Source of the DNA: Acidobacteriota bacterium | GTDB lineage: Bacteria; Acidobacteriota; UBA6911; JACQSX01 | Reading direction: 5' to 3' | DNA: 64,000 nt | NCBI GenBank assembly: GCA_036507075.1 | Contig: DASXQR010000088.1 | Coordinates: forward strand, 2,253-66,252 | In this document: positions 1 to 64,000 of the stretch, one piece after another | Numbering within the stretch: the first letter of the stretch is position 1 | Layout of the letters: every line of letters starts with the position of its first letter | Notes under the pieces: generated by a model | Database searches by the model: none | The model's input: the letters and a program-made list of their open reading frames with translations, nothing else | Told to the model about the DNA's origin: nothing | Position numbers and translations under genes: made by a program

Positions 1-179
1 CCCTTCCTGCTCCGTGGTATTTTTCCAGTATCAATACCGGTGCACTGTAACACTTGATTCGGTACCAGTAGGAGGCAGCGCGCTCGACACCTCTCTTCGA
101 CATTCTCGAACGTCGAGACGCGGCATGCCGCTTCTCTACGGCATCGATTCAGTTGCTCCGGTGTTTTTAGGGGGGAATC

Positions 180-3100
180 ATGCGGAAACAATCAGTCAGC
201 CCTGCGACCCAATTTTTTGCCCTGAAGAAGAACAGCTTTGGCGCACAAAAGAAGAACAGCCGCTTCAAGACGAGTTGTCTATTGGCGGCTGTTGGCTTTG
301 CCATTCCTCTCTATGCTGCATCGGACGGTAAAACGAAAGCTGCTGGTTCCATCCCCGGGTTGCAGGGGGTTGATTCCGCAACCAAGCAGCGGCTGCTCAA
401 CACCTATGCCAATATCTCCCTCGGGTTTGAGCCGAATCGGGGGCAGTTCTCATCCCAGATTCGCTTTGCCGCACGCGGTCTCCATTACAGCATCTACCTG
501 GATGAAAGCGGCGTCTCGCTTCACCTGCCCGACTCAGTCAAGGCGCACCGGGATCCAAAACGCGCAGCCCTGCCCCGACCGAGCACGCCCCAAGAGAACC
601 CTGATGCGCCGCCTGCAGGTTTTCGAATTCACTTCCAGAACGCAAACCCAGCTCGGGAGCTGCGGGCGCTGGATCCGCTTCCTGGTAAATCCAATTACCT
701 CCGGGGAACCGACCAGCGACAGTGGCTCACCGACATACCCACGCATGCCCGCATTCTCTATGAAAATGTCTATCCGGGGATCAGCGTGAGATTTTCCGGC
801 GACCAGCGGAGACTTCGCTCAGAGTTTCTGCTGCAGCCCGGTTCAGATCCATCCCGGATCCGGGTTTCCTACGAAGGAGTGGAATCCCAGAGCCTGAATT
901 CTGCCGGCAGCCTGCTTCTGGCGACAAAGGGTCAAGAACTGGTGCAGCAACAGATCACGGCGTACCAGGAGACTGCCGCGAAGCGCCGGGAAATTCCGGC
1001 TCGCTACGTTCTCGGTGAGAATGGAATCGTTCAAATCAGCATCGAACCAGTCGACGCCCAGCTCCCCATTATTGCCAGCAGTACTCTTGAAATCACCAGC
1101 CAGGCGGCGCTTCCCGGACCGGTATACTCAACCCTGCTGGGCGGTCTGGGAGATGACGTTGTCGCTGGAGTCGCGGTCGACTCCAACGGCAATGCTTACG
1201 TGGTCGGCAGGACCGACTCGGTAGATTTCCGCGGCGTTCCCATTGCCAGTACCCGCGCCGGCACCGATGTATTCGTGGCCAAATTCAGTCCCATTGGCAC
1301 GCTGATTTACTCCACCATCATCGGAGGCGGCCGCGACGATGCAGGCACCGCTATCGCCGTCGATGGCAGCGGGGGCGTGGTTCTGACCGGTTTCACTGCG
1401 TCTTCAGACTGGCCCAAGGTGAATCCGACTCAAAGTACGATTGCCGGCGGGGGAGGAATTTCCAAGACCACTGATGGCGGCAATCGATGGACTGATATCA
1501 ACAGTGGCCTGAGCAATACGGCGGTTTTCGCGCTTGCCGCTGATCCCATCAACCCGAATGTGGTATACGCCGGAACCCTGGGAGGAGTATTCAAAACCAT
1601 CAACGGCGGGATGAACTGGAGCTACGTCCTGCAAAGCAGCTCCTCGCAGTTTGCTCCGACCTTCTCGCTTGCCATCAATCCTTCGAACTCGAATACGCTC
1701 TATGCGGGCTCATTTCCCGGAGTCATCTACCGCAGCGCGGACGGGGGCAGCAGTTGGGCACGTACTTCCTTAAGCGGAGTGCCTAACATTGTCACAGCGC
1801 TGGCCGTGGATCCGGCGAATACATCTGTCGTTTATGCGGGGATTTATGGATCCGGCGTGTACAAAAGTCAGGACAATGGCGTGAACTGGCTAAACACCGG
1901 TGTAATGACCAACCGAAACGTCAACGCGCTCGCCGTCGATCCGACGACGCCCGCCACACTCTATGCCGCCACGTCCGGCGGCGGCATATTCAAGAGCCTG
2001 AATAGTGCAAACACCTGGAGTGCAGCCAACACCGGCCTGGCCTCGCGCAACGTTTACGCTGTGGCTGTGAATCCCAAGACCCCGTCGACGGTTTACGCGG
2101 GAACCTTTGGAATTTACAAAAGCTCTGATTCCGCCGCTACCTGGCAGGCCTCGGGTCTTCCGTTGGAGTTTGTTTACGCTATAACCGTGAACCCCGTCTC
2201 TCCCAGTACAGTTTATGCAGGTACGACAAACGGCGTTTTCAAGAGCACGGATTCAGGCGCCACTTGGGCCGCAGTTAACAACGGCCTCACCTTTGTCGAT
2301 GTTTTCGCTCTGGTGCTCGATCCTTTCAATCCAAATACCCAGTATGTGGCCGTTGCGGCAGCCAGCGACGACGCCTTTGTAGCCAGGTTGAATTCAAGCG
2401 GAAACGCGCTGCTCTATTCTTCCTATCTGGGAGGCTCGCGCCACGAGGTGCCGACCGGAATCGCGCTTGACAGTTCCGGAAATATGTATCTGTCCGGTTA
2501 CACGGACACAGTGGACTTTTTTGGCGCGGGAGGATTTCAAAGATCGAATGCGGGAGGAATCGACACCTTTATCTCGAAACTCACCAGCACCGGCTCGACA
2601 ATTTACAGCACTTACCTGGGCGGAAGTGGAGATGATCTGGGTCTGGGCATGGCTCTGGCTGGAAATGGCGAGGTGATTGTCACCGGCTCCACCAACTCCT
2701 TGAACCTGCCCTTGGAAAAACCGCTCCGCTCCACCAATGCAGGCGGCACGGATGTTTTCGTTTCCCGACTGAATGCCGCCGGTACGGCATTGATCTACTC
2801 TACTTATGTTGGCGGCGGCGGGAACGACCGTGGTAATGCCGTCGCCGTTGACAGTTCCGGCAATGCCTACGTGACAGGATCCACGCGCTCGACAAACTTC
2901 CCGGCCGCGACTCCTTTTCAAGCGGCGAACGGCGGCGGCATGGATGCGTTTGTTTTCAAGTTGAACCCCACCGGTTCGGCGCTGGTGTACTCGACATATT
3001 TAGGCGGCAGTGGAGGGGATTCCGGAAACGGGATCACCATTGATGCAGCCGGTAATGCCTATGTTACAGGATTTACCGATGCGGTCGACTTTCCTGTAGC

Positions 3101-4586
3101 CAATGCTTTCCAGCCGCGAAAATCAGGAGGCGTGTTCAAAAGCGGCAATGCGGGGACGGCGTGGAATTTCAGCAGCAACGGGCTTTCGCATCCGGAGGTA
3201 AATGCGCTGGTGATGGATCCGTCTGATTCTTCCATTCTTTACGCCGGCACCAACGGCGGGGGAGTATTCAAGAGTGTCGACGCGGGCGCGACCTGGACGT
3301 CGATCAACAACGGACTTGGGGATCTCACGATTTATGCCTTGGCCGTGCATCCGTCGTCAAGTTCAACGTTGTATGCGGGAACATGGCGCGGAGGAATCTA
3401 CAGGTCGATCAATGCCGGCGGCAATTGGACGGCCGTCAACGCGGGCTTGACTCGAAATTCCATTTACTCGCTTGCCATAGATCCCGTCGTGCCCAGCCTC
3501 GTTTATGCGGGTTCGTTCAACAGCCTGGTGTTTAAGACCACAGACGGCGGCAATAACTGGAGTCCCGTCAGCGTCAGCTCACAGGACCTCAGCACCTATT
3601 CGCTGATCATCGACCTGAAGAATCCCAACGTTGTTTACGCCGGCACCAGCGGCGGCGGTATTTTCAAATCAAACAATGGCGGCTCCAACTGGACTGCGTT
3701 TAACTTCGGCCTGGCAAACGGAAATATCTATGGCCTGGCGATTGATCCTGTTTCAACGGCGACGATATATGCGGCAACTCCCGACGGAGTATTTAAGTCG
3801 ACCGATGGAGGGAACAGTTGGAATGCCGTCAACAACGGGTTGGGTTTTGTCGCCACCAATGGCTTTACTTTCTCAGCAACCTATACGCTGGCAGTTGACC
3901 GGGCTGCTCCGACCAATATTTACGCCGGAACTTTTGCTGGAATTTTCAAAAGTTCGAACGGCGGCGGTATTTGGGCGCCTACCGCATTCAACGGAGCGTT
4001 TATTTATGCTCCGGCGGTGCTCATGGATCCCCGAAATGCCAACAACCTTTACGTCGCCGGTTGGGGAGGAACGGAGGCATTCGTTTCAAAGCTCAATGCA
4101 AATGGCTCGGCGCTCGTTTATTCGTCATTTTTTGGCGGTATCGGGAGTGAAGTTGGAAATCGCATTGCGGTTGATACGACAGGCAATGCCTATGTTGCGG
4201 GTCTGTCCGCTTCGGGTCTGATTTCGCTGACCAATCCGACCCAATCGACATTCGGCGGAGGACTGAGCGATGCGCTGCTCTTCAAAGTTCCCGCCTTTGA
4301 CGCGCCTGTCTGCGCACTTAACTGCACGGCTACAGTTGCGGCCGCACAGAGGGTGGGTAGTGAAGCAAGCTTCGCCGCTTCAGCCACCGCCTCGGATTGC
4401 AATGGGCCGGTGACTTATCTGTGGAACTTCGGCGATGGCACGCCGACTTCAAACCTGCAGAATCCGACACACCTCTACACGGTTCCCGGCGCATACAACT
4501 GGACCCTGACGGTCCGAGCCGGAGACGTCACCTGCACCCGATCCGGAAGCATAAACATATTCTTGCCCGCACGGCGGAGGCCGTAG
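180..4586 (+). CDS. Large secreted SBBP-repeat beta-propeller protein with two inserted BNR/VPS10-like propellers and a C-terminal PKD domain
   Basis: Signal-like N-terminus; FEPNRGQ...SNYLRG N-domain; repeated AVDSxGNAYVxG / YSTYLGG (SBBP) motifs; many GVFKSxDGGxxW BNR motifs; YLWNFGDG...NPTHLY PKD motif. Confidence 0.88.
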   Translation: MRKQSVSPATQFFALKKNSFGAQKKNSRFKTSCLLAAVGFAIPLYAASDGKTKAAGSIPGLQGVDSATKQRLLNTYANISLGFEPNRGQFSSQIRFAARGLHYSIYLDESGVSLHLPDSVKAHRDPKRAALPRPSTPQENPDAPPAGFRIHFQNANPARELRALDPLPGKSNYLRGTDQRQWLTDIPTHARILYENVYPGISVRFSGDQRRLRSEFLLQPGSDPSRIRVSYEGVESQSLNSAGSLLLATKGQELVQQQITAYQETAAKRREIPARYVLGENGIVQISIEPVDAQLPIIASSTLEITSQAALPGPVYSTLLGGLGDDVVAGVAVDSNGNAYVVGRTDSVDFRGVPIASTRAGTDVFVAKFSPIGTLIYSTIIGGGRDDAGTAIAVDGSGGVVLTGFTASSDWPKVNPTQSTIAGGGGISKTTDGGNRWTDINSGLSNTAVFALAADPINPNVVYAGTLGGVFKTINGGMNWSYVLQSSSSQFAPTFSLAINPSNSNTLYAGSFPGVIYRSADGGSSWARTSLSGVPNIVTALAVDPANTSVVYAGIYGSGVYKSQDNGVNWLNTGVMTNRNVNALAVDPTTPATLYAATSGGGIFKSLNSANTWSAANTGLASRNVYAVAVNPKTPSTVYAGTFGIYKSSDSAATWQASGLPLEFVYAITVNPVSPSTVYAGTTNGVFKSTDSGATWAAVNNGLTFVDVFALVLDPFNPNTQYVAVAAASDDAFVARLNSSGNALLYSSYLGGSRHEVPTGIALDSSGNMYLSGYTDTVDFFGAGGFQRSNAGGIDTFISKLTSTGSTIYSTYLGGSGDDLGLGMALAGNGEVIVTGSTNSLNLPLEKPLRSTNAGGTDVFVSRLNAAGTALIYSTYVGGGGNDRGNAVAVDSSGNAYVTGSTRSTNFPAATPFQAANGGGMDAFVFKLNPTGSALVYSTYLGGSGGDSGNGITIDAAGNAYVTGFTDAVDFPVANAFQPRKSGGVFKSGNAGTAWNFSSNGLSHPEVNALVMDPSDSSILYAGTNGGGVFKSVDAGATWTSINNGLGDLTIYALAVHPSSSSTLYAGTWRGGIYRSINAGGNWTAVNAGLTRNSIYSLAIDPVVPSLVYAGSFNSLVFKTTDGGNNWSPVSVSSQDLSTYSLIIDLKNPNVVYAGTSGGGIFKSNNGGSNWTAFNFGLANGNIYGLAIDPVSTATIYAATPDGVFKSTDGGNSWNAVNNGLGFVATNGFTFSATYTLAVDRAAPTNIYAGTFAGIFKSSNGGGIWAPTAFNGAFIYAPAVLMDPRNANNLYVAGWGGTEAFVSKLNANGSALVYSSFFGGIGSEVGNRIAVDTTGNAYVAGLSASGLISLTNPTQSTFGGGLSDALLFKVPAFDAPVCALNCTATVAAAQRVGSEASFAASATASDCNGPVTYLWNFGDGTPTSNLQNPTHLYTVPGAYNWTLTVRAGDVTCTRSGSINIFLPARRRP

Positions 4587-4706
4587 CGGGTTAATTTCTA
4601 CCTGCTTTAGCCGATTTTGGAGGCATCGACACAAGCTTTGGTTTGGGTTCTGGAAATGTCGGTCTGGTAGCGCATCCAGAATTTCGCCGCCAACTCGTAC
4701 ATGTGC

Positions 4707-4784
4707 TCAAAGAATTTCCTCAGCTGCATGGAGCGTAATTGCCCCCACCATCAGAACTGCCATCAGAACAAAACGTGTTTTCAT
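4707..4784 (-). pseudogene. Remnant of a secreted-protein gene (signal peptide only, MKTRFVLMAVLMVGAITLHAAEEIL*)
   Basis: Strong SD (AAAGGAGAAG) before the ATG at 4784; signal-peptide-like sequence ends in TGA after 25 aa. Confidence 0.4.
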
Positions 4785-4933
4785 AGGCTTCTCCTTTGAA
4801 TTTTGCCTTTTTGTGATCTAGAGACGAAGAAGCCCTGCGAAAATCGACAAATTGTTGCACATAAAAATTGTTGCGATAGAACTCCTCAACCGCAATTCAA
4901 TTCCGCTGATTTGTTTACATGGGCGCCTCCGTA

Positions 4934-4990
4934 ATGATACTTTTAACGCACAAAGTATCATAGTGTACGGGCAGCAGAACTAAAGTATCA
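4934..4990 (+). promoter_or_regulatory. Palindromic operator upstream of fic
   Basis: ATGATACTTT-N8-AAAGTATCAT perfect 10-bp inverted repeat (4934-4961) plus an extra half-site AAAGTATCA at 4982-4990. Confidence 0.6.
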
Positions 4991-4995
4991 CTGAA

Positions 4996-6174
4996 ATGCA
5001 ACCAACTGATTTTACGAAGGATATGTGGGGCCGGATATGCCGGAGTAGAACCGGTTACCACTATTTCGTTCCTCTTCCGCTCCCGCCATCCCTAAACCCA
5101 ACCTGGGAACTGACGCAAAGACTTTCACAAGCAGATCGAACTCTGAGTGAACTGGCAGGGACCGCGCGAAACCTCCCGAATCTAAATCTTCTTATTGGGC
5201 CCTTTATCCGGCGTGAAGCCGTTCTGTCCAGCCGCATTGAGGGAACAGAGGCATCACTTTCGGACTTGTTTTTCTTCGAAGCGGCAGGTCCTGCGTGGCC
5301 AGCGGCAGAACGTCCTTCCGACGTTGTTGAGGTCGCTAATTATGTGCGCGCCATGGAGTATGGCCTCAAGCGGCTTAACGAACTTCCTCTGAGCCTGAGA
5401 CTGATACGTGAGCTACACGCGAAACTCATGGAAGGCGTGCGCGGGGATCACCTCACGCCCGGCGAATTCAGAAGGTCTCAGAACTGGATCGGACCGGCCG
5501 GCTGTACGTTGGCGGACGCAGCGTATGTGCCGCCGCCGGTAAAAGAGATGAGCGAGGCACTCGACAAGTTCGAGAAGTATCTTCATCAGGAATCACGCTT
5601 GCCGCCGCTGGTTCGGATCGCTTTGGTACATTATCAGTTTGAAGCGATTCATCCCTTTCTAGACGGCAACGGGCGCATCGGGCGGCTGCTCATTTCGCTG
5701 CTTTTGTGTCATGAAGGACTGCTCGCGCAACCACTCCTCTACCTGAGCGCTTATTTCGAACGAAACCGCCCGGAGTACTACCGTCGGCTGCTGGCCGTGA
5801 GTCAATCAGGTCAATGGTCGGAATGGATTCACTTTTTCCTTGCGGGTATAGCCCAGCAATCGCGAGACGCGATCTGGAGGACCGGAAAACTTCTGGATTT
5901 ATGGCAGTCCTATCGGAGGAAGTTGCAGCTGGCCAGATCCTCTGCGCTGCTGATGCGATTGGTCGATGACTTATTTGAATACCCGGTGATCAGCATCTCC
6001 CAGGCCCGCGCCCGCCTTGGAATCACCCATCGCTCTGCCGCCCTGAACGTACAAAAAATGGTCGACGCCGGTATCTTGACCGAGGTGACCGGGCGACAGC
6101 GTTACCGGCTGTTTTTAGCGCGCGGAATTCTCGGGGTAATTGATGAGGAAAGGAAAGAGGATAGTTTAACTTAG
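4996..6174 (+). CDS. Fic family protein (class II, with C-terminal HTH)
   Basis: Canonical HPFLDGNGRIGR motif; inhibitory SSRIEG motif; C-terminal HTH-like segment. Confidence 0.93.
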   Translation: MQPTDFTKDMWGRICRSRTGYHYFVPLPLPPSLNPTWELTQRLSQADRTLSELAGTARNLPNLNLLIGPFIRREAVLSSRIEGTEASLSDLFFFEAAGPAWPAAERPSDVVEVANYVRAMEYGLKRLNELPLSLRLIRELHAKLMEGVRGDHLTPGEFRRSQNWIGPAGCTLADAAYVPPPVKEMSEALDKFEKYLHQESRLPPLVRIALVHYQFEAIHPFLDGNGRIGRLLISLLLCHEGLLAQPLLYLSAYFERNRPEYYRRLLAVSQSGQWSEWIHFFLAGIAQQSRDAIWRTGKLLDLWQSYRRKLQLARSSALLMRLVDDLFEYPVISISQARARLGITHRSAALNVQKMVDAGILTEVTGRQRYRLFLARGILGVIDEERKEDSLT

Positions 6175-6273
6175 GGAGGGAGTTTTGGCGGTCCGACCCT
6201 CTCGCTGCCGCCCGGCCGCGCGCTTGAAAAAACCCTCTTTGTCCGTTTCGGCGGTTTGTGTTGAAATCTCAGC

Positions 6274-6708
6274 ATGCGGGAAAAAAGATTGCTGCGCATC
6301 ACCAGCCTGCTTGCTTGGGGGGCGTTGTGTCTCGGGATCAATACGGTTTACGCGGCTGATGATCTTTCTTCGCTCAGCGATGAGTTCAAAAGTGTTTCCA
6401 CTCTTGCGTTATGGCAGCGGATTTATAGCGTGGAAGGGTGGAATGCCGATCAGCTCGAACTTCTCGACATCAACGCTACGCGTCCAGGGATGATGGTGAT
6501 GATGCCGTACACGAGTACCTGGTTCAACTACTACCGCGGCGAGTTGACGTTTAGGGAGGTCGAAGGCGATTTCGTCGTCACCACCGAGGTGGAGGTGAGC
6601 CGCCGGGGAGGATCGGGACCTCCACGGTCGCAATATTCTCTCGGAGGTGTTGCGGACGGCAGTCTGCAGCCTGTTGGCCTTGGAGGCAGAGCCTCGGAAA
6701 GTCGGTAG
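6274..6708 (+). pseudogene. Probably 3'-truncated secreted protein (concanavalin/beta-sandwich-like)
   Basis: Signal peptide, LSDEF and GDFVVTTEVEV...YSLGG segments; the frame then runs into a REP-containing tract at ~6645 and stops. Confidence 0.5.
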
Positions 6709-6713
6709 TGATG

Positions 6714-6739
6714 GTCGACGGCGAGGCCGAGCCTCGCCG
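6714..6739. repeat. REP-like hairpin GTCGACGGCGAGGC(C/A)GAGCCTCGCC; second copy inverted at 14701-14726
   Basis: Two near-identical 26-nt palindromic copies. Confidence 0.7.
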
Positions 6740-6812
6740 CCAGAGACAAGCGGCAGAGCCGCTGTCATTTCTGCCGAGTTGTGAGACAGCCTCGGAAGCC
6801 AGCGGCGTGCTG

Positions 6813-7190
6813 CTACTCAACTTTTCCCAGATCCAGGGTTGCCTTCAGGGTGCGGCCGTCTTTTTCAGCCTTGGCTTCGCCTTTGATCCGGCCGTCGACC
6901 ACCTGAAGATCGAATTTCATCAACGGTTCATCGGTTTGAACCTCAAAGGTGATCCTGGTGCCGTCGATTTTGCCGTTCCGAATCGCCCATTGCTTCTCTT
7001 CGTTTGGACCCGCTGTGCCGGTGATTTCCGAGCCTTCCTGCTTGAGTTTGAGAAAAGCCTTATCTTGGCGCGTTTCACCTTCAGGGTTCGTGGTGACAAA
7101 ACTGCCGGACCACTTGCCCGAGATGTCAGCGCCCAGAAGAACGAGCGATGAAAGTGCCACACAAAGAATCGTTGCCGCTGATTTCTTCAT
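6813..7190 (-). CDS. Small secreted beta-rich protein
   Basis: Signal peptide; ADISGKWSG...LKQEGSEITGT pattern; SD GAGGA. Confidence 0.8.
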   Translation of the reverse strand: MKKSAATILCVALSSLVLLGADISGKWSGSFVTTNPEGETRQDKAFLKLKQEGSEITGTAGPNEEKQWAIRNGKIDGTRITFEVQTDEPLMKFDLQVVDGRIKGEAKAEKDGRTLKATLDLGKVE

Positions 7191-7364
7191 GAAAATCCTC
7201 CATAGTTAGCAAATTAGTACGTTTTCGACGCCGTTTTGTTCCGGCATAAATGAAAAAAACTGCCACCCATCGGCTAATGTGGAATGCGGAATAGGATTTG
7301 AGTTTGATCTCGGCTTTCCGCTTGGCAGCCTGGTCGTCATATGCTGATGTGGAAAGTCACATTC

Positions 7365-7458
7365 TTCACCGCAGAGGCGCAGAGGACGCAGAGAATGCGC
7401 AGAGTTTCGTTTACATGTCTCTGCGCAACCTCTGCGTTCTCTGCGCCTCTGCGGTGAA
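7365..7458. repeat. Inverted 8/9-mer array hairpin (CGCAGAG type)
   Basis: TTCACCGCAGAGGCGCAGAGGACGCAGAG ... CTCTGCGTTCTCTGCGCCTCTGCGGTGAA. Confidence 0.9.
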
Positions 7459-7519
7459 GGAATGCAGGCGCCAGACAAAACAAGGCCGGAACCGCGAAGG
7501 CGCGAAAGCGCTGAAGTGG

Positions 7520-8134
7520 TCAGGACTTTTTGACGATAATCTCAACGCGCCGGTTTTTCTGGCGTCCTTCAGGGTCGTCCTTGCCGTCGGGGCGGGTATT
7601 TGACGCAACCGGTTTGGCCGCTCCCCATCCGCGGGTTGTCATGCTGGTTGCCACGCCGTTGGAGGCGAGCCATTTTTTCACCGAGTCGGCGCGCCGCTCG
7701 GAGAGTCGCTGGTTGTAAGGCTTGCTGCCCAGGTTATCTGTGTGGCCCTCAATGGAACAAGTCGCATTCTGCTGGGCCTTCAGGACTGTAGCCACCTTTT
7801 CCAGAGCCGGTACAGCCTGCGACCGGAGCTCGGCCTTGTCAAAATCAAACAAAACGTCGCTGGACAGTTCGATGCGAATTTCTGTGTCCGTCGTTTTGGC
7901 TCCCAGGTCCTTCAGCGCTGCGCTGACCTGCTCGGCTTTACCGCTCACAGCCGCGGCCAGGCCTTTGATTTCTAGAACCTTGCCTTGAATGGGCAGGACC
8001 TTTCCGCGCGCGCCCGGCGGAATGGGATCCTCCAGCTTGTATTTCTGCGCAAAGGCGGAAGTGGACCCAGCCAGCAGGGCGGCCAGAATAAATAAAAGGT
8101 AGGAAAACCGGGCCCGCCTTTCCAGGTCGTTCAA
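7520..8134 (-). CDS. OmpA family peptidoglycan-binding protein
   Basis: VLFDFDKA, IEGHTD, NQRLSERRA and NRRVEI motifs; probable TTG start at 8134 after SD GAGGAGG. Confidence 0.9.
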   Translation of the reverse strand: MNDLERRARFSYLLFILAALLAGSTSAFAQKYKLEDPIPPGARGKVLPIQGKVLEIKGLAAAVSGKAEQVSAALKDLGAKTTDTEIRIELSSDVLFDFDKAELRSQAVPALEKVATVLKAQQNATCSIEGHTDNLGSKPYNQRLSERRADSVKKWLASNGVATSMTTRGWGAAKPVASNTRPDGKDDPEGRQKNRRVEIIVKKS

Positions 8135-8144
8135 ATCGGCCTCC

Positions 8145-8741
8145 TCATTGCGACACCGGAACATCCTCGAACGGCGCAAACTTGGGAATGTTTACACTGA
8201 TTTTGGTCGAGGTGGCTGGAGGCGCTGGGAACTTTGCCCAGTTCAACCGCTGTTGCCCGGCTGGAAGCGAGCCCCAGAAAACCTCTAGGATCTTGTTTCC
8301 TTCTGCGTCCGTCAGGAAGCCGTACTTTTTGTTTTCCGCCGGATCAATGTAATAGATCTCATTCCAGTTGAAGTCGTAGTAGATGGATTTGGGCTGCGAT
8401 GCGGCCAGATCACCGGCCTTCTGACCGCCTGCGGTATTGGTCACTCTCCACTTGATAGCCACCGCCCCGCCGCTGACGCGTTTGACTTCCAGCAGATCAC
8501 ATCTCAAATCAGGATCCGCAGAATACTGGGCGCTCGCAATCGCCGTTGCAGAAGCCGGCTGTACCGGTGCGGGCGCAGGCGCAGATGCTGCGGGAGCCGT
8601 CGTCGCCCCGGAAGTCGCAGCTGGCGAAGCTGCAGCGGGCTGGGCGGCATCACTTGCCGGTTTCTGGCAGGCAACCAACAGGGTCAACGCCGCTGCTAAG
8701 AAGATGAAATGCCAAAGTCCAATCGCTCGATGAGAGCCCAT
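8145..8741 (-). CDS. Lipoprotein co-transcribed with the OmpA-family gene
   Basis: Lipobox LVAC; Ala/Pro linker; C-terminal WAKFPAPP...FEDVPV domain. Confidence 0.8.
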   Translation of the reverse strand: MGSHRAIGLWHFIFLAAALTLLVACQKPASDAAQPAAASPAATSGATTAPAASAPAPAPVQPASATAIASAQYSADPDLRCDLLEVKRVSGGAVAIKWRVTNTAGGQKAGDLAASQPKSIYYDFNWNEIYYIDPAENKKYGFLTDAEGNKILEVFWGSLPAGQQRLNWAKFPAPPATSTKISVNIPKFAPFEDVPVSQ

Positions 8742-8843
8742 AAGTTTTCCCCCCGATGTTGACTCCCGAAATCCTAGGCTTGATTGGTCATCGAATTCAA
8801 CTAGAAAGAGGCTGGCATGCAGCGTCACTACGCGAAAAGTCAA

Positions 8844-8867
8844 AGAGACGGCCAGCGGGCCGTCTCT
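8844..8867. repeat. REP/terminator-like hairpin AGAGACGGCC-N4-GGCCGTCTCT (same family as 46241-46333)
   Basis: Perfect 10-bp stem. Confidence 0.6.
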
Positions 8868-8896
8868 CCTGGGATCGAATCAAATGTTACAGTGCA

Positions 8897-9394
8897 CTAA
8901 GGCATCGGGGCTGAAACGTGCTCATGGACAATGAGCCAGTCATTTCCCCGTTTCTCCCACACGACGGTCCAGCGGCCGTCGAACTTGTCGACGCCGCCCG
9001 CATTTTTGGTCAACTCACAGTGCCATGTCGTGGTCCCCCATGTAAGGTTGCCGCTGCGATGAATCTTAGAATCATCTGCCACTGTGAACTTGCCAGAGCT
9101 GTAATCTGCCAGGACTTTTACCACACCGGCTGCGTATTCCGACCAGCCGGTGTATTTCAGCGGAGCAAGGTCAAAATATACGTTGCCGGCGTCCTTGGCA
9201 TAGAAGGGCGCCGCCTTTTCCGGATTGAGCGTCTCCCAGGCCGCCAGGGTTTTCCGCATCAGTCCTTTGAAATCGACTTGTCCCGCCGCTTGCGTCTTTT
9301 TTGAAGCGTGCGCGTCCTTTTGCACGGGCTCGGCAGAGAGAACCGTCCCCAACAATCCAAAAACCAACCAAAGCAAACCGAGTCGCTTTTTCAT
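8897..9394 (-). CDS. Secreted NTF2/SnoaL-like (DUF4440) protein
   Basis: Signal peptide; GRWTVVWEKRGNDWLIVHEHVS; SD GAGGAGG. Confidence 0.85.
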   Translation of the reverse strand: MKKRLGLLWLVFGLLGTVLSAEPVQKDAHASKKTQAAGQVDFKGLMRKTLAAWETLNPEKAAPFYAKDAGNVYFDLAPLKYTGWSEYAAGVVKVLADYSSGKFTVADDSKIHRSGNLTWGTTTWHCELTKNAGGVDKFDGRWTVVWEKRGNDWLIVHEHVSAPMP

Positions 9395-9494
9395 GTCATC
9401 CTCCTCTGTGCAATTCAGCCGTTGATGTTTTCTCAAGCGTACTACTGTAGCTTATTGTTTGCCAGACGCTGCTCGGACAATTATTCAAAAACAT

Positions 9495-9562
9495 TAACCG
9501 CGAAGAGCGCTAAGAACGCTAAGACAAAGGCTCTTGGTGTTCTTGGCGTTCTTTGCGGTGAG
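9495..9562. repeat. Inverted 9-mer array hairpin (CGCxAAGAA type)
   Basis: TAACCGCGAAGAGCGCTAAGAACGCTAAG ... CTTGGTGTTCTTGGCGTTCTTTGCGGTGA. Confidence 0.85.
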
Positions 9563-9575
9563 TTTTTGATAGATC

Positions 9576-9606
9576 GAGGGTCCGCTTGCTTACGCGCGCG
9601 GCTCGG
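9576..9606. repeat. REP-like 31-mer GAGGGTCCGCTTGCTTACGCGCGCGG(C/T)TCGG; further copies at 29806-29836 (inverted), 30000-30016 (partial), 52747-52777 and 58959-58979 (inverted, partial)
   Basis: Direct sequence comparison of five copies. Confidence 0.85.
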
Positions 9607-9655
9607 ATTATGGTAACAGGCGCGCGGATTTGAATCACAGGGAGTGAGATACGGA

Positions 9656-10762
9656 ATGAGTGTTGCGGCAACAGACCTGCTCTTCAGAGCTCAGCAAGCA
9701 CGGGTGCGACTCGATGCCCACGTGCGCGAGATCGTCCTGTGGCATTTCAACCCGGAGACGGGATGTCCCTTCTGGCTGCAATACGCGGCCAGGCTCGGGT
9801 GGGATCCAAGACCGGAAATCGGCTCTTTCGAAGACCTCAGAAAGTTCCCGCCATTTGAAGACGACTGGCTGCGTGGTGGGCCGGTACGACGCTGGCTGCC
9901 CAAAGGACTCGAGGGCAAGCCGATCTTCACATTCGAGACGGGGGGAACGACCGGCGTGCCCAAAAGCCGCCTCCAGATCGAAGACTTCCGCGTCGATTAT
10001 GAAATGTTCAGCGAGACGCTTCCGGAGAAGTATTTTCCGCGGGGCGCCAACTGGCTGATGCTCGGACCTTCGGGCCCTCGCAGGCTGCGGCTTGCCGTCG
10101 AGCATCTTTGCCAGTACCGCGGCGGCATTTGCTTTTCAGTGGATCTGGACCCGCGGTGGGTGATCAAGCTAATCAAATGGGAAGAATCGGAAGCGCTGGA
10201 GCAGTACAAGGCTCACGTGATCGATCAGGCGATCACGGTGCTCGGCGCCGGCCACGATATCCGCTGCCTGTTCACCACGCCAAAGCTGCTCGAGGCTCTC
10301 GCCGAGGAACTCGAGAATCGCGGCGCCGGCATCAAAGCCGCCGGCATCACGGGAATCTTCGCCGGTGGAACGGAATTCACCCCGCAATACACGCGCTTTG
10401 CGATGGAAGAGCTTCTGGGCGAAGGCGTGTACCTGACGCCGACCTATGGCAATACGCTGATGGGGCTGGCCTGCTCCAAGCCGGTTACTGCCGAAGACGG
10501 CTACAAGATCACCTATTACGCTCCACAGCCTCGCGCCGTCATCGAAGTGGTCTCGCCGGACGATCGCGATCGGGTCGTAGACTACGGCGAAACCGGACGC
10601 GTGCGATTGACGACTCTGACTCGCGAGACCTTTATTCCCGGGTTCCTGGAGAGAGACGAAGGCGAGCGCGAGAAGCCCTGCGAGCAGTATCCGTGGGACG
10701 GCGTGAGCGGCGTTCGTCCGTTCCGCAAGCTCGCCGCCCAGACCACAGTGGGAGTCTACTGA
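9656..10762 (+). CDS. EhpF/GriC-like AMP-forming enzyme (PaaK/LuxE-related adenylating protein)
   Basis: WHFNPETGCPFW, P-loop ETGGTTGVPK, GPSGP, DLDPRWV, YGNTLMG and ERDE motifs as in phenazine-modifying EhpF. Confidence 0.8.
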   Translation: MSVAATDLLFRAQQARVRLDAHVREIVLWHFNPETGCPFWLQYAARLGWDPRPEIGSFEDLRKFPPFEDDWLRGGPVRRWLPKGLEGKPIFTFETGGTTGVPKSRLQIEDFRVDYEMFSETLPEKYFPRGANWLMLGPSGPRRLRLAVEHLCQYRGGICFSVDLDPRWVIKLIKWEESEALEQYKAHVIDQAITVLGAGHDIRCLFTTPKLLEALAEELENRGAGIKAAGITGIFAGGTEFTPQYTRFAMEELLGEGVYLTPTYGNTLMGLACSKPVTAEDGYKITYYAPQPRAVIEVVSPDDRDRVVDYGETGRVRLTTLTRETFIPGFLERDEGEREKPCEQYPWDGVSGVRPFRKLAAQTTVGVY

Positions 10763-10780
10763 ACAACCTGTGAGGAACCG

Positions 10781-12220
10781 ATGGCCATACTGAATATTCC
10801 AATCCTTAGATGGGGCCAGCCCTACACCAGTCTTGAAACCGAAGATGTGGTCCATTTCATCACCGGCGAAACACTGGCGCGAGTGAGCCAGGCCAACACG
10901 GGTCTTCTCGGCCGCGACATGCGACAGGCCGAGCGCGCCCGGAACGTTCTCACCAAGGTTTCAATCCCGGATCTGATCGCGATGATGAAAAAGGCCGCGG
11001 ACCTTTATCTGCACGCAACGCTGCCGATGGGTGATGGGGCACAGACACCGGAAGATTTCGCGCGCCAGCAGTCGGCAAGCACCGGCCTGCCCGAGCATAT
11101 GTGCAAGGCCAACATGAGCAAGAACCACTTCGTGCTTTCGAATATGAAAAAGATCCTGGACTCGCTTACTCGCGGTTTGGATCTGAACATCCTGACGCGC
11201 GGCTATGGAATCGAGCCTTCCGGCGTGATGGTCAGCTATCAGGCGCAAGCGTCCGTGCTGGGACTGGTGCTGCCTTCCAACTCGCCGGGTGTTCATACGC
11301 TGTGGCTGCCGGTGGTTCCGATGCAGATCGGACTGCTGCTCAAGCCGGGTCCTCAGGAACCGTGGACTCCGTATCGGATGGCCGCCGCGTTTACCGAAGC
11401 CGGTGTGCCCAGAGAAGCGATCTCGATCTATCCGGGCGGCGGCGAGATGGGCGCCGAAGTGGTGCGCCGATCGAACCGCACGATGATCTTCGGCGGAACC
11501 CCCACGGTGGAAAGCTACCGGGGCGACGCGCGCGTTCAAGTGCACGGGCCCGGCTTCACTAAAATCCTGGTGGGCGACGACGTCGTGGACCAGTGGGAGA
11601 AGTACCTGGATGTGATGGTTGACAGCGTGTTTGCAAACAGCGGTCGAGGCTGCATCAATTGCTCGGGCATCTGGGCCTCGCGACACACCCGAGAAATCGC
11701 CGAAGCTCTGGCCGAGCGAATGGGGCCGGTCGAGCCGAAGCCGCCCGAGGACCAAAACTCAAGACTGGCCGCGTTCACGGTGCCCGGCGCAGCCAGAGCC
11801 ATCTGGGCGAGCATCGACTCCGGCTTGCATGACGGGGGAGTCGAACATGTTACCGCCAGGTTCGGCGCGCGCCTGGTGGAGAAGCAGCGCTGCGGATATC
11901 TGAGGCCGGTGGTGATCCACTGCGACTCACCCGACGGCACGCTGGCCAATACCGAATTCATGTTCCCCTTTGTGAGCGTGATCCGATGCCCGCAACAGGA
12001 GATGCTGAAGCGGATCGGATCGACGCTGGTCGCGAGCGCGATTACTTATGATGCGGAGTTTCAGCGGCAACTCTTGAGTGCCACGCACATCGACCGGCTG
12101 AACCTGGGCCCGGTCCCTACCATTCAGCTCGACTGGCTGCAGCCGCACGAAGGCAACATCGTCGAGTTCCTTTTCCGCCCCCGGGCCTTCCAGTCGCATC
12201 TTGAGAAGATGGCCGTTTAA
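10781..12220 (+). CDS. Aldehyde-dehydrogenase-fold reductase (EhpG/GriD/LuxC-like)
   Basis: PSNSPGVH, KPG..EPWT, catalytic NSGRGCINCS, EFMFPF; HGPG replaces the usual ELGG; 18 nt after the partner gene. Confidence 0.8.
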   Translation: MAILNIPILRWGQPYTSLETEDVVHFITGETLARVSQANTGLLGRDMRQAERARNVLTKVSIPDLIAMMKKAADLYLHATLPMGDGAQTPEDFARQQSASTGLPEHMCKANMSKNHFVLSNMKKILDSLTRGLDLNILTRGYGIEPSGVMVSYQAQASVLGLVLPSNSPGVHTLWLPVVPMQIGLLLKPGPQEPWTPYRMAAAFTEAGVPREAISIYPGGGEMGAEVVRRSNRTMIFGGTPTVESYRGDARVQVHGPGFTKILVGDDVVDQWEKYLDVMVDSVFANSGRGCINCSGIWASRHTREIAEALAERMGPVEPKPPEDQNSRLAAFTVPGAARAIWASIDSGLHDGGVEHVTARFGARLVEKQRCGYLRPVVIHCDSPDGTLANTEFMFPFVSVIRCPQQEMLKRIGSTLVASAITYDAEFQRQLLSATHIDRLNLGPVPTIQLDWLQPHEGNIVEFLFRPRAFQSHLEKMAV

Positions 12221-12301
12221 TGCCTGAGGGATTGTCACGAAGGCACGAAGACACAAAGGGCAGGGATTGAGCCAGCAGTGCCACGCCTGCAACAGCCTGC
12301 C

Positions 12302-12469
12302 TGAACCGCGAAGAACGCGAAGAACGTTAAGAATTGCTTTTTTATTCCGGCAGTTCAAATGTTACTGCACTTTACACGTGACACTTCTTCAGAACTTTCA
12401 ATTACCCGCAGTCAGCCGGTTGTTCGGACCCATGATGAGCTTAGCGTTCTTGGCGTTCTTCGCGGTTCA
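12302..12469. repeat. Inverted 9-mer array element with ~110-nt spacer
   Basis: TGAACCGCGAAGAACGCGAAGAACGTTAAG ... CTTAGCGTTCTTGGCGTTCTTCGCGGTTCA. Confidence 0.85.
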
Positions 12470-12475
12470 AGCTTT

Positions 12476-13740
12476 TCACCGGACTCGGCCATTACCCTCG
12501 ACGAGGCGGACCACTCGATCAGCGGGTCCGCCTGCGAAATCTTCAACCAATCCATTAGGCCAACGCACCGTCACGCCGTCAAATCGGTCCCTCAGGCCCA
12601 GCCCAAAGTGCAGCCGGCGGTCGCTTTGCGACAGAAAGCTCGACTGGCTGAGAACGGCCACAGTCTGCTGGAGTGAACCGGCTCGAAGCATCGCGATGGC
12701 GCCGATTGCGCTGCGATTGGAGCGTGTGCCTTGCAGCAGCAGCGAAACCCAGTGGTTCCCGCGCTGCAGTTCATTGCGCAACAGCGAGGGCGGCTCGCCC
12801 ATGTTCATAATCAAGACATCGATGTCACCGTCATTGTCGAAGTCGCCGAATGCCGCTCCCCGGCTGGAATGCTGCTCGGCTACTGCCGGACCGGCCAGAG
12901 GACTCACGTCCTCAAAACTCCCGTTGCCAAGGTTTCGGAACACCAGGCGCGGGTTGCAATAGCCCCGCGAGCGCGCCATCCGGTTGGCCTCTACCTACGT
13001 ATGCCCGTTGACCTGGAAAATATCCGTCTGGCCGTCATTGTCCAGATCGACCAGTCCGACACCCCATCCCACGTAGCGCCAGTCGTCGGCCAAACCGGCT
13101 GATGCCGCTTCATCCATGAAGTATTCCCGGTCCACGTTCCGATAGAGGTTTGGGAGGTCGTCCTCGAAATTGGTCTTGACCAGGTCGAGGTAGCCATCAT
13201 GATTGTAGTCGCCGACGGCTACCCCCATACCCGCTTGTTCGTAGCCGTTCTGGTTCAACGCCACCCCGGCCTGAAGGCCGATCTCGGCAAAGGTCCGATC
13301 GCGATTATTGCGAAACAGCAAGCTTGGGGTGCCGTCGCAAACGACATAAATATCCGTCCAGCCGTCGCGCGTGAGGTCGGTTGCTACCGCCGTCAATCCG
13401 AAGCATCGATGATCGCCGCGCAGTCCGGCCTGCCTGGAGACATCCTCGAAGGTTCCGTCACCCCGATTGCGATAGAGCGTGGAGACTCCGCCGCGGCCTA
13501 TAGGCGGGCCACAGGCGACAGGGATACCCTTCCATTCGCAGGCCGATTTTCCAGCCGATCGTGGGCTGCCATAACTGGTCACAAATAGATCCAGCCGGCC
13601 GTCGCGATCATAATCAATAAACGTGCAGCCGGTGCTCCATTCCTCGGACGGACCGGCAGTGCCGCTCTGCGCGGTGACATCGGCAAACGCGCCGTTTCCC
13701 AGGTTGCGGTAGAGTGCGTTGGAGCCCCAATAAGTCTGGG
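12476..13740 (-). pseudogene. CRTAC1-family (FG-GAP/VCBS + ASPIC-UnbV) gene, 5'-truncated and with an in-frame TAG
   Basis: DYDRDGRLDLFV, GDYNHDGYLDL and SFLSQSDRRLHFGLG motifs; ORFs 12995-13774 and 12476-12979 share a frame across the TAG at 12995-12997; N-terminal part missing. Confidence 0.85.
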
Positions 13741-13766
13741 AGCCGCCTGTTGCTGTTCCTGATATT

Positions 13767-13795
13767 TTGCACATTTATGTGCCGTAATGTACAAT
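13767..13795 (+). promoter_or_regulatory. Sigma70 promoter and operator of the phd-vapC operon
   Basis: TTGCAC-N17-TACAAT; palindrome GCACATTTATGTGC (13769-13782) and TGTACA core (13788-13793) overlap it. Confidence 0.75.
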
Positions 13796-13828
13796 ATCGG
13801 CGACTTCTCCACTTTGGAGGCCTATTAC

Positions 13829-14059
13829 ATGAAAACTGTCACTTTCACGGAATTTCGGAGGAACGCGTCGGAAGTCTTGGACCTGGTTGAAGAAGGCGAG
13901 ACGGTCCGCATCCTTCGCCACGGCAGGGCAATTGCCAAGATAGTTCCTGCCGATCCTCGCGAGGCCAAACCCGCATGGAAGCGCCGTGGCCTGCGTTTGA
14001 TCGCAGCGGGGGCCTCGCTCAGCAAGGCCGTGCTGGAGGAGAGGCGGTCCCCACGTTGA
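13829..14059 (+). CDS. Phd/YefM family antitoxin
   Basis: MKTVTFTEFRRNASEVLDLVEEGETVRILRHGRAIAKIVP; SD GGAGG. Confidence 0.92.
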   Translation: MKTVTFTEFRRNASEVLDLVEEGETVRILRHGRAIAKIVPADPREAKPAWKRRGLRLIAAGASLSKAVLEERRSPR

Positions 14060-14478
14060 ATGTCTTTCTCGACTCAACGGCGCTTGCCAAACGTTATGTC
14101 CAGGAGTCCGGAAGCGATCGCGTCGAAGAAATTTTGTCTTCGGCATCGTCTTTGGGCGTTTCTGTGATTTGTCTTTCGGAGGTTATTTCTGCGCTCTGCA
14201 GGCGTCGGCGGGAGAAAAAGCTGTCAAAACAGCAATACTTGAAGGCTAAGCAGGCCATCTTTGCGGACATTGAAGATACCAGCGTTATCAACCTCACCGA
14301 CCAGGTCATCGCGCGCGCCGTCGAACTCCTCGAGCGGTGGCCATTGCGGTCGTCCGATTCGCTCCACATAGCCTGCGCAGCAGAGTGGTCCGCGGACTTG
14401 TTGGTTTCCGCCGACGAAAAGCAGTGCGCAGCGGCGCGTAGTTACGGACTTCAAGTGGAACAGTTGCCCGTCGGCTAA
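14056..14478 (+). CDS. vapC: VapC-type PIN domain toxin
   Basis: FLDSTALAKRYVQESGS and LRSSDSLHIA motifs; TTG start overlaps the antitoxin stop (TTGA). Confidence 0.9.
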   Translation: MNVFLDSTALAKRYVQESGSDRVEEILSSASSLGVSVICLSEVISALCRRRREKKLSKQQYLKAKQAIFADIEDTSVINLTDQVIARAVELLERWPLRSSDSLHIACAAEWSADLLVSADEKQCAAARSYGLQVEQLPVG

Positions 14479-14810
14479 CGATGCATTGGGAGCGGAGAGA
14501 CATCATGAGGGCTGTCGCGGCAGTTTACATCGCGCCGCTGGACATCAGAGCCCGAGCGCAGCGAGGGACCCTCCAGAGTGACACTTGAGCGTCCTGTAGA
14601 TCGGGCTGCATTCCCGACTTACTCTTGAGGGTCGCTCACTTCGTTCGCGCTCTGAGATCGCGGAATCCAGTGGCACCCGACCGTGAAATGTCCAAACTCC
14701 TGGCGAGGCTCTGCCTCGCCGTCGACAACTTCACGCACGTTTTCGAGGCTTCGCGCGGCGACAGAATGTCGGGCGTTTTCCGACCATGAACAGTGTCTTC
14801 CCGAAATGTC

Positions 14811-15266
14811 TCATCTGGCCGCGGATCGTTGAAGCGGATTGATCGTTTCCAGATCGTCAAAGACCTTGAAATCATTCCGATCGCAAGTGATCAGCGCGGT
14901 TACACCGTTGTCCAGCAAGGTGGCGACAAGATAAGTATCCAGCAGACGCTTCCGGCCGAGTGAATAGCGCCTCAACATCTGCAACGCTCTGCTACCTGTT
15001 CCCGGTTGCGGGATCAACTGTCTCCAGTCAATGGTGTGCCAATACTCTTCGACTATCTCCGTACTTTCCTCCAGTGTCAGGGGAGGCTTGAACCGGCGTG
15101 AATCCGTCGTGATATGGATGAATTCCAGAAGCACCGGGAAGGTCACTGCGCAGGTGATTTCACCCGTCAAGACACGCCGCTCGAAAAACGACAGCACCCG
15201 CCTGTGTTCCGGCATGGACTGGATGGCCGAATAAATCAGGACGTTTGCGTCCACACCGCAGATCAA
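14811..15266 (-). CDS. vapC: VapC-type PIN domain toxin
   Basis: VDANVLIY, LLEF, LLDTYLVAT, LITCDRNDF. Confidence 0.88.
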   Translation of the reverse strand: MICGVDANVLIYSAIQSMPEHRRVLSFFERRVLTGEITCAVTFPVLLEFIHITTDSRRFKPPLTLEESTEIVEEYWHTIDWRQLIPQPGTGSRALQMLRRYSLGRKRLLDTYLVATLLDNGVTALITCDRNDFKVFDDLETINPLQRSAAR

Positions 15267-15490
15267 CCCAGCATCTCCTCCTGGATTTCCTCCTTCCTCC
15301 AGCGTCGTTTCAATTTCGGCTTAGCCGTTGTGGGCATACGTCGCAGGCGTGTCTGCGGGGCAATCCGGCTGCTGTGGTACCATTCCATCGCTTCCCGGAT
15401 CAGCTCGGCCACCGGCCGATCCTGCCGCCTGGCATATTCCTGAAACACGGCGTACGTCTTCTCCGACACATAAACAGATATAGGTCGCAT
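15263..15490 (-). CDS. Ribbon-helix-helix (CopG/VapB-like) antitoxin
   Basis: ISVYVS beta-strand, then RPVAELIREAM helices; 4-nt overlap with the PIN gene. Confidence 0.85.
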   Translation of the reverse strand: MRPISVYVSEKTYAVFQEYARRQDRPVAELIREAMEWYHSSRIAPQTRLRRMPTTAKPKLKRRWRKEEIQEEMLG

Positions 15491-15765
15491 ATATATATAT
15501 TCTACATTTTGTATCGAGATACAACAACCATTGCAGCTCGCGCGCGGTTACGCAGCCCGCGACCAGCAGGATCTTCTCCCGCTTGACGTTCGCTGAATTT
15601 CCTGTTCGTGAAATAGCAGCGGCTCTCCCGCTTTCCCTCCGGGTGCGAAGCTCTGCTTCGCCGGACGATGCCTTCCACTTTGTTTTTTCGCGAGGCACAG
15701 GCCTCACAATCCGAGAAGCATAGACTGAACGGCGCAGATGTCGCAAAATGAACCGGGAAGATCCA

Positions 15766-17154
15766 ATGGCAGCCAAGAGCTCTCGAAAGATAATGTGGCT
15801 CGCACGGGAATTGATCGTTTTGGCGATGCTCGTGCTGGGGGGTGTCGCAGATGCGGCTTTTGGGTGCAGTTGCGTAGGCTATTCGGGACCGTGTGAGGCG
15901 TATGACCGGGCCGAGGTGGTGTTTGTCGGCCCAGTGCGGGAAATCAGCGAAACGACAACAGAGCTTGGCGCCGGCGCGGAACGCATGAAATTTCCGGCAA
16001 GATTGGTGCGTCTGGGTGTCGAAGAACGGTTTAAAGGTGTGGATACACCGGAATTGGTGGTGAGAACAGGTTTGGGAGGCGGCGACTGTGGTTTTCAATT
16101 CGAAAAGGGCGAGCGCTACCTGGTCTACGCGTCGCGAACGTCAGCAGGGCTCCAACTGGAGACAAACATATGCACTCGCACGCGTGCGGTCACCCGGGCC
16201 AAAGACGACCTGGATTACCTTAGAACTTTGCCCGCGTCGCGCCTTACAAGCCGGATTAGCGGGAGTGTCGAACTTTACGCCCACGACGCCGGCAAGCGCG
16301 GCTGGCATTTGGTGAGACCGCTGCCGGGAATAACTGTCGTTACTGACGGCGTTCGCGGTCACTACGAAACCGTTACCGACGCAGAAGGCTATTACAAGCT
16401 TGTCGGCATTCCCGCAGGCGAGTACCGGATAAAAGCCCGGCTTCCTGCGAAAATGACGACCAGGGACTCGGAAAGACAAGTCAAACTGTCAGAAAACGGG
16501 TGTGCCGAATTAAGCATTGCCGTTGAGTACGACGTAAAAATCAGTGGTCATGTCCACGATGATCAAGGGCGTCCGCTAAAAGAGATCCAGGTACAGATCG
16601 TAAATGTTGCACACCTCTCGGTCGATAAGGACCGCGCATACCCGATACTGATGAGCAAAACAGATTCAGGTGGGCATTATGAATTCGATCTGGTGCCGCC
16701 CGGCAGGTACGTCGTTGGTGTAAACATCGCGAGCGAGCCAAGTCTGGGCATTCCGTTTCCGAGGACCTTTGTTCCAGGCGTACCCGACAAGACGGGAGCC
16801 AGCGTGATCCGGGTTTCAGAAGGCCAGAAGGTCCATAATTTGGATCTTCAGTTGCCTCCACGCCTGCCAATCTACGACATCGACGGTGTTCTCTTGCGGT
16901 CCGACAGCAGCCCCGTTCCCAATGTTACGATTTACATAACCGCATCGGAGGAATCCAATTCTCCTCGCCTGGATTCGACTGACACGGACAGTCGCGGCCG
17001 CTTCATTCTCGGAGCCTTCAGAGGAGCCGAGTGCTGGATTCATGTGGAATCACGCGATGGGAGCGCACAGCCAGAAGTGATCTCCTTTCGTCCTGTCAAG
17101 CTCACCATGCGGGACAACATCCCAAATCTGGTCCTGATACTCGGAAAGAAGTGA
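15766..17154 (+). CDS. Secreted protein with TIMP/NTR-like N-domain and carboxypeptidase-regulatory-like (transthyretin-fold) repeats
   Basis: Signal peptide then CSC; GGGDCGFQFEKGERYLVYA; repeated TDxxGxY/F motifs. Confidence 0.8.
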   Translation: MAAKSSRKIMWLARELIVLAMLVLGGVADAAFGCSCVGYSGPCEAYDRAEVVFVGPVREISETTTELGAGAERMKFPARLVRLGVEERFKGVDTPELVVRTGLGGGDCGFQFEKGERYLVYASRTSAGLQLETNICTRTRAVTRAKDDLDYLRTLPASRLTSRISGSVELYAHDAGKRGWHLVRPLPGITVVTDGVRGHYETVTDAEGYYKLVGIPAGEYRIKARLPAKMTTRDSERQVKLSENGCAELSIAVEYDVKISGHVHDDQGRPLKEIQVQIVNVAHLSVDKDRAYPILMSKTDSGGHYEFDLVPPGRYVVGVNIASEPSLGIPFPRTFVPGVPDKTGASVIRVSEGQKVHNLDLQLPPRLPIYDIDGVLLRSDSSPVPNVTIYITASEESNSPRLDSTDTDSRGRFILGAFRGAECWIHVESRDGSAQPEVISFRPVKLTMRDNIPNLVLILGKK

Positions 17155-17273
17155 TGTGCGCTCCCATTCTCAAGGCTGCATCCGGCCGCTGATTTTACGC
17201 GGAGGTCACCGGATAGCAAGACTAGCCGCGGTTCTGCGCGAATTACACGGATTCTTCGTTCGAGCCGCGAATT

Positions 17274-17426
17274 CTATTCCTCGCTGTGTGTCTTCTTTTG
17301 CGTCGTACCTCCTGATTCCTGGGCGTCGATTCGATTTTTGTTTCGACGCGAGTTGAGATGCAACCCAATCAGGGAGGCGACGGAAAGCGCTATCAGTATA
17401 AGGACGACAAGGTTCTCACTATTCAT
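17274..17426 (-). CDS. Small single-pass membrane protein (50 aa)
   Basis: SD AGGAG, ATG at 17426; LVVLILIALSVASLIGLHL helix followed by a charged tail. Confidence 0.7.
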   Translation of the reverse strand: MNSENLVVLILIALSVASLIGLHLNSRRNKNRIDAQESGGTTQKKTHSEE

Positions 17427-17505
17427 AACATCATCTCCTAAAGCGACAGGCTGGCGCATGAACCACCAGCGTCTGACGGTGATTTCGGAATTTCAGAAGC
17501 AGTTT

Positions 17506-17883
17506 CTACCGGGCGAGAGGAGATGTGGGAGGAGGCCCGCGGGTGATCGGGCCGGACCTGAAAACGTCCTTCGGCGGACGAACCGTTAAATCCGGCGATA
17601 GTGTGACGGCGGAAATCGGGCAAATCGATACTCCAAACGGCAGAAGCTTCAGCCCATGCCCCCAATGCAAAGCGCGGCTCTTCAGGCCTGCTGTGAAGGA
17701 CAATCGCTGTTCGGGGCGGATCTTTGCGGCGGATGCGACGGAAGTTGCATCCAGAAGGGCGTGGAGAGCAGATGCTTCAGCCCCAAAAACGGCAGAGCGT
17801 GGACTCGGCGCGGCGGTCAAACCAGCCGATGCGCCCAGTGCGACAATCAGCAATAGTATCGCGGCCTTGTTCATTCCCTGCAT
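17506..17883 (-). CDS. Putative exported leader / ribosome-arrest peptide ending in RGPP
   Basis: Signal peptide MNKAAILLLIVALGASAGLTA; C-terminal ...GPITRGPPPTSPLAR*. Confidence 0.6.
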   Translation of the reverse strand: MQGMNKAAILLLIVALGASAGLTAAPSPRSAVFGAEASALHALLDATSVASAAKIRPEQRLSFTAGLKSRALHWGHGLKLLPFGVSICPISAVTLSPDLTVRPPKDVFRSGPITRGPPPTSPLAR

Positions 17884-18029
17884 GAATCCAGTTTATCAGG
17901 TCGGCGCCGATCTAAGGTAATTACAGAATGCAGTCAGCCCAGCCGCGCAGCGGCGCGAAGCGAAAGTCATCGTCTCCCCCTGCACCGTTTGTGGTTCGAT
18001 AACAGGCAGACAAGGCAGGCGCCCCATGC

Positions 18030-19364
18030 TCATGGAGGAACTTCGAGTTCAAGATTCCAGTCGTCGTTGGATTGCCAAAAGGGTTTGCTCGCGGGACGAT
18101 TCAACAAACTCCTGTATCGGCGGACAGTGTAATAAAGAGGAAGCGGCGTGTCGGGGTCGACGGTGAGCCGAAACGAAGATTCGCTTAGCTTCTCGTATCG
18201 CAGCTTCAACCGGTCGCCTCCGGGAGCCAGCGCTTGCGGCTCGTTAAGCCACGTGGTGAATTCAGGCTCGCCGGCGGGCAGTCTTCGCATTCGCCGGGCC
18301 ATCGCGATCGCCTTGACGGCCAAGGTGGTGAGTCGATGCCGCGTGGCGGTGTTGAGAGATTCACTTAAGACACGCCTCGAATCGGGCATGGGGATTCTGC
18401 GCCGCCATGCTGCGGAGCTTCCCGCAGTTCTCTTCGGAAGCGGGATCGAACCGGTGCGATTTTGAATCCAGCCCTCCATGCGATTCAGATAATCAATATG
18501 CGGTGTAACGTCAGGCGGGCCGAAGAACCAATCAAACAGCAAGCGTGGGGACAATGCCTCCGCCCTGGCGTCGGTTTCGGTCTGATCGAACCGGTGCATA
18601 AGTCTGTGCCGAAGATAGGAATAGAAAAGGAGTTCGCCATGCACGTAATCGGCTGCCCACTTGAAATAAGGATGCTGCTCACGCAGCCAGGAAGCTTGAG
18701 CATTCGCAGGCAATCGATTCTGAAGAGCCAGTTGGAAATAAATTTCATCACGGATGTTGTGCACTGACCTGGCCGCCTCGACATCAAACGATACGCGCGC
18801 CGCAAGATGAGCCTGGAAGAGACGATCTAAATTTGTGAGGTCCGGGCCGGGATCGGGACTGAGCATGGCGGAGTAGCCAAAATAATAGGCGCCCCATCTC
18901 GACACATGCAGGTTCGGTCCTCTCACCTGCGTGAGCGACTTCCCTGCTTCTTTGTCCCGGCGCGCCCAGCCACCGGTTCCGATCCGGAGAGATTTGTGTG
19001 CCAGCAGGATCCGGAGTTTTTTCCCTTGCCCTTCCAACTCTCTTAACAGTTCAATCAATCGGGCCGGAGGAGCTGCGGTTTGACCCATGGCCCACGCCTG
19101 CCAGGAGCGGCGCTGCGCCCACCATCTTGCAGATGGCGCGCGTGCCACCTCCGACTGCCAGGCCCAATACTCCTCCTGAACCGCTTCGTCAACCGGCCCT
19201 CCGGCAGCGAGCCACTCGAATGGATCTTCGGAAACGGGCGCTTGCGCTGCGCTGTTGTTTTTCTCCTCGGGCGCGGCGGCATTGCGAGACCGCAAGATAA
19301 TGACAAGAATTGAAAACGTCACTATTATCCCGGCGCCCGCGATCAGCAGCTTCTTCAAGACCAA
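18030..19364 (-). CDS. Hypothetical membrane-anchored protein
   Basis: 444-aa ORF with an N-terminal TM helix; no family recognised. Confidence 0.7.
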   Translation of the reverse strand: MVLKKLLIAGAGIIVTFSILVIILRSRNAAAPEEKNNSAAQAPVSEDPFEWLAAGGPVDEAVQEEYWAWQSEVARAPSARWWAQRRSWQAWAMGQTAAPPARLIELLRELEGQGKKLRILLAHKSLRIGTGGWARRDKEAGKSLTQVRGPNLHVSRWGAYYFGYSAMLSPDPGPDLTNLDRLFQAHLAARVSFDVEAARSVHNIRDEIYFQLALQNRLPANAQASWLREQHPYFKWAADYVHGELLFYSYLRHRLMHRFDQTETDARAEALSPRLLFDWFFGPPDVTPHIDYLNRMEGWIQNRTGSIPLPKRTAGSSAAWRRRIPMPDSRRVLSESLNTATRHRLTTLAVKAIAMARRMRRLPAGEPEFTTWLNEPQALAPGGDRLKLRYEKLSESSFRLTVDPDTPLPLYYTVRRYRSLLNRPASKPFWQSNDDWNLELEVPP

Positions 19365-19697
19365 TTCCCCCAGAAACGGCGGTCATGTATTGCACTTGGC
19401 GCCTTGATTCTACTTGCGTGAGTGTGCGGAGCGCACGCATCTTGCGCGCGACGTCGCTTCTTTCGCAGGTACTTTTGGAGGTGCCGCTCACGGCCTGATC
19501 GACCGTTTCTGCTACGCAGCATCCCACAACCGGACACTTGGGGCACAGGTACTCTTTCGTAAGTGGACCAGATTCCAATATTAATGGCACTCCTGCGGAG
19601 CGGTATGGTATTTGCTTGATGGACGATGCCGACTAAAGATTTTTGGACATGCGTGAACGCGGATTGGAGGGCGGATGAAGACGGAGTGGGAGAATCG

Positions 19698-22124
19698 ATG
19701 AGCGGCAGTTTGATCCAAGATACTCGCTATGCAATACGCGGATTATGGCGCAATCGCGCGTTTACGGTCGTGGCCGTTCTTTCGCTGGCGCTGGGGATTG
19801 GGGGGAATACTGCCATATTCAGTTTGGTGAATGCAGTTCTGCTGCGGGCGCTGGCGTTTCCTGATGGTCAGCGGTTGGTGATGGTATGGGAGGAGGCATC
19901 CTTTGCCGGGTTTCCTCGTAATGATGCTGCACCGGCCAATTATCTGGACTGGAAATCGCAGCAATCTGTGTTCGAAGATATGGCGGCATTGAGCTGGGAG
20001 CACTTCAATCTCACCGGAGACGGCGAGCCTGAAAAAGTCTCGGCCAATCTGGTGACAGCGAATTTCCTCTCCGTGCTCGGCGTCAAACCGGCGCTGGGGC
20101 GCAGTTTCGTCGCGGAAGATGTCCGTCCCGGCACGAAAGTGGCAATCATCAGCCATGGCCTGTGGCAGCGACGGTTCGGAGGAGACCGCTCGGTTCTCGG
20201 CAGGCAGATCTTGCTCGACGATCAGAAGTACGCCGTGATCGGCGTCATGCCGGCTCGCTTTCAATTCCTGGAAGGTTACATCAACCTCTGGATTCCGCTG
20301 GTGTTGTCCAGCCAGGGTTGGGCCAGCCGCGATGCCCACTACCTCACTGTTGTGGCTCGCCTGAAACCGGGCGTCAGCTTACAGGCGGCACAGGCCGATA
20401 TTGAAACCATCACTCGGCGGATTTCTCACGACCATCCAAACGAGGCGGCAAAAATCGGGTCGGTCGTGCTGCCGCTGCGCGAACAACTCGCCGGAGATGT
20501 TCGCCGCCCTCTGATCGTGCTGCTCGTCGGCGTCGGCTTTGTGCTGATGATCGCCTGCGCCAACATCGCCAATTTGTTGCTGGCGCGCATGGTGGCTCGC
20601 CGCAAAGAAATTGCCCTCCGCACAGCTCTCGGCGCCGGTCGCGCCAGAATTGTCCGGCAATTGTTGACCGAAAGCCTGCTGCTGGCCGGCATTGGCGGTC
20701 TGGCAGGATTGCTGGTTGCTTCCTGGAGTTTTGAGTTCCTCCAAAAATTGATCCCGCCCAGCATGACCTTTTCCACCACGCTGAGACTCGACGCGCGCGT
20801 GCTCGCTTACGCGCTGCTGGTCACGATCCTCACGGGTGTGCTCTTCGGCCTTGCTCCGGCGCTTCAGGCTTTCAAATTTGATTTGAGCGAAGCTCTCAAA
20901 CAGGGCGGCCGCACCGTGTCCGGGGCAGGGAGCAGCCGGCTGCGCGCTTCAATCGTGGTGGGCGAGGTTGCTCTTGCGCTGCTCCTGCTGGCCGGCGCCG
21001 CTTTGCTTCTTCAAACCTTTTGGCGTCTACGCGGCCAGTATTCCGGAATCCGGCCGGAAACTGTGCTCACTTTGAGGACGGTTCTTCCGCGCAGCAAATA
21101 TCCGCAGTACTACCAGCGCACCGCCTTTTACGATCGGGTGATCGAGGCTGTCAGGCGGTTGCCCGGGGTCACTTCGGCAGGCTACACCACTTCGGTCCCG
21201 CTGGAGTGGAGAGGAGGGACGAGTGGTTTTGTCATTGAGGGACGCGCGCCGGAACCGGGCCTTACCAACGATGCAATCCACCGCCAGGTCAGCACAGACT
21301 ACCTGAGAACGATGGGAATCGCGCTGCGGCAAGGGCGATACTTTGACGAGCACGATAATGCCACGTCGATGGCGGTTGTAATCATCAACGAGACAATGGC
21401 TCGTCAGTACTGGCAGAATACAAACGCTGTCGGGAAGCGGTTCCGCCTCGACGATGCGGATTCAACGCTCGCCTGGGTGACCATCGTAGGCGTGGTTGCC
21501 GATGTGAGACAGATGGGGGCCGGCGCACCGGTGAAGGCCGAGATGTATCTCCCTAACCACCAGGTGAAATACCAGCCCTGGTTTTCTCCGCGCGACCTGG
21601 CCGTTCGAGCGGTAGTGGACCCGCAGAAGCTTGTGGGGATGATTCGGCAGGAGATTCGCGCGATAGATCCAAATCAGCCCATTTCAAACATCCGAACTAT
21701 GGAAGAGATCCTCGACGAGGAAACCTCGCAGCGTCGAGTCGGCACAATATTACTGACCGCGTTTGCTGCACTCGCGCTGTTGCTGGCGTCGCTCGGGATA
21801 TACGGAATTCTCTCATACTTTCTTTCACAACACACGCCGGAGATCGGCGTTCGTGTGGCGCTGGGGGCTCAGAAGAGCGACATTCTGGCGCTCGTTTTGA
21901 AAAAAGGAATGGGACTGGTTCTCGTCGGCATTGCTCTCGGCCTGACGTTTTCGCTGGCGCTGACGCGTCTGATGGCGAGTTTGCTTTTTGGTGTGAGCGC
22001 AAGCGATCCGTTCACGCTCGGGTTGGTTGCTCTGCTGCTTGCTGTCGTTGCCCTGGCGGCGTCTTATCTTCCCGCACGGCGTGCGGCACGCCTCGACCCG
22101 ATGGTCGCACTGCGGTATGAATAG
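19698..22124 (+). CDS. ADOP-type duplicated ABC transporter permease (MacB/FtsX domains)
   Basis: QDTRYAIRGL..FTVVAVLSLALGIGGNTAIFS, IACANIANLLLAR, C-terminal PARRAARLDPMVALRYE; no adjacent ATPase. Confidence 0.93.
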   Translation: MSGSLIQDTRYAIRGLWRNRAFTVVAVLSLALGIGGNTAIFSLVNAVLLRALAFPDGQRLVMVWEEASFAGFPRNDAAPANYLDWKSQQSVFEDMAALSWEHFNLTGDGEPEKVSANLVTANFLSVLGVKPALGRSFVAEDVRPGTKVAIISHGLWQRRFGGDRSVLGRQILLDDQKYAVIGVMPARFQFLEGYINLWIPLVLSSQGWASRDAHYLTVVARLKPGVSLQAAQADIETITRRISHDHPNEAAKIGSVVLPLREQLAGDVRRPLIVLLVGVGFVLMIACANIANLLLARMVARRKEIALRTALGAGRARIVRQLLTESLLLAGIGGLAGLLVASWSFEFLQKLIPPSMTFSTTLRLDARVLAYALLVTILTGVLFGLAPALQAFKFDLSEALKQGGRTVSGAGSSRLRASIVVGEVALALLLLAGAALLLQTFWRLRGQYSGIRPETVLTLRTVLPRSKYPQYYQRTAFYDRVIEAVRRLPGVTSAGYTTSVPLEWRGGTSGFVIEGRAPEPGLTNDAIHRQVSTDYLRTMGIALRQGRYFDEHDNATSMAVVIINETMARQYWQNTNAVGKRFRLDDADSTLAWVTIVGVVADVRQMGAGAPVKAEMYLPNHQVKYQPWFSPRDLAVRAVVDPQKLVGMIRQEIRAIDPNQPISNIRTMEEILDEETSQRRVGTILLTAFAALALLLASLGIYGILSYFLSQHTPEIGVRVALGAQKSDILALVLKKGMGLVLVGIALGLTFSLALTRLMASLLFGVSASDPFTLGLVALLLAVVALAASYLPARRAARLDPMVALRYE

Positions 22125-22250
22125 AAGGGCGAAAGGCAGGTAATTCGCGGAACCAGAGAAGGACGTGTCTTGCTAGAATCCGCGGACTCTTGCGCGGGCC
22201 AGAGCCGGTCCGAGCCAAAACTCGTTAGATTCACCCGCCGCGCCCTGACG

Positions 22251-22449
22251 CCCGGATTATTCACAAACTGAAAGAATTGGCCGCTGATCTACACGGAAAA
22301 CACGGATTAGTATCGGGGTCGAGGGATGGGCTCCATAACTACAGTGTGTCAGTTTTGCCGGACGTCGACGCCCATCCCTCGACCCCGATACCATCAGCGT
22401 TGTCCGCGCAAATCGGCGGCTAGTTCTTGCGGTTTGTGAATAATCCGGC
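22251..22449. mobile_element. 199-bp MITE with terminal IRs, 5-bp target duplication and internal palindrome
   Basis: CCGGATTATTCACAAAC ... GTTTGTGAATAATCCGG; TGACG at 22246-22250 and 22450-22454; inner 22-bp IR 22310-22331/22370-22391. Confidence 0.85.
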
Positions 22450-22453
22450 TGAC

Positions 22454-22515
22454 GGGACGCGGCACTGAATGCGTGCTGGAGGGACGCGGTACTGAATGCA
22501 TGCTGGAGGGACGCG
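22454..22515. repeat. 27-nt tandem repeat (~2.3 copies); its core recurs inverted at 26338-26359
   Basis: GGGACGCG at 22454, 22481 and 22508; GAGGGACGCGGTACTGAATGCA has an exact inverted copy at 26338. Confidence 0.85.
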
Positions 22516-22519
22516 TTCC

Positions 22520-25500
22520 CTACGGCTGGCGGAACAATAACCGCGAGGGGTTGCCGGAATTGTCACGCAGGATCAACCGGCCCTCCGCGGCGAGGGGGCC
22601 CGGGTTGGCGAGGATGATTTGGGTTTGGAAGCCGGCGCCGGTAACAATCTGGGGGAAGATGCGATCGCGGGCGTCTGCAGCGCCGGCAAGGAGCAGGGTG
22701 CTGATCAGGGTTTCGCCTCGAGGCGTTGTGCGGACACGCAGAGGGAGGAATGCGCAGCGCGCCGTTGAAAGGCGTAGATAACCTCGAGCGGATGGCGGCA
22801 GGTCGGTGAAGAGTTCGGTGATGTGGCGGGAAATTTGTCCGCCGGCGGGCATGTCGAGCATGGCGGTTTGCACTTGCTCGGACCCGTCGCGCAGGAAAAG
22901 CTCGAAGCGGATCTGCTGCGGTCGGTCGGCCGTGTTGACTACGGCGATTCCCGTGTTCAGATTCTCTGCTGTTTCCCAGTGGGAATCGGCGGTCGAAGAG
23001 GGAATGATCAGCGGAATGCCTGTTTCGGTGCGCAGGCCGGCGGGGGAGTGGCGAATTATTGCGCCGCCTGCCGGCAGCGGGGATCCGTCGGAAGGTTCCA
23101 GGCGGGCGTAGCCGACCTGGATGTCTGGCTGCAGGCCGTCGGTGATCCAGCGCATCAGTCCGTGAGGGGGGATGTAGTAATCGAGTTCGGTTGCGCCGGC
23201 TCCTACGATTCCCAGCGACCACGGGCCGCCGATGGCGCTGAAAAAACGAATTTTTCCGGTGAGCCGCTGATCATACGGATTCAACAGCAGCCACTCGGTT
23301 TGATAGCCGCCGCCGTCTGTGAGTTGGGGGAGGATGGCGGGTTCGAAAATCGGAGCGCTCTCCTCCGCGTGGGACGGAAGGCTGGTCATGATGAATTCAC
23401 CGCGGGCGTTGGTGGTGCCGCGGAGCGAAAGCATTGCCAGCGGAACGTCGCTGCTTACCTGCAGTGTGCCTCGAAAGGGCGGAGGAATTTCGGTTTCACT
23501 GAACCACTCGGAGAGGAAACGCGCCATTTGCTGGCCTGCAGCCATGGGAAAGGATCGGCTGGCCAGCGGGCGGCCTTCTGAGTCGAAGAGCTGCAGCAGG
23601 ATCGAGGCGCCCTGCATGCCGGGATTGGCGAGCGCCAGGCCGATTTGCGAGGGAGCATTGATTTCAGCCGTGGTCCACAACGTGCGCGTGGGCGCCACAG
23701 CGGGAACAATAAGTTCCGACGTCAGCGTCTCGCCCGTGGAAAGTGAGAGCACAGCGCCGGCCAGCACGGGCGTTCCGGTGGATGCGGGGTGAAGAACGGC
23801 ATAATTGACGCGAACGCTTTTCGGGTCTCCGTCGGCGATCCAGGTTCTGGCCGAGCGCGGGACAAGACCCCATCCTCTGTCGCTTCCGGCGGTGATTCCG
23901 GCATTGATCTTTACTGCCAGGTCTCCCTGAAACGGTGGAAGCGCAAGACTGAGGCGGCCGTCCGGAGCATTCAGTTCAACTTCGGAAAGCAGATCTCCAT
24001 TGCCGCCAGTGCTGTAGAAAGAAACGAGATGATGGCCGGGGGTGAGATCCGATAACTCTACAGAAGCGTTTTCCGTGTTTCTTTTCTCCAGCGACGCCGG
24101 GCCCCAGCCGGTCCCATAGGCATCGCTAGAGTCTCGGATCCAGAGATAAGCGCGCGAAGGCTCCTGCAGACCGTACGCGCGGACCTGGCCCTGCGTTGTG
24201 ATAACTGCATTGCGCAGGGCGCCGGCCGCGATGTCTTCTCCGCCCCAGAAAGAAAAGAGCGCGGGAAACAGCCGGGCATTCAAAGGGAAATCGGGAGCGC
24301 GCCGGTTCCTGCGCGCATCTTCCGCCATATAACAACCCCACCACCAGTTCATCGCGCCGCTTTGGCTCACCGCAGCCGACCAGAGGGCGTTGCGCAGCAC
24401 GGTGCCGGCTCTCAGGTGATCGCGATTGGCCACCGTCCGTTCCGACACAGGAATCTGCTCGTTGCTCAGAAAGCCCTCCGGATCAAAGTTGCACTCCCGC
24501 TGCGAGTCCGCGCTCACGCCCGTTTCCGCGATCAGAACCGGTTTGCCATGGGCCTGCTGCGCGGCGGCGGCAAATTCGCGGATGCGCGCATCGCGCAGAT
24601 CGGGCGGCTGGCTGTAGTGATGGCTCTGCACCAGGTCGATGCCCGACATTTGCCAGATGGCGGCAAAGCCCGTGGAGCCCGAATCATCGGAGCTGGTCGT
24701 CACCAGATGTCCGAAGGGATCCCGCGCTTTGAGGAACTCCGACATTTCCCGATGCCAGTCGACAACGGCCGCGCGTGTGGCCGCGTCGTTGCGGAAATTC
24801 TGAGATGGAGTTCCTGCAAACTGGACTTCATTCCACAATTCCCAGGCAAGCAGGTTTGGCTGAGCGGACCAGCGCGCAATCAGGTATCGCAGGCGGCGGC
24901 GAAAAAGATCGCGCGCCCCGCGGTCGGAAAAGAACAGCTCCGGGTTGGACTGCGGAACTGGGCCTCCTTCGACCGAAGCGTAAGGATTGCCCATGTTCCA
25001 TCGAGCGTTGGCGTAAGTGCTGAACTGGCCGTGGTCGTTCAACACCAGTTGCACCTGGACTCCATTCTCTTCAGCAATCGACAGAAACTGGTCCACCCTC
25101 CAGGCGGCGCGCTGCGAATAAGTTCCCACCCCCTGGTAGAAACCGGAAAAATGAGCGCGGCCCCATTCCAGCGCCGTGCGGCTGAAATCGGTCATCCAGA
25201 AACGCGCCCAGTTTTCTCCGCCGCTGCTGAATGAAGTGAGAAGACGGCGGTAATACGCCGTCCCGTTCAGATCGGGATTGCCGTCTTCGAAGCCAAGGTT
25301 GTGGCCGCGCGGAAGGTACAGCCCGCCGCCGGCAAATTCAAGATGAAGCGGATTGCCGGCGTGCCGCCGCACCGGCCCAGGAGCCTGCCGAGGCGCGACA
25401 GCAAAAGAAAACAGACCCGCTTCTTCAACGCTCCCGTTTTTGTCCCGCGCGATCAGCCGCAAGGTGTGCGCTCCTTCCTCAGAAGGTAGAAACCGAACGC

Positions 25501-26332
25501 GCCAGTGCGGCGCTCCGGCCGGGGCGTATTGCTCGTAGCGCTCCGTCCCGGCCACGACCTGGTAATCCTGAAACCAGAACGCCGGCAGAACGACTTCCCT
25601 TCCCGACGGCAGAAGGAAACGCGCCTGGACGTCGATCTCTGCCGGATCATACGGGTTGTCGTACGTGCGGGTCAGCGTGAAGGTGGACGTATAGACCTGG
25701 TAGCGAGCGCCGGAGGAGGGCGCAGTGACGTCGGTGATTGCCAGAGGCGTCGAGGGATCGGGAAGAGGACGTGGAATGGCAGTCACGGCAATGATCTCCA
25801 GTTGGGCTGCGCGCGCGCGATTGTCCGCACGCACCTGAACGCCGAAGGTTTCCACCATCGATGGGTCGACCATGGACCCGCCGCGGATGCGCAGGCGCGT
25901 CAGGCCGGCACCGGCAGTTACCATTGTGTCGCGGTCGCCGCCGTCGCGAAAGAGCCAGCCGGAAGTTTGAGTGAATGGCTGGACAAGAAGAGCGGTGTCG
26001 GATTTCACCCAGATGTGAAGTTCTTCGAAGCGGGAGAAATCGTAGGGGCCTCTAACGGTTATTCCGATTGCAACGTTGGTGTCAGGTGGAAGTATGACGA
26101 CGGTTCGACCTTCGACAGAGCGAATCACCCGCGACCGCGGAGACGCTCGAAAGCCATCGCCATCCCGCTCGAAGCCTAACGGCCAGTTTGAATATGAGTC
26201 ATGGAGAAGGGAGAGGACCGGTTCCCCCTGGAATCGAGCCTGACCTTCGGCAGCTCCGGCACAAAGAAGCGCTGTCGAGATCGCCGCAGCGAGGCTGCGC
26301 GATCTCACCAGGGCTAAGATCTCGCGCAACAT
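22520..26332 (-). CDS. Secreted DUF5060 + clan GH-A (GH5-like) glycoside hydrolase with C-terminal repeated beta domains
   Basis: Signal peptide from the ATG at 26332; YDNPYDP...PAFWFQDY; YLIARW..AWELWNEV (acid/base) and KPVLIAETG (nucleophile). Confidence 0.85.
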   Translation of the reverse strand: MLREILALVRSRSLAAAISTALLCAGAAEGQARFQGEPVLSLLHDSYSNWPLGFERDGDGFRASPRSRVIRSVEGRTVVILPPDTNVAIGITVRGPYDFSRFEELHIWVKSDTALLVQPFTQTSGWLFRDGGDRDTMVTAGAGLTRLRIRGGSMVDPSMVETFGVQVRADNRARAAQLEIIAVTAIPRPLPDPSTPLAITDVTAPSSGARYQVYTSTFTLTRTYDNPYDPAEIDVQARFLLPSGREVVLPAFWFQDYQVVAGTERYEQYAPAGAPHWRVRFLPSEEGAHTLRLIARDKNGSVEEAGLFSFAVAPRQAPGPVRRHAGNPLHLEFAGGGLYLPRGHNLGFEDGNPDLNGTAYYRRLLTSFSSGGENWARFWMTDFSRTALEWGRAHFSGFYQGVGTYSQRAAWRVDQFLSIAEENGVQVQLVLNDHGQFSTYANARWNMGNPYASVEGGPVPQSNPELFFSDRGARDLFRRRLRYLIARWSAQPNLLAWELWNEVQFAGTPSQNFRNDAATRAAVVDWHREMSEFLKARDPFGHLVTTSSDDSGSTGFAAIWQMSGIDLVQSHHYSQPPDLRDARIREFAAAAQQAHGKPVLIAETGVSADSQRECNFDPEGFLSNEQIPVSERTVANRDHLRAGTVLRNALWSAAVSQSGAMNWWWGCYMAEDARRNRRAPDFPLNARLFPALFSFWGGEDIAAGALRNAVITTQGQVRAYGLQEPSRAYLWIRDSSDAYGTGWGPASLEKRNTENASVELSDLTPGHHLVSFYSTGGNGDLLSEVELNAPDGRLSLALPPFQGDLAVKINAGITAGSDRGWGLVPRSARTWIADGDPKSVRVNYAVLHPASTGTPVLAGAVLSLSTGETLTSELIVPAVAPTRTLWTTAEINAPSQIGLALANPGMQGASILLQLFDSEGRPLASRSFPMAAGQQMARFLSEWFSETEIPPPFRGTLQVSSDVPLAMLSLRGTTNARGEFIMTSLPSHAEESAPIFEPAILPQLTDGGGYQTEWLLLNPYDQRLTGKIRFFSAIGGPWSLGIVGAGATELDYYIPPHGLMRWITDGLQPDIQVGYARLEPSDGSPLPAGGAIIRHSPAGLRTETGIPLIIPSSTADSHWETAENLNTGIAVVNTADRPQQIRFELFLRDGSEQVQTAMLDMPAGGQISRHITELFTDLPPSARGYLRLSTARCAFLPLRVRTTPRGETLISTLLLAGAADARDRIFPQIVTGAGFQTQIILANPGPLAAEGRLILRDNSGNPSRLLFRQP

Positions 26333-26387
26333 ATTTTTGCATTCAGTACCGCGTCCCTCAATTGCGCGCATCCGTGACAAAGCGAGC

Positions 26388-26833
26388 GAAGTCGTAAACG
26401 TAATCGTGGACGTTGACGTGTCACGTGCTCGTAGACGTGGACGGTTTTGAAAAACTTTGCCAAAATAACAAGAAGTTGCCAACAGGTTACGCAGCGCGGC
26501 AGAGCCGCAACCAAACGCGGCATCAGTCATTAGTCATTAGTCATTAGTTATTAGTCATTAGTTAGAGAATCTTGCTAAGAAAACAAATTCCTTATAGAGC
26601 CGCGCAGCGGCGCAAGATTTGTGCCCGGGTGGAGCGAAGCGGAACCCGGGGCCACAATTCTGGCCGCCGCTGTGCGGCTCTATAAGGAATTTGTCTTTTT
26701 CTCCTGGTTGATTTCCTCTCTGTGTAACCTGTTGGCGATTTCTTGTTTTAGAAAGATTTTTGAACTAATGACCAATGACTAATGACCGATGACGTTTGGT
26801 TGTGGCTGTGCTGCACTGTGCCTCTGTGGTGAA
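26388..26833. repeat. Nested repeat cluster: hexamer array, two opposed GCCGCAACCAAA/heptamer elements and a central REP doublet
   Basis: (CGTnnn)n at ~26393-26445; (GTCATTA)n at ~26520-26563; ACAAATTCCTTATAGAGCCGC...GCGGCTCTATAAGGAATTTGT; inverted heptamer array at ~26764-26793. Confidence 0.85.
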
Positions 26834-26942
26834 ATCCCTTTTTCAATAGCAGCCAAACCAGCCCACTACGTAAAAATGTCCAAAAGCCCACATCTGCGGG
26901 CCGGCGAAGTAGAATAGTCTCTCTTGACAAGGAGGTCTTCAA

Positions 26943-28583
26943 ATGAAATCGCTTCCGGCTTTATTCTTGCTTGGGGCTGTGTCTGTGGGTCAGGCTGCCG
27001 GCCAGGGAACGCAGCCGCACAACCACGCGGATCATGCGCATGAAAAACTGGGAAAGGTGAACTTTCCGGTAAGTTGCGCCGGCGGAGTGCAGGCGCAATT
27101 CAGCCGGGCGGTGGCGCTGCTGCATTCCTTCCAGTATGAAGAAGCCGAGCAGGGTTTTCGCCAAATCGCCCAGGCTGATCCTTCCTGCGCGATGGCGTAC
27201 TGGGGCATCGCCATGAGCACCTATCATCCGCTCTGGGTACCGCCGAGCAAAGAGGAACTTGCCAAAGGGGCCGCAGCCGTCGAGAAAGCACGAGCCATCG
27301 GCGCCGGAACCGAACGCGAAAAGGCGTACATCGAAGCCATCGGCGCATTCTACCGCGATCATGACAAGCTTGATCATCGTGCGCGCGCGCTTGCCTATGA
27401 GGGGGCCATGGAGCAGCTTCAGGCGAGGTTCAAGGACGACAGCGAGGCGGCTATTTTTTACGCGCTGGCTCTGAATTCCACCGCGCTTCCCACCGACAAA
27501 ACATTTGCAAATCAGAAAAAAGCCGTGGCCATTTTGAACACGGTGTTCGCGCGGCAGCCCGAGCATCCGGGCATAGCACACTACATCATTCATAATTTTG
27601 ACACGCCCCAGCTTGCCGAGCTGGCACTCCCGGCGGCGCGCGCTTACTCGAAAATTGCTCCCGACTCGGCGCATGCCCTCCATATGCCGTCGCACATCTT
27701 CACGCGCCTGGCGCTGTGGAACGATTCCATCCAGTCCAACCTTGCCTCGCGCGCAGCGGCGCGTCGCTATGCCGGCAGGGCGTTCCCAGGCCGGGTTCAC
27801 TGGGAGGAATTGCATGCGATGGATTACCTGGCTTACGCCTATCTTCAGTTGGGACGCGACACGGACGCCGAGGCGGTGGCGGCCGAGGCGAAGAAGGTGG
27901 AAAAACTGAGCCTGGAAAACTTTGCGGCGGCTTATGCCTATGCGGCGATTCCGGCGCGGTTTGCTCTGGAGCGACGTGACTGGAAGGAAGCCGCGAAGCT
28001 TTCTCCGCAGCCGTCGTCATTCCCGTGGGACAAATTTGGGTTTGCCGAAGCGATATTCCACTATGCCAACGCCCTGGGCGCCGCCCGCCTCCATGATCCG
28101 GCGCAGGCACACCGCGCCATCGAACGCATGCGCGAGCTGCATCGCAAGCTGGTGGATTCAAGGGACGGTTACTGGAGCGGGCAGACCGAAGTGCTTCTGA
28201 AGACCGCCCTTGCGTGGACCGTGCTTTCTGAGGGAAAGAATGACGAAGCGCTCAATCTGATGCAGTCTGCCGCCGACATGGAGGACTCAACCGAGAAACA
28301 TCCGGTCACTCCCGGCGCCATCCAGCCCGCGCGTGAACTGCTGGGCGAAATGCTGTTGCAGCTTCAACGGCCGGCGGAGGCGCTGGCCGCTTTCGAGAAA
28401 TCTCTTGCGAACAATCGAGATCGTTTCAACGGAATCTACGGCGCCGCCCGCGCGTCCAGGCTCGCCGGAAATGACGCCAAGGCAAGGCAGTACTACGCAA
28501 GGCTCTCCTCGCAGGCCCAGGCAGCCAGTCGACCGGAAGTCAGAGAAGCCCGGGAATTCCTGAGCGGCCGGGCAGGCAGATAA
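26943..28583 (+). CDS. Secreted tetratricopeptide-repeat protein
   Basis: LGKVNFPVSC, DPSCAMAYWGIAM, HPGIAHYIIH, HALHMPSHIF; SD AAGGAGG. Confidence 0.88.
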   Translation: MKSLPALFLLGAVSVGQAAGQGTQPHNHADHAHEKLGKVNFPVSCAGGVQAQFSRAVALLHSFQYEEAEQGFRQIAQADPSCAMAYWGIAMSTYHPLWVPPSKEELAKGAAAVEKARAIGAGTEREKAYIEAIGAFYRDHDKLDHRARALAYEGAMEQLQARFKDDSEAAIFYALALNSTALPTDKTFANQKKAVAILNTVFARQPEHPGIAHYIIHNFDTPQLAELALPAARAYSKIAPDSAHALHMPSHIFTRLALWNDSIQSNLASRAAARRYAGRAFPGRVHWEELHAMDYLAYAYLQLGRDTDAEAVAAEAKKVEKLSLENFAAAYAYAAIPARFALERRDWKEAAKLSPQPSSFPWDKFGFAEAIFHYANALGAARLHDPAQAHRAIERMRELHRKLVDSRDGYWSGQTEVLLKTALAWTVLSEGKNDEALNLMQSAADMEDSTEKHPVTPGAIQPARELLGEMLLQLQRPAEALAAFEKSLANNRDRFNGIYGAARASRLAGNDAKARQYYARLSSQAQAASRPEVREAREFLSGRAGR

Positions 28584-28585
28584 GC

Positions 28586-29782
28586 ATGCGACATCCTCGG
28601 ATTTCAGGCACAGAGTTGATGGGGGTTGTCTTCTTCCTGGCATTTGCGTCGTCGATGCTCTGCGCTCAGGGGGTGATTTCGGTGTTTCCGCAGTTTGCGA
28701 GCGGCGGCGGGTGGACGAGCGATATCTTCATTGACAATCAGGGGACTTTGGCAGCGATTATTGATGTGGCGTTTTACGGCGATGACGGCGCTGCGCTCAC
28801 CGTGGACACCACTCTCGGCTCAGGTCCATCTTTTTCGGTCAATCTCAACGGAGGCAACACCAAGCTGGTGCGCGTTACTTCGGGCAGCGCCGTCAAGATC
28901 GGCTACGTCGTGCTCTCGTTTCCCAACGGCGCGTCCGTGCGCGCGTCGGAAGTTTTTCGCTTCGAGCAGAACGGCGTGGTGATTTCAGCGCTCGGCGTCG
29001 CCCAGCAGTTTCCTTTGACGAGCTTCTCTTTTCCGGCCGAGGTGGATCTGGCACGGGGAGTTAACACGGCCCTTGCCATTGCTAACGGCCCGTTTGAAAC
29101 CGGCGGCAGCAAGGCCCAGATGTGCGTCGTCAATCTGGTCAAGAGCGATGGAAGCCTGCAGGGCACCGCGATCGTAAATTTTGGCGCGGGCGAGCACTTG
29201 TCCAAATTTCTCAACCAGGGCGGCCTGTTCCCCGGCTTGGATGGCTTTTCCGGAACTGTCAGCATCTCGGCGGCTCGCCCCTTCGGCCTGGTGGCGCTGC
29301 GTCAGGACCAGGCCGCATTCGGCTCGGTGTCGGTGGACGCCGGGCCGATGGTGGCGCCGTTTCTTCTCAACACGGCCGCGATTCCTGAGGTCGAACCGAA
29401 CAACTCCCGAAGCCAGGCCCAGAGAATCAGCGGCGCGGCGGTGATCGCCGGAACCATTTCTGTTCCCGGAGATGTAGATTACTTTCAGTTTACAGGTAAA
29501 CAGGGAGACGTTCTCAGCGCTCTTGTCTCGACCGTGTCCTTGACCTCAGGCCTCGACTCGGTGCTGTTTCTTGTTAACTCCGATGGAACGGTCGTTGCTT
29601 CCAATGATGAGAACGGGTTATTCTTCAGCAACGACTCATTTATACAGACGGTTCTTCCCGCCGACGGCACTTACTATCTCGCCGTGACGGATTTCTCCAA
29701 TCGCGGCGGGCCGAACGGTACGTATCGATTGCATTTGCAGTTCCTGACGCCGGCTGTAAAACAATTCACCCCACAGCGTTAG
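28586..29782 (+). CDS. Secreted protein with C-terminal PPC (pre-peptidase C-terminal) domain
   Basis: EVEPNNS, GDVDYFQF, LDSVL...ASNDE, DGTYYLAV; N-terminal FPQFASGGGW domain. Confidence 0.8.
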   Translation: MRHPRISGTELMGVVFFLAFASSMLCAQGVISVFPQFASGGGWTSDIFIDNQGTLAAIIDVAFYGDDGAALTVDTTLGSGPSFSVNLNGGNTKLVRVTSGSAVKIGYVVLSFPNGASVRASEVFRFEQNGVVISALGVAQQFPLTSFSFPAEVDLARGVNTALAIANGPFETGGSKAQMCVVNLVKSDGSLQGTAIVNFGAGEHLSKFLNQGGLFPGLDGFSGTVSISAARPFGLVALRQDQAAFGSVSVDAGPMVAPFLLNTAAIPEVEPNNSRSQAQRISGAAVIAGTISVPGDVDYFQFTGKQGDVLSALVSTVSLTSGLDSVLFLVNSDGTVVASNDENGLFFSNDSFIQTVLPADGTYYLAVTDFSNRGGPNGTYRLHLQFLTPAVKQFTPQR

Positions 29783-29805
29783 CCGAACCCACCCCACGGC
29801 GCTAG

Positions 29806-30035
29806 CCGAACCGCGCGCGTAAGCAAGCGGACCCTCTCCGAATGCGGAATGCAGAATGCGGAATGCGGAATGATAGATAATGAAAGATAAAGAAAGATCC
29901 TTGATGGCAAAGACTCCTGCCGGGCAGGAAAATCACATTCCCACATTGAGAAATCCGCTCTCGCATTCCCCATTCTACATTCCCAATTCCGCATTCCGAA
30001 AGGGTCCGCTGGCTTACCCGGATTATTCACAAACT
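29806..30035. repeat. REP pair enclosing inverted GAATGCG heptamer arrays, cut by a solo MITE end
   Basis: (GAATGCG)n at ~29840-29872 vs (CATTCCN)n at ~29935-30000; CCCGGATTATTCACAAACT at 30017-30035. Confidence 0.85.
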
Positions 30036-30073
30036 CAGCCCAATACCGTTCGGTGAAGTTGCCCCTTTTGCTT

Positions 30074-30652
30074 TCACCGCCGAGGCGCCGAGCACACCGA
30101 GGTTCGCGGAGTGGAGCCGTCGTTGGCCCGCGCCGCGCGCACTTGCTGCCCGACCCGGGAACCCCATTCCTGACCGGCAGAAGTGCGCCCTCCGGGGCCC
30201 AATACCGCCAAGTCGGTTTGAAGCTGCGCATCATATCCAGGAGACGAATCGGGAAACCCTGTGGCCAGGTCCGGAAACTCCCCGGCTAGCACAGCGTGCG
30301 CCGCGCTGGAGGCTGCCGCGTAGAGATCGCCCTGCGGGGGCGCGTCTTTGGAAGGCACGAGCGCGTGTTCGCGGCCTGTGTGTTCGCCCTGACGTGACAT
30401 GATGCCGTTTACCGCGTCATAGATGGCGACATTGACCATCGCATACAATCGCGCAGCCACTGCATCGCTTCCCTGCTTGACACGCACGGTTTTCAGCGCA
30501 AGCTCATTCCATGAGCACATCGGGTCCAGTCCGGGTGCAGGTGGGCTGGATCGGGCGGCCGGGCTCCCCATGGCCGCAGCGAGCAGGACGATGGCAAACG
30601 ACAGAACTCTGGCGAGGAGCCTTCTCGAGCGAATTGTGCGAATGACGTTCAT
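30074..30652 (-). pseudogene. N-terminal fragment of a vanadium-haloperoxidase/PAP2-like protein
   Basis: WNELA..., ARLYAMVNVAIYDAVNGI, AAASSAAHAVL, RANDGS; the frame then enters a repeat arm; catalytic C-domain absent. Confidence 0.8.
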
Positions 30653-30850
30653 GACCCCCTCCTTTTTCTCACGAGGGTTCCGGCGTCGAATCGATATGGC
30701 TGTTTCGGTTCGACACGGGCTGTTCGTGGAGAAAAGGTATATCAATGAGCAAGCTTCAAAGAGGGTTCAATTTCTATTCAAATTTTTTTCAAAAGGCTTT
30801 CAAAATCGTTACCGGAAAGATGCCATTTCCTGACGCTTCAGACACTGGCT

Positions 30851-30920
30851 GGGAGCGCACGCTTCCAGCGTGCTATCCGGCAACTGACTCGCAACAGGCA
30901 CGCTGGAATCGTGCGCTCCC
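30851..30920. repeat. REP doublet (REPIN-like)
   Basis: GGGAGCGCACGCTTCCAGCGTGC-N24-GCACGCTGGAATCGTGCGCTCCC. Confidence 0.85.
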
Positions 30921-30985
30921 GGGATTGGAACAAAGACGACTGGATTGACGTCTAAAGTGCTGACCCTGGCATTGGAGCGTGGATT

Positions 30986-32629
30986 ATGACGTCAAAAAAA
31001 GCACCCTTCCTTTATTTCTGCCTCGCGCGTCCCAACTGTTCTCTTCGGCTCTGTTACCTGCTGATTCTCACTGGGACTCTGCTTCCATCGACCGTTGTTC
31101 ACGCACAGAGTCCCAGGGTCGTAGTGGTCAATCCTTCAAACGGGGAGCTAAGGCGTGCCGCGCATCGGCTTCGGATTTCTCCGGAGCACCTTCTGCAGGC
31201 CCGGCAGGCGCTGGAGAGGGCAACGGATGTGTGCATCGACTGGATCCAGGAAACGCCGGAAATAACAGGCCGGATGCCGGAAATGTACAGCCTTCCACAT
31301 CTCTGGACGCGATTGAACCGCCCCAAAGCCGCAAGTCAACTCGTTTCCATCCTCGAAGCGCTCCGCGCCCGCGCGGCGCGCGCAACCAGCGCGGATGTCT
31401 ACAGAACATTGACAGAAGCGGCGCAGCCGCTGGTGGGTCCGCTCTGTTTCCTGGATCTTCCCAAGGCCCGTCAGATCGTTGAGCAATGGCCGCCGCGCCC
31501 GAAGGATGCCGACGCGGGATCTCCATCTGCGCCTAGCCGAGCCCGTTACAACGAACTGCACCGCGCGCTGTGGCTCAGTGTTTCCGCCTTCGACCCGGAT
31601 GCTGCATGGGCATCCGTGAACTCGCTGCAAGAGGGTGTGCCCGAAGACGCTCCGGCGGCCTACATCGCGCAAAAACTGCTGGAGAGGAACCGGCGCGCCG
31701 ATGCGGAAAAAGTGATCGACGAAACGCTGCGGAATTTCGGCATGCTGACAACCAAGAATGCCAATAGCTTTTCGGCGTTTCTGGCAGGAATTGGCTGGGC
31801 CTTCCCCGACCGGTTTGAGCGCGCGCTCGTTCAGGCATTGCCCCTTCTTATCCAGATAGAGGCACGCGCCCCGTCCATTGAATTGGATGTACGTGGCCAA
31901 AAGTTGCATCTAACGCCCGGAGAGAATCTTTTTATCAATACCTTGCGTTCGATCCAGAGCCGGCCGGACGCCGTGGCAAGGGTTTTATCGGCAGTTCCCG
32001 AATTGCGCTCAAAGCTTGATGCCGCAGGTGGAATCGATTATGTCCTCAATCCGGAGATAAAGTTTGAGAACAACCTGCGGCAGAATCCGTACGACTTCGG
32101 TCAAAAAATGACATCCGACCTTGTCGCCTCCGGATCGAACACTCCGGCAGGACTGCGAGCTGCTCTTCAGCGACTGCCTGACGTGCCGGACCAGTTCCTG
32201 GTCGCGCTGTCAATCGCCCAGTCACAAAATTACAACGAACCGGAGCTTAGTCATGAGGCACTCGAAGTTGCCAGGACCCTTCTGATGAAATTAGAACCCT
32301 TGAGCACGCGCGCGGAGAAATGCGGCGTGTTGCTGGATGTGTGGCTCCGCTGCGAAGGAGAAATCGACAATGGCCTGCTTCAGGAAGCTTGGACTATTCT
32401 CAGCCAGCTCCGCAAAGCCGAGGCCGAGCCGCCTGCGCGAATTCCTGAAACCGGGCAAGCAACGGCAGAACGCCTGCGTCAGGCAGCCGACCAGTTTGAG
32501 ATTACGGCCGTCGTTTACCGGAGTGCGGCTGATTTTAGTGGAGCCTTGCAGCACGTCAACACGATCCCGGATGCAGTTCGCCGTTTTCGCGCACTGATCC
32601 GGCTGGCCGAAGTGCTTTCGTCGAACTGA
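30986..32629 (+). CDS. Hypothetical secreted alpha-helical protein
   Basis: 547-aa ORF with a signal-like segment ending VHA-Q. Confidence 0.7.
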   Translation: MTSKKAPFLYFCLARPNCSLRLCYLLILTGTLLPSTVVHAQSPRVVVVNPSNGELRRAAHRLRISPEHLLQARQALERATDVCIDWIQETPEITGRMPEMYSLPHLWTRLNRPKAASQLVSILEALRARAARATSADVYRTLTEAAQPLVGPLCFLDLPKARQIVEQWPPRPKDADAGSPSAPSRARYNELHRALWLSVSAFDPDAAWASVNSLQEGVPEDAPAAYIAQKLLERNRRADAEKVIDETLRNFGMLTTKNANSFSAFLAGIGWAFPDRFERALVQALPLLIQIEARAPSIELDVRGQKLHLTPGENLFINTLRSIQSRPDAVARVLSAVPELRSKLDAAGGIDYVLNPEIKFENNLRQNPYDFGQKMTSDLVASGSNTPAGLRAALQRLPDVPDQFLVALSIAQSQNYNEPELSHEALEVARTLLMKLEPLSTRAEKCGVLLDVWLRCEGEIDNGLLQEAWTILSQLRKAEAEPPARIPETGQATAERLRQAADQFEITAVVYRSAADFSGALQHVNTIPDAVRRFRALIRLAEVLSSN

Positions 32630-32782
32630 GATTCACTGCCTCGTGCGTTAGGCGCGTATTGACCGAATAATACGAGTGCCATTAGTCGCGTTTCTCCGGG
32701 CCGCTACAAGCGGCCTGAGAGTTGATGCTAAAATTCTGGTCCGGAGTGAATTTTTTCATATTTCAGCATCCGGTTTCCAGTC

Positions 32783-33457
32783 ATGAGTACCCCGTACTTC
32801 ACGCCGGAACTATTTAAATTCTTGCGGGAACTGAAGCGAAACAACAATCGCGAGTGGTTCCTGGCCAACAAGACGCGTTATGAAACGCAGGTACGTGATC
32901 CCTTCTTGCGTTTTATCTCCGATCTCGGTCCGCGGCTTGCGAGCATCAGCAATCGGTTTGTGGCGGATCCCCGGCCGAGCCGCGGTTCGCTTTTTCGCAT
33001 CTATCGGGACGTTCGCTTCTCTGCCGACAAGAGCCCCTATAAAACGCATGTTGCCGCCCGCTTTCCGCACCGCGACGCAGGCAAGAAGATCCACGTGCCA
33101 GGTTTCTATCTCGGACTGGAGCCCGGAAAAAGCTTTGCCGCTGCCGGCTGCTGGCATCCGGATCCTTTGACGTTGAGAAAAATCCGCGATGGCATCATCC
33201 GCCGGCCCGATGCCTGGAAGGAGATACACCGCCGGCAAATCCCCGTTGAAGGAGACGTGCTGAGCCGTGCGCCGCGAGGATACCCGACTGAGCATCCGCT
33301 TATCAAAGATATCAGGCGCAAGGACTTCATTACCTGCGTCGATTTCACTGACAGCCAGGTCTGCGGCACGCGCTTCCTGGAAGACTTTGTTTATGCCTGC
33401 CGAAATATGAGCCCGCTGGTAGAGTTTTTGACGCGTGCATTGGCGCTGCGTTGGTGA
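32783..33457 (+). CDS. DUF2461 family protein
   Basis: FLRELKRNNNREWF; FRIYRDVRFSADKSPYKTH. Confidence 0.92.
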   Translation: MSTPYFTPELFKFLRELKRNNNREWFLANKTRYETQVRDPFLRFISDLGPRLASISNRFVADPRPSRGSLFRIYRDVRFSADKSPYKTHVAARFPHRDAGKKIHVPGFYLGLEPGKSFAAAGCWHPDPLTLRKIRDGIIRRPDAWKEIHRRQIPVEGDVLSRAPRGYPTEHPLIKDIRRKDFITCVDFTDSQVCGTRFLEDFVYACRNMSPLVEFLTRALALRW

Positions 33458-33749
33458 GCGAAGCTCAGGGCTTCGCCCTGCCTTTTGGACATTTCACAGT
33501 CTGGTCCGGCTGGATTCCGGCGGTGTCAGAGCGCGAGTGTAAGTGAGGGGCCCGTCTGGCTTCCATTGCACCCTGCTTCCGGCAGAGGTAAAATTGCTCC
33601 ACATCGATCAAATCAAGTCTCCTGCCGAAACCCAGGTGAGACCGTTCAGACCGGTTTTGATCTGCGCACCGGTAGGCAGATCTAAAGGAACACAGCCAGG
33701 CAGTTGTTATAATCTGAGTTAAGAAACCACAGATGTTACAGGAGGAAGT

Positions 33750-34817
33750 ATGGACAGCATCTTGCGAAGGCTCCGCAACATGGATCATGTAAAAAACTTG
33801 CGCCGCCGGGTTTCCGGTACAGTGCTCGTGGCATTGCTGGCGGTCGGCCAACTCGTTATGGGCGGAGAGCCGGGAGACTTTCCGGCCAAGACCCCGAGCG
33901 GAAACAAGTCGGATTTCAAGCTGAAAACAGCGTTGCATTCGGTCAGCTATGCCGGATTTTGGCGCGGTCAGGCGCAGCTTTCAGTCGATGAGTTTCTCCT
34001 CAAGGCCAAAGAGCTTGGCTTTGACGGAGTCGTGCTTGTGGCCAAGCGGCCGCATTTGTCTCTGCTCGATTATGATGACGCGGGGCGCAAGAAATTGCGG
34101 GCGCGACTCAGCGAGCTGGGACTGGAGCTGGTCGCGCTGGCCGGATATACCGATTTCACGGCGGGGCTGGACAGGCCCGGCATTCCACACACTGAAATTC
34201 AGGCCGAATATGTCGGACAGTTAGCCAGGATGGCACGCGATCTGGGGACCAACATCGTTCGCATCTTCACCGGCTACGAACGTTCTTCGGTTCCCTACGA
34301 CAGGCAGTACGCCACTGTGGTGGAAGGGCTGAGACTGGCGGGAAGAGAGGCGGCAAAATACGGCGTTACGCTCGCAGTGCAGAACCACCATGACATCGGT
34401 CTGCACCACGAGGAAATGTACTGGCTGCTGAAGGAAGTGAACATGCCCAACGTCCGGGCCGGCTGGGATGCATGGTCTCCCACTCTGGAAGGCCTGGACC
34501 CTCAGGGTCTGCGCCAATCGATTCTGAAAATGAAGCCGTACATCGTCCACACGATCGCCGCCGATTACGTCCGCGTGCCCCGGTTTCAGTACAAGCACGA
34601 ACTGACTAATTACTCCGCCGGAGAAAGTTTGATGCGGGCCGTTCCCATGGGTCAAGGGATCATTGACTACAACACATTTATCGGCACGCTCAAGGAAATC
34701 GGCTACCAAGGCTACATTACCTACGAAATGTGCGAGGTCCTGGATGGAGGCGGATCCGTCGAGAATCTGGACAAGACCGCCAGAAAGTTTCTGGATTTCG
34801 TGCAAAGGTTCAAATAG
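33750..34817 (+). CDS. Sugar phosphate isomerase/epimerase (xylose isomerase-like TIM barrel)
   Basis: AKELGFDGV, LAVQNHHD, GQGIIDY...GYQGYITYE; start codon uncertain. Confidence 0.88.
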   Translation: MDSILRRLRNMDHVKNLRRRVSGTVLVALLAVGQLVMGGEPGDFPAKTPSGNKSDFKLKTALHSVSYAGFWRGQAQLSVDEFLLKAKELGFDGVVLVAKRPHLSLLDYDDAGRKKLRARLSELGLELVALAGYTDFTAGLDRPGIPHTEIQAEYVGQLARMARDLGTNIVRIFTGYERSSVPYDRQYATVVEGLRLAGREAAKYGVTLAVQNHHDIGLHHEEMYWLLKEVNMPNVRAGWDAWSPTLEGLDPQGLRQSILKMKPYIVHTIAADYVRVPRFQYKHELTNYSAGESLMRAVPMGQGIIDYNTFIGTLKEIGYQGYITYEMCEVLDGGGSVENLDKTARKFLDFVQRFK

Positions 34818-34925
34818 GGCAGACTCGGTAGCAAGCGGGCCCCCGGCGTCATTGGTCATCTGTCATTGGTCATCGGTCCGCGGGCGCCGGTCCATTCAGT
34901 ATGAAAATTCACGAGGCTTGGTGTC

Positions 34926-35843
34926 TTGGTGGTAAAAAAATCTGAACCACCAAGACACCAAGTCAGGTTTCTACTAATGGCGGGATTCATTCTTTTGTGC
35001 GCGTTGATGGCGCAGTCGCAGAATCCGGGGTTGCCGTTTGAGACTTCGGCGCGGGGGGAGTTTCGCAGGGATATTGAGTTTGCAAATATCGGCGGCGTCA
35101 GTCTCACGCTCGATGCCTGGATTCCGGAAGGCGCGGGTCCTTTTCTATCCGTCATCGTGGTGCATGGCGGTGGATTCGTCAACGGCAACAAACAAACGTA
35201 CGTCAAGCCGCTGTTTGCCCCACTCGCCGATGCCGGATTTGTCTGGTTTACCATCAATTACCGCCTGGCTCCGCAGTACCGTTTCCCTGCCGCCGTTGAA
35301 GACGTGCATCGCGCCATTGAATTTGTAAAGATGCATGCCCGTGAGTTCAAGGCGGATCCGCATCGCCTGGCATTGGTGGGAGAATCGGCCGGGGGCTATC
35401 TTGTGTCCTATGCCTGCGCCGAAAACAAGCAGGATTCAAACGTCGCGGCTGTGGTCTCCTTTTACGGCCCGCACGATTTTGAGTCGCGCGCCCGAACCGA
35501 AGGAAAGCTGTCCGATTCGGCCAAGGCTTTCTTCGGCGTAACGGAACTGGATGCTTCGGCCTTTTCGGTATTGCGGAAGGTTTCCCCCATCAATCTGGTC
35601 AAGCGGGACACGCCGCCGTTCCTGCTGATCCATGGCACTCAGGATGCCCAGGTTTCGTATCAGCAGTCCGTGCTGATGTGCGAAAAGATTCGCAAGGCCG
35701 GCGGGCAGTGCGAACTCTACACGATCCAAGGCGCCGGGCACGGAGTGGGAGGCTGGGAAGACAAGCCGTATACGGGCGCCTATAAGCGCAAGATGGTGGA
35801 ATGGTTGCGGGAGACGCTGAGCGCGGCAAAGCCGAGGCATTGA
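34926..35843 (+). CDS. Alpha/beta hydrolase (HSL/BD-FAE-like esterase)
   Basis: VHGGGF, GESAGG nucleophile, HGTQDAQV, GAGHG; true start possibly 34977. Confidence 0.9.
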   Translation: MVVKKSEPPRHQVRFLLMAGFILLCALMAQSQNPGLPFETSARGEFRRDIEFANIGGVSLTLDAWIPEGAGPFLSVIVVHGGGFVNGNKQTYVKPLFAPLADAGFVWFTINYRLAPQYRFPAAVEDVHRAIEFVKMHAREFKADPHRLALVGESAGGYLVSYACAENKQDSNVAAVVSFYGPHDFESRARTEGKLSDSAKAFFGVTELDASAFSVLRKVSPINLVKRDTPPFLLIHGTQDAQVSYQQSVLMCEKIRKAGGQCELYTIQGAGHGVGGWEDKPYTGAYKRKMVEWLRETLSAAKPRH

Positions 35844-35893
35844 GAGTCACCAATTAATCACCACAAAGGCACCAAGGACACAAAGGAGGCACC

Positions 35894-36544
35894 ATGCACA
35901 AAGAGATTCTTGTGATGCGTTTTTTGCCGGCGCTGTTGCTTTCTTTTTGCCTCGCTCTGACGACGAGTACGGTTCCTGCGGCTGAAAAAATCGCCGCCTC
36001 TGCCGATGAAGTTTGCCCCCTGCTGATCGGCGCCAAAATTCCAAAAGTGATCTTTACGCGTGTGGATGGAACTCCCTTCGATCTGTCCGCTGCGGTCTCG
36101 CAGAAACCGGCTGTCTTGATTTTCTACCGCGGCGGCTGGTGACCGTACTGCAACAGGCAGTTGGGTCAACTGCAAAGCATTGAGCCGCAGATACTGGAAC
36201 TGGGATACCAAATCATCGCTGCCAGCACGGACCGTCCCGAGAAGTTAACACCGACCGCCGATAAGAATAAGTTGAAATACCAGCTTGTTTCCGACAACAC
36301 AATGGCCGGCGCCAAAGCTTTCGGGATCGCGTTTCAGGTGGACGCCAAGATGCTGCACAACGCTCCCCAGTTTAAGTCCATGCTGGAGGAATCCTCCGGC
36401 CTGCAGCACCATCTTCTTCCCGTTCCAGCCGTGTTTCTGATCGGCACAGACGGCGTCATCAGTTTTGAATACATCAATCCGGATTACAAAATCCGGCTGC
36501 ATCCCGATGTCCTGCTGGCGGCGGCCAGGGCTCTGAAAAAGTAA
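35894..36544 (+). CDS. Selenocysteine-containing AhpC/TSA peroxiredoxin-like protein (UxxC), exported
   Basis: ORFs 35894-36142 and 36161-36544 are one frame: FYRGGW-TGA-PYC; downstream LPVPAVFLI..G.I.F motif; SECIS-like hairpin follows. Confidence 0.9.
36140..36173 (+). promoter_or_regulatory. Bacterial SECIS-like element
   Basis: UGA at 36140-36142; stem GCAGTTG-GGT-CAACTGC at 36157-36173 with a G-leading loop 21 nt after the UGA. Confidence 0.8.
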
Positions 36545-36682
36545 TCTCTTCGTTGCGCGACGCTGACATTAATCAGCGTAGTTCGCGGAAATCGGCGGCT
36601 GGTTCTATCCGTGTTAATCCGCGGAAATCGGCGGCCAGTTCTCGGGTCGATCACCACAAAGACACAAAGGACACAAAGAGGA

Positions 36683-38449
36683 TTATTCCGTCCGCGTGTT
36701 CACAGCGTACGCGATCTTGCCGCCCAGAATCGTGGTCACAACTCGCGCCTTGGAGATTTCATCTTCAGGAATCGACAGAATATCTTTGGAGAGGACGGTG
36801 ATGTCCGCCAGTTTTCCAGGCTCCAGCGAGCCTTTGGTGCCTTCCTCAAAAGCAGCGTAGGCGGCACTGACCGTGTAGGAGCGCAGCGCCTGCTCGCGGC
36901 TCATGCGCTCCCCGGGGAAGAAATAAGAACCGTCACGCAGCCTGCGGGTCACCGAAGCGTAGAAGCACGCAATCGGATCGACGTCTTCCACGGGCGCGTC
37001 GGTTCCGTTGCTCACGACGGCCCCGGAACGGATCAGGCTCTGCCACACGTAGGCGCCTTCCCTGGCCCGCTTCTCTCCCAGACGCTTGACAACATAAGGG
37101 CCGTCTGAAGTGCAATGAATTCCCTGCATTGAAGCGATGACCTTGAGTTGCGCAAAACGCGGGATGTCGGCCGGGTGCAGGTGCTGGGCATGTTCCACGC
37201 GCCAGCGAAGATCCCCGGCACTTGCGTTCTTGAAGGCCTCCTGGAAGATATTCAGGGTTTCGCGGTTGGCGCGGTCTCCAATGGCGTGCACGCATAACTG
37301 AAAGCCGTGCTTGAGCGCCAGGCGCGCCGTTTCACGAATGACCGCAACGGGCGTTGTGTTCAGGCCAGTGCTGTCGGGGGCGTCCGAATAAGGCTCCAGG
37401 AGCCACGCTCCGCGTGGCCCGAGGGCGCCGTCGATGGCGTGCTTGATGGCGCGAACCGTGAGCCGTTTTTCCCCCAGATCTATGAGGCGGTAATCGGACA
37501 GCTTGCGGGCCAGTCCTTCGTTGCGTACACGGATCATCACCCAGAGCCGCATCCCCAGCTTGCCGTCCCGGGCAAGGCGTTTGAGGAGATCGATGGTCTC
37601 AAACGAAGATCCTGCATCCTGGAAACTGGTGACACCCTTGGACAGGCATTCTTTTGTCGCCAGTTCTACAGCCCGCAGTTCTTCGGCTTCCCTGTCGCCG
37701 GCGGACAAACGATCCCGGCTATTCGACTGGGCCTGTCGCACTAATCCCTGGCCGGTTTCGCGCAGCATGCCCGTGGGCTCGCCGCTGGCGTCGCGCAGGA
37801 TTTCGCCGCCGGGAGGGTTGCGCGTGTTCCGTGTGATTCCGGCAAGCTCCATCGCCTTGGCGTTGGCGAATGCAGCGTGACCGCTGGCGTGCGTCAACAG
37901 CACCGGATTTTGCGGAGCGGCCCTGCTCAGGGATTGATGAGTGGGGAAACCTTCAACATTCGGCTGCGGGACCCGATCCCACTTTTCCTGATGCCATCCG
38001 CGACCCAGAATCCATTGGCCCGGCTGCGCCTTGCCGGCCGCCTGGCCGACCATGGCCACGATCTCATCCCAGTTTTTAACCTGCATCAGGTCGAGCATCA
38101 TCTTCGACTGCCCCAGGCCGAGGAAGTGCCCGTGGCCTTCGATGAATCCCGGAATTGCCAGCTTGCCTGACAAATCGGTAACCCTGGTGGACGGGCCTAT
38201 GAGTTTTCGAATTTCTGCATTGCTGCCGACAGCAATGAGGACCTCGCCCCGGGCAGCCAGCGCCTCGGCTTGTGGTTGCTTCGGGTTCATGGTCACAATC
38301 TTCCCGTTCACCAGAACCAGATCGGCCGCGCGTTCCGGTGACTGGGCGAGATTATTGTTAAGAGCACCGGGCGTCCCGATTCGCGCGGTACAATGAAGCC
38401 CCGACAGGACGATCAGGACAAGCGCAAGGATACGGCCGCATAGCTTCAT
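36683..38449 (-). CDS. YtcJ-like amidohydrolase (Amidohydro_3)
   Basis: PGFIEGHGH, DGALG.RGA, HAIGDRAN, RVEHAQ, GTDAPVE, GSLEPGKLAD. Confidence 0.93.
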   Translation of the reverse strand: MKLCGRILALVLIVLSGLHCTARIGTPGALNNNLAQSPERAADLVLVNGKIVTMNPKQPQAEALAARGEVLIAVGSNAEIRKLIGPSTRVTDLSGKLAIPGFIEGHGHFLGLGQSKMMLDLMQVKNWDEIVAMVGQAAGKAQPGQWILGRGWHQEKWDRVPQPNVEGFPTHQSLSRAAPQNPVLLTHASGHAAFANAKAMELAGITRNTRNPPGGEILRDASGEPTGMLRETGQGLVRQAQSNSRDRLSAGDREAEELRAVELATKECLSKGVTSFQDAGSSFETIDLLKRLARDGKLGMRLWVMIRVRNEGLARKLSDYRLIDLGEKRLTVRAIKHAIDGALGPRGAWLLEPYSDAPDSTGLNTTPVAVIRETARLALKHGFQLCVHAIGDRANRETLNIFQEAFKNASAGDLRWRVEHAQHLHPADIPRFAQLKVIASMQGIHCTSDGPYVVKRLGEKRAREGAYVWQSLIRSGAVVSNGTDAPVEDVDPIACFYASVTRRLRDGSYFFPGERMSREQALRSYTVSAAYAAFEEGTKGSLEPGKLADITVLSKDILSIPEDEISKARVVTTILGGKIAYAVNTRTE

Positions 38450-38527
38450 GGGATGGCTCCGTGGAAGAGAAAAACTTACCATCTTTGCGGCCTTTGTGGT
38501 GAAAGATCTTGAACCACAAAGGCACAA

Positions 38528-38646
38528 CGCGGCAGAGCCGCAACCAAACGCGTCATCGGTCATCAGTCATTCGTCATTAGTGTCATTAGTCATTCGTCAT
38601 TAGTTAGAGAATCTTGCTAAAAAAACAAGAAATCGCCAACAGGTTA
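38528..38646 (+). mobile_element. Fixed-frame element with GTCATYR heptamer core, flanked by CACAA direct repeats
   Basis: CGCGGCAGAGCCGCAACCAAA...AACAAGAAATCGCCAACAGGTTA; CACAA at 38523-38527 and 38647-38651. Confidence 0.75.
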
Positions 38647-38704
38647 CACAAGGTCACAAAGACCCGCGGATCATCGCTGCGGCGAACGCGGGGACCATAA
38701 TTCA

Positions 38705-39742
38705 TTATTTCGGCGGCAAAACGCGCTTAGGGATCTTCAGCGCCATCGAGCCGGCGACGGTGACGACTTCATACTCGCCTTGATAGCCGATCAGAAGGTG
38801 CGCGGCCCACGGTTCCAGCTTGTAATCTTCGACGAGCCACTTTGCCATGTCGCTGGTGGCAAGTTGCAGCCCGCGATTCAGCGAGCTGGCAAACTCCGGC
38901 TGGCTGCCGACGCTGATGATGTAATCTGACGTCTCCACGCGCGGGCCCGTCAGATTCGCCTTTTTGCGAATCTGCGTCGTGAATTCCACGTCCAGCGACG
39001 TCTCAATCCCTGTGCCGGTCGGCTCGCCGTCGGCCTGAAGCGCGTGCCCATCGCCGATGAATAACAGCGCGCCGGGATGGTACACGGGAAGGATCACCGT
39101 GGAACCTTCGCCGATTTCGTTGTAATCGAGATTTCCGCCGTAGGAGCCCGAAGGGGCAGAAGTAGGCGCAAATTCGCCTTCAGGAGCAACCCCCACACAG
39201 CCAAGCATCGGCTTGGCCGCAAATTCCAATTGCATCGCCCGGCTTGACGGCTCCCGCAGGCGCACGGTCTTACGCTCCGGATCGATGTCCCATGGCACCA
39301 GATTGGAGCGGCCCGGACGAATCAGGTCGTCCTTGTACCGATTGGGATAGAGAGTTTCAATCGAATCGGGAGCGAGCGAAAACAGGCCGAGACGGTAAGC
39401 CGACCAACCCCACTTGCGATTCAACTTTAACTTTGTAAATCGCACCAGAAGCGCGTCGCCGGGCTCGGCGCCGTCGATGTAAAAGGGCCCGGTAAGCGGA
39501 TTACTCGGCGTTGAAAGACGCGCATCCTTTTCATCCTGTCCGCCGGCATCCAGAGTCTTAGTCGCGACCGTGTCACCCGGGCGCACGCGCTTGAGGACAG
39601 GATGTGCGGCCGAGAAAGTGTGATGATACTTAGTGGCAGCTACCTGATGAGTCTCGGCCATGACTGGTCCTTCCAAGAACAGAAAAAGCGTTATCGGGAA
39701 TAAAGAGAAGATCGCCCACCGGAAAGCAGTTTTCAATTGCAT
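38705..39742 (-). CDS. Acetamidase/formamidase family protein
   Basis: NPLTGPFYIDGAEPGD, PMLGCVGVAP, GGNLD, GDGHALQADGE. Confidence 0.92.
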   Translation of the reverse strand: MQLKTAFRWAIFSLFPITLFLFLEGPVMAETHQVAATKYHHTFSAAHPVLKRVRPGDTVATKTLDAGGQDEKDARLSTPSNPLTGPFYIDGAEPGDALLVRFTKLKLNRKWGWSAYRLGLFSLAPDSIETLYPNRYKDDLIRPGRSNLVPWDIDPERKTVRLREPSSRAMQLEFAAKPMLGCVGVAPEGEFAPTSAPSGSYGGNLDYNEIGEGSTVILPVYHPGALLFIGDGHALQADGEPTGTGIETSLDVEFTTQIRKKANLTGPRVETSDYIISVGSQPEFASSLNRGLQLATSDMAKWLVEDYKLEPWAAHLLIGYQGEYEVVTVAGSMALKIPKRVLPPK

Positions 39743-39757
39743 GACGTTACTCCTTTC

Positions 39758-39838
39758 TTGAGCACGAATTACACGAATTTCACGAAGTAATTAAAGAAGA
39801 TTCGTGAAATTCGTGAAATCCGTGAAATTCGTGCTCAA
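39758..39838. repeat. Inverted 9-mer array hairpin (CACGAATTT type)
   Basis: TTGAGCACGAATTACACGAATTTCACGAA ... TTCGTGAAATTCGTGAAATCCGTGAAATTCGTGCTCAA. Confidence 0.9.
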
Positions 39839-40068
39839 CCCCCGAGAAATATCCTTAACAACTTCCACTTATATATCCGAAAATAAAGCATAAATTAAAT
39901 CACGTCCGTTGGGCCGACAAAAAACTGACGCGGATCACATATCCCCCAGCGTCCTGAACAGGTAGAATTTTCTCCATCCTTTCATAACTGGACTCATTTT
40001 TTGAAGCACTGAACGCGTTTGGCGCCGAAGGAACGCAAGAGAAGGGCGGAGGCTGAGGAGAGTCCACC

Positions 40069-43000
40069 ATGTGCAGCCGAGAGGGTTCAAGTAACAATTC
40101 ACGAAGGTCAACACGATTGCGAAGCTGGCTGCTGATCGGTTGCCTGTCAGTGGCCGCGGTTGCCGGCATCCGCTGGATTTCTGCCGCCCAGGCAAATCCG
40201 TTCCTTCGACAGAATCCTGCCCAGCTTCCAGGCGGCGCCACTTCATTTGCGCAGCCGGCATCGCCGCAGCAACAGGCAAAAGACCCCCAGGTTGAAGACC
40301 AGCTTCTAGTCAAGTTCAAAGACCAGGCCTCAGAAGCCTCCATGCAGGCGGCACACGGGCGGGCAAGGGCGAACGTTCTGAAGAAATACAAGATCCTCAA
40401 GAACCTGCACCTGGTGAAACTTCCCAAGAACATGACCGTCAAGGAGGCTGCCCTTCTGTACCGGGAAAATCCCGACGTCTCCTACGCCGAACCAAACACG
40501 ATCATCCGCCTGGAAACAACTCCCAACGATCCTTCCTTCCCCTCCCTGTGGGGATTGCAAAACACCGGCCAGAATTCCGGCACACCTGACGCCGACATCG
40601 ACGCCACCCAAGCCTGGGACATCACGCGTGGAAGCAGCAGCGTGGTGGTGGCCGTCGTGGACACGGGCATTGACTACAACCATCCCGACCTGGCCGCCAA
40701 CATCTGGAGCAACACAGCCGATTGCAACAACAACGGCATCGACGATGATGGAAACGGCTACATCGATGACTGTCATGGGATCGACCTGGCCAACGGGGAC
40801 AGCAATCCCATGGACGACCACAGTCATGGAACACACGTGGCGGGAATCATCGGCGCGTCGGGTAATAACTCGGCCGGAGTGGTCGGCGTGAACTGGAATG
40901 TTTCCCTGATGGCCTGCAAGTTTATTTCGTCCGGGGGTTCGGGAACGCTGGCGGCCGCCATCGGGTGTCTGGAATACGTGCAGACAATGAAGGATCGCGG
41001 TGTAAACATCGTTGCCACCAACAACAGTTGGGCCTCGAATCAGTTCTCTCAGGCGCTGCTGGATGCCATCGAAGCTCACCGCCAGCGCGGGATCCTTTTC
41101 GTTGCCGCGGCGGGAAATGACGCCTTCAACAACGACACTGCTTCCGTCTACCCGGCCAATTACTTCCTTCCGAACATCATCTCCGTAGCCGCCACAACGC
41201 GCACCGATTCGCTTGCCTATTTTTCAAACTTCGGAAGACGCTCCGTGCACGTCGGAGCGCCCGGTCATGAAATTCTGAGCACCACGCCGTCGAATACCTA
41301 TTCCACGTACAGCGGAACGTCCATGGCGACTCCACATGTCACCGGATTGACGGCGCTGCTGAAAGCCCAGGATCCATCGCGCGACTGGAAGGCCATCCGC
41401 AATCTGATTCTTTCGGGCGGAGATACCATCTCCGCTCTTTCCGGCACCATCACACAGAGACGCATAAACGCCTTCGGCTCTCTGGCGTGTCTTGGCTCCG
41501 TCGTCGTGTCGCGTCTTCGACCCGTCCGCAGCGTGGTGTCTGGAACGATCGGCCAACCGGTCGACCTCGCGGCGCTCCACATCAATTGCGCTGTTCCAAA
41601 CGGGCCGGTAATTGTCGGAGTTGACAACGGGCAGACAGTGACGCTGCTGGACGACGGCTTGGCGAATGATCAGGTCGCGGGCGACGGCATTTATTCGGGG
41701 CAGTGGACACCTCCTTCACAGGGAAGCTTTAATCTCAGTTTCCCCGGCGGCGATGTTGTGACCGTGCATGCCCTTTCTAATTACGCTCCCGTCTCGACAG
41801 TTTTTAACTGGAGAACCTTTACCGGCGCCAGTCTCAATCTGGGAGACGATGCGGCGGCTCAGATCACATCTCCCTTTCCGATCCTGTTCGGCGGCGGAAA
41901 CTTCACGTCACTTTTCGTCGGAAGCAACGGCTACATCAGCTTCAGCAATGCCTTTACCGAGTACTTCAATCTCTCTCTTCCGACCTCGCGCATCTCGACT
42001 TTAGTTTCGCCTTTCTGGGACGATCTCAGCCCGACTTCGAATCAGGCGCAAAATGTCTATTGGGGCGTGCTCGGCACGGCTCCCAACCGCGAGTTGGTGG
42101 TCGAGTGGAGAGACGTGCCGCACTACAGTTGCCCGGCAGAGAACGGTGTGAAGTTCCAGGTGGTTTTCTTTGAAGGAAGCAGCGACGTCGTGTTCAACCA
42201 CGCGGACGTAATTTTCGGATCGCCCTGCTCGGGATATGACCAGGGAGCTTCCGCCACTGTGGGAATTCAGGTCTCCTCGGCGCTGGCGAGCCAGTACAGC
42301 ATTTACGCTCCCAGTCTGAGCAACAACACTGCTCTGCTTTGGAAGATCAACGTTCCTCCCACCGATCTGATCGTGTCGTCCGTTTCTGCGCCGGCAGCCT
42401 CGCCGGCAGGCGCAAGCATCACCATCTCGGACACCACAACGAACCAGGGCCCCAGCTCGTCGGATCCATCCACCACAAAACTTTATCTTTCCGCCAACAC
42501 GACTGTGGATGCTTCCGATCTGCTCCTGGGCAGTCAATCCGTACCGGGCCTCGCATCGGACGCTTCGAGCACGGCTTCAATGACGGTCACTCTGCCCGCC
42601 GGAACGGCAGGTTCCTATTACATCCTGGCACGGGCGGACGCCAACAATGAAGTAGCGGAAGTCAACGAGAGCAACAACGTAAGCTACTCCTTCCTGCAGA
42701 TCGGCGCCGACCTTACCATCTCGGCATTTTCCGCGCCTCCCACCGGGGGAGCGGGCGGGACAATTACGGTAACCGACACCACCAGGAACCTGGCAACAGT
42801 GGCAGCCGACGTTTCCGTCACTCGCTTCTATCTCTCCACTGACAGCGCGATTGATGCGGCAGACACGATGCTGGGTGGTCGTGCCGTGCCGAGCCTTCCG
42901 GCGGGAGCCGTCAGCACCGGCTCCACGTCGGTGACCCTCCCGACGGGAATTTCGGCGGGAATCTACTACGTGATGGCGAAGACCGACGCGGACAATACGG

Positions 43001-46000
43001 TGGCCGAAATCAGCGAAACCAACAACATCACCTACGTGCTGATACAAATCGGATCCGATCTGGTCATTTCCAGCTTCAACTCACCGGTGACGGGAGGCGC
43101 GGGAGCAACGATTACGGTAAGCGACACGACTCGAAACCAGGGTGGAGGAGACGCGGGCGCTTCAGTAACCCGTTTTTACCTGTCCAGCGACGCCGCCGTC
43201 GACGCAGGCGACAGCGTGCTGGGAAGCCGAGCCGTTCCCTCCCTTACTTCAGGCGGATCCAACTCGGGCTCAATATCGGCCACCATACCCGCAAGCACCG
43301 GCACGGGCAGTTATTACATCGTGGCGAAGACGGACGCGGACAATCTGGTGTCGGAAATCAGCGAAACCAATAACGTGACCTATTCTGCCATTCAAATTGG
43401 AGCCGATCTGGTGATGTCCGGGTTGACGGCGCCTTCCGTCGGTGGAGCCGGCAGCTCGATCACCATCAACGATACAACCAAGAATCAAGGCGGGGGCACA
43501 GCTATTGCGTCCATCACTCGCTTTTATCTCTCCAGCGACGCCCTGATCGACGCCGCCGACACGATGCTTGGCAGCCGCTCGGTCGGGTCTCTGGCAGCGG
43601 GAGCGACCAGCAGCGGATCGACATCGGTCACAATCCCGGCCAGTACTCCTGCCGGTTCGTACTACATTCTCGCCAAGGCCGACGCGGACAACGTGGTTGC
43701 AGAGACCGGGGAGACAAACAACACGACATTCACTTTTATCCAGACTGGACCCGACCTGATCGTGGCCACGGTCTCGGCCGGTTCTAACGGCGGCGCCGGA
43801 TTGCCGCTCACCGTAACAGACACTACTCGAAACCAGGGCGCCGGAAACGCCGATCCGTCGGTGACTCGATTTTACCTCTCGTCGAACGGCACGCTCGACG
43901 CGGCCGACAGTCTGCTGGGCAGCCGATCGGTCGCATCGCAGGCAGCCGGCGCAAGCAGTACGGCCAACACCACGGTGACCATTCCGGCGGGTACCGCCAC
44001 AGGACTGTACTACCTGTTTGCAAAAGCGGATGCCGACGGAACGGTCAGTGAGACCACCGAGACGAATAATATTTCCTACGCCACGCTGACGGTCGGCCCC
44101 GACCTGGTGATGTATGCGTTGTCGGCGCCGTCGAGCGGAGGAGCCGGGACAAATATCACGGTCAATGACACTGCGAAGAACCAAGGGGCGGGCGATGCAG
44201 GCGCTTCCACAACGCGCTTCTATTTGTCCACTGACAGCACGGTAGATGCCTCAGATGTTGTACTGGGCGCGCGCCCGGTTCCTTTGCTTGCTGCGGGAGC
44301 AACCAACAGCGCAGCCACAACGGTCATGATTCCGGCAGGGACCGCGGCAGGGTTCTACTACCTTTTGGCAAAGGCTGACGCCGACAGCGCGGTAACGGAG
44401 ACTATCGAGACCAACAACACGACCTACGCCTTCATCACGATAGGCTCGGATTTGGTGACGCTTTCCATCTCCGCGCCGTCAGTCGGAGGCGCGGGCGCAA
44501 GCATTACCATTACAGAAACAACAAAGAACCAGGGTTCCGGCGTCGCCGATCCTTCAACTACGAAGTTTTACCTTTCCAGCAATACAACCGTTGACGCGGC
44601 CGACATATTTCTGGGAGGCCGGCCTGTTCCCTCGCTTGGATCGGGCGCAACCAGCTCCGGATCGACCACAGTGACGATTCCAGCCGGCACGCCGGCGGGT
44701 TTTTACTACCTGCTGGGCAAAGCCGATGCAGACGGGGTGGTAACCGAGACCAGTGAAACCAACAATACCAATTACACCTACTTGACGGTGGGATCGGATC
44801 TGGTCATGTACAGCCTGACGGCGCCGTCTTCTGGTGGAGCAGGTTCGGCGCTGGCCGTTAGCGACACCACTCGAAACCAGGGCGGCGGAAGCGCCGATGC
44901 TTCGGTGACGCGGTTCTACCTTTCCACTAACAGTTATCTTGACGCGCCGGACATCGTGCTTGGCAGCCGGCCTGTTCCCTCGCTTGCTGCCGGCGTTTCC
45001 AACAGCGCCTCGACTTCCGTTACCATTCCTGCGGGAACGGCGACCGGTTTTTATTATCTGCTGGCCAAAGCGGACGCCGATGATTCCGTCGGGGAATCAA
45101 ACGAAACCAACAATACAACGTATGCCTATCTCTACGTCGGCCCCGACCTGGTGATGTCCTCTCTTACGGCGCCCCAGAGTGGAGGAGCCGGCGCTCCACT
45201 TTCGATCACCGACGGCACGAGAAATCAGGGAGGCGGCACAGCGTCGGCTTCCACGACGAGCTTTTACCTTTCGACCAACGGATCGCTGGATGCGGCCGAT
45301 ACCTTCCTCGGAAGCAGATCTGTCGCCGCTTTAGCGCCCGGCGAAATCAGCACGTCTTCCACGGTCGTGACTATTCCGCCAGGAACGGCCACCGGTTCCT
45401 ATTACCTGCTCGCGAAATCGGACGCGGACAATTCTGTGGTCGAGACCAACGAAACCAACAACACGACGTATACCTATCTGCAGATCGGCTCCGATTTGAC
45501 CCTGTCGGGATTTACGGCGCCGGCCAACGGCGGAGCTGGTGCGACCATCGTCGTCACCGATACTACTCGAAACTCGGGCGGCGGGCCCGTGGGAGCGTCC
45601 ACTACGAGATTCTATCTTTCCGGCAATGCCAGCGTTGATGCAGGCGATGCGGTACTGGGAAGCCGGAGCGTTCCGGCTCTGGCGGCGGGCGAAACCAGCA
45701 CAGCTTCGACGACGGTAACGATTCCAGCCGGAACAGGTCCAGGCTGGTACTACCTGCTGGCAAAAGCCGATGCCGATGACGTCGTGGCAGAGCTGAACGA
45801 GACAAACAACACGACCTACACTTACATTCAGATCGGCCCGGATTTGGTATTCGCCGGTTTTTACGGCCCGCCGTCGGCCGCTCCCGGCAGCTCGATCACG
45901 GTAACCGACAGCACTCGGAACCAGGGCGCGGGCAGTACCCCGGCTTCCGTAACCAGGTTCTATCTTTCTACCAACAGCACAGTGGATGCTGGTGACGTTT

Positions 46001-46191
46001 ATCTTGGCAGCCGCTCCATTGCCGGGCTGGCGGGCAGCGAAACCAGCACTGGCGACACGGTGCTGGTGATTCCGGCCGGCACCGCCGCGGGATGGTATTA
46101 CCTGATTGCTAAAGCCGATGCCGACAACGGAGTGACGGAACTGGACGAGACAAACAATACCAGCTACAGGTTTATCCAGATTGTCCCATAA
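40069..46191 (+). CDS. Subtilisin (S8) serine protease with 11 tandem CARDB domains
   Basis: Triad motifs VDTGID / HGTHVAG / GTSMATP; eleven 116-aa repeats DL...TRFYLS..D...YY.LAKADAD..V.E..ETNN. Confidence 0.95.
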   Translation: MCSREGSSNNSRRSTRLRSWLLIGCLSVAAVAGIRWISAAQANPFLRQNPAQLPGGATSFAQPASPQQQAKDPQVEDQLLVKFKDQASEASMQAAHGRARANVLKKYKILKNLHLVKLPKNMTVKEAALLYRENPDVSYAEPNTIIRLETTPNDPSFPSLWGLQNTGQNSGTPDADIDATQAWDITRGSSSVVVAVVDTGIDYNHPDLAANIWSNTADCNNNGIDDDGNGYIDDCHGIDLANGDSNPMDDHSHGTHVAGIIGASGNNSAGVVGVNWNVSLMACKFISSGGSGTLAAAIGCLEYVQTMKDRGVNIVATNNSWASNQFSQALLDAIEAHRQRGILFVAAAGNDAFNNDTASVYPANYFLPNIISVAATTRTDSLAYFSNFGRRSVHVGAPGHEILSTTPSNTYSTYSGTSMATPHVTGLTALLKAQDPSRDWKAIRNLILSGGDTISALSGTITQRRINAFGSLACLGSVVVSRLRPVRSVVSGTIGQPVDLAALHINCAVPNGPVIVGVDNGQTVTLLDDGLANDQVAGDGIYSGQWTPPSQGSFNLSFPGGDVVTVHALSNYAPVSTVFNWRTFTGASLNLGDDAAAQITSPFPILFGGGNFTSLFVGSNGYISFSNAFTEYFNLSLPTSRISTLVSPFWDDLSPTSNQAQNVYWGVLGTAPNRELVVEWRDVPHYSCPAENGVKFQVVFFEGSSDVVFNHADVIFGSPCSGYDQGASATVGIQVSSALASQYSIYAPSLSNNTALLWKINVPPTDLIVSSVSAPAASPAGASITISDTTTNQGPSSSDPSTTKLYLSANTTVDASDLLLGSQSVPGLASDASSTASMTVTLPAGTAGSYYILARADANNEVAEVNESNNVSYSFLQIGADLTISAFSAPPTGGAGGTITVTDTTRNLATVAADVSVTRFYLSTDSAIDAADTMLGGRAVPSLPAGAVSTGSTSVTLPTGISAGIYYVMAKTDADNTVAEISETNNITYVLIQIGSDLVISSFNSPVTGGAGATITVSDTTRNQGGGDAGASVTRFYLSSDAAVDAGDSVLGSRAVPSLTSGGSNSGSISATIPASTGTGSYYIVAKTDADNLVSEISETNNVTYSAIQIGADLVMSGLTAPSVGGAGSSITINDTTKNQGGGTAIASITRFYLSSDALIDAADTMLGSRSVGSLAAGATSSGSTSVTIPASTPAGSYYILAKADADNVVAETGETNNTTFTFIQTGPDLIVATVSAGSNGGAGLPLTVTDTTRNQGAGNADPSVTRFYLSSNGTLDAADSLLGSRSVASQAAGASSTANTTVTIPAGTATGLYYLFAKADADGTVSETTETNNISYATLTVGPDLVMYALSAPSSGGAGTNITVNDTAKNQGAGDAGASTTRFYLSTDSTVDASDVVLGARPVPLLAAGATNSAATTVMIPAGTAAGFYYLLAKADADSAVTETIETNNTTYAFITIGSDLVTLSISAPSVGGAGASITITETTKNQGSGVADPSTTKFYLSSNTTVDAADIFLGGRPVPSLGSGATSSGSTTVTIPAGTPAGFYYLLGKADADGVVTETSETNNTNYTYLTVGSDLVMYSLTAPSSGGAGSALAVSDTTRNQGGGSADASVTRFYLSTNSYLDAPDIVLGSRPVPSLAAGVSNSASTSVTIPAGTATGFYYLLAKADADDSVGESNETNNTTYAYLYVGPDLVMSSLTAPQSGGAGAPLSITDGTRNQGGGTASASTTSFYLSTNGSLDAADTFLGSRSVAALAPGEISTSSTVVTIPPGTATGSYYLLAKSDADNSVVETNETNNTTYTYLQIGSDLTLSGFTAPANGGAGATIVVTDTTRNSGGGPVGASTTRFYLSGNASVDAGDAVLGSRSVPALAAGETSTASTTVTIPAGTGPGWYYLLAKADADDVVAELNETNNTTYTYIQIGPDLVFAGFYGPPSAAPGSSITVTDSTRNQGAGSTPASVTRFYLSTNSTVDAGDVYLGSRSIAGLAGSETSTGDTVLVIPAGTAAGWYYLIAKADADNGVTELDETNNTSYRFIQIVP

Positions 46192-46240
46192 CCGCTGCAC
46201 CCATGTCAGAGGTGCCGGAGCCGGAGTTTCTAGATTTGGG

Positions 46241-46333
46241 GCGGAGAGACGGCCTGAGGGCCGTCTCAGGGAATCTCCCGGGATGGGCCTGCCGTCGACT
46301 TCGCCTGAGACGGCCCTCGGGCCGTCTCTCCGC
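46241..46333. repeat. REP doublet between convergent genes
   Basis: GCGGAGAGACGGCCTGAGGGCCGTCTCAGG ... CCTGAGACGGCCCTCGGGCCGTCTCTCCGC. Confidence 0.85.
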
Positions 46334-46343
46334 ATGACTAAGG

Positions 46344-48044
46344 TTAAAACGCATCCGGCCGGCCGGCGATTTCATCCAATTGGCGGCGCGTGTAGGAACC
46401 GAGGCTTCTGAAATCCAGATTGACGTAATTCTGCACCCACTGCAGGGAAATCTTGCACGCCTTCTGGTAGCTTTCTTCCGCTCCGGCATTGTCTTCATCG
46501 GCAGGAGCGCCGCGCAGATGAGCCACGATGTCCTGTGTCTCTTCCTGCAGCAGCCGCTTTGCCAGAGGAAAATCATGGACGTCGGCGGAATCGGTGCAAC
46601 GCACACGGTGTCGAATCCGCTGTGCGATTTGCGCCACCGAGATCCGCGCCGTCGCCAGGTCTTCCATTAGAGCCGGGTGAATTCCAGGCTTGCCCGCCAG
46701 GCTGTCGATTCCCTTGGCTCCGCGACCATTGAGCCAGCCTTCCAGGTACTCAACCAGCATGCGGGCGTTGCGACGTGTTCCAGCAAGCGTGATCGGTCCT
46801 GCAGGAACTCCGATCCGGACAGGATAATTCTCCGGTTCGGCCATTTCCCGCGTTGGTTTCCAACCCGAGCCGCGCAACTGTCGAAACGGGTCGCCTGCCG
46901 TTTTCATGTGAAAGATATGGGCCACCCATCCGCGCAGGAATCCCTGGCGCGCTTCCCATTCTTTGTCTGTGCGAATGGCCGCGGCGGCCGCCTTGTTTAC
47001 CTCGTCGTCCTTGCTTGGAAGAGCGGTCGCCATGCCTCCGATGGGAACAGCGCCGCGCTTCAGGCATACCGCTACCAGGCGTCGGAATATGTTGGCCAGA
47101 AAATCAGTCGTTTTGATATCGACCCCAAAGCGGTCCGGCCACACCGAGGCCGGATCATTCATGACAAACTCCAGAAGACTTGCTTTGAAATCCCAGCGCG
47201 CCGCATTCAGTCCCGCGGCATACGGGCCCAGGGCAAACAACATCTCTTCCATTTGATACGCGGCGGGCAGGGACTCGATCAGCAGAACAGCGCGGATCAC
47301 CGCGTTCTTCAGAAAGGGAACCTGTTCCTGCGCCGCCTGAAAAAAATCTCTCCAGTATTTCGCCTCCGCCGCGGATTCAAGCTTCGGCAGGTAAAAATAG
47401 ATTCCCTGCCCGCGCTCCACCTGGGCCCGTCCGGCGTGAAACAGCGTAAGCGCTGTCCCCAGGATGCTGGCGGGAACAGGCCGCCCGCCGATTGTCACAT
47501 CGGGTTCATCAAGGTGAATCCCGCGCTCGCGATGCATGAAGAAAGGAAGCTCGCCTTCCGCAATGCGGTAGGTTTTTCCTTTTTTTTCATCTTTGTATGT
47601 GAGCGTGCGTTCCACTGCCCCTTTGCGGTTCCACGCGGCGCGAACCGTGTCTTCAAAGCGGTGACCGGCAGAATCTTCGTCGTCGTCCAGGTCCCCTTCG
47701 GCGCGAACGCCATCAGGGCCGGGATTGAGCGCGTTGATGAACATTCCCGTCACTGAAGCGGGGCCTGATATCTCTATACCGGGCCTTTTCAAATCCTCCG
47801 GTACCCACAGGACACGCCAGTCTGCTGCGGCCTCGATGCTGAGAGGAAATTGTCGCGGCTGGTTTCCCGCGTGGGCCAGCTTGAGAACTTCGGCACGTTT
47901 TTGTCTCAGTTCATGAATGAGGGGAGTAAATCTCTGATTCACGTATGTCAGGAAACGGACGAAATCGGGGGTGAAGAGATCGGCGGCGCCTTCCAGGGCC
48001 GCGAATTGAATTGCGCGACTTTGAGCAGCCGGTTCAGTTGACAT
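46344..48044 (-). CDS. aceB: Malate synthase (A-like, divergent)
   Basis: EISGP, INALN, YFYLPKLES, LIES, GLNAARWD, GGMA, LMEDLATARIS. Confidence 0.88.
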   Translation of the reverse strand: MSTEPAAQSRAIQFAALEGAADLFTPDFVRFLTYVNQRFTPLIHELRQKRAEVLKLAHAGNQPRQFPLSIEAAADWRVLWVPEDLKRPGIEISGPASVTGMFINALNPGPDGVRAEGDLDDDEDSAGHRFEDTVRAAWNRKGAVERTLTYKDEKKGKTYRIAEGELPFFMHRERGIHLDEPDVTIGGRPVPASILGTALTLFHAGRAQVERGQGIYFYLPKLESAAEAKYWRDFFQAAQEQVPFLKNAVIRAVLLIESLPAAYQMEEMLFALGPYAAGLNAARWDFKASLLEFVMNDPASVWPDRFGVDIKTTDFLANIFRRLVAVCLKRGAVPIGGMATALPSKDDEVNKAAAAAIRTDKEWEARQGFLRGWVAHIFHMKTAGDPFRQLRGSGWKPTREMAEPENYPVRIGVPAGPITLAGTRRNARMLVEYLEGWLNGRGAKGIDSLAGKPGIHPALMEDLATARISVAQIAQRIRHRVRCTDSADVHDFPLAKRLLQEETQDIVAHLRGAPADEDNAGAEESYQKACKISLQWVQNYVNLDFRSLGSYTRRQLDEIAGRPDAF

Positions 48045-48069
48045 TTACGTCTTCCTTCTTTGAAACGCT

Positions 48070-48138
48070 GATTTCACCACAAAGGCACAAAGGGCACAAA
48101 GAATCTTTTCGTGTTCCTTGTGTCTTCGTGGTGAAATC
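48070..48138. repeat. Inverted 8/9-mer array hairpin (CACAAAG type)
   Basis: GATTTCACCACAAAGGCACAAAGGGCACAAAG ... CCTTGTGTCTTCGTGGTGAAATC. Confidence 0.85.
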
Positions 48139-48159
48139 TGCAGAAGAATAATCTGCACC

Positions 48160-49098
48160 ATGATCGAAATAACACCTGAGACGCGACTGAACGAAGCCAC
48201 TTCGCCGCGCGCGCCCTCTCGCCGGGCAGCGATTGCCGGAAATATCGGAGCCATTTTTCTGGGTGGCGTGTTACTGGTGGCGGCGTGGGGAAAAACTACC
48301 GATCTGATGGCATTCAGCCAGCAGGTGCACACCGAGGGCCTGGACTTTTTGTTTTCCGCAAAAGCCGTCGCTGTAGCCGCTCTTGCTCTGGAAGCAGGGC
48401 TGGGCATGATGCTCTTGCTCGGAATTCGCCGCTTGTGGGTCCTGATTCCGGCGGCGTTGCTGGCGGCATTTTTTGTCTTTCTGACCGGACGCAATTTTTG
48501 GCTGGTCTCCAAAGGACTGCGCGACCCGGCTGCGTCCTGCGGCTGCTTTGGAAGCCTTGTCCATCGCACCCCCGGCCAGGCGCTCTGGCAGGACCTGGCG
48601 CTGCTCGTGCCGGCCCTGGCGCTTTCATTCGCAGGCCGAGGCTTCGGCGCATCGCCCCTGCCGAAATGGCGCCTGCTTGCGGCCCTGTCTGCGGCCGTAT
48701 TGCTCCCCGCGTATTCTCTTCACATTTCCGATCTCCGCATGATTGACATCACCACGCAAGCGGTTCCCGGTAATCTTTCCGGCTTTCAGGAGACGCGCGA
48801 CTACCTGCTCTTTGTCGACGGAAAACAGGAACCGCAGGCAAAGATTTATATCTCGGACGTGTCGGTTGCCTTGTTGATCGTCTCGCCGGCACTCCCCTCG
48901 ATTGTAGTTGTCAAGCCGAATACCTCTGAAGTTGCAACCGTAGACGGCTCGGCAATGGTTCCGCGCGCCGGCGGCGGGATAGACTTGCGTTCGCGCGCGC
49001 AACTCAAGCCCGAGGGCAAATTCGAGATCATCGGGGACGCAATGACGTTTCAGGCGGGGTCGCATCAGATACGACTTCAAAACCGGCCCCGCGGTTGA
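48160..49098 (+). CDS. MauE/DoxX family membrane protein with extra C-terminal soluble domain
   Basis: Several TM helices, SCGCFG motif. Confidence 0.85.
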   Translation: MIEITPETRLNEATSPRAPSRRAAIAGNIGAIFLGGVLLVAAWGKTTDLMAFSQQVHTEGLDFLFSAKAVAVAALALEAGLGMMLLLGIRRLWVLIPAALLAAFFVFLTGRNFWLVSKGLRDPAASCGCFGSLVHRTPGQALWQDLALLVPALALSFAGRGFGASPLPKWRLLAALSAAVLLPAYSLHISDLRMIDITTQAVPGNLSGFQETRDYLLFVDGKQEPQAKIYISDVSVALLIVSPALPSIVVVKPNTSEVATVDGSAMVPRAGGGIDLRSRAQLKPEGKFEIIGDAMTFQAGSHQIRLQNRPRG

Positions 49099-49109
49099 CC
49101 AAAAATCCG

Positions 49110-49283
49110 AGTAAGAATCTTCTCACCACAAAGACACAAAGGTCACAAAGTCAGACGAGGGGCTGGCAGAGTCTGGTCAGGTCTCAAAGTGAGCAGTGGC
49201 AGCGGATTCCAAGGTGACCAGACTCTGCCAGCCCCTCGTCTGACTTTGTGACCTTTGTGTCTTTGTGGTGAGAAATTCTTACT
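49110..49283. repeat. Long perfect inverted repeat (60-bp arms, 35-nt loop)
   Basis: 49120-49179 is the exact reverse complement of 49215-49274; extends 9 bp further past a 1-nt bulge. Confidence 0.95.
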
Positions 49284-49829
49284 TCAGATGGCGACGTTCA
49301 AGACGTTACCGGGGGGCCGGTTTTCAGTTCCGCAGATTTTGCTCACCGATGAGGTGTCGATGTTAATCGGCGTGTCGGGCGCCGCCATGTCCGCTACTCT
49401 GTGGAAGTGTTGCAATACATTGACTGGCGAGCGAAATCTGGACAATTCGGCGCTCTTCTGCGCCAGAAACCACAGTCGCACCAGCCGGTCTCCCTGGGGG
49501 CCGATGACGGCCTTTCCCTGCTCGATTCGTGAAAATGTCTGCGCCGTATAACCGAGCTTGTCTGCAAATTCCTTGGATTTCATCGCCAGGTTCTTTCGCA
49601 GAAAGCGAACCTCTTTGCCGGACAACCTGCCGGGCTTTTCGATCACATATAACGCAATGCAAAGTTGAACGTAGAGCAGGTTCGGAATCTCAGGCATCAG
49701 TGTTTTGCATTTGGGGCAGCGCCGCACCTGCACAGCGGTAAGGTAGACATTATCCAGCCCGCTCTCGGTGTAGTGATAACGACTGACTTCTTTGGGGATT
49801 AACTGGGAACCGCATTTAAGGCACTTCAT
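49284..49829 (-). CDS. MqsA/YgiT-type zinc-finger + XRE HTH antitoxin
   Basis: CLKC...CPKC, YTESGLDNVYL, EVRFLRK...SRIEQG. Confidence 0.88.
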   Translation of the reverse strand: MKCLKCGSQLIPKEVSRYHYTESGLDNVYLTAVQVRRCPKCKTLMPEIPNLLYVQLCIALYVIEKPGRLSGKEVRFLRKNLAMKSKEFADKLGYTAQTFSRIEQGKAVIGPQGDRLVRLWFLAQKSAELSRFRSPVNVLQHFHRVADMAAPDTPINIDTSSVSKICGTENRPPGNVLNVAI

Positions 49830-49841
49830 ACAATCTCCCTG

Positions 49842-50123
49842 CTACACGGCAACATCCCGAATTGTAAGGCGGAATTCTTCCACCGTCAGGAGGATTTTTA
49901 ATCGCTGGCCCTCGAGATTCTTACCAGCCACAGAATACATCCAACTGTGAAGGTTGGGAACCCAGACCGGGGGTGAATCATAGTTTCCATGCTCGAGAGC
50001 ATGAATCAGATCGTTATCGTCGATTCCCTGCTCTTTCATCTGGGACTTGCATTGCGGATCGATCAGGGTATTGCCCGTCTGTACGGCGTTTGAGACAACT
50101 CTCTTCAGTTGAGAAGGGTTCAA
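49842..50123 (-). CDS. DUF4258-like (RelE/MqsR-fold) toxin, possibly frameshifted or degenerate
   Basis: Short ORF upstream of the antitoxin; GIDDNDLIHALEHG...W.YSVAG..LEG..L.I. Confidence 0.7.
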   Translation of the reverse strand: MNPSQLKRVVSNAVQTGNTLIDPQCKSQMKEQGIDDNDLIHALEHGNYDSPPVWVPNLHSWMYSVAGKNLEGQRLKILLTVEEFRLTIRDVAV

Positions 50124-50229
50124 TATAGGAGGCCCCCATATTCATGTATCGCTCCTCCTGAAATTGACTTTATGTTAAGTTTTCCGTCCGTCAAGACCAG
50201 GAACCTACGAAGGCTGGAAAAAACCCGTC

Positions 50230-50394
50230 GGAATGGGGAATGCCGCCAAAAATGCGGAATGCGGAATGGGGGAATGCGGAATGGGGAATGCAGAATGGAA
50301 ATTCTACTCAGGCCTGATTCTTCAAAACAGACGAAATTGCTTCGCCATTTCGCATTTTGACGGCATTCCGCATTTTGGGGGCATTCTGCATTCC
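50230..50394. repeat. Inverted GAATG(C/G)G heptamer arrays
   Basis: (GGAATGC/GGAATGG)n at ~50230-50300 vs (GCATTYY)n at ~50345-50394, abutting the symporter stop codon. Confidence 0.85.
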
Positions 50395-51765
50395 TTACGC
50401 CGCCGGCAGCAATTTTGCCCCTTCGGACCGCGCCACGTAGACGGCTGCGGTGATGTCGCCGGTCACGTTCAGCGTTGTGCGGGACATATCCAGAATCCGG
50501 TCCACGCCAAGAATGACGGCAATCAACGCCGGATTCACTCCGATTGTAGCCAGCACCATAACAACAAAGGGAATGGATCCTGCCGGAACACCTGCGGTTC
50601 CGATACCGCCCAGCATCGCCAGGTAAACCACAATCAACTGCTGGCCGACTGAGAGATCTACTCCTGCCAACTGGGCAAGAAACAGCACCGTGACACCTTC
50701 ATACAGCGCTGTTCCATTCTGATTGGCCGTGGCTCCGACGGTGAGTACAAACGAGTTGATTTCCCGCGGCACGCCGAGATTCTCCTCCGATACCCGCAAA
50801 GCAGTCGGCAGCGTGGCGTTGGAGGAGCTGGTCGAGAACGCGGTAATTATCACTGTGTTGATGCGGCGAAAGAATTCGATCGGGGAGATGCGCGCAAGGA
50901 ACTTCACCGACAGCGAGTACACAACAAACATGTGAATGGCCAGCCCGAGCAGTACGGTGGCGACGTACCAGCCGAGGCTTATCAGAAATCCGAAGCCGAA
51001 CTGTGCGGTCATGGTAAACAGCAGGCAGGCAACCGCAAAAGGCGCAAACTTCATGATGATTTCAATGATTTTGGCGACGGCTTCATAAACGCTCGTCAGA
51101 ACGGAGATCAGCGGTGCGGCGCTTGACGGCTTGAGCAACGTCAATGCGACGCCGAACACGAGAGCGAAGAACATCAGACCCAACATGTCCGGTGTGGCGC
51201 GCGCCACAGACTCGATCGGGTTGGCGGGAACAATGGTCTTGACCACAACCATCAGAGGAGTGTCGGGGTTTTTGGATTGGGCGCTGGCTTCAGCCACGCG
51301 CCTGCTTGCATCGCTCGAGTAACGGGCCATCAGCTCGTCGCGCGTGGCGGGATTGATGCGTTCACCCGGGCGAATGGTGTTTGCCAGCGTCAAACCGATT
51401 CCCACCGAGATCGCCGAAAAAACAACGGTGTAGGCGAAAGACTTGAGTCCAACCCGGCCCAGTTTGCGAATATCTCCAATGCCCGCGACGCCGATCACGA
51501 GCGATGAAAAAACAAGCGGCACTACGATCATCAATAACGATCGCAGAAAGAGTTGTCCAACCGGGTCCGTCAAGTGTTTGACGACCCAGGACAGTTGGGG
51601 AGAACCGGCGCCCAGGATCTGCTTGGCCGCTCCACCGGAGGCAGCTCCAATCACAAGCCCGATAAGGATTCGGATGTGCAAGGGCATGCGCCGTCGCGCT
51701 TCAGCCAGATCATCTGTCTTGTCATCAAGGTCGGAGACGGTCTTTTGTTCGAAGGAATCAGCCAT
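50395..51765 (-). CDS. Dicarboxylate/amino acid:cation symporter (GltP/DAACS)
   Basis: AFSTSSSNATLP, GATANQNGTALY, GVDRILDMSRT. Confidence 0.95.
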   Translation of the reverse strand: MADSFEQKTVSDLDDKTDDLAEARRRMPLHIRILIGLVIGAASGGAAKQILGAGSPQLSWVVKHLTDPVGQLFLRSLLMIVVPLVFSSLVIGVAGIGDIRKLGRVGLKSFAYTVVFSAISVGIGLTLANTIRPGERINPATRDELMARYSSDASRRVAEASAQSKNPDTPLMVVVKTIVPANPIESVARATPDMLGLMFFALVFGVALTLLKPSSAAPLISVLTSVYEAVAKIIEIIMKFAPFAVACLLFTMTAQFGFGFLISLGWYVATVLLGLAIHMFVVYSLSVKFLARISPIEFFRRINTVIITAFSTSSSNATLPTALRVSEENLGVPREINSFVLTVGATANQNGTALYEGVTVLFLAQLAGVDLSVGQQLIVVYLAMLGGIGTAGVPAGSIPFVVMVLATIGVNPALIAVILGVDRILDMSRTTLNVTGDITAAVYVARSEGAKLLPAA

Positions 51766-51848
51766 ATCGGAGGCTCGCATCGTATCAAAAGAGGCTTTGA
51801 AACGTTAATCCTTCTTGCGCAAACGCCGTGCCTGCAATATAAACGCCT

Positions 51849-51980
51849 CGCATCTGCCACGAAGGCACGAAGACACGAAGGACAACGATTAAGTTAGAAG
51901 TGGCCATTTGTCCGACAACTTGGATCGATGAGAAGTGTCACTTCAAAATAGAGGTTCTTCGTGCCTTCGTGGCAGATGCG
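51849..51980. mobile_element. ~135-bp palindromic element (CACGAAG arms); homologous copy inverted at 52599-52737
   Basis: Shared arms TGCCACGAAGGCACGAAGACACGAAG and shared interior GACAACGATT.AGTTAGAAGTG...TGAGAAGTGTCACTTCAAAAT. Confidence 0.85.
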
Positions 51981-52021
51981 GGTTGCGAGTTAACGAGTAG
52001 CGAGTACGGGAGGATAGCGGG

Positions 52022-52588
52022 ATGAAACGTACGATCATAGGTTTTTTGATCTGTTTTGCTATGGGTGGTTGGCTCCGTGCGCAATCAGAGCTGGAGCTTT
52101 TTACCGGTGGGTACAGCCCGGGATCGGAAATCACCGGAACTGACTTTGACAATGGAGCGCTGCTGGGGTTTCGTCTTGGCCATTCGATCGCGCGAATCTT
52201 CGGCACTGAATTTTCCTACACATACGTCAAGAGCCTGCAGGAGGTCGGCAAGAATTTTGATGGACACGCAAATCTGTTGAATGGCAACTTCCTGCTACAG
52301 CTTCCGCTCGGAAAGCCGGTGCCGTTTGTTACCTTGGGTCTCGGCAGTATTATCGGCGAAAGCAATACCTTTCTCCGGGTTAAGAGCGCCTTCGCATGGA
52401 ATGCGGGCGGCGGACTAAAAATCAGGCGCATGGGCGGCCCGGTGGGGTTACGCATCGACGTGCGGTATTACAAGGTTCCCGACGGAGTGGAGATTTTCGG
52501 AGTGCCGGACATTCGTGGAATTCGCAGCATTCGAAAAGTGGATTTCGATTTTGCGGAAGTCAGCGGCGGGATTCTGTTCAGCTTCTGA
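52022..52588 (+). CDS. Outer-membrane beta-barrel protein (8-stranded type)
   Basis: Signal peptide, alternating beta strands, C-terminal GILFSF. Confidence 0.85.
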   Translation: MKRTIIGFLICFAMGGWLRAQSELELFTGGYSPGSEITGTDFDNGALLGFRLGHSIARIFGTEFSYTYVKSLQEVGKNFDGHANLLNGNFLLQLPLGKPVPFVTLGLGSIIGESNTFLRVKSAFAWNAGGGLKIRRMGGPVGLRIDVRYYKVPDGVEIFGVPDIRGIRSIRKVDFDFAEVSGGILFSF

Positions 52589-52783
52589 CGGTTGGGGATT
52601 TGCCACGAAGGCACGAAGACACGAAGAATCGCTATCCATTTTGAAGTGACACTTCTCATAACTCGATTCAGGTTGCCGGAGAAGTGGCACTTCTAACTCA
52701 ATCGTTGTCCTTCGTGTCTTCGTGCCTTCGTGGCAAACTACCGGCGGAGGGTCCGCTTGCTTACGCGCGCGGTTCGGATAGGG

Positions 52784-53848
52784 ATGGAGAAGTGTCAACG
52801 TCCTCGCGGCTTGCTCATATTTCTTATGCTCGGCGGGTGCGCCAAGGTGGCCGATCCACAGCCTCCCAATATCACGCCTCCGGCCACGATCAATGACCTG
52901 CGGCTGGAGCAGCTCGAAAACCATATCGTGCTGGATTTTTCTCTGCCGCTGACATACGAAGGCGGGGCGCCTCTGCCATTGAAAAATATGGCGATCTACC
53001 GCCTGGTACTGCCGCGTTCCAGCAGCTCTCTCGCCACGCCGGAACAGATGGAGCAGGAAGGTCAAATCATCAAGAAGCTCTGGCCCGATGACCTTCAGGC
53101 GCTGCTCAAGAACGGCCGCACCCGTTTTTTTGACGTGGTTGCCTTTCCTGATCCGCTGACGATCTTTCAAAGAAACCTTGTATATGCGGTGCGCTTCTAC
53201 TCGCCGCGGAAAGTTGCCTCCCGGTTTTCCAATATGGCCTTTATCTCGCCCCTGGCGCCCGCGCTGGCGCCGGTCTTGCGGCCTCCCCGGGTATCGGAGA
53301 ATGGTGTCACTCTGCTGTGGAATCCACCGGCCCGCAACATGGACGGTTCCATTCCGGCGCGCATTGCCGGCTACCGCGTTTTCCGGGGTTCCAGCGACAA
53401 GGAACTGGAACAACTGGCGGACATCGAGGGGAATGCAACGGAGTTCAGTGACACCAGCGTGGTTGCAGAGCAGACCTATTATTACGCGGTCCGGACCCGG
53501 TCGGCCGTCGATCCGCCCGCCTTCGGGCCGGTTTCTGCCGTGGTTTCCGCCGCCACGACCGACGTATTCGCGCCGGCGGCGCCCTCGGGCCTGAGCGCAT
53601 CGGCCACGGCCGGAAAAGTCGAGCTGGTGTGGGAACCTAATTCGGAAATCGACTTGCAGGGGTACAATGTATATAAGAGCGCTGCTCCTGATGGGCCATG
53701 GCGCAAGCTGAATTCAGCGGTGCTTGTGCCCAACAGCTTTCCCGATCAGGAGCCGGGCGCCGGGGTTTTTTATTATCGCGTCACCGCAGTGGACCGCAAA
53801 GGCAACGAAAGCGCGCCATCTCAGCCGGCGCGCGTGGAAATTCAATAA
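52784..53848 (+). CDS. Fibronectin type III domain lipoprotein
   Basis: Lipobox LGGC..ADPQPP; [32 protein letters not shown]. Confidence 0.88.
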
Positions 53849-53858
53849 GGAGATCGCC

Positions 53859-54533
53859 ATGAAATTCTTTTTAGACACCGCCAGTATCAGTGAAATCAAG
53901 GAAGTCGCTTCCTGGGGGATTTTAGACGGGGTGACCACCAATCCTTCGCTCGTGGCCAAGGAGGGAAAAAGTTTCCAGCAACTGATCGAGGAGATTACCA
54001 AGATTGTCGACGGGCCGGTGAGCGCCGAGGTCACGGCCACCGACACGGAAGGAATGCTGCGGGAAGGTCGCCAGTTCGCGCGCATCGGTCCCAATGTCAC
54101 CGTCAAGATTCCCTTCATTAAGACCGGAATCCGCGCCATCAAGACGCTCACCGATGAAGGAGTCCCGATCAACGTGACGCTGATCTTTTCGGCCGTTCAG
54201 GCGCTGATGGCCGCCAAGGCGGGAGCCACGTATGTGAGTCCCTTTGTGGGGCGTCTGGATGACATCGCGCACGATGGCATGGAGCTGATCTCGCAGATCG
54301 TGAGTATCTTTGAAAATTATGACTTTGGAACCGAGGTGCTGGTTGCCTCGGTGCGACATCCCCTGCATATAATCCAGGCCGCGCAAATGGGAGCCGGAGT
54401 GGCCACCATGCCTTTCAAGGTGATGGAGCAGATGATTCATCATCCGCTCAGCGACATCGGACTGAAGAAATTCCTGGAAGACTGGGAAAAAATCCCCAAA
54501 GAACTGCGGGAAGGCACGCCTGTCAAAGCCTGA
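53859..54533 (+). CDS. fsa: Fructose-6-phosphate aldolase / TalC-type transaldolase
   Basis: [38 protein letters not shown]; SD AAGGAG. Confidence 0.95.
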
Positions 54534-54538
54534 GCCCA

Positions 54539-54676
54539 CAAAAGATTGAACCGCCAAGAACGCCAAGAACGCGAAGCCACTGATTGACCGAGTTTGGTTG
54601 TCAGTGGCTGAGCTCCAATACAGGGGCCAGTTAAAAGCTTGGCGCTCTTTGCGTTCTTGGCGGTTCAATCTTTTTT
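54539..54676. mobile_element. 9-mer-arm hairpin element with GCCCA direct repeats
   Basis: AAAAGATTGAACCGCCAAGAACGC ... GCGTTCTTGGCGGTTCAATCTTTT; GCCCA at 54534-54538 and 54677-54681. Confidence 0.8.
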
Positions 54677-54680
54677 GCCC

Positions 54681-56231
54681 ATGGATCTCAAAGACAAACT
54701 CGAAGAGCTGGAGAAGCGAAATCGCGCCGCCGAACTGGGCGGGGGGCAGGCGCGGGTGGAGCGCCAGCACTCGGCGGGCAAGCTTACAGCGCGCGAGCGG
54801 GTCGAGCTGCTGCTGGACGAAGGCTCCTTCAATGAAGTCGACAAGTTTGTCACTCACCGCTGCAATGATTTCGGGATGGACCAGCAGAGAATCCCGGGCG
54901 ACGGCGTGGTCACCGGCTATGGCAAGATCGACGGACGGCTGATGTTCGTCTTTGCCCAGGATTTTACCGTCTTTGGCGGGAGCCTGAGCGAAACCTATGC
55001 CCAGAAGATCTGCAAGATCATGGATCTCGCCCTCAGGATGGGCGCTCCGGTGATCGGTTTGAATGATTCAGGCGGGGCGCGCATTCAGGAAGGCGTCGTC
55101 AGTCTGGGCGGCTACGCCGATATTTTCCTGCGCAATACGCTGGCTTCGGGTGTGGTGCCGCAGATTTCCGCAATCATGGGGCCGTGCGCCGGCGGGGCCG
55201 TTTACAGTCCGGCCATCACCGACTTCATTTTCATGGTCCGCGATACCAGCTACATGTTCATCACCGGCCCGGATGTGATCAAGGCGGTGACCCACGAAAC
55301 GGTCACCAAGGACGAGCTGGGTGGAGCTTCCACGCACAACGAAACCAGCGGCGTGGCGCACTTTGCGGCGGCCGACGATGCTTCCTGCCTGGCGATGATT
55401 CGCGAGCTGGTCTCCTACCTTCCGCTGAACAACAGGGAAGATCCGCCGCGCTACCAAGCCGGCGATGCCGCGGATCGGGAAGATGCTTCGCTCGATCAGC
55501 TCATCCCGGCCGATCCCAATCTTCCGTACGACATCAAAGACCTGATTCGCCCGGTGGTGGACGAGCATCATTTCTTTGAAGTCCAGGAAGGGTTCGCGCA
55601 AAACATGGTGGTTGGACTGGCGCGGCTGAACGGACGCTCGGTGGGAGTGGTGGCAAACCAGCCGGCCGTGCTCGCGGGAACACTGGACATCAACGCATCG
55701 GTCAAGGCGGCGCGTTTTGTGCGCTTCTGCGATGCGTTCAACATCCCGCTGGTCGTGTTTGAAGATGTTCCCGGTTTTCTGCCCGGAGTGAATCAGGAGT
55801 ACGGAGGCATTATCCGCCATGGGGCCAAGCTGCTTTACGCTTTTGCGGAGGCCACCGTTCCCAAGATCACAGTGATTGCGCGCAAGGCTTACGGCGGAGC
55901 CTACTGCGTGATGGCGTCAAAGCACATCCGCACCGACGTGAATTACGCCTTCCCCACGGCGGAAATCGCCGTGATGGGCCCCGAGGGCGCCGTCAGCATC
56001 CTGCACCGCGCCGAGCTGGAGCGCGCCACGGATCAGGAGGCCTTCCGGCGCGGCAAGATCGAAGAGTTCCGCAACAAATTCGCCTCGCCTTACATCGCCA
56101 GCGAACGGGGCTATATCGACGAAGTAATCCTGCCGCGCCACACCCGCCCCAGGCTGATCCAGGCCCTTGAAATGGCCTCCAACAAAAGAGACAAGAACCC
56201 GCCCAGGAAGCATGGCAATATTCCGCTGTAG
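54681..56231 (+). CDS. pccB: Acyl-CoA (propionyl-CoA) carboxylase beta subunit
   Basis: [46 protein letters not shown]. Confidence 0.95.
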
Positions 56232-56992
56232 AATGTTCGTGGTCTGTTGTCCGTTGTCAGTTGTCCGTGGTCAATGGCTATCGAGTTCATTCCCTTCAGG
56301 CGTCAAGTTTTGCCAGTTTTTGTTGTGCCGATTGAGCGCAGGTAAGCATTCAGTCTGGGGGCCAATTCGTCTATTATTGGCTTCAGTTGCTGAACTTGAG
56401 CTTCGGAAAGCAATTGGCGTCGAAACACCCTCCTTAACCAGTGCTTTGTCTCATTAAGCGAACCGCGGGCGGTCCGAACGAACCGCCGGTTGTCCGGAAA
56501 GCTGCCGCGCCCTGTTCCCTCGGCAATGTTTGATCCGATGCTGTCAGCAGCCGACACAAGTTGCTTGCCCACCGTAAACCGAGCAAAGGTCTGCCATTGA
56601 AAGACGATGTTCCAGATTCGATCCGCCAGGTCTTCGGCGAGCCGATAAACATCAAGCTGCTCGAAATTCGTTCTCGTCGTCATTCATCGCCTCCTGCGTA
56701 CACAACCGCCCGAATCGGAAATTTGCGAAATTATTTTTGCCGGAATACGATTTAGCCATGATTTGGGTCCGTTGTCAGTGGTCCGTTGTCAGTGGATCGT
56801 CGTCAGTGGTCCGTTGTCAGTGGTCACGTTGTTGTTGCCCATTGTTAGCGGTGAGGATGTTACCTCGCGTGCAAACGCCGTCTTGGCTCACCTCTGCTTT
56901 GAGTTGTGAGAGGAGGGTCCCTCGAAATTTGAAGGTTCTATCCAACTGGACCACTGACCACGGACCACTGACCACGGACCACTGACAACATT
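56232..56992. repeat. GTC(C/A)GT(T/G) heptamer arrays bracketing the four-helix-bundle gene
   Basis: Arrays at 56235-56276 and 56767-56822 (same sense) and 56952-56986 (inverted). Confidence 0.9.
56303..56683 (-). CDS. Four helix bundle protein (23S rRNA-IVP / Avd-like family)
   Basis: FEQLDVY, QLVSAADSIGSNIAEG.GR, ARGSLNET; SD AGGAGG. Confidence 0.93.
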   Translation of the reverse strand: MTTRTNFEQLDVYRLAEDLADRIWNIVFQWQTFARFTVGKQLVSAADSIGSNIAEGTGRGSFPDNRRFVRTARGSLNETKHWLRRVFRRQLLSEAQVQQLKPIIDELAPRLNAYLRSIGTTKTGKT

Positions 56993-56993
56993 T

Positions 56994-58469
56994 ATGTTTA
57001 AAAAGATCCTGGTTGCCAATCGGGGCGAAATCGCCGTCAGAATCCTGCGGGCTTGCCGTGAGATGAAAATCACGGGCGTGGCGGTCTATTCGGACGTGGA
57101 TGAGACGGCGTTGCATGTTCGCATGGCTGATGAGGCGTATCGCATCGGCGCGGCTCCCGCCGGCGAGAGTTACCTGCGCGCGGATCGAATCATCGAAACG
57201 GCGCGGCGCTGCGGCGCCGAGGCGATCCATCCCGGCTACGGATTCCTTTCCGAAAACGCGGAATTTGCCGGGCAGTGCCGCTCGGCCGGTATCACCTTCA
57301 TCGGCCCGCCGCCGGAGGCAATGCGAAAGCTGGGCGAAAAGATTCCGGCGCTGGAAATAGCGCGCGGCGCCGGCGTTCCCACTATTCCCGGATCAAACGG
57401 AGCCGTTCGGGAACTGACCGCCGCGCTCAAGATCGCGCTGGAAATCGGATATCCGGTGATGCTTAAAGCCTCGGGAGGCGGCGGAGGCAAAGGCATGCGC
57501 CTGGTGGGTTCCGAAGAAGAGTTGCGCCGGGTCTGGGATGTCACGCAGAACGAAGCGGCATCGTCGTTCGGCAATCCTGTTGTTTTTCTGGAAAAGTACC
57601 TTGTCCATCCGCGCCACATCGAGATCCAGGTGCTGGCCGATCATCACGGCAATGTCCTCTACTTCCCCGAGCGCGAATGCTCGCTGCAGCGCCGCCACCA
57701 GAAAATCGTGGAGGAGTCCCCGTCGCCGGCCGTCGATCCGGCGCTGCGAAAGAAGATGGGAGAAGCCGCGGCGCTTCTGGCCTCAACGGCGGGTTATCAA
57801 AACGCCGGCACGGTGGAATTTCTGATGGATGCGGACGGGAAGTTTTTCTTTCTTGAAATGAACACGCGCCTGCAGGTGGAGCACCCGGTCACGGAAATGG
57901 TGACCGGGGTCGATCTTGTTCATTTACAAATCCGCATCGCGGCAGGCGAGCAGCTCCTCCTGGGCCAATCCGGGATCGATGCGCGCGGCCATGCCGTCGA
58001 GTGCCGCATCTACGCCGAGGACCCCGGCAATCAGTTCATGCCTTCGCCCGGGACAATCGCATCGTTGGAAGAGCCGGCGGGCCCCGGGATACGAAACGAC
58101 ACGGGAATATATCCGGGCGCGGAAATCTCGCTCTATTACGATCCGCTGATTTCCAAGCTGATTGCGCATGCGGGCACCCGACAGGAAGCGCTGGCGCGGG
58201 CGGTTCGGGCGCTGCGGGAGTACCGGATTTCAGGGATTCGAACATCGATCCCGTTTCTGAGCCGGCTGCTGCAGGATCCCCGCGTCGCGAGTGGCCGGCT
58301 GCACACCGGACTGGTGGCGGAAATCCTGGAATCCTCCGATGGGACCGAAGACGAAGGATGGCGTGAAGCGCTCATTGCCGCCGCCCTGATGTACCAGTCG
58401 CCGCAGAAACGCCGCCTCGCTCCCGAGCAAAGTTCCTGGCGGCAGGGTTTCTGGGAACACATGCCGTGA
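56994..58469 (+). CDS. accC: Biotin carboxylase subunit
   Basis: ILVANRGEIA, HPGYGFLSEN, GGGGKGMR, EMNTRLQVEHPVTE. Confidence 0.95.
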   Translation: MFKKILVANRGEIAVRILRACREMKITGVAVYSDVDETALHVRMADEAYRIGAAPAGESYLRADRIIETARRCGAEAIHPGYGFLSENAEFAGQCRSAGITFIGPPPEAMRKLGEKIPALEIARGAGVPTIPGSNGAVRELTAALKIALEIGYPVMLKASGGGGGKGMRLVGSEEELRRVWDVTQNEAASSFGNPVVFLEKYLVHPRHIEIQVLADHHGNVLYFPERECSLQRRHQKIVEESPSPAVDPALRKKMGEAAALLASTAGYQNAGTVEFLMDADGKFFFLEMNTRLQVEHPVTEMVTGVDLVHLQIRIAAGEQLLLGQSGIDARGHAVECRIYAEDPGNQFMPSPGTIASLEEPAGPGIRNDTGIYPGAEISLYYDPLISKLIAHAGTRQEALARAVRALREYRISGIRTSIPFLSRLLQDPRVASGRLHTGLVAEILESSDGTEDEGWREALIAAALMYQSPQKRRLAPEQSSWRQGFWEHMP

Positions 58470-58975
58470 AATTTGAAGCGCGTCTGGAGAACGGCCAAAG
58501 GCATAGCGTCGAGGTGAAGCGCCAGGGCGGCCAACTTCAGGTGTTGATCGACGGCGATCCGGTGAGCGTTCGCTTCCGCAGGGTAAACGACAATCAGTGC
58601 CTGCTCGAACTGGGCGGCAAGATCGTCGATGCGGTCATCCACCGCAATGGCGTCGACCAGGAGGTGCTGATCGCGGGCATCACGCACCGGCTGCGGCTGA
58701 TCGATCCCAGGCTGCAGCCTGACCCCGGAGAAGTTTCAACGGGCGGACCGCTCGCCGTGAAGGCCCAGATGCCGGGAAGAGTGGTGCGGGTTCTGAAGGC
58801 AACGGGCGACAATGTGGAAAAAAACACCGCCGTGGTGGTGATAGAAGCGATGAAGATGCAAAACGACATCCGCGCCCCCCGCGCCGGCGTCATCGCAACG
58901 CTTGAGGTGAAAGAAGGAGAATCCGTGTCGGCGGGGCAACTGCTGTTTGAAATAGCCTCCGAACCGCGCGCGTAA
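58466..58975 (+). CDS. Biotin carboxyl carrier protein
   Basis: EAMKMQN biotinylation motif; GTGA overlap with accC. Confidence 0.93.
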   Translation: MKFEARLENGQRHSVEVKRQGGQLQVLIDGDPVSVRFRRVNDNQCLLELGGKIVDAVIHRNGVDQEVLIAGITHRLRLIDPRLQPDPGEVSTGGPLAVKAQMPGRVVRVLKATGDNVEKNTAVVVIEAMKMQNDIRAPRAGVIATLEVKEGESVSAGQLLFEIASEPRA

Positions 58976-58993
58976 GCAACCCGGACGGTCCCT

Positions 58994-59644
58994 CTACGGC
59001 TGCGGCTCGGCCAGGCCGCTGGCTACCTGGAGGTACAATTCGCGCTCGCGCACCCACAGCTCGTAATGCCGCCGCAGCCCGTAGAGCGATGTCGCCAGCA
59101 TCAGCAATGCCAGAACATACAGCAAGGTTCCGAGCTGCGAGTCGACCTCGGTGGGAAAGTATGCCACCAGCTTGCGCTCGAAGCGGAGAAGGAACAGTGG
59201 CACGGGCATGAGCACCAGCAGAATAATGTTGGCCAGCAGGCCTGCCTTGAATTGCCCCATGGAAAGCTGAATGTGCAGCAGCGCGCCCGCGTTGTCCCGC
59301 AACTGCCGGCTGCGCAGCGACACCTCGATGCGGCGCCACAGCGAATGGAGCAGCGTCAGGCCCACAAACACCGCGCAGATCAAAAAGAAGAGCGCCAGCC
59401 CCTGGGCGCTGATCAGCAGGATGAGCCGTCCGGTGGAACTCTTGATCGGCTTGCCGAAAAGGAGCGACAGTTCGTAAATGAAGAACACTCCGCTGTAGGC
59501 GGAAAGCGGCAGAAGCGCCAAAAACACCCGCAGGCCGTTCAGAGTACGGATCTGGCGCGGTAAATCTTTGCTGATCCGGCCCAGAATCCAGCCCATCAGC
59601 AGGACGGCGGATCCTGCAATCAACGCCAGGTCCCAGTAACGCAT
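58994..59644 (-). CDS. Hypothetical multi-pass membrane protein
   Basis: About five hydrophobic helices. Confidence 0.75.
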   Translation of the reverse strand: MRYWDLALIAGSAVLLMGWILGRISKDLPRQIRTLNGLRVFLALLPLSAYSGVFFIYELSLLFGKPIKSSTGRLILLISAQGLALFFLICAVFVGLTLLHSLWRRIEVSLRSRQLRDNAGALLHIQLSMGQFKAGLLANIILLVLMPVPLFLLRFERKLVAYFPTEVDSQLGTLLYVLALLMLATSLYGLRRHYELWVRERELYLQVASGLAEPQP

Positions 59645-59696
59645 GCCGCTATTTTAAACCCGGCCCCGCGCCGAAGATAGCTCTGTGTTCCCTGTG

Positions 59697-60021
59697 TAGC
59701 AAGTTAGCAACTTCTTGTTTTTTAGCAGGGTTTTTAAAACCGTTCACGTCAAGGACCACGTCTCACGTTCACGAGCACGAGCATGTCAACGTCCACGCGG
59801 ACGATCACGTCGACGGTTACGTCTAAAGTCTTGCACGGTGCGCCTAACTAAGCTTCAGAGGAATTAGAGCTGAATGTTGTCGAAATCATCGATCTCGGAG
59901 GTGGACGTTGGCGTTCTCGTAATCGCAGGACGTGGAGGTTGACGTGATCGTGCTCGTAGACGTGAGGCGTGGTCGTTGACGTATTCGTGGACGGTTTTTT
60001 GGTTGCGGCCCGTGGCCGGGC
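59697..60021 (-). mobile_element. Fixed-frame element with inverted hexamer arrays as core
   Basis: Minus strand: GGCCGCAACCAAA-(ACGnnn)n-spacer-(nnnCGT)n-CTGCTAAAAAACAAGAAGTTGCTAAC. Confidence 0.75.
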
Positions 60022-60039
60022 ACAAAGGACGCAGGAAAA

Positions 60040-61320
60040 CTAGCGTCGCAGGAGCGTTTTGATTTCTCCCACCAGGTACAGCGATCCGCACGCCAACAGG
60101 GTTCCGTGCTCGCCTGCGGCCGCCAAGCCGAGCGTGGTGGCCTCTTCGGAGTTGCGCGTCACGGTGCAGGAATTATTCGGGAAGTATTGCTTCAACTGCG
60201 CGGCCGAAGCGCTGCGCGCGTTTTGCACCGGTGTAAGGAAAACCTCCCGGCATAGCGGGGCCAGAATTCCGGCGCAGGCGGCAATCTCCTTGTCCTTCAT
60301 CATGGCGAAAACCAGATGCACTTTCTCGGGGAATTTGTCGCGAATAAATCTGGCGACCGCCTCCATGGCGGGCTGATTGTGCCCCCCATCGATGAAGAAA
60401 ATCGGATGGCTCAGCACCTTTTCCAGGCGTCCCGGAATTTCAGTCGCCTCCAGGGCGGGCGCGATCGCGGCCTTGGGAATTTTCAAACCTGCGGCGGCCA
60501 GCGATTCCACCAGTCTTACCGCAAGCGCCGCATTTGCCGCCTGGTGCTCTCCAAAAAGGCGCAACTGAAATTCGATATTCTCGTGCCCGCAGCGCATTTG
60601 AACGCGGTGGCGCCCCGAGCCGGTATCGCGGCTGGCCCAATGCGTGTCGGCCAGCCTCAAAATGAGGCTCTCGGGCGCCGAGCGGCGGATCGCCTGTTCC
60701 GCCTCGTCGCTCATCAGGCCCAGCCACAACGGCCGGGCCGGTCTGGCAATGCCTGCCTTTTCGCGCGCGATGTCCGGGATGGCGGATCCGAGGATGTCGC
60801 AGTGGTCGCGCCCGACCGTGGTAATGCAGCAAACCAGCGGCTGGGACAGATTGGTGGCATCCAGCCGACCGCCGAGCCCTACTTCCAGTATGGCAATGTC
60901 GACCGACTGTCTTTGGAACGCATGGAAAGCTGCCGTCGTCATCGCCTCGAAATAGGTGAGGTTGCGCGGCAGGGTTTCCGCGTGCGCCAGCTTGTCCTGC
61001 GCGTCGACAACCTGGCTCAGGCTGAAAGCGAAATCCTCCGGCGAGATGGCCGCGCCGTCGATATTGATCCGCTCCAGCACGGATTCCAGGTGGGGAGAAG
61101 TGTAAAGGCCGGTTCGGTAGCCTGCCTGTCGCAGCATGGACGCGGCAAAGCTGCTTACCGAGCCTTTGCCGTTGGTGCCGCCGATCAGCAGCGTGCGGAA
61201 TGAATAATGGGGATTGCCCAGTTCCTGCAGCACGCGCGCCGCCGGCTCGAGGGTGAGCTGCATGTGCAGCACTTCATTGCCGAGCTGCTTCAGGTACGCA
61301 TAGGCTTCAAGTGGGTTCAT
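60040..61320 (-). CDS. folC: Folylpolyglutamate synthase/dihydrofolate synthase
   Basis: GGTNGKGS, YTSPHL, EVGLGGRLDATN, DGGHN, GSLYLVGE. Confidence 0.95.
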   Translation of the reverse strand: MNPLEAYAYLKQLGNEVLHMQLTLEPAARVLQELGNPHYSFRTLLIGGTNGKGSVSSFAASMLRQAGYRTGLYTSPHLESVLERINIDGAAISPEDFAFSLSQVVDAQDKLAHAETLPRNLTYFEAMTTAAFHAFQRQSVDIAILEVGLGGRLDATNLSQPLVCCITTVGRDHCDILGSAIPDIAREKAGIARPARPLWLGLMSDEAEQAIRRSAPESLILRLADTHWASRDTGSGRHRVQMRCGHENIEFQLRLFGEHQAANAALAVRLVESLAAAGLKIPKAAIAPALEATEIPGRLEKVLSHPIFFIDGGHNQPAMEAVARFIRDKFPEKVHLVFAMMKDKEIAACAGILAPLCREVFLTPVQNARSASAAQLKQYFPNNSCTVTRNSEEATTLGLAAAGEHGTLLACGSLYLVGEIKTLLRR

Positions 61321-61392
61321 TGTGCGCCGGGAATTCTCTGTATCCTCCAACAGCTGGCGACTTCTTCCAGCAATATTTCTAGCCGACTTCTA

Positions 61393-61497
61393 AATGCGGA
61401 TTTCGGAATGTGGAATGCGGAATCGGAAACTGACTTATCTCGGCCTTGAAGACCTAACTCGGATATTCCTCATTCCGCATTCCCCATTCCGCATTTG
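61393..61497. repeat. Inverted GAATGCG heptamer arrays between accD and folC
   Basis: AATGCGGATTTCGGAATGTGGAATGCGGAAT ... ATTCCTCATTCCGCATTCCCCATTCCGCATT. Confidence 0.88.
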
Positions 61498-61554
61498 GAA
61501 GTACGATAGAAGATCTTACCGAAAGCAAGAGGTTAGACTTGCCAGGCACAAAGG

Positions 61555-62424
61555 TCACAAAGTGGATGTCGTGCCTCGCACCGGCAGCAGGCGGATGGCC
61601 TGCGCCAGATAATCCCGGAGATCCTTGCGCGGCACAACGGCATCCAGCATTCCGTGCTCCAGCAAAAACTCGGCGCGCTGGAAGCCTTCCGGGAGCTTTT
61701 GACGGATCGTCTGCTCGATCACCCTTGGGCCGGCAAAGCCGATCAGGGCTTTCGGCTCGGCCACGTTCAAGTCTCCCAGCATTGCAAAACTGGCGGTCAC
61801 TCCTCCGGTGGTGGGATCGGTCAGGACCGAAATGTAGGGGATTCCTTCGTTGTCCAGGCGCGCCAGCGCGGCGCTGATCTTGGCCATCTGCATCAGCGAG
61901 AGGGCGCCTTCCATCATGCGGGCGCCGCCGGAAGCGGAAATAATAATCAGCGGGCGCCGCTGCGACAGCGCCGCTTCGATGGCGCGCGTGATCTTTTCGC
62001 CCACCACCGATCCCATGCTGCCGCCGATAAAGCTGTACTCCATGGCGGCCACGATCACGGGAATTCCCGTCAGGCTGCCGCGCGCGTTCAGCACGGCTTC
62101 CTTTTCGCCCGTGCTCTCTTCGGTGGCGGCAAGGCGGTCGCGATAAGACTTTTTGTCGACAAACTCGAGCGGGTCGGCCGATCTCATGTCGGCGTCGAAT
62201 TCCTCGTACCTGCCCTCATCCAGCAGCCACTGCAGGCGCTGGCGCGCGGAAATCTTGAAATGATAGCTGCACTTGGGACAAACTTGCAGATTGCTCTCGA
62301 GATCTTTTTTCCAGATGACCGCCTTGCATTCTTCGCATTTAAGGAACAGGCCTTCGGTGCGGACGCGGCGCTCTTCGGTGGGCGTAGGGTTCTGAATTCC
62401 CTTTTCCTTCTTAAACCAGGCCAT
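61555..62424 (-). CDS. accD: Acetyl-CoA carboxylase carboxyltransferase beta subunit
   Basis: CEEC...CPKC zinc ribbon, GGSMGSVVGEK, SGGARM, PTTGGVTASFA; adjacent to folC. Confidence 0.96.
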   Translation of the reverse strand: MAWFKKEKGIQNPTPTEERRVRTEGLFLKCEECKAVIWKKDLESNLQVCPKCSYHFKISARQRLQWLLDEGRYEEFDADMRSADPLEFVDKKSYRDRLAATEESTGEKEAVLNARGSLTGIPVIVAAMEYSFIGGSMGSVVGEKITRAIEAALSQRRPLIIISASGGARMMEGALSLMQMAKISAALARLDNEGIPYISVLTDPTTGGVTASFAMLGDLNVAEPKALIGFAGPRVIEQTIRQKLPEGFQRAEFLLEHGMLDAVVPRKDLRDYLAQAIRLLPVRGTTSTL

Positions 62425-62447
62425 CCACGAAAATATATTAGAGATTC

Positions 62448-63695
62448 ATGAAAAAGGGAAAGACTTTGCCTCCCGGGGGCGGCAGAAGGCGCGGCAGGAG
62501 AGTGTGGATCCTGCTTGGCGTTCCGCTGGGAATCCTGGCCGTCATCTGGGGCTATTACCACTACCGTTTCTATCGCTTGCACCGGGCGATCGTGGAATTA
62601 AAGACGCTTGACGACTCCACGCCCGGTTTGCAGGACCTGCGCGGGGTGATTCACGCGCACACGGCGGCCGGGGGCCACAGCGTGGGGACGCTGGATCAGA
62701 TCGTGGAGGCGGCGCGCGAGGCGGGGGTCGACTTTGTGGTGATTACCGAACACAACCGGCCGCACGCTTTTTCGGCCCGCTACGAGCAGGCGCCCGGGAC
62801 GCGCCCCATCCTGATCTTCGGCGAGGAGCGGGAAGAAGGAACGGCTCGCGTGCTGGTGGCCGCCGGTCCCGGCGGCGAGGCGCTGCGAGTGGCGGCGCAT
62901 TGGATGTCGGGACCGCAGGAGGGGGTTGCCGAAGTTATCAACCTGCATGAAGAAGCCGAGCAGGCGCCGCGCCTTTTTGCGGCCGCCGCGCTGCTCGGCT
63001 CCCTTCCCGGTTACAGCGGATACTTTCTGCTTCCGGTGCAGAGAGTGTTCCGCGACAAGCTCGAACAGTGGGACGAAATCCTCCGTCGCCGTCGCCTGTG
63101 GGCGGTGGCGGGGAATGATTCGCATGCCAACACCGGCCTGCGGCTGCAGTATTCGAGTGGAAAGCCGCTGCTGGATTTCACCATCGACAAATATGCCGAC
63201 AGTTTCCGCTATCTGAGCACGCACGTACTGCTGCCAAAAAATCAAACTCCTTCGCCGGCGAATATTCTCAATGCTCTGGCGAATGGATCTTCCTACGTTT
63301 GCTTTGACTTTCTCCATCCGCCGAAAGGTTTTCTCTTTGTCGCGAAAGCATCCGCGGCTGCCGCCGCGCCCGCGCCCGCGGCCGCGGCGCGCGCCGTTCC
63401 GGCCGGCGCCACCCTGGCGGTCAGGTCTCCCGTTCCCGCGCGCATCCGCCTGCTGCGCGACGGCGGAACGCTTCGCGAGTCTCCCGACGCGCGCGGGCTG
63501 GAGGAGAAGGCCACAAAACCCGGCGTTTATCGTGTCGAGCTCTACCTGCCCCAGCTTGGCCCTTGGGCGGCCGATACGCCCTGGGTAATCAGCAATCCGA
63601 TTTTTGTAGGCGAAGTTCCGGTTCCCGGTTCGCGGGTCCCGAGTTCCGGATCGCGAATTAAAGATTCAAAATTCAAGGAAGGGAAACCGAAATAG
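62448..63695 (+). CDS. Membrane-anchored PHP-domain metal-dependent hydrolase
   Basis: GVIHAHT, ITEHN, AGNDSH, WVISNPIFV. Confidence 0.82.
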   Translation: MKKGKTLPPGGGRRRGRRVWILLGVPLGILAVIWGYYHYRFYRLHRAIVELKTLDDSTPGLQDLRGVIHAHTAAGGHSVGTLDQIVEAAREAGVDFVVITEHNRPHAFSARYEQAPGTRPILIFGEEREEGTARVLVAAGPGGEALRVAAHWMSGPQEGVAEVINLHEEAEQAPRLFAAAALLGSLPGYSGYFLLPVQRVFRDKLEQWDEILRRRRLWAVAGNDSHANTGLRLQYSSGKPLLDFTIDKYADSFRYLSTHVLLPKNQTPSPANILNALANGSSYVCFDFLHPPKGFLFVAKASAAAAAPAPAAAARAVPAGATLAVRSPVPARIRLLRDGGTLRESPDARGLEEKATKPGVYRVELYLPQLGPWAADTPWVISNPIFVGEVPVPGSRVPSSGSRIKDSKFKEGKPK

Positions 63696-63740
63696 CGAAG
63701 TGTAAGGCCCCGGGCTTAATGCACTGGCTGCTGGCGCGTC

Positions 63741-63899
63741 ACATTGCTTTCACCGCAGAGCCGCAGAGGGCGCCAAGCCGCGCTGAGCTTTGCCTTTGCA
63801 ACTCTGCGGAAACTCGGCGCCCTCCGCGCCTCTGCGGTGAAAGCAATGTAGCCGTCTAGGCCAACCCGCAACCCGTCAACCCGCAACCCGCCAACCCCC
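63741..63899. repeat. CGCAGAG-type hairpin (63741-63849) followed by a CAACCCG heptamer array
   Basis: ACATTGCTTTCACCGCAGAG ... CTCTGCGGTGAAAGCAATGT; (CAACCCG)n at ~63862-63899. Confidence 0.85.
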
Positions 63900-63926
63900 A
63901 GCGGAGCGCTGTGCTAGAATGCCTCG

Positions 63927-64000
63927 GTGGACAATCTCAGCCTTTTTTCCGAGAAAAAGATTTACACCGTTTCCGAGCTGGCTTTTGAAGCCAAGGCCTT
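63927..64000 (+). CDS. xseA: Probable 5' end of exodeoxyribonuclease VII large subunit (runs off the window)
   Basis: GTG start, MDNLSLFSEKKIYTVSELAFEAKA resembles the XseA N-terminus (IYTVSEL). Confidence 0.6.
   Translation, partial: MDNLSLFSEKKIYTVSELAFEAKA

Follow-up and report, generated by a model that had tools for sequence, protein, structure and literature searches.

The locus described here lies on the minus strand of a 64,000-nt stretch of Acidobacteriota DNA (the window) and contains two open reading frames on the same strand, a candidate leader (ORF125) and a gene for a small membrane protein (ORF50), with 79 nt between the stop codon of the first and the start codon of the second (Table 1). 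ORF125 begins with MQGMNKAAILLLIVALGASAGL and ends with ITRGPPPTSPLAR ahead of its stop codon; the RGPP motif is located 7 residues before this C-terminal end and is separated from the N-terminal hydrophobic segment by a spacer of 96 residues, which exceeds the >30-residue criterion for arrest leaders. Both Pro codons of the motif are CCT, a codon that makes up 15% of Pro codons in the long ORFs of the host genome. ORF50 carries an AGGAG Shine-Dalgarno (SD) sequence 8 nt ahead of its ATG, while inspection of the sequence upstream of the ORF125 ATG (17883) revealed no SD. The initial annotation was correct to the base for the ORF coordinates, the RGPP site, the 8-nt complement of the SD (the anti-SD), the SD itself and the ATG at 17426. 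ORF125 has no Pfam or NCBIfam family, no match was found in an Rfam scan of 16900-18300 (E ≤ 1), and a promoter and terminator scan of 17000-18200 gave nothing above shuffle level, its two matches, a weak promoter-like site downstream of ORF50 and a terminator-like site on the plus strand, both being at that level. A search for RNA evidence turned up 5 runs, none of them listed with RNA. Within the window no same-strand gene follows ORF50, and the neighborhood contains toxin-antitoxin pairs and repeat fragments.

Table 1. Features of the ORF125-ORF50 locus, in window coordinates
Feature	Position	Strand	Basis
ORF125, candidate RGPP arrest leader, 125 aa plus stop	17506..17883	-	ORF confirmed from sequence
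Signal-peptide-like N-terminus, residues 1-25, basic residue followed by hydrophobic stretch	17809..17883	-	Crude predicate
RGPP codons CGC GGG CCT CCT, proposed stall site	17530..17541	-	Read from sequence
Proposed P-site and A-site codons	17535-17533 (P), 17532-17530 (A)	-	Analogy with CruR toeprint (PMC12992588)
Anti-SD CAUCUCCU	17518..17525	-	+10 to +17 from first P-site nucleotide
Internal 7-bp hairpin, in loop closed by SD/anti-SD helix	17450..17470	-	MFE and centroid folds
AGGAGAUG, contains Shine-Dalgarno AGGAG of ORF50	17432..17439	-	Inverted repeat with anti-SD
ORF50, 50-aa single-pass membrane protein plus stop	17274..17426	-	One hydrophobic span; small-protein family member

ORF50 belongs to a conserved family of single-pass membrane proteins of 29-73 aa, composed of ~5 N-terminal residues, one hydrophobic span and a basic [KS][SG]RR-like cluster, with the consensus start MxLxxIIVxVL. 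When ORF50 is aligned with 16 other members, the first 29 columns are free of gaps in all 17 sequences. Profiles of the family matched 19 of 137 genomes of the class (E ≤ 0.01) and 17 of 401 genomes of the phylum (E ≤ 0.001); ORF50 itself scores E-values of 1.4e-25 and 2.9e-15, the window sequence being part of both models. Its codon score of 0.105 is reached by 6.8% of shadow ORFs. The initial annotation had proposed a target unlike SecA, SecDF or YidC, and this holds. No Pfam or NCBIfam family matches ORF50; the Protein Atlas placed it in unnamed clusters only, with scores below 0.9. At other loci the homologs of ORF50 are followed by antiporters, symporters or unrelated genes, with Na+/H+ antiporters or other cation-coupled transporters at at least nine of them, and some loci are, like the window, without a downstream transporter. 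The stretch around the SD, AGGAGATGATNTTATGAAT, is nearly identical at the homologous locus of genome G003, of the same family. The window leader was also compared at the DNA level with the region upstream in G003, and homology was rejected, since only the translation-initiation stretch aligns convincingly; a CATCTCC 7-mer is located ~135 nt ahead of the G003 SD but is out of alignment with the window anti-SD.

A close examination of the regions upstream of the small gene was carried out at 30 family loci, from which four partial hits or hits inside longer frames of the class search (G056, G131, G103 and G107; E 0.002-0.008) and four of the phylum search (G051, G247, G402 and G287; E ~4e-4, partial or inside longer proteins) had been dropped; the first four were left out of the leader examination, and the upstream regions of the second four, when examined, contained no R[AG]PP leader. 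Counting same-strand upstream ORFs of at least 50 aa (42 in all), R[AG]PP is present within 15 residues of the end of such an ORF at 14 of the 30 loci, and the distance from the end of these motif ORFs to the small gene is 29-224 nt. In the C-terminal tails of the 42 ORFs, RAPP leads the tetrapeptides with 11 occurrences and RGPP, with 3, ranks with the most frequent ones, while the control motifs AAPP, AGPP, KAPP, KGPP, SAPP, PAPP, RAPA and RAPS all have zero occurrences. The 14 loci come from six families of Acidobacteriota (f1, f6, f8, f27, f38 and f56). The other 16 loci are without an R[AG]PP leader, two of them having too little upstream sequence and two carrying RSPP or RPPP.

We also noticed that the motif ORFs share their architecture. 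A signal-peptide-like start, which the initial annotation had assigned to ORF125 and which ORF125 has by a crude predicate of hydrophobicity and charge, is found in 13 of the 14 motif ORFs vs 3 of the 28 upstream ORFs lacking the motif, and in these 13 leaders 84-101 residues separate the hydrophobic segment from the motif. The leaders are 108-136 aa long and barely alignable: in an alignment of seven, invariance is limited to M1, two Leu and the R-x-P-P residues, with R, P and P as the only invariant columns at the C-terminus and no conserved Cys or His column. The counterparts are thus positional, because sequence homology between leaders is at best weak. Conservation of RGPP, whose absence the initial annotation had named as grounds for refutation, is therefore borne out as retention of R[AG]PP at nearly half of the family loci but not as homology of the leader sequence. 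We conclude that a two-gene cassette (leader, then small membrane protein), as identified from gene order and motif, recurs across Acidobacteriota and often precedes Na+/H+ antiporter genes.

The host genome itself contains further ORFs of this type. Of the 5753 intergenic ORFs, 175 pass the signal-peptide predicate, as do 210 of the 17378 shadow ORFs, and C-terminal R[AG]PP is present in five of the 175 signal-peptide-like intergenic small ORFs, ORF125 included. RAPP is the top tail tetrapeptide of this set, in which AAPP and AGPP do not occur (0/175). RGPP taken alone is found once in the 175, vs ~0.08 expected from the shadow rate (8/17378), which is not decisive by itself, and in one fully overlapped shadow ORF of the genome RGPP likewise occurs together with a signal-peptide-like start. 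Of the RAPP ORFs, two are located upstream of a TonB-receptor Plug gene and of a ZnuA operon, respectively, and contain a His/Cys-rich HRCHxC segment; RAPP leaders ahead of such genes are a class reported in PMC12992588. On contig C197 there is a paralogous cassette with the order RAPP leader, 53-aa small protein and Kef-type antiporter, in which the small protein matches ORF50 with an E-value of 2e-5 and the leader shows a weak but collinear similarity to ORF125 (BLASTP E 0.017, 31% over 80 aa).

The sequence CATCTCCT (17525-17518), just 3′ of the RGPP codons, is the exact reverse complement of AGGAGATG (17439-17432), and the two form the sole non-palindromic inverted repeat of at least 8 nt with arms no more than 150 nt apart in 17150-18050. 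The SD of ORF50 is accordingly predicted to be masked by these 8 nt: in a fold of 126 nt (17420-17545) the SD/anti-SD helix is present in both MFE and centroid structures, and its pair probabilities are 0.89-0.98. The helix proposed by the initial annotation is thus reproduced, but the fold as a whole (-33.4 kcal/mol; z = -0.65; 47 of 200 shuffled sequences were as stable) is not unusually stable. None of the 51 other 30-nt windows upstream reaches the 8-nt complement that adjoins the motif. For comparison, 12 of 1118 AGGAG-N5-10-ATG sites in the host genome (1.1%) have an exact 8-nt complement 20-160 nt upstream, counting only complements that contain the whole AGGAG. R[AG]PP occurs within 15 residues of the C-terminus in 28 of 30530 ORFs of at least 60 aa, and its combination with an adjacent 8-nt complement of a downstream SD-like start is found once genome-wide, at the window locus. 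As to conservation of the anti-SD, a perfect 6-8-nt complement of the SD adjoins the motif at six of the 14 leader loci, and at G100 and G109 the Pro codons themselves serve as a 7-8-nt anti-SD.

The effect of a stalled ribosome on the helix was modeled at seven loci. With the ribosome placed at RGPP in the window, the pairing of the SD falls from 0.88 to 0.67, whereas it stays at 0.87 when the ribosome is put 30 nt upstream instead. Opening is also obtained for G100 and G109 but is absent in four of the seven loci (G114, G121, G028 and C197), and at C197 a local hairpin ~100 nt away from the motif contains the SD. In the modeling, then, a stalled ribosome opens the SD only in part, and at three of the seven loci.

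The features of ORF125 can be compared with several known arrest peptides. RAPP/RGPP arrest peptides were first linked to secretion machinery and in 2025 were widened to metal uptake, redox folding and sigma factors, according to PMC12992588 (Fujiwara et al. 2025, EMBO J), where RAPP/RGPP leaders are described ahead of diverse genes, RGPP tops the list of under-represented tetrapeptides in 10 major bacterial groups, and all seven Streptomyces lividans proteins tested with C-terminal RAPP/RGPP arrested translation (7/7). A target other than the Sec machinery is therefore already known from that source and is not new in itself. Like the upstream ORFs (uORFs) described there, ORF125 is shorter than 300 aa, has a predicted N-terminal localization signal and a near-terminal RGPP, and precedes a non-Sec gene on the same strand. 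As to the target, the analysis in PMC12992588 excluded downstream genes of unknown annotation, so that a tiny hypothetical membrane protein such as ORF50 would be missed. Source-data file 6 of the same work lists 'cation:proton antiporter' as enriched 3.6-fold downstream of RAPP uORFs (75 RAPP vs 81 AAPP), while antiporters and small membrane proteins have zero occurrences in its main text. In the Amycolatopsis example of PMC12992588, by its listed coordinates, the leader abuts the antiporter and leaves no room for a small ORF, unlike the ORF50 cassette.

In the search for the ApdA/ApdP and RQH families (Sakiyama et al. 2021, PMC7897499; Fujiwara et al. 2024, PMC10987492), PMC10987492 required, besides the identity of the target, that the uORF be small and functionally uncharacterized, that it start with a localization signal, that its counterparts keep a motif near the C-terminus and that >30 residues lie between signal and arrest point; R-G-P-P is among the motifs listed there. 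ORF125 agrees with these four features and differs in the target, the gene after it being neither secA, secDF nor yidC. No sequence similarity of ORF125 to the ApdA/ApdP/RQH families was found in the family, word or phmmer searches. For secDF2, PMC10987492 describes a stalled ribosome that opens an SD-masking stem-loop. The logic of SecM-secA as given there (signal peptide, C-terminal arrest, SD-hiding stem-loop, release by export) is also alike, with the elements at our locus known as predicted features, whereas the SecM arrest sequence FxxxxWIxxxxGIRAGP (quoted in PMC10987492) is absent from ORF125 and the target is not SecA. Unlike the strict Sec/YidC monitoring substrates (SecM, VemP, MifM, ApdA and ApdP), ORF125 precedes a gene that encodes no protein-localization component. 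In this respect it resembles CruR of Bordetella pertussis, a RAPP-type leader of a non-Sec gene, which, as described in PMC12992588, controls a TonB-dependent receptor, arrests when its two Pro codons occupy the P and A sites and is proposed to respond to copper; ORF125 is unlike CruR in having a small membrane protein instead of a receptor as target and in belonging to a set of aligned leaders with no invariant Cys/His column.

ORF125 is probably a real arrest leader of the RAPP/RGPP type, as judged from its motif, signal and gene context, and we consider it likely that it is a translated, Sec-targeted leader peptide of this class acting on ORF50. We infer the following course of events. The signal peptide would leave the ribosome ~90 residues before the ribosome reaches Arg-Gly-Pro-Pro, where peptide-bond formation would stall once the P and A sites hold the first and second Pro codon, respectively. 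In free mRNA, CAUCUCCU would form a helix with AGGAGAUG that conceals the ribosome-binding site of ORF50, while a stalled ribosome would keep most of the 8-nt anti-SD in its mRNA channel, so that the SD would be exposed and ORF50 translated. The pull that export exerts on the nascent chain would relieve the stall, after which the helix could re-form, and the output of ORF50 may thus rise when export is slow.

It is unlikely, in our view, that ORF125 is a genuine R[AG]PP arrest leader whose coupling or sensed signal differs from simple anti-SD occlusion and export, yet this is the strongest competitor of the above mechanism. The coupling could then run through stabilization of the mRNA, shielding against Rho or an alternative fold of greater complexity, and the stall could be tuned by an ion or a small molecule, as proposed for copper and CruR. 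A different coupling would account for the low proportion of leader loci with SD complementarity of at least 6 nt in the arrest zone (6/14), for the partial unmasking in the window and its absence elsewhere, and for the remote local hairpin at C197. Against it, the window anti-SD, at +10 to +17, occupies exactly the position where it would be held by an RGPP-stalled ribosome, and its pairing probability is ~0.97; at G100 and G109 the proline codons of the motif double as the anti-SD. A different signal is suggested by the copper response of CruR, a RAPP leader (PMC12992588), and by the many family loci that precede ion transporters, while the lack of a conserved Cys/His column in the seven aligned leaders speaks against it.

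A second alternative, that ORF125 is a chance open frame, that ORF50 is real with its own signals and that the complement is either fortuitous or a constitutive SD-masking hairpin, was close to our first reading. ORF125 was initially taken as a spurious ORF in a long intergenic gap, from codon statistics and failed homolog searches, and this was dropped after the genome-wide leader survey and the comparison anchored on the small-protein family. Its codon score of 0.002 per codon is non-coding-like and no different from that of an antisense ORF (17525-17920); only 1.5% of length-matched segments of real genes score as low, 45% of shadow ORFs score as high, and GC content by codon position is flat (.63/.58/.61). 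Homologs of ORF125 were found neither in 60 relatives (six-frame search) nor among 5.8 billion proteins (word search), and phmmer against 1.84 billion representatives gave as non-self matches only low-identity, multi-stretch alignments in proteins of 1598-4832 aa, which we read as compositional. No related loci were confirmed for ORF125 in genome contigs or for ORF444 in metagenome contigs, and a DNA search with 17155-18029 against 60 relatives returned short matches only (E 8e-4 or weaker) and no homologous locus. Strain X2 differs from the window at 10 positions inside ORF125, seven non-synonymous and three synonymous, which equals the random expectation of 70% and looks neutral; over the portion of the frame covered by its contig, which runs from 17449 up and stops short of the SD and ORF50, the leader frame is intact and the RGPP and anti-SD are unchanged. 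X5 covers 17112-17339 with zero differences.

Codon usage, homology and dN/dS-like counts, taken as single-locus tests, each pointed to a spurious ORF125, and the start codon without SD, the single RGPP among the 175 signal-peptide-like intergenic ORFs and the shadow ORF with the same combination of start and motif agree with a chance frame as well. The codon test discriminates poorly, because the four other R[AG]PP leaders of the genome also score low (-0.046 to 0.162). A chance frame would also require coincidence to have placed ORFs of the same length, start, spacer and C-terminal motif before ORF50 homologs in six families, and to have given the genome its own paralog with the same layout on C197; we regard it as distinctly improbable. 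The spurious-ORF reading was reversed only because of the comparison anchored on the downstream gene, which makes the locus a caution for single-locus tests. It is very improbable that the window holds a decaying duplicate of the cassette that has lost its transporter gene and is drifting, as the missing same-strand follower of ORF50 (vs the transporters at at least nine other family loci), the toxin-antitoxin and repeat surroundings and the neutral-looking substitutions might suggest. In the window every element of the cassette is intact, from the leader frame and RGPP through the anti-SD and SD to ORF50; X2 preserves RGPP, the anti-SD and the part of the leader frame that it covers, the codon score of ORF50 is still coding-like, other family loci also do without a downstream transporter, and leader bodies are unconstrained at all loci.

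The preferred reading, that of an arrest leader acting on ORF50, adds to the known leaders a conserved cassette with a tiny membrane protein, so far without annotation, as its immediate target, the kind of gene that is dropped by annotation-based surveys. In many genomes this cassette precedes Na+/H+ antiporters. Sec export depends on membrane energization. A broader picture, possible but doubtful at present, would be a phylum-wide three-tier cassette in which a secreted arrest leader controls the translation of a dedicated small membrane protein (29-73 aa), the latter acts as partner or gatekeeper of Na+/H+ antiporters and other cation-coupled transporters, and the time spent stalled serves as a readout of the proton or sodium motive force; such a cassette is not described in the literature searched. 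If this were true, the cassette would sense membrane energetics and ion stress at the level of translation, and the window would hold a stand-alone copy of sensor and small effector. If the stall is real, the locus would provide a system that can be cloned to study the function of a 50-residue membrane protein, export-coupled stalling as a sensor of membrane energization or ion stress would become testable, and leaders of this kind would be recognizable by their architecture (signal peptide, fixed spacer, RxPP) in spite of noise-like sequence and codon usage.

The initial annotation had proposed that ORF125, whose C-terminal RGPP motif would arrest ribosomes, carries an anti-SD for ORF50, a downstream gene for a protein with one hydrophobic span, and each of these elements, including the exact 8-nt complementarity, was found where it had been placed (see table). 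Both Pro codons of the motif are CCT, a codon used for 15% of the prolines of long genes. The codon score of ORF50 (0.105) is matched by only 6.8% of shadow ORFs, that is, out-of-frame ORFs overlapped by a long ORF. Among genomes of the class, a profile of four ORF50-family proteins matched 19 of 137 (E ≤ 0.01); in a phylum-wide sample, a 17-sequence profile matched 17 of 401 (E ≤ 0.001). The members have 29 to 73 residues, comprising about five residues, one hydrophobic span and a basic [KS][SG]RR-like cluster, and the first 29 columns of their alignment contain no gap; in G003, from the taxonomic family that also includes the window's genome, the initiation stretch AGGAGATGATNTTATGAAT is almost unchanged. 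Together, the profile matches, the alignment and this stretch mark ORF50 as a real, conserved gene. In the window it is followed by no gene on that strand, and the next gene converges.

Features of the window and of related loci (window positions unless a contig, C, of the same genome or a related genome, G, is named)
Feature	Location	Strand	Remarks
ORF125	17506-17883	minus	125 residues; start MQGMNKAAILLLIVALGASAGL, end ITRGPPPTSPLAR
RGPP motif of ORF125	17541-17530	minus	codons CGC GGG CCT CCT
Anti-SD CATCTCCT	17525-17518	minus	exact reverse complement of SD segment
SD segment AGGAGATG of ORF50	17439-17432	minus	AGGAG 8 nt before ATG 17426
ORF50	17274-17426	minus	50 residues
RAPP ORF	C10:45766-46119	plus	signal-peptide-like, small
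RAPP ORF	C146:62723-63046	plus	signal-peptide-like, small
RAPP ORF	C143:10724-11128	minus	signal-peptide-like, small
RAPP ORF	C197:3435-3824	minus	signal-peptide-like, small
PhdYeFM antitoxin and PIN toxin	within 13787-15490	plus	
Ribbon-helix-helix antitoxin and PIN toxin	within 13787-15490	minus	
Na_H_Exchanger	C197, G114, G130, G129		downstream of small gene; with TrkA domains in C197
NhaA	C83, G183		downstream of small gene
Sodium:neurotransmitter symporter	G100		downstream of small gene
H+-PPase fragment and Na:sulfate-type symporter	G121		downstream of small gene
MatE	G135		downstream of small gene
Two-piece remnant of Kef-type protein	G003		downstream of small gene

Thirty ORF50-family loci were examined (rows G056, G131, G103, G107, G051, G247, G402 and G287 were dropped), and ORFs upstream of the small gene were counted if they lay on the same strand, had at least 50 aa and ended in the interval from 260 nt upstream to 10 nt downstream of its start (n = 42). 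RAPP heads the tetrapeptides in their C-terminal tails (11), with RGPP (3) also ranking among the most frequent, and the controls AAPP, AGPP, KAPP, KGPP, SAPP, PAPP, RAPA and RAPS are all at 0. The motif is indeed conserved in homologous loci, an R[AG]PP leader preceding ORF50 homologs at 14 of the 30 loci from families f1, f6, f8, f27, f38 and f56, although four of the five f38 leader loci (G231, G253, G209, G152; G169b differs) have near-identical leader tails and are not independent. Two more loci have RSPP or RPPP at the motif position. A signal-peptide-like start is found in 13 of the 14 motif ORFs vs 3 of the 28 other upstream ORFs; measured from these starts, the leaders have 108 to 136 aa, with 84 to 101 residues between the hydrophobic segment and the motif. 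In an alignment of seven leaders the sole invariant positions are M1, two Leu and those of R-x-P-P, and this apparent retention of architecture and motif while the body drifts is the hallmark reported for arrest peptides. At three loci (L050, L052 and L054, in G022, G130 and G129) about 45 conserved codons (SFADC...SVII.E..) precede the small-protein gene in the same frame with no stop, and may extend the protein at its N-terminus or form a conserved 5′ element that replaces the RxPP leader.

Folding of a 126-nt segment returned the proposed 8-bp SD/anti-SD helix in both the MFE and centroid structures; the stability of the fold is ordinary (-33.4 kcal/mol, z = -0.65; 47 of 200 shuffles as stable). 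The SD nucleotides of ORF50 are predicted to pair with 17525-17518 at probabilities of 0.89-0.98. An 8-nt SD complement occurs in 0 of 51 other 30-nt windows upstream. The expected conservation of the anti-SD holds in part: perfect complementarity between the SD zone and the arrest zone extends at most over 8 nt in the window, 7 in G100 and 6 in C197, G253, G209 and G141, but over only 4-5 nt, no better than other windows, at the remaining eight of the 14 loci with a leader. The P site was set at the first Pro codon by analogy with CruR, where the toeprint reported in PMC12992588 puts it. The anti-SD then occupies +10 to +17 from the P site. Going by ribosome footprints in general, a ribosome stalled there would enclose most of this interval in its mRNA channel. 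With positions -12 to +15 relative to the P site barred from pairing, the modelled mean SD pairing in the window falls from 0.88 to 0.67 (0.87 with the ribosome 30 nt upstream), and it falls from 0.72 to 0.55 in G100 and from 0.78 to 0.49 in G109, two loci at which the CCU Pro codons serve as the anti-SD; it is unchanged in G114, G121, G028 and C197. This partial opening at three loci and none at four suggest that an SD switch is plausible in the window and some relatives, with partial in silico support, and is not predicted to be universal to the cassette.

We consider it probable that ORF125 is a genuine RGPP arrest leader controlling ORF50 by SD masking. ORF125 would be translated, the ribosome would stall at RGPP and export would release it; the function of ORF50, too, we infer. 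A real leader that is coupled otherwise, or senses another signal, would fit the loci with short complements and unchanged pairing, and seems rather unlikely for the window, where the anti-SD falls in the stretch that a ribosome paused on RGPP would cover. None of these readings depends on G015, an unpublished genome.

All single-locus tests of ORF125 spoke against a real gene. It has no Pfam or NCBIfam family; a six-frame search of 60 relatives gave nothing better than E 0.003, the top-ranked rows mostly having internal stops; a word search of 5.8 billion proteins returned only itself, as did phmmer against 1.84 billion representatives apart from low-identity, multi-stretch matches in proteins of 1598-4832 aa, which we read as compositional; and a search of the genome_contigs collection gave no relatives. 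Its codon-usage score (0.002 per codon) is so low that just 1.5% of real-gene segments matched for length fall to that level; 45% of shadow ORFs equal or exceed it, and the antisense ORF 17525-17920 has the same score. GC by codon position is flat (.63/.58/.61 vs.61/.45/.67 in long genes), and no SD lies 5′ of its ATG. A chance ORF, to which these results point, we nevertheless judge improbable, with R[AG]PP leaders recurring upstream of ORF50 homologs; the four RAPP ORFs of the same genome have likewise low codon scores (-0.046 to 0.162), so low coding potential appears normal for the leader class.

These four came from a census of ORFs of 60-150 aa with R[AG]PP at most 15 residues from the C-terminus. 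Of 28 such ORFs, 21 overlap long ORFs and 7 lie in gaps between them, and a signal-peptide-like start is seen in 5 of the 7 vs 1 of the 21 (base rate 175/5753). RAPP is the top tetrapeptide (4) in the C-terminal tails of the 175 signal-peptide-like ORFs, RGPP occurring once; AAPP, AGPP, KAPP and 15 further controls are at 0, and GPPP and RAPA at 1 each. For RGPP alone, one case compares with about 0.08 expected from the shadow-ORF rate, and one shadow ORF combines a signal-peptide-like start with RGPP by chance; for ORF125 the census alone is suggestive, not decisive. Two of the RAPP ORFs, with an HRCHxC segment in common, lie upstream of a TonB-receptor Plug gene and a ZnuA operon, a class of RAPP leader reported in the sections of Fujiwara et al. 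2025 (PMC12992588) covered here. A third is followed by a small ORF that, by eye, reads like an acyl carrier protein, and then by a radical-SAM/SPASM gene. The arrangement recurs on C197 as a paralogous cassette: a leader of 129 aa whose RAPP lies 7 residues short of the C-terminus, then a membrane protein of 53 residues that matches ORF50 (BLASTP E 2e-5), then a Kef-type antiporter. This leader matches ORF125 weakly and collinearly (E 0.017, 31% over 80 residues, positions 11-88 vs 12-89).

A 3.7-kb contig from a second strain in a soil metagenome run (X2), ending at 17449, short of the SD, shows 14 differences from the window, all in 17479-17795, and none in 17796-19500, including all of ORF444, the next gene upstream. 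This sharp boundary inside ORF125 appears to reflect recombination or an assembly junction rather than a difference in local constraint. Ten of the sites lie in ORF125 (7 non-synonymous, 3 synonymous; 70%, as expected from random changes), and RGPP and the anti-SD are identical, which carries little weight at such difference density. A decaying window copy would fit these substitutions and is very improbable, with the leader frame, RGPP, both arms of the helix and ORF50 all undamaged in the window. Free drift of the leader body would explain why ORF125 failed in homology searches, in codon statistics and in its substitution pattern.

A 41-nt block (17870-17910, -27 to +14 of the ORF125 start) is 97.6% identical to C54:351-391 of the same genome, where just a 21-codon ORF follows it, upstream of a putative amidohydrolase gene (judged by eye). 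It contains TGATAAACT, ending 6 nt before the ATG, which resembles an extended -10 element and would be compatible with leaderless transcription; by eye, 3 of the 4 other RAPP leaders have a TAnnnT hexamer 8-10 nt 5′ of the ATG and no SD. A dispersed-repeat core CGCCGCTGCGCGGCT (15-16 nt) occurs in 18 exact copies across the genome, frequently as inverted pairs spaced by 60-210 nt and flanked by conserved sequence; the copy upstream of ORF125 (17941-17956) belongs to a partial repeat, and a fuller one lies near 26598 (C88:28850). ORF444 (18030-19364, minus strand) belongs to no Pfam family; a paralog with 38% identity lies at C152:120043-121290, a 32% match lies within a 1385-aa frame in G011, and the search found none in the other 59 relatives. 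The two toxin-antitoxin pairs suggest a variable neighbourhood.

In the parts covered here, PMC10987492 asks of a candidate arrest peptide that its uORF be small, that it have a signal at the N-terminus and a conserved motif at the C-terminus, and that the spacer exceed 30 residues, with R-G-P-P among its motifs, and PMC12992588 describes RGPP as the tetrapeptide that ten major bacterial groups avoid most, RAPP/RGPP as concentrated near the C-terminus of small secretory proteins and placed 5′ of diverse genes, and arrest in 7 of 7 S. lividans candidates assayed. The window locus has every sequence-level feature of this leader class and differs solely in its target: strict monitoring substrates need a Sec or YidC target, and ORF50, as anticipated, is unlike either. 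The PMC12992588 analysis left out downstream genes annotated as unknown; antiporters and small membrane proteins are both absent from its main text, and "cation:proton antiporter" is an enriched downstream class in its source-data file 6. As far as our literature searches show, a cassette with a dedicated small membrane protein has no earlier description.

Besides the transporter-type genes listed in the table, unrelated or unknown genes follow the small gene at other ORF50-family loci. A third paralog in the window's genome (C83:80113-80220, GTG start) lies directly 5′ of the NhaA-type antiporter gene. The antiporter-linked loci G130, G129, C83 and G003 lack an RxPP leader; thus the small protein is the constant element of the cassette, and the leader is an add-on at about half of the loci.

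Follow-up and report, generated by a model that had tools for sequence, protein, structure and literature searches.

What is known of small bacterial repeats such as REP, REPIN, BIME and MITE comes mostly from Proteobacteria and cyanobacteria. Elements of the IS200/IS605 family and PATEs have neither terminal inverted repeats (TIRs) nor a target duplication, their two ends are unlike each other, a hairpin lies near the end, and insertion takes place beside a fixed short sequence. Non-autonomous IS200/IS605 copies keep the ends while the interior varies, and in IS608 the distance from hairpin to end is about 19 nt. The ends of IS110/IS1111 elements are not inverted repeats either, and these elements insert site-specifically into repeats, for example REP sequences. 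The BIMEs of E. coli combine a few short motifs in varied order in intergenic DNA, one motif being the REP hairpin and some BIMEs carrying an IHF site, and a role as functional sites has been proposed for these mosaics. In cyanobacteria, SDR hairpin elements (about 21-27 nt) nested in STRR heptamer and other repeats were reportedly described by Elhai and co-workers in 2008, and for these very small elements a route through an RNA copy with a minihelix has been proposed. Published REP families combine a tag with a short unpaired tail and a stem that may be no longer than 5 bp, and some of them lie in palindromic targets (PMC3733652). In many REP/REPIN-RAYT families, the GTAG- and CGTC-tagged superfamilies included, the tail is CCA, and the CGTC-type families have no dedicated transposase gene alongside (PMC3116915; PMC3733652).

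Here we describe about 200 small elements in the genome of a soil Acidobacteriota bacterium, in which the hairpin head and the tail are constant and the middle can be exchanged. Five copies lie in the window, by which we mean the whole stretch of 64,000 nt that was analysed, and they are part of a large family of small non-coding intergenic elements, modular in build, that forms a genome-wide mosaic. Like REP/REPIN sequences, these are short intergenic stem-loops with an unpaired end tag and a short unpaired tail (AACCA here, CCA there), their copy number ranges from dozens to hundreds, restricted to a narrow set of related genomes, and they share a palindromic target with some of the published families. 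On the other hand, the tag is NNAG (ACAG, GCAG or TTAG) and not GTAG or CGTC, only the final AG being common to GTAG; the heads are mostly single, unlike those of REPINs, with 10 opposite-orientation neighbour pairs less than 400 nt apart (8 facing, 2 away); and the mobile unit is much larger than a REP, since it comprises a head, a core and a separate, unrelated tail. The resemblance to IS200/IS605 and PATEs lies in the lack of TIRs and duplication, the unlike ends, the hairpin near one end, the fixed adjoining sequence and the variable interior. However, only about 4 nt separate the hairpin from the boundary, a 12-nt repeat unit and not a motif of 4-5 nt serves as the target, we found no autonomous copy bearing these ends, and the 3′ end lacks a clear hairpin. 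As in BIMEs, short intergenic motifs are combined into mosaics, but here the head and tail are fixed around a variable middle, the position in an array is fixed, and there is no preference for the 3′ ends of genes. The heptamer is the tandem unit of cyanobacterial STRRs, TTGGTCA in another phase being GTCATTG, and a Nostoc contig has a palindromic heptamer array of the same unit without the GC hairpin head; the elements described here differ from STRR and SDR repeats in phylum, in joining hairpin, core and tail as one unit, and in their fixed position in the host repeat.

In this uncultured soil lineage, much intergenic DNA is built from a few modules that follow rules: fixed head and tail, swappable cores, one exact landing point in another repeat, and no duplication.

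Elements in the window

The five copies of the original prediction are real and far beyond chance. The left motif CGCGGCAGAGCCGCAACCAAA has two exact matches in the window (26495 and 38528) against 0.01 expected, and the right motif has four against 0.00 expected, at 26467 and 38624 on the forward strand and at 26725 and 59697 on the reverse strand, the last with three mismatches. Between these ends lie GTCATTR heptamers (26521-26562, 26764-26793 and 38559-38604) or period-6 runs of ACGNNN/NNNCGT (26393-26450 and 59750-59990).

The leftmost copy, at 26349..26490 on the forward strand, represents the 3′ half of an element of the hexamer type, about 240 bp long, with part of the centre, the reverse hexamer arm (an NNNCGT run) and the tail T1, AACAAGAAGTTGCCAACAGGTTAC (26467-26490, forward strand, the right-motif match). 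It has no head on its 5′ side and corresponds to the central part, right arm and tail seen in copies of about 240 bp elsewhere in the genome; it had rightly been predicted to possess a right end only, while its left limit reaches about 26349 instead of 26393. A heptamer element (26491..26586, forward strand) directly adjoins this tail, with the tag GCAG, the head at 26495-26515, six heptamers at 26521-26562 and a tail that ends at 26586. This copy also stands as predicted, except that its tail is cut off there by the start of a distinct palindromic repeat, ATTCCTTATAGAGCCGC...GCGGCTCTATAAGGAAT (26587..26697, no strand assigned), whose unit recurs at other loci, for which Rfam gives a sub-threshold hairpin-type match only, and which separates the element from the next heptamer element. 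The latter is complete (26725..26819, reverse strand, 92 bp from hairpin to tail) and consists of the tag ACAG, a degenerate head TGCAGCACAGCCACAACCAAA, about four heptamers and tail T1; its head is flanked by the first array unit TTTCACCACAGAGGC (26820..26837, reverse strand).

The second complete heptamer element (38524..38648, forward strand, 120 bp from hairpin to tail) carries the tag ACAA, the head at 38528-38548, about eight heptamers at 38549-38608 and the tail region at 38609-38648. It follows a small palindromic array formed by GGCCTTTGTGGTGAA, a loop and AACCACAAAGGC (38489..38523, no strand assigned), the forward arm of which is the insertion site, and the array continues past the element with ACAAGGTCACAAAGACC (38649..38666, forward strand). 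The last copy is a complete hexamer element of about 324 bp (59697..60020, reverse strand), built like other hexamer copies in the genome from a head (about 59997-60020), a forward hexamer arm, a centre of about 90 bp, a reverse arm and a T1-variant tail (59697-59719), and it folds as a single long hairpin (z = -7.35). It was correctly called as a copy, with the qualification that the head is a variant, CCCGGCCACGGGCCGCAACCAAAA, and that the site at this end is unusual: the left flank is an array unit in reversed orientation, CCTTTGTG, and because of this opposite orientation the head end lies off the usual site.

A modular family throughout the genome

Across the genome, the order of parts is a tag ending in AG, a GC hairpin of 5-6 bp with a 3-nt loop, AACCAAA, the core and the tail. 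The cores are of at least four kinds: a heptamer run, a hexamer-periodic long inverted repeat that falls into three or more length classes, a double hairpin designated S1, and a CGCAGAGG palindrome. Two tails were found, T1 (...AAAAACAAGAAGTTGCCAACTTGTTAC) in 89 copies and T2 (...AATTCTCATGGTTAGTAGT) in 38. The left motif has 92 matches when up to three mismatches are allowed, and the exact head pattern GCNGCNNNGCNGCAACCAAA has 55, against none for the same pattern read backwards. Array-like sequence stands upstream of 191 heads, 60 of which belong to hexamer cores, 41 to S1, 33 to heptamers and 57 to others. Complete elements comprise 16 of the heptamer+T1 type (90-128 bp), 25 of the S1+T2 type (mode 148 bp) and 18 of the hexamer+T1 type (98-340 bp), and truncated and chimeric copies are numerous. 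With a loose definition of the head, a head lies within 420 nt upstream of 48 of the 79 assessable T1 tails and of 32 of the 35 assessable T2 tails, so that the predicted frame shared by differing interiors holds genome-wide; these pairing counts, like the flank counts below, rest on custom regular expressions and a crude gene caller with over-extended gene starts. The asymmetric, TIR-less ends that had been proposed are borne out as well, head and tail being unrelated in sequence.

The head measures 21-24 nt with a stem of 5-6 bp, at the short end of the published REP range (20-40 bp per unit). A stem of at least 4 bp can be drawn in 139 of 191 heads and two-sided changes occur in only a handful, and the predicted hairpin is supported mostly by sequence conservation. 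In tail alignments read by eye there is no covariation-supported hairpin; a weak CTTG...CAAG stem is present, whose 5′ side is variable while the 3′ side shows no corresponding changes.

Insertion point in palindromic arrays

The elements sit at a fixed point, directly after the first unit, CACCRCNRAGRC, of palindromic 8/9-mer arrays of the CACARAGG type. The original prediction of insertion into such arrays agrees with the spacing, which shows a fixed position: of 191 heads, 137 have a first array unit whose end lies 2-7 nt ahead of the hairpin pattern, most often 4 nt (76 heads). An inverted first unit follows within 260 nt downstream of 21 of the 59 complete elements. In 12 of these 21 the palindrome is simply readable, and by eye the intact arm equals the left plus the right flank in all 12, its reverse complement giving the first unit and then the sequence that follows the tail, with zero duplicated bases. 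The head-core-tail unit is therefore gained or lost precisely after CACCRCNRAGRC. On contig C130, each arm of one palindrome is occupied at the same point, by a heptamer variant that differs from the one in the other arm. Of 41 elements that can be classified, 36 have one and the same array type (A or G) to the left and to the right (Fisher test, 1e-6; 18 of 59 are unclassifiable), whereas S1 copies, with a median identity of 96%, are present in both types; it is the flanks that are tied to the locality, not the element. Taken together, the fixed site, the uninterrupted other arm and the near-identical elements in arrays of different local type indicate that the unit is gained or lost as one piece.

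The original prediction had also inferred a target duplication of 5 bp, from the repeats CACAA (38523-27 and 38647-51) and CTGTG (26720-24 and 26816-20). This does not hold up: among 11 heptamer copies with a 5-3-5 hairpin, read by eye, just two have the repeat exact at five of five positions, both of them the window's own copies, and the 12 simple palindromes have no duplicated base in the intact arm. What looks like a duplication is the ACAG tag of the element itself, which mimics an array unit. By eye, the S1 tag is TTAG in 22 of 25 copies and is not array-like, and heptamer copies have an AG tag (ACAG or GCAG) in 15 of 16 cases, A-type arrays included, and ACAA in one; the tag belongs to the element and not to the array. 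A MITE derived from a DDE transposon was considered and rejected, the ends being unlike and the 5-bp repeat being rare among copies and absent from the arm comparison.

With fixed head and tail, an interchangeable middle and, in some of them, a clean seat in an array arm, the elements therefore resemble a variant of the small mobile repeats of the REP or MITE type. We give about even chances to the reading that they are non-autonomous, site-specific elements without TIRs or target duplication that work in the manner of REPs and PATEs, with a candidate enzyme acting in trans. The conserved head and tail would be the sites required in cis, the cores would be passengers, and a site-specific enzyme supplied in trans would move the unit. 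The likeliest kind of enzyme would be a single-strand DNA transposase of the HUH/Y1 class, as in IS200/IS605, PATE derivatives and REP/RAYT, and the HUH-like behaviour suggested in the original prediction is a reasonable analogy.

Alternatively, no transposase is involved and the insert spreads by homologous recombination or gene conversion through the flanking array units, the mosaics arising from unequal exchange among dispersed repeats. We consider this rather unlikely. It would fit a site that is always bounded by repeats (CACCRCNRAGRC on the left, ACARAGG units on the right), the lack of a duplication and of any dedicated enzyme found, the many truncated and chimeric copies, and the occurrence of S1 mostly in G-type arrays, where by eye several copies have a common right-flank unit AGAGGACACAG that is possibly co-converted. 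However, the homology is just 12-20 nt or so and imperfect, and near-identical S1 copies stand in A- and G-type arrays whose flanks keep the local type on both sides. In addition, heads follow directly after tails with no array unit between them at 26490/26491 and on contigs C83, C167 and C201, and the double occupation of the C130 palindrome also speaks against exchange of this kind.

Origin of the cores

The original prediction held that the core is replaced or freshly synthesised as tandem repeats; this might happen at each insertion, for instance by rolling-circle copying. Different cores within the same frame and a heptamer number that ranges from about 3 to 9 per element would be in line with this, but the core sequences are conserved families and we find the proposal hardly credible. 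The median identity of the 16 complete heptamer copies is 87%, and they keep a common order of units and differ mainly in heptamer number; the head with the heptamer core is also found in genomes of a different genus within the family; and the hexamer cores are inverted repeats whose arms of about 43 nt are, by eye, nearly alike between copies. Heptamers also occur outside the head-tail frame, as shown by the array GCGTCATTGGTCATCTGTCATTGGTCATCGGTC at 34846..34878 (forward strand), which has neither head nor tail. The heptamer core varies only by slippage and is therefore no product of new synthesis: one subfamily possesses the heptamer "microsatellite" by inheritance. For annotation, this means that runs of heptamers or hexamers should be read as parts of dispersed elements and not as independent microsatellites or phase-variation tracts.

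Search for a mobilising enzyme

A copy that encloses an ORF had been envisaged, but no copy encloses a gene in the genome-wide survey of heads and tails, and none of the head-to-tail pairs 600-4000 bp apart encloses a transposase. The genes between neighbouring heads are housekeeping genes, eight of the nine tested having ordinary Pfam families and one having none. A match to the IS110 DEDD transposase (PF01548) is absent from this 95.7% complete assembly, while control genomes were matched; the IS110-like behaviour of the original prediction is accordingly not upheld, and a non-autonomous IS110 derivative was rejected as a candidate. The elements share with IS110/IS1111 the lack of inverted-repeat ends and site-specificity in repeats, and differ in having no gene-bearing copy. 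Likewise, no TnpB gene was found in the genome, a further difference from IS200/IS605.

Genes for Y1 (HUH) transposases are present, with 12 Y1_Tnp matches, several of them flanked by their own REP-like double hairpins. None of the 12 has a head within 900 nt in this draft assembly of 233 contigs, a difference from REP/RAYT arrangements, and in the relatives G001, G003, G004 and G005 there is no Y1 gene within 15 kb of an exact head among the matches listed. Identification of the mobilising enzyme would reveal how a site-specific system of the single-strand type moves passengers of 90-340 bp without an adjacent gene, and would provide a test case for repeat-targeting repeats that create mosaic intergenic regions.

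The enzyme could also be encoded elsewhere as an unlinked HUH protein or something new, with head and tail being the cis-acting ends of an undescribed class of tiny cassette-carrying mobile element that has no TIR and no duplication and homes to the first array unit or to the end of a previous copy, making nested mosaics. We hold this to be unlikely; under it, the head may be recognised as a tRNA-like minihelix (stem plus ACCA), and the palindromic arrays, of many types, would serve as landing pads or arise as by-products of that machinery.

The elements might instead spread by way of an RNA copy that is reverse-transcribed, with the hairpin and its ...ACCA end serving as a tRNA-like minihelix, but this appears very improbable to us. 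The head does end as a stem followed by AACCA, SDR elements are said to nest in heptamer and other repeats, and the genome encodes one intact group II intron reverse transcriptase. Nevertheless, this enzyme is an ordinary maturase of the intron type and has no heads in its vicinity, poly-A tracts and other marks of retro-insertion are absent, and head orientation is unrelated to that of the neighbouring genes.

Gene context and relatives

Of the heads, 42 lie in divergent, 77 in co-directional and 27 in convergent gaps, compared with 593, 1628 and 547 background intergenic gaps, respectively, and in co-directional gaps their orientations number 37 and 40. Only 19 of 191 heads fall within genes, as delimited by the crude gene caller with its over-extended gene starts. 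The palindromic arrays are spread over gap types like intergenic DNA generally. The gene context looks like that of selfish or neutral DNA.

The modules might instead be selected as functional sites, for nucleoid-protein binding, transcript-end structures or small RNAs, with spread being secondary. The conservation of the head throughout a taxonomic family and the order to which it belongs, the intergenic position, the very stable hairpin of the hexamer element and the sequence AAACAAGAAGTTG in tail T1, which is one mismatch from the IHF consensus and a candidate site only, are consistent with such a role. On the other hand, heads favour neither the 3′ ends of genes nor one orientation relative to neighbouring genes, 42 of 146 lie in divergent gaps, and the arrays follow the general intergenic distribution. 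The heptamer element as a whole is no more structured than shuffled sequence (z = -0.69), and Rfam 15 gives no gathering-score match across the whole window and only sub-threshold, chance-level matches in three regions at E up to 1. Moreover, the repeats downstream of one gene differ among this genome (G000), G001 and G003, and those downstream of a second gene differ between G001 and G003. We therefore regard selection as functional sites as distinctly unlikely.

Exact heads number 39 in G001, 31 in G003, 14 each in G004 and G005 and none in G002; 35 other relatives have 0-1 each. The named relatives are Acidobacteriota MAGs. Eighty metagenome loci (best amino-acid identity 83%) contained no head or tail. 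The empty orthologous sites that the original prediction looked to are not seen among the genomes compared, the nearest of which are only about 72-75% identical even in genes. Returning to the reading of non-autonomous elements moved in trans, for which PATE-like insertion into the lagging-strand template would give an orientation bias relative to replication, head orientation relative to local GC skew was 56 versus 37, not significant (p = 0.06), in short contigs with a weak skew (median 0.012).

A family of framed elements

The window belongs to a 6.1-Mb draft genome (233 contigs, 56% G+C), which a sequencing-run look-up found in five soil DNA data sets and in no RNA data set. Within the window, the 21-nt left motif occurs exactly twice against an expectation of 0.01, and the right motif four times against 0.00. 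Allowing up to three mismatches, the left motif has 92 matches in the genome, and a looser pattern combined with array-like upstream sequence yields 191 heads. A head consists of a tag ending in AG, a GC stem of 5-6 bp, a 3-nt loop and the sequence AACCAAA; paired changes in the stem lend the hairpin weak support. The heads are followed by an S1 double-hairpin core (41 heads), a hexamer-periodic core (60 heads, at least three length classes, each core with a central region enclosed by a long inverted repeat), a heptamer core (33 heads) or other cores (57 heads, including a CGCAGAGG palindrome). The closing tails are of two kinds, T1 (...AACAAGAAGTTGCCAACTTGTTAC; 89 copies) and T2 (...AATTCTCATGGTTAGTAGTAC; 38 copies). 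Complete elements comprise 16 copies of heptamer core with T1 (90-128 bp), 25 of S1 with T2 (mode 148 bp) and 18 of hexamer core with T1 (98-340 bp).

When heads are defined loosely, one lies within 420 nt upstream of 48 of the 79 T1 tails that could be assessed and of 32 of the 35 such T2 tails. Therefore the original prediction of a fixed frame with a swappable core is a fair description, as different cores share the head and T1/T2 frame throughout the genome; the frame also occurs as many interrupted and truncated copies. Several of our counts depend on our own patterns, on manual reading of output and on gene calls from a crude caller. The family is real and abundant, and its rules are clear. 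Double hairpins of S1 type (GGAGAGACGGCCTGAGGGCCGTCTC ... GAGACGGCCCTCAGGCCGTCTCTCC) also occur headless, at 46241-46368 of the window and at a locus (L052) of the same-family genome G001, and S1 may constitute an independent repeat. T1 contains a run of A followed by AAACAAGAAGTTG, for example at 38618-38640 and 26461-26483, one mismatch from the IHF consensus, WATCAANNNNTTR; this putative site is a lead only, and the match is lost in the other T1 subtype (AAATCGCC).

All five predicted copies in the window were recovered (~26393-26489, 26495-~26586, 26725-26815 on the reverse strand, 38528-38646 and 59697-~60021 on the reverse strand), with interiors of GTCATTR heptamers or of hexamer-period ACGNNN as claimed. 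The first of them makes up the 3' part (half) of a longer element and itself extends left to ~26349. The copy at 26495 has lost its tail where a separate palindromic repeat starts, and that at 59697-60021 has a variant head, an unusual left flank and three mismatches in the right motif. At 34846-34878 there is a heptamer array that has no head and no tail. The separate palindromic repeat (ATTCCTTATAGAGCCGC...GCGGCTCTATAAGGAAT, 26587-26697) has other copies in the genome that adjoin heads and tails; its sole Rfam match is to the hairpin-type family MIR5534, which at 38.6 bits stays below the gathering score of 79.

Landing point and boundaries

Palindromic arrays built from degenerate 6-9-mers abound both in the window and across the genome; they fall into several types, with units such as CACARAGG, CGCAGAGG, CGCGAAGAA, GGAATGC, CACGAATT, GTCCGTTGTCAGTG, CACAAAGG and CACGAAGG. 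Intergenic examples lie at 7334-7511, 9474-9609, 12236-12477, 29804-30035, 39758-39841, 48070-48136, 49120-49274, 50229-50394, 51854-51991, 52594-52779, 54545-54669, 56239-56989, 61391-61501 and 63744-63897. The arms of an array match each other within one locus while unit types vary between loci, and in the window the array centres often hold other nested repeats. A loose array-end motif, CACCRCNRNGRN, has 1351 matches in the genome, 200 of them in palindromic pairs at most 400 nt apart. In 137 of the 191 heads the hairpin pattern follows the end of the first array unit by 2-7 nt, most commonly by 4 nt (76 cases); some heads directly abut a preceding tail, as at 26490/26491.

The tag is part of the element: by eye, TTAG opens 22 of the 25 S1 copies, and AG precedes the hairpin in 15 of the 16 heptamer copies, even within A-type (CACAAAGG) arrays. 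In 21 of the 59 complete elements the inverted first array unit is matched within 260 nt downstream. Twelve of these are simple cases as judged by eye (two heptamer, four S1 and six hexamer elements); two belong to a single palindrome on contig C130 in which both arms are occupied at the same point by different heptamer variants, and the other seven are ambiguous or hold further elements. In all 12 simple cases the intact arm, read as its reverse complement, has the first unit directly joined to the units that follow the tail in the interrupted arm. Therefore the inserted piece starts with the tag, ends with GTTAC (T1) or TAGT (T2) and leaves no duplicated bases; an unoccupied site would read CACCRCNRAGRC joined straight to the next ACARAGG unit. 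The 5-bp direct repeats first described (CACAA/CACAA and CTGTG/CTGTG) are literally present, but as a target duplication they did not hold up: with the boundaries first assumed, an exact 5/5 repeat was seen by eye in two of 11 heptamer copies with a 5-3-5 hairpin, both of them the window's own. Head, core and tail form a discrete unit with unlike ends and a fixed landing point.

Flanking sequence is particular to its locus, unlike the element. The same array type stands on both sides in 36 of the 41 classifiable elements (Fisher 1e-6; the remaining 18 of 59 are unclassifiable), median identity reaches 96% among S1 copies and 87% among heptamer copies, and near-identical copies sit in different local arrays. 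The main rival to movement of the element itself is that gene conversion through the array units spreads the copies, which we consider unlikely. We give an about even chance to the reading of a mobile, non-autonomous element that is site-specific and duplicates no target sequence. For such an element, head and tail would be the sites needed in cis, the cores would be passengers, and a site-specific enzyme acting in trans would move the unit.

It had also been proposed that the cores are replaced or freshly synthesised, and we found no sign of new synthesis. The 16 complete heptamer elements align over their full length and differ mainly in the number of heptamers (mostly four, about nine in the longest), the arms of the hexamer cores, of ~43 nt, are nearly alike between copies by eye, and head plus heptamers are also present in G001 and in G003, another genome of the same family. 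Frameless heptamer arrays are found at window position 34846 and at one G003 locus. Newly synthesised cores are a less likely explanation than gene conversion. In the window, the hexamer copy folds into a single long hairpin (z = -7.35), while the structure of the heptamer element does not exceed that of shuffled sequence (z = -0.69).

Gene context

Genes were called with a crude in-house caller (4102 genes, 81% coding, gene starts over-extended), and intergenic gaps of more than 50 nt served as background. Divergent, co-directional and convergent gaps hold 42, 77 and 27 heads, against 593, 1628 and 547 background gaps; the remaining heads lie at contig edges (26) or within called genes (19). 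In co-directional gaps the two head orientations are nearly balanced at 37 vs 40. This spread and orientation do not fit terminators or elements that act on the transcript of a neighbouring gene, and a regulatory role is a less likely reading than gene conversion. The palindromic arrays show the same gap-type spread as the heads. Terminators were rejected as a candidate, heads and arrays having no bias to gene 3' ends and runs of A or T flanking no more than 17 and 15, respectively, of the 110 short palindromes. The arrays are distributed like general intergenic DNA, unlike terminators. Rfam gave no match at gathering scores, and at E up to 1 the matches were all at chance level.

Distribution among relatives

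We searched 41 genomes for the exact head pattern GCNGCNNNGCNGCAACCAAA, the unpublished genome G015 entering only as one with no match. The window's own genome has 55 matches, G001 39, G003 31, and G004 (same family) and G005 (same order) 14 each, while the same-family genome G002 has none and 35 other relatives of the class have 0-1 each; the reversed pattern has no match in any of the 41. Five relatives together contain one complete head-heptamer-T1 frame, in G003. The family is restricted to a narrow group of related genomes. Against a collection of genome contigs the first scan pattern had no match, and the second, which spans the head-heptamer junction, found 22 loci, 21 of them in two soil Acidobacteriota MAGs, the only named genomes that share the junction. 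The 22nd, on a Nostoc sp. contig (L031), is a chance match and the sole one outside Acidobacteriota. It is a palindromic, ordinary cyanobacterial heptamer array directly after a stop codon, without the GC hairpin head, and its unit GTCATTG is TTGGTCA in another phase, so that the likeness is confined to the heptamer unit. Cyanobacterial STRR heptamers and SDR elements, reportedly described by Elhai et al. in 2008, are a close analogy. Viral contigs gave no match to tail T1; a degenerate head pattern matched at least 116 viral loci, with one match each among those listed, which we took as background.

An empty orthologous site was found neither in G001, G003 and G005 nor in 80 metagenome loci. 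The orthologue of the gene at 38705-39742 has no conserved neighbour in the three relatives and is followed by different repeats; among the 80 metagenome loci (63-83% amino-acid identity) none carries a head or tail and one carries an array end. G001 and G003 share 72-75% DNA identity in genes and are too distant for empty-site comparison. At a gene end that both share, G001 has a head with heptamers; the G003 locus (L141) has at ~1250-1500 a nested palindrome with outer arms of (GCAGTAGG)n and inner arms of heptamers (GCGTCATTAGTCATTTGTCAT), without the hairpin head.

Candidate enzymes

No copy enclosing a gene was found. Nine genes between neighbouring heads were tested; they are housekeeping genes, one without any Pfam family and eight with ordinary ones (RNA-binding RRM, radical SAM, PhoX, ECF sigma factor, symporter, NtrC-type regulator, VTT and MetE-like). 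The IS110-like behaviour first suggested finds no counterpart in the genome, where PF01548 has no match; nor does TnpB (PF07282). The reverse transcriptase family PF00078 has two matches, the strong one an intact group II intron maturase, and IS91-type Y2 enzymes (PF04986) are represented by two gene fragments. The loci of these two fragments and of the maturase (L136, L137 and L134, on contigs C10, C81 and C146) have no head or tail nearby. RNA-mediated spread of the copies is a less likely reading than gene conversion.

Twelve Y1 (HUH) transposase genes were matched, none with a head within 900 nt. Such genes occur in 38 of the 41 genomes of the class, and therefore their mere presence is uninformative. 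Several have GC-rich, REP-like double hairpins of their own on either side (L011-L016, on contigs C122, C85, C201, C107, C32 and C223), and some of these flanks adjoin microsatellite-like 7-8-mer runs (CAGTCTGT, GGAATKG, GATTGAC); the genome appears to contain several distinct systems of REP/RAYT type. Single-strand HUH chemistry, as in IS200/IS605, PATE and REP/RAYT, would be the best fit for ends of the kind seen here, and we hold HUH specifically with less confidence than mobility as such.

Relation to known repeats

Our heads have several traits in common with published REP superfamilies: the tag, the short stem, the brief unpaired tail, a position that is sometimes within palindromic targets and, as in the CGTC type, the want of a dedicated transposase (PMC3733652). 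REPINs with their RAYTs are the best-studied model (PMC3116915). Unlike REP/REPIN-RAYT families, the heads show no GTAG tag, no doublet arrangement and no linked RAYT gene. In how it works the element is like those families, but because tag, doublet and RAYT linkage fail it falls outside them. It belongs to a kind that is already known, that of small non-autonomous repeats with other repeats as their target; a literature search of limited coverage found no published description of these Acidobacteriota elements.

Head orientation relative to GC skew, which is weak in this genome, is 56 vs 37 (p = 0.06, not significant), and 15 vs 5 for S1 alone (p = 0.04, uncorrected). S1 elements lie mostly in G-type arrays (CACCACAGAGGC), though A-type ends are commoner genome-wide, and divergent gaps by our crude gene calls hold 15 of 35 S1 elements vs 21% of all gaps. 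This skew in array and gap type could reflect a target preference, co-transfer of flanks or a promoter effect.

Follow-up and report, generated by a model that had tools for sequence, protein, structure and literature searches.

The window analyzed here is a stretch of 64,000 nt from an Acidobacteriota bacterium (assembly GCA_036507075.1; contig DASXQR010000088.1, C88, positions 2253–66252 of the forward strand), the host assembly being 6.1 Mb in 233 contigs and 95.7% complete. Between genes for an alpha/beta hydrolase (34926–35843, + strand) and an amidohydrolase (36683–38563, − strand), the ORF listing holds two ORFs in the same frame, 35894–36142 (82 aa) and 36161–36544 (127 aa), and the sole stop separating them is the TGA at 36140–36142. 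When this TGA was read as U, the translation ran to 216 residues and contained ...LIFYRGGW-U-PYCNRQLGQL.... The initial annotation had proposed both that two ORFs share one frame across the TGA and that reading through it gives a 216-aa product with FYRGGW-U-PYC at the position of WCPYC; the former was confirmed at these coordinates and the latter by translation. The features of the locus are as follows.

35857–35885, + strand: copy of a CACAAAGG-type 29-nt repeat (repeat search, family D1), lying upstream of the gene and running on into the Shine-Dalgarno sequence
35883–35889, + strand: Shine-Dalgarno-like AAGGAGG, separated from the ATG at 35894 by 4 nt, read directly
35894–36544, + strand: whole coding sequence, 216 codons plus TAA, with a single in-frame UGA (Sec83)
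35894–35980, + strand: signal-peptide-like N-terminus, residues 1–29 (MHKEILVMR, hydrophobic core and VPA/AE), with a putative cleavage site
36140–36142, + strand: UGA read as selenocysteine (residue 83), the first position of the UxxC redox motif
36149–36151, + strand: TGC encoding Cys86, the second redox residue, aligned with the peroxidatic Cys of Bcp and with the second Cys of the ResA CxxC
36157–36173, + strand: SECIS hairpin with a 7-bp stem (36157–36163/36167–36173) and a GGU triloop (36164–36166), encoding Q-L-G-Q-L
36407–36427, + strand: family-invariant H172-H173-x-L-P176-V-P178 motif, from invariant alignment columns
36650–36678, + strand: another, 93% copy of the same CACAAAGG-type 29-nt repeat (repeat search), downstream of the gene

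Upstream of the gene, CACAAAGG itself occurs at 35862–35869 and 35879–35886, and AAGGAGG overlaps the second of these copies as its tail, which bears out the earlier observation that the Shine-Dalgarno sequence is formed by the end of a repeat arm. A promoter/terminator scan returned no promoter-like site and one terminator-like site inside the coding sequence, at chance level. Two Pfam domains run across the TGA: AhpC-TSA covers residues 45–190 (81.8 bits against a cut-off of 26; E 5.2e-23), and Redoxin extends to residue 197 (E 1e-16). The public protein collection represents this locus by its C-terminal 127 residues alone (P0002), and it includes a 127-residue fragment from elsewhere (P0016) that is 90% identical.

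To what extent the TGA is conserved was analyzed at several phylogenetic depths. When 61 genomes of the same class, the host's own included, were searched, 23 matches at E ≤ 1e-10 were found in 20 genomes; all 23 had one TGA, and in all 23 it fell in the column W-U-[PA]-x-C. A phylum sample of 251 genomes gave 18 matches at E ≤ 1e-25 (7 of the 18 matched genomes overlap the same-class search), 14 of which had the TGA: it was present in all 14 matches of 38–100% identity, while the 4 stop-free matches were the most distant ones, at 33–36%. Among database proteins, 4206 homologs were found at E ≤ 1e-5, the top ones being 49–62% identical over the full length, and WC-x-[YF]-C was present in all 22 full-length database homologs aligned. 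We also compared the redox codon across 104 genes at 103 loci; of 524 confirmed stretches retrieved for this set, the best 80 were retained. The codon was TGA in 38 genes, TGT in 36 and TGC in 30, a 38:66 ratio of Sec (selenocysteine) to Cys forms that does not represent a frequency, given this cut and a Cys requirement in one of the two retrieval patterns. The alignment of homologs at this codon, which the initial annotation had named as a check, thus found Cys or TGA in all 104 genes of the set. The named Sec forms come from Acidobacteriota, Desulfuromonadales, Chloroflexi, Fibrobacteraceae, Krumholzibacteriia, Zixiibacteriota and a "Deltaproteobacteria" MAG. Two relatives look damaged, one (L034) with a TAG just before the TGA and the other (L035) with a stop 20 codons upstream. 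One locus (L033), from the unpublished genome G015, is a single row in each multi-genome analysis, and no conclusion rests on it. At the locus studied here, an in-frame UGA is aligned with the Cys of homologs and the frame is open and conserved on either side, the pattern by which a selenoprotein is recognized.

The same stretch was present in five soil-metagenome runs, one of which may be the source of the assembly. Contigs of two runs that represent other samples and studies, X2 (35850–36154 and 36125–36600) and X4 (35990–36168), showed no difference at 36140–36142. The only variant in X2 and X4 was an A>G change at 36106, which turns AAA into AAG, both Lys. It had been suggested at the outset that the codon at 36140 might prove to be TGC or TGT, with TGA as a sequencing error; the contigs of both other runs show TGA.

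The genome also contains the machinery for selenocysteine insertion: selA, selB, selD and tRNA-Sec were sought, and all were present above curated cut-offs. The tRNA-Sec scored 71.7 bits against an Rfam cut-off of 47 and was called SeC by ARAGORN, with anticodon UCA; its acceptor stem has 8 bp, its variable arm is long, and its discriminator, G73, is followed by CCA. The scores were 529 bits for selA (cut-off 268), 380 for selB (242) and 347 for selD (125), and selD itself has one in-frame TGA. Across the whole assembly, ARAGORN found 44 tRNAs, and the only one with a stop anticodon (1 of 44) was tRNA-Sec. Since TGA is the ordinary terminator of 8 of the 27 long ORFs in the window, the genetic code is standard.

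Family searches identified six further genes of known selenoprotein families with an in-frame TGA, encoding FdhA (ARV[U]HGP), SelD, two AhpC/TSA proteins (FTGG[U]T and NSPG[U]T) and two CMD/AhpD-like proteins (CEY[U] and CHY[U]). These searches replaced a genome-wide selenoprotein scan of our own, which gave 478 candidates (58 after filtering), was noisy and missed selD. Rdx/SelW was not found with PF10262 in this assembly, which is ~96% complete.

The initial annotation had described a perfect 7-bp hairpin whose loop lies 21 nt after the UGA and had likened its geometry to that of a bacterial SECIS. The hairpin was confirmed: GCAGTTG (36157–36163) and CAACTGC (36167–36173) pair exactly around GGT (36164–36166), the UGA and the loop are 21 nt apart, and the hairpin stands 17 nt downstream of the UGA, its stem beginning at nt 18. 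The geometry held as well, in that the hairpin, which also covaries (see below), fits the description given in PMC1088965, where the bacterial SECIS is a stem-loop immediately 3' of the UGA with a small, G-containing apical loop. An Rfam scan of 35700–36750 returned only a chance snoRNA-like match (E 0.18), and no bacterial SECIS family appeared in its output. Taken alone, the 61 nt at 36140–36200 had a modest fold advantage over shuffled sequences (z −2.46; 5 of 200 shuffles were as good), and the minimum-free-energy fold of these 61 nt of the window is not the SECIS hairpin. That fold (UGACC/GGUCA plus CUGC/GCAG) was rejected as a candidate, its pairing being 79.5% and its covariation no better than in shuffles.

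To measure covariation of the hairpin, 20 homologous genes were aligned without gaps over the 45 nt that start at the UGA, and columns 18–24 were paired with 28–34. The helix was paired in 97.1% of cells, and five of the seven pairs showed double-sided changes, e.g., UUG/CAA to CUG/CAG to CUC/GAG. Double changes were counted in 22 cells, compared with 6.4 in shuffles, and the covariation score was 0.442 versus 0.143, values that none of 500 shuffles reached. When the partner strand was slid by 1–3 columns, pairing dropped to 11–46%.

Since the hairpin lies within the coding sequence, where it encodes Q-L-G-Q-L, the Cys forms of the family are the decisive control, and the comparison of Sec and Cys forms offers a clean natural control for selection on the hairpin. 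In the 104-gene set (best 80 of 524 stretches), at least six of the seven pairs were kept in 32 of 38 Sec forms but in only 6 of 66 Cys forms; all seven were present in 26 of 38 Sec forms versus 1 of 66 Cys forms, and the mean local dG was −9.5 kcal/mol for Sec and −3.0 kcal/mol for Cys forms. When only genes of this best-80-of-524 set encoding Q-L-x-x-L were considered, at least six pairs were found in 30 of 32 Sec versus 3 of 18 Cys genes. The hairpin is not perfectly diagnostic of Sec, as the one Cys form with a complete helix (L051) keeps 7 of 7 pairs. Six Sec genes had fewer than six pairs: four of them have an 8–9 bp hairpin shifted by one base and form a cytoplasmic subgroup (...WUPYCN-x-ELEAL), and two (L062b and L121) keep five of seven. 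Within the best-80-of-524 set, the loop began with G in 36 of 36 hairpin-bearing Sec genes and was GGN in 30 of them. Together, these comparisons show, at the level of the sequences aligned, that the post-UGA hairpin is an RNA element under selection, which would also constrain the encoded peptide.

Three other Sec genes of the same genome have a hairpin of like design, with a 7–9 bp stem and a GGC or GGA triloop starting 20–26 nt after the UGA:

GGCAUAUCA-GGC-UGAUAUGCC, stem beginning at nt 18
CCGCUUC-GGC-GAAGCGG, stem beginning at nt 17
ACGGGGA-GGA-UCUCCGU, stem beginning at nt 14

The strongest hairpin of selD starts merely 3 nt after its UGA and is uninformative as a comparator, and no clear matching hairpin was seen in AhpC/TSA gene b (C187).

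These data bear on two readings in which no selenium is involved. The TGA could be a true stop, so that the locus would be a pseudogene, an assembly or sequencing error, or two separate genes; gene callers do split it, the database has the 127-residue C-terminal piece (P0002) on its own, and the relatives L034 and L035 look damaged. Against this, the TGA is kept in 38 genes (best-80-of-524 set), several of them belonging to other named phyla, with an open frame and conserved residues on either side, the contigs of two other runs retain it with a single synonymous difference, and the break would cut through the middle of a thioredoxin-fold domain modeled as a single unit (pLDDT 88.5), all of which makes a true stop extremely improbable. 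Alternatively, the UGA could be read through with an ordinary residue by a selC* tRNA-Cys, an allo-tRNA or a near-cognate Trp or Cys tRNA. UGA-C is a weak stop context, and in 37 of the 38 Sec forms (best-80-of-524 set) the base after the UGA is C. According to PMC5389517, some bacteria have tRNA-Sec look-alikes that read UGA as Cys, and unusual allo-tRNAs are found in Acidobacteria; the same source assigns U73 to the selC* tRNA-Cys look-alikes, whereas the only tRNA with a stop anticodon found here (1 of 44; assembly ~96% complete) has G73. The presence of selA and selD, far above their cut-offs, likewise speaks against such read-through, as does a covarying hairpin after the UGA, which is needed by SelB but not by plain read-through, and we regard insertion of an ordinary residue as very unlikely. 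The reading of the gene as a Sec redox protein, put forward in the initial annotation, is supported by the machinery, the homolog alignment, the covarying hairpin and the independent contigs. We consider it highly probable that 35894–36544 is one intact gene for a putatively exported, 216-residue thioredoxin-fold redox protein of the peroxiredoxin-like (AhpC/TSA) group, with the UGA at 36140 decoded as selenocysteine; judged from sequence, this UGA is in all likelihood a genuine Sec codon, at which selenium would be inserted.

The N-terminus of the protein, examined by eye, consists of MHKEILVMR, FLPALLLSFCLALTT and STVPA/AE, i.e., charge, a hydrophobic core and small residues at −3 and −1. 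Its hydrophobic 12-mer scored 2.44, and in the structural model residues 1–30 have low pLDDT, with a lone helix (7–23) detached from the domain. From the inspection by eye, the hydrophobicity and the model, a signal peptide, and hence export, is plausible. Of the 38 Sec forms, 27 have a hydrophobic N-terminal 12-mer, as do 61 of the 66 Cys forms (best-80-of-524 set), and the Sec forms without this segment include the cytoplasmic subgroup and a UPHC/UPFC subgroup.

The read-through protein was modeled as a single thioredoxin-fold domain with a mean pLDDT of 88.5 and a pTM of 0.81, in which a helix (84–102) begins directly after residue 83. Invariant residues of the family include Y78, R79, G80, W82, C/U83, C86, H172, H173, P176, P178 and R201. 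A typical peroxiredoxin has a PxxxT/SxxC active site and a conserved catalytic Arg, and of these only the Cys (C86) is kept here. When FFPAAFSPVC of Bcp was aligned with FYRGGW[U]PYC, the peroxiredoxin Pro corresponded to Arg79, Ser/Thr to Sec83 and the peroxidatic Cys to Cys86; when K-R-AVFIV of Bcp was aligned with V-P-AVFLI, the catalytic Arg corresponded to Pro178. Conversely, G-T-W-C-K-P-C and L-P-TSFLI of ResA aligned with G-G-W-U-P-Y-C and V-P-AVFLI, so that P178 occupies the site of both the peroxiredoxin catalytic Arg and the ResA Pro; by analogy with ResA, Pro178 would be a cis-proline. No NCBIfam model reached its cut-off, the nearest being thiol peroxidase (45.1 of 140 bits), SelL-related (40.4 of 120), ResA (27.6 of 170) and TlpA (15.7 of 230). 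As read from these alignments and the predicted fold, the family combines a peroxiredoxin fold with an active site laid out as in thioredoxin-like CxxC oxidoreductases.

The protein resembles Bcp/PrxQ peroxiredoxins (3hjp, 2cx3 and 5epf), which are its closest solved structures in both sequence and fold (3hjp: Foldseek E 2e-12, TM on target 0.89; 2cx3: profile E 1.8e-14), with Cys86 at the peroxidatic Cys. It differs from them in having Arg79, Sec83 and Pro178 in place of Pro, Thr/Ser and Arg, a helical insert (151–168) and a putative signal peptide. ResA-type structures follow close behind Bcp/PrxQ among the top fold matches. With ResA/TlpA (4nmu and 1su9), the protein shares the thioredoxin fold, a W-C-x-x-C that aligns residue for residue with W-U-P-Y-C, and a Pro before a beta-strand at the position of P178; ResA/TlpA proteins are exported, a likeness that here rests on the putative signal peptide. 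Unlike these proteins, it has low sequence similarity to the ResA and TlpA models (see the bit scores above). No cytochrome-maturation genes were seen nearby among the flanking ORFs of 41 homologous loci. The SelL-related family (NF040769) belongs to the same PRX-like group, and its model gave a weak match over almost all of the domain (residues 49–205); membership in that family was rejected on its 40.4 bits against a cut-off of 120.

A genuine selenoprotein of this kind might nevertheless be a peroxidase, in which the Sec83 selenol (or Cys86) would reduce periplasmic hydroperoxides as in Sec-peroxiredoxins and glutathione peroxidases. Selenols react fast with peroxides, the closest solved structures are those of Bcp/PrxQ peroxiredoxins, and Cys86 is aligned with the peroxidatic Cys. 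Some homologous loci, moreover, adjoin genes for an Fe/Mn superoxide dismutase (L036), a CMD/AhpD-like protein (L047) or FMN reductases (L049 and L051), and pyridine-nucleotide disulfide oxidoreductases are also among the redox neighbors scattered over the 41 loci. However, none of the 81 flanking ORFs at these 41 loci represents a recurrent partner, so that no neighbor is conserved, and three catalytic residues of peroxiredoxins are replaced, by Arg79, Sec83 and Pro178, while in the alignment the motif and Pro178 match the ResA CxxC and Pro. PMC1088965 likewise gives the site of the family as a thioredoxin-like UxxC, not TxxU. We consider a peroxidase possible but rather unlikely. Because, by alignment position, the Pro/Thr/Arg triad of peroxiredoxins is absent and a ResA-type CxxC and Pro are present, an oxidoreductase is the most likely function; given that the gene is real, the protein would probably act as a periplasmic selenol/thiol oxidoreductase rather than as a peroxidase.

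As judged by its PF00578 domain and the description of the motif, the gene fits the published Prx-like UxxC selenoprotein family, which has been known since 2004. Prx-like Sec sequences in the Sargasso Sea data of PMC1088965 numbered 22 and had a thioredoxin-like UxxC. PMC1794560 reports 8 Prx-like Sec genes in genomes, with 3 inferred Cys-to-Sec events, and credits 3 selenoprotein families to Acidobacteria. Table 1 of a 2026 review (PMC13188914) contains a Prx-like thiol:disulfide oxidoreductase (PF00578, UxxC/UxxU), "predicted with high confidence," alongside entries for the Redoxin (PF08534, UxxC) and Peroxiredoxin-like (cd02970, UxxS) families; the terms "Signal peptide" and "Acidobacteri" have 0 occurrences each in the review's main text. 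The gene itself is thus an unannotated new member of a family already in print. Like the published family, it has an AhpC/TSA domain, UxxC rather than TxxU, homologs with Cys, and a SECIS hairpin that follows the UGA directly; unlike the published description, the clade studied here has a putative signal peptide and an invariant HH-x-LPVP. With its Cys homologs (49–62% identical) it shares the signal-like N-terminus, FYRGGW-x-PYC, HH-x-LPVP and NP-x-Y-x-R, and it differs from them in having Sec where they have TGT or TGC and in its hairpin, which is mostly absent there (at least six of seven pairs in 6 of 66).

At the position six residues beyond the redox residue, Gln is found in 33 and Glu in 5 of the 38 Sec forms, and His in 40, Gln in 25 and Tyr in 1 of the 66 Cys forms, both counted in the best-80-of-524 set; this Gln/Glu bias of the Sec forms is consistent with a constraint of the peptide by the CAG codon of the hairpin. 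From the 101 distinct domain sequences left after three exact duplicate rows had been dropped, we built a quick maximum-likelihood tree. On this tree, the Sec/Cys label required at least 7 changes, compared with a mean of about 30 when labels were shuffled (0 of 500 shuffles were as low), and well-supported branches force just one Sec/Cys change. The gene of the window falls in a seven-member, all-Sec clade of its own class (SH-aLRT 93).

A mechanism of decoding can be proposed from the established bacterial pathway. SelD, SelA and the tRNA-Sec of this genome would make the charged tRNA, and as the ribosome arrives, the 7-bp, GGU-capped hairpin 17 nt 3' of the UGA would bind SelB carrying Sec-tRNA(Sec), so that Sec would be inserted at the UGA in place of termination. 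The putative N-terminal signal peptide would direct the protein across the inner membrane. There, Sec83, at the N-terminus of helix 84–102, would be the attacking nucleophile, and Sec83 and Cys86 would cycle between selenol/thiol and selenenylsulfide, like the CxxC of ResA/TlpA-type oxidoreductases; the protein would not be a classical peroxiredoxin.

General knowledge of selenoproteins is unchanged by this gene, and the finding is mainly an annotation correction, the gene having been mis-cut into 82-aa and 127-aa fragments by standard callers. Because gene callers split it at the TGA, this soil bacterium is credited with less redox capacity and less dependence on selenium than it has. A broader view, which we advance tentatively and hold to be doubtful, is that the exported WUPYC clade may be a periplasmic selenium-based redox system in which Sec became fixed across the class and much of the soil Acidobacteriota, and in which the SECIS reshaped the protein. 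Fixation of Sec is suggested because the TGA was present in every match of at least 38% identity in the sampled genomes; if this view is true, the CAG codon of the hairpin would have replaced His, the commonest residue in Cys forms, by Gln on the helix after the active site. Since the genome contains at least seven TGA-containing genes of known selenoprotein families, selenium is likely to be important to the oxidative-stress and periplasmic redox biology of this bacterium.

Searches with known selenoprotein families, which cover part of the full selenoproteome, identified an in-frame TGA in six further genes of the same genome, all of them members of such families:

C218:266-637, (-) strand, TxxU peroxiredoxin
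C187:4254-4622, (+) strand, SxxU AhpC/TSA protein
C157:4797-5819, (-) strand, FdhA
C83:45064-45312, (-) strand, CxxU CMD/AhpD-like protein
C127:25801-25971, (-) strand, second CxxU CMD/AhpD-like protein
C59:4836-5753, (+) strand, SelD

Hairpins with a GGN triloop, resembling the candidate SECIS of the gene studied here, were detected in three of these six.

Among the homologous loci, two orthologues in relatives' genomes appeared damaged. In L034 (genome G013), the Trp codon immediately 5' of the TGA is replaced by TAG. L035 (genome G049) is interrupted by a stop lying 20 codons before the TGA, which leaves it without the N-terminal third. A perfect 7-bp hairpin is present in both loci. Each of the two could represent a recently formed pseudogene or an error of assembly. 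L051, from a Sedimentisphaerales MAG, is a Cys form (TGC) that has both an intact hairpin (7/7) and the QLGQL peptide, a combination that would be compatible with a recent change from Sec to Cys. In a Desulfuromonadales MAG, locus L062 holds two closely spaced Sec genes of this same family, one of a cytoplasmic GVWUPYC...ELEAL type and the other of a GGWUPYC...QLGEL type.

A repeat search located two pairs of direct repeats around the gene:

35857-35885, 29-nt CACAAAGG-type element, copy 1, upstream of the gene
36650-36678, 29-nt CACAAAGG-type element, copy 2, downstream of the gene
36579-36606, 28-nt direct repeat TA.T.CGCGGAAATCGGCGGC..GTTCT, copy 1
36615-36642, 28-nt direct repeat TA.T.CGCGGAAATCGGCGGC..GTTCT, copy 2

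The 28-nt copies (86% identity), spaced by 36 nt, are located between the convergent genes in the 3' flank, and the 29-nt copies bracket the gene in direct orientation (93% identity, 793 nt apart). The window contains 14 occurrences of CACAAAGG versus 2.0 expected, a count reached in none of 100 shuffles. Genome-wide there are 797, where base composition predicts 176; for shuffled 8-mers, the genome-wide control, the mean was 243 and the maximum 570. The genomic copies lie chiefly in short tandem runs, and the bases next to them are CAC, ACA or GCA on the 3' side. Since AGG and a start codon follow only 2 of the 797, the supply of the SD by a CACAAAGG copy is incidental.

Contig depth in the soil-metagenome runs spiked at 35850-35901, reflecting a CACAAAGG-type stretch common to many other soil-metagenome contigs. 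Depth also rose 20- to 60-fold over 36110-36161 in all four soil runs, the rise spanning the ~40 nt that code for YRGGW-UGA-PYCN. Near-identical sequence at this redox motif is therefore common to many other organisms of those soils.
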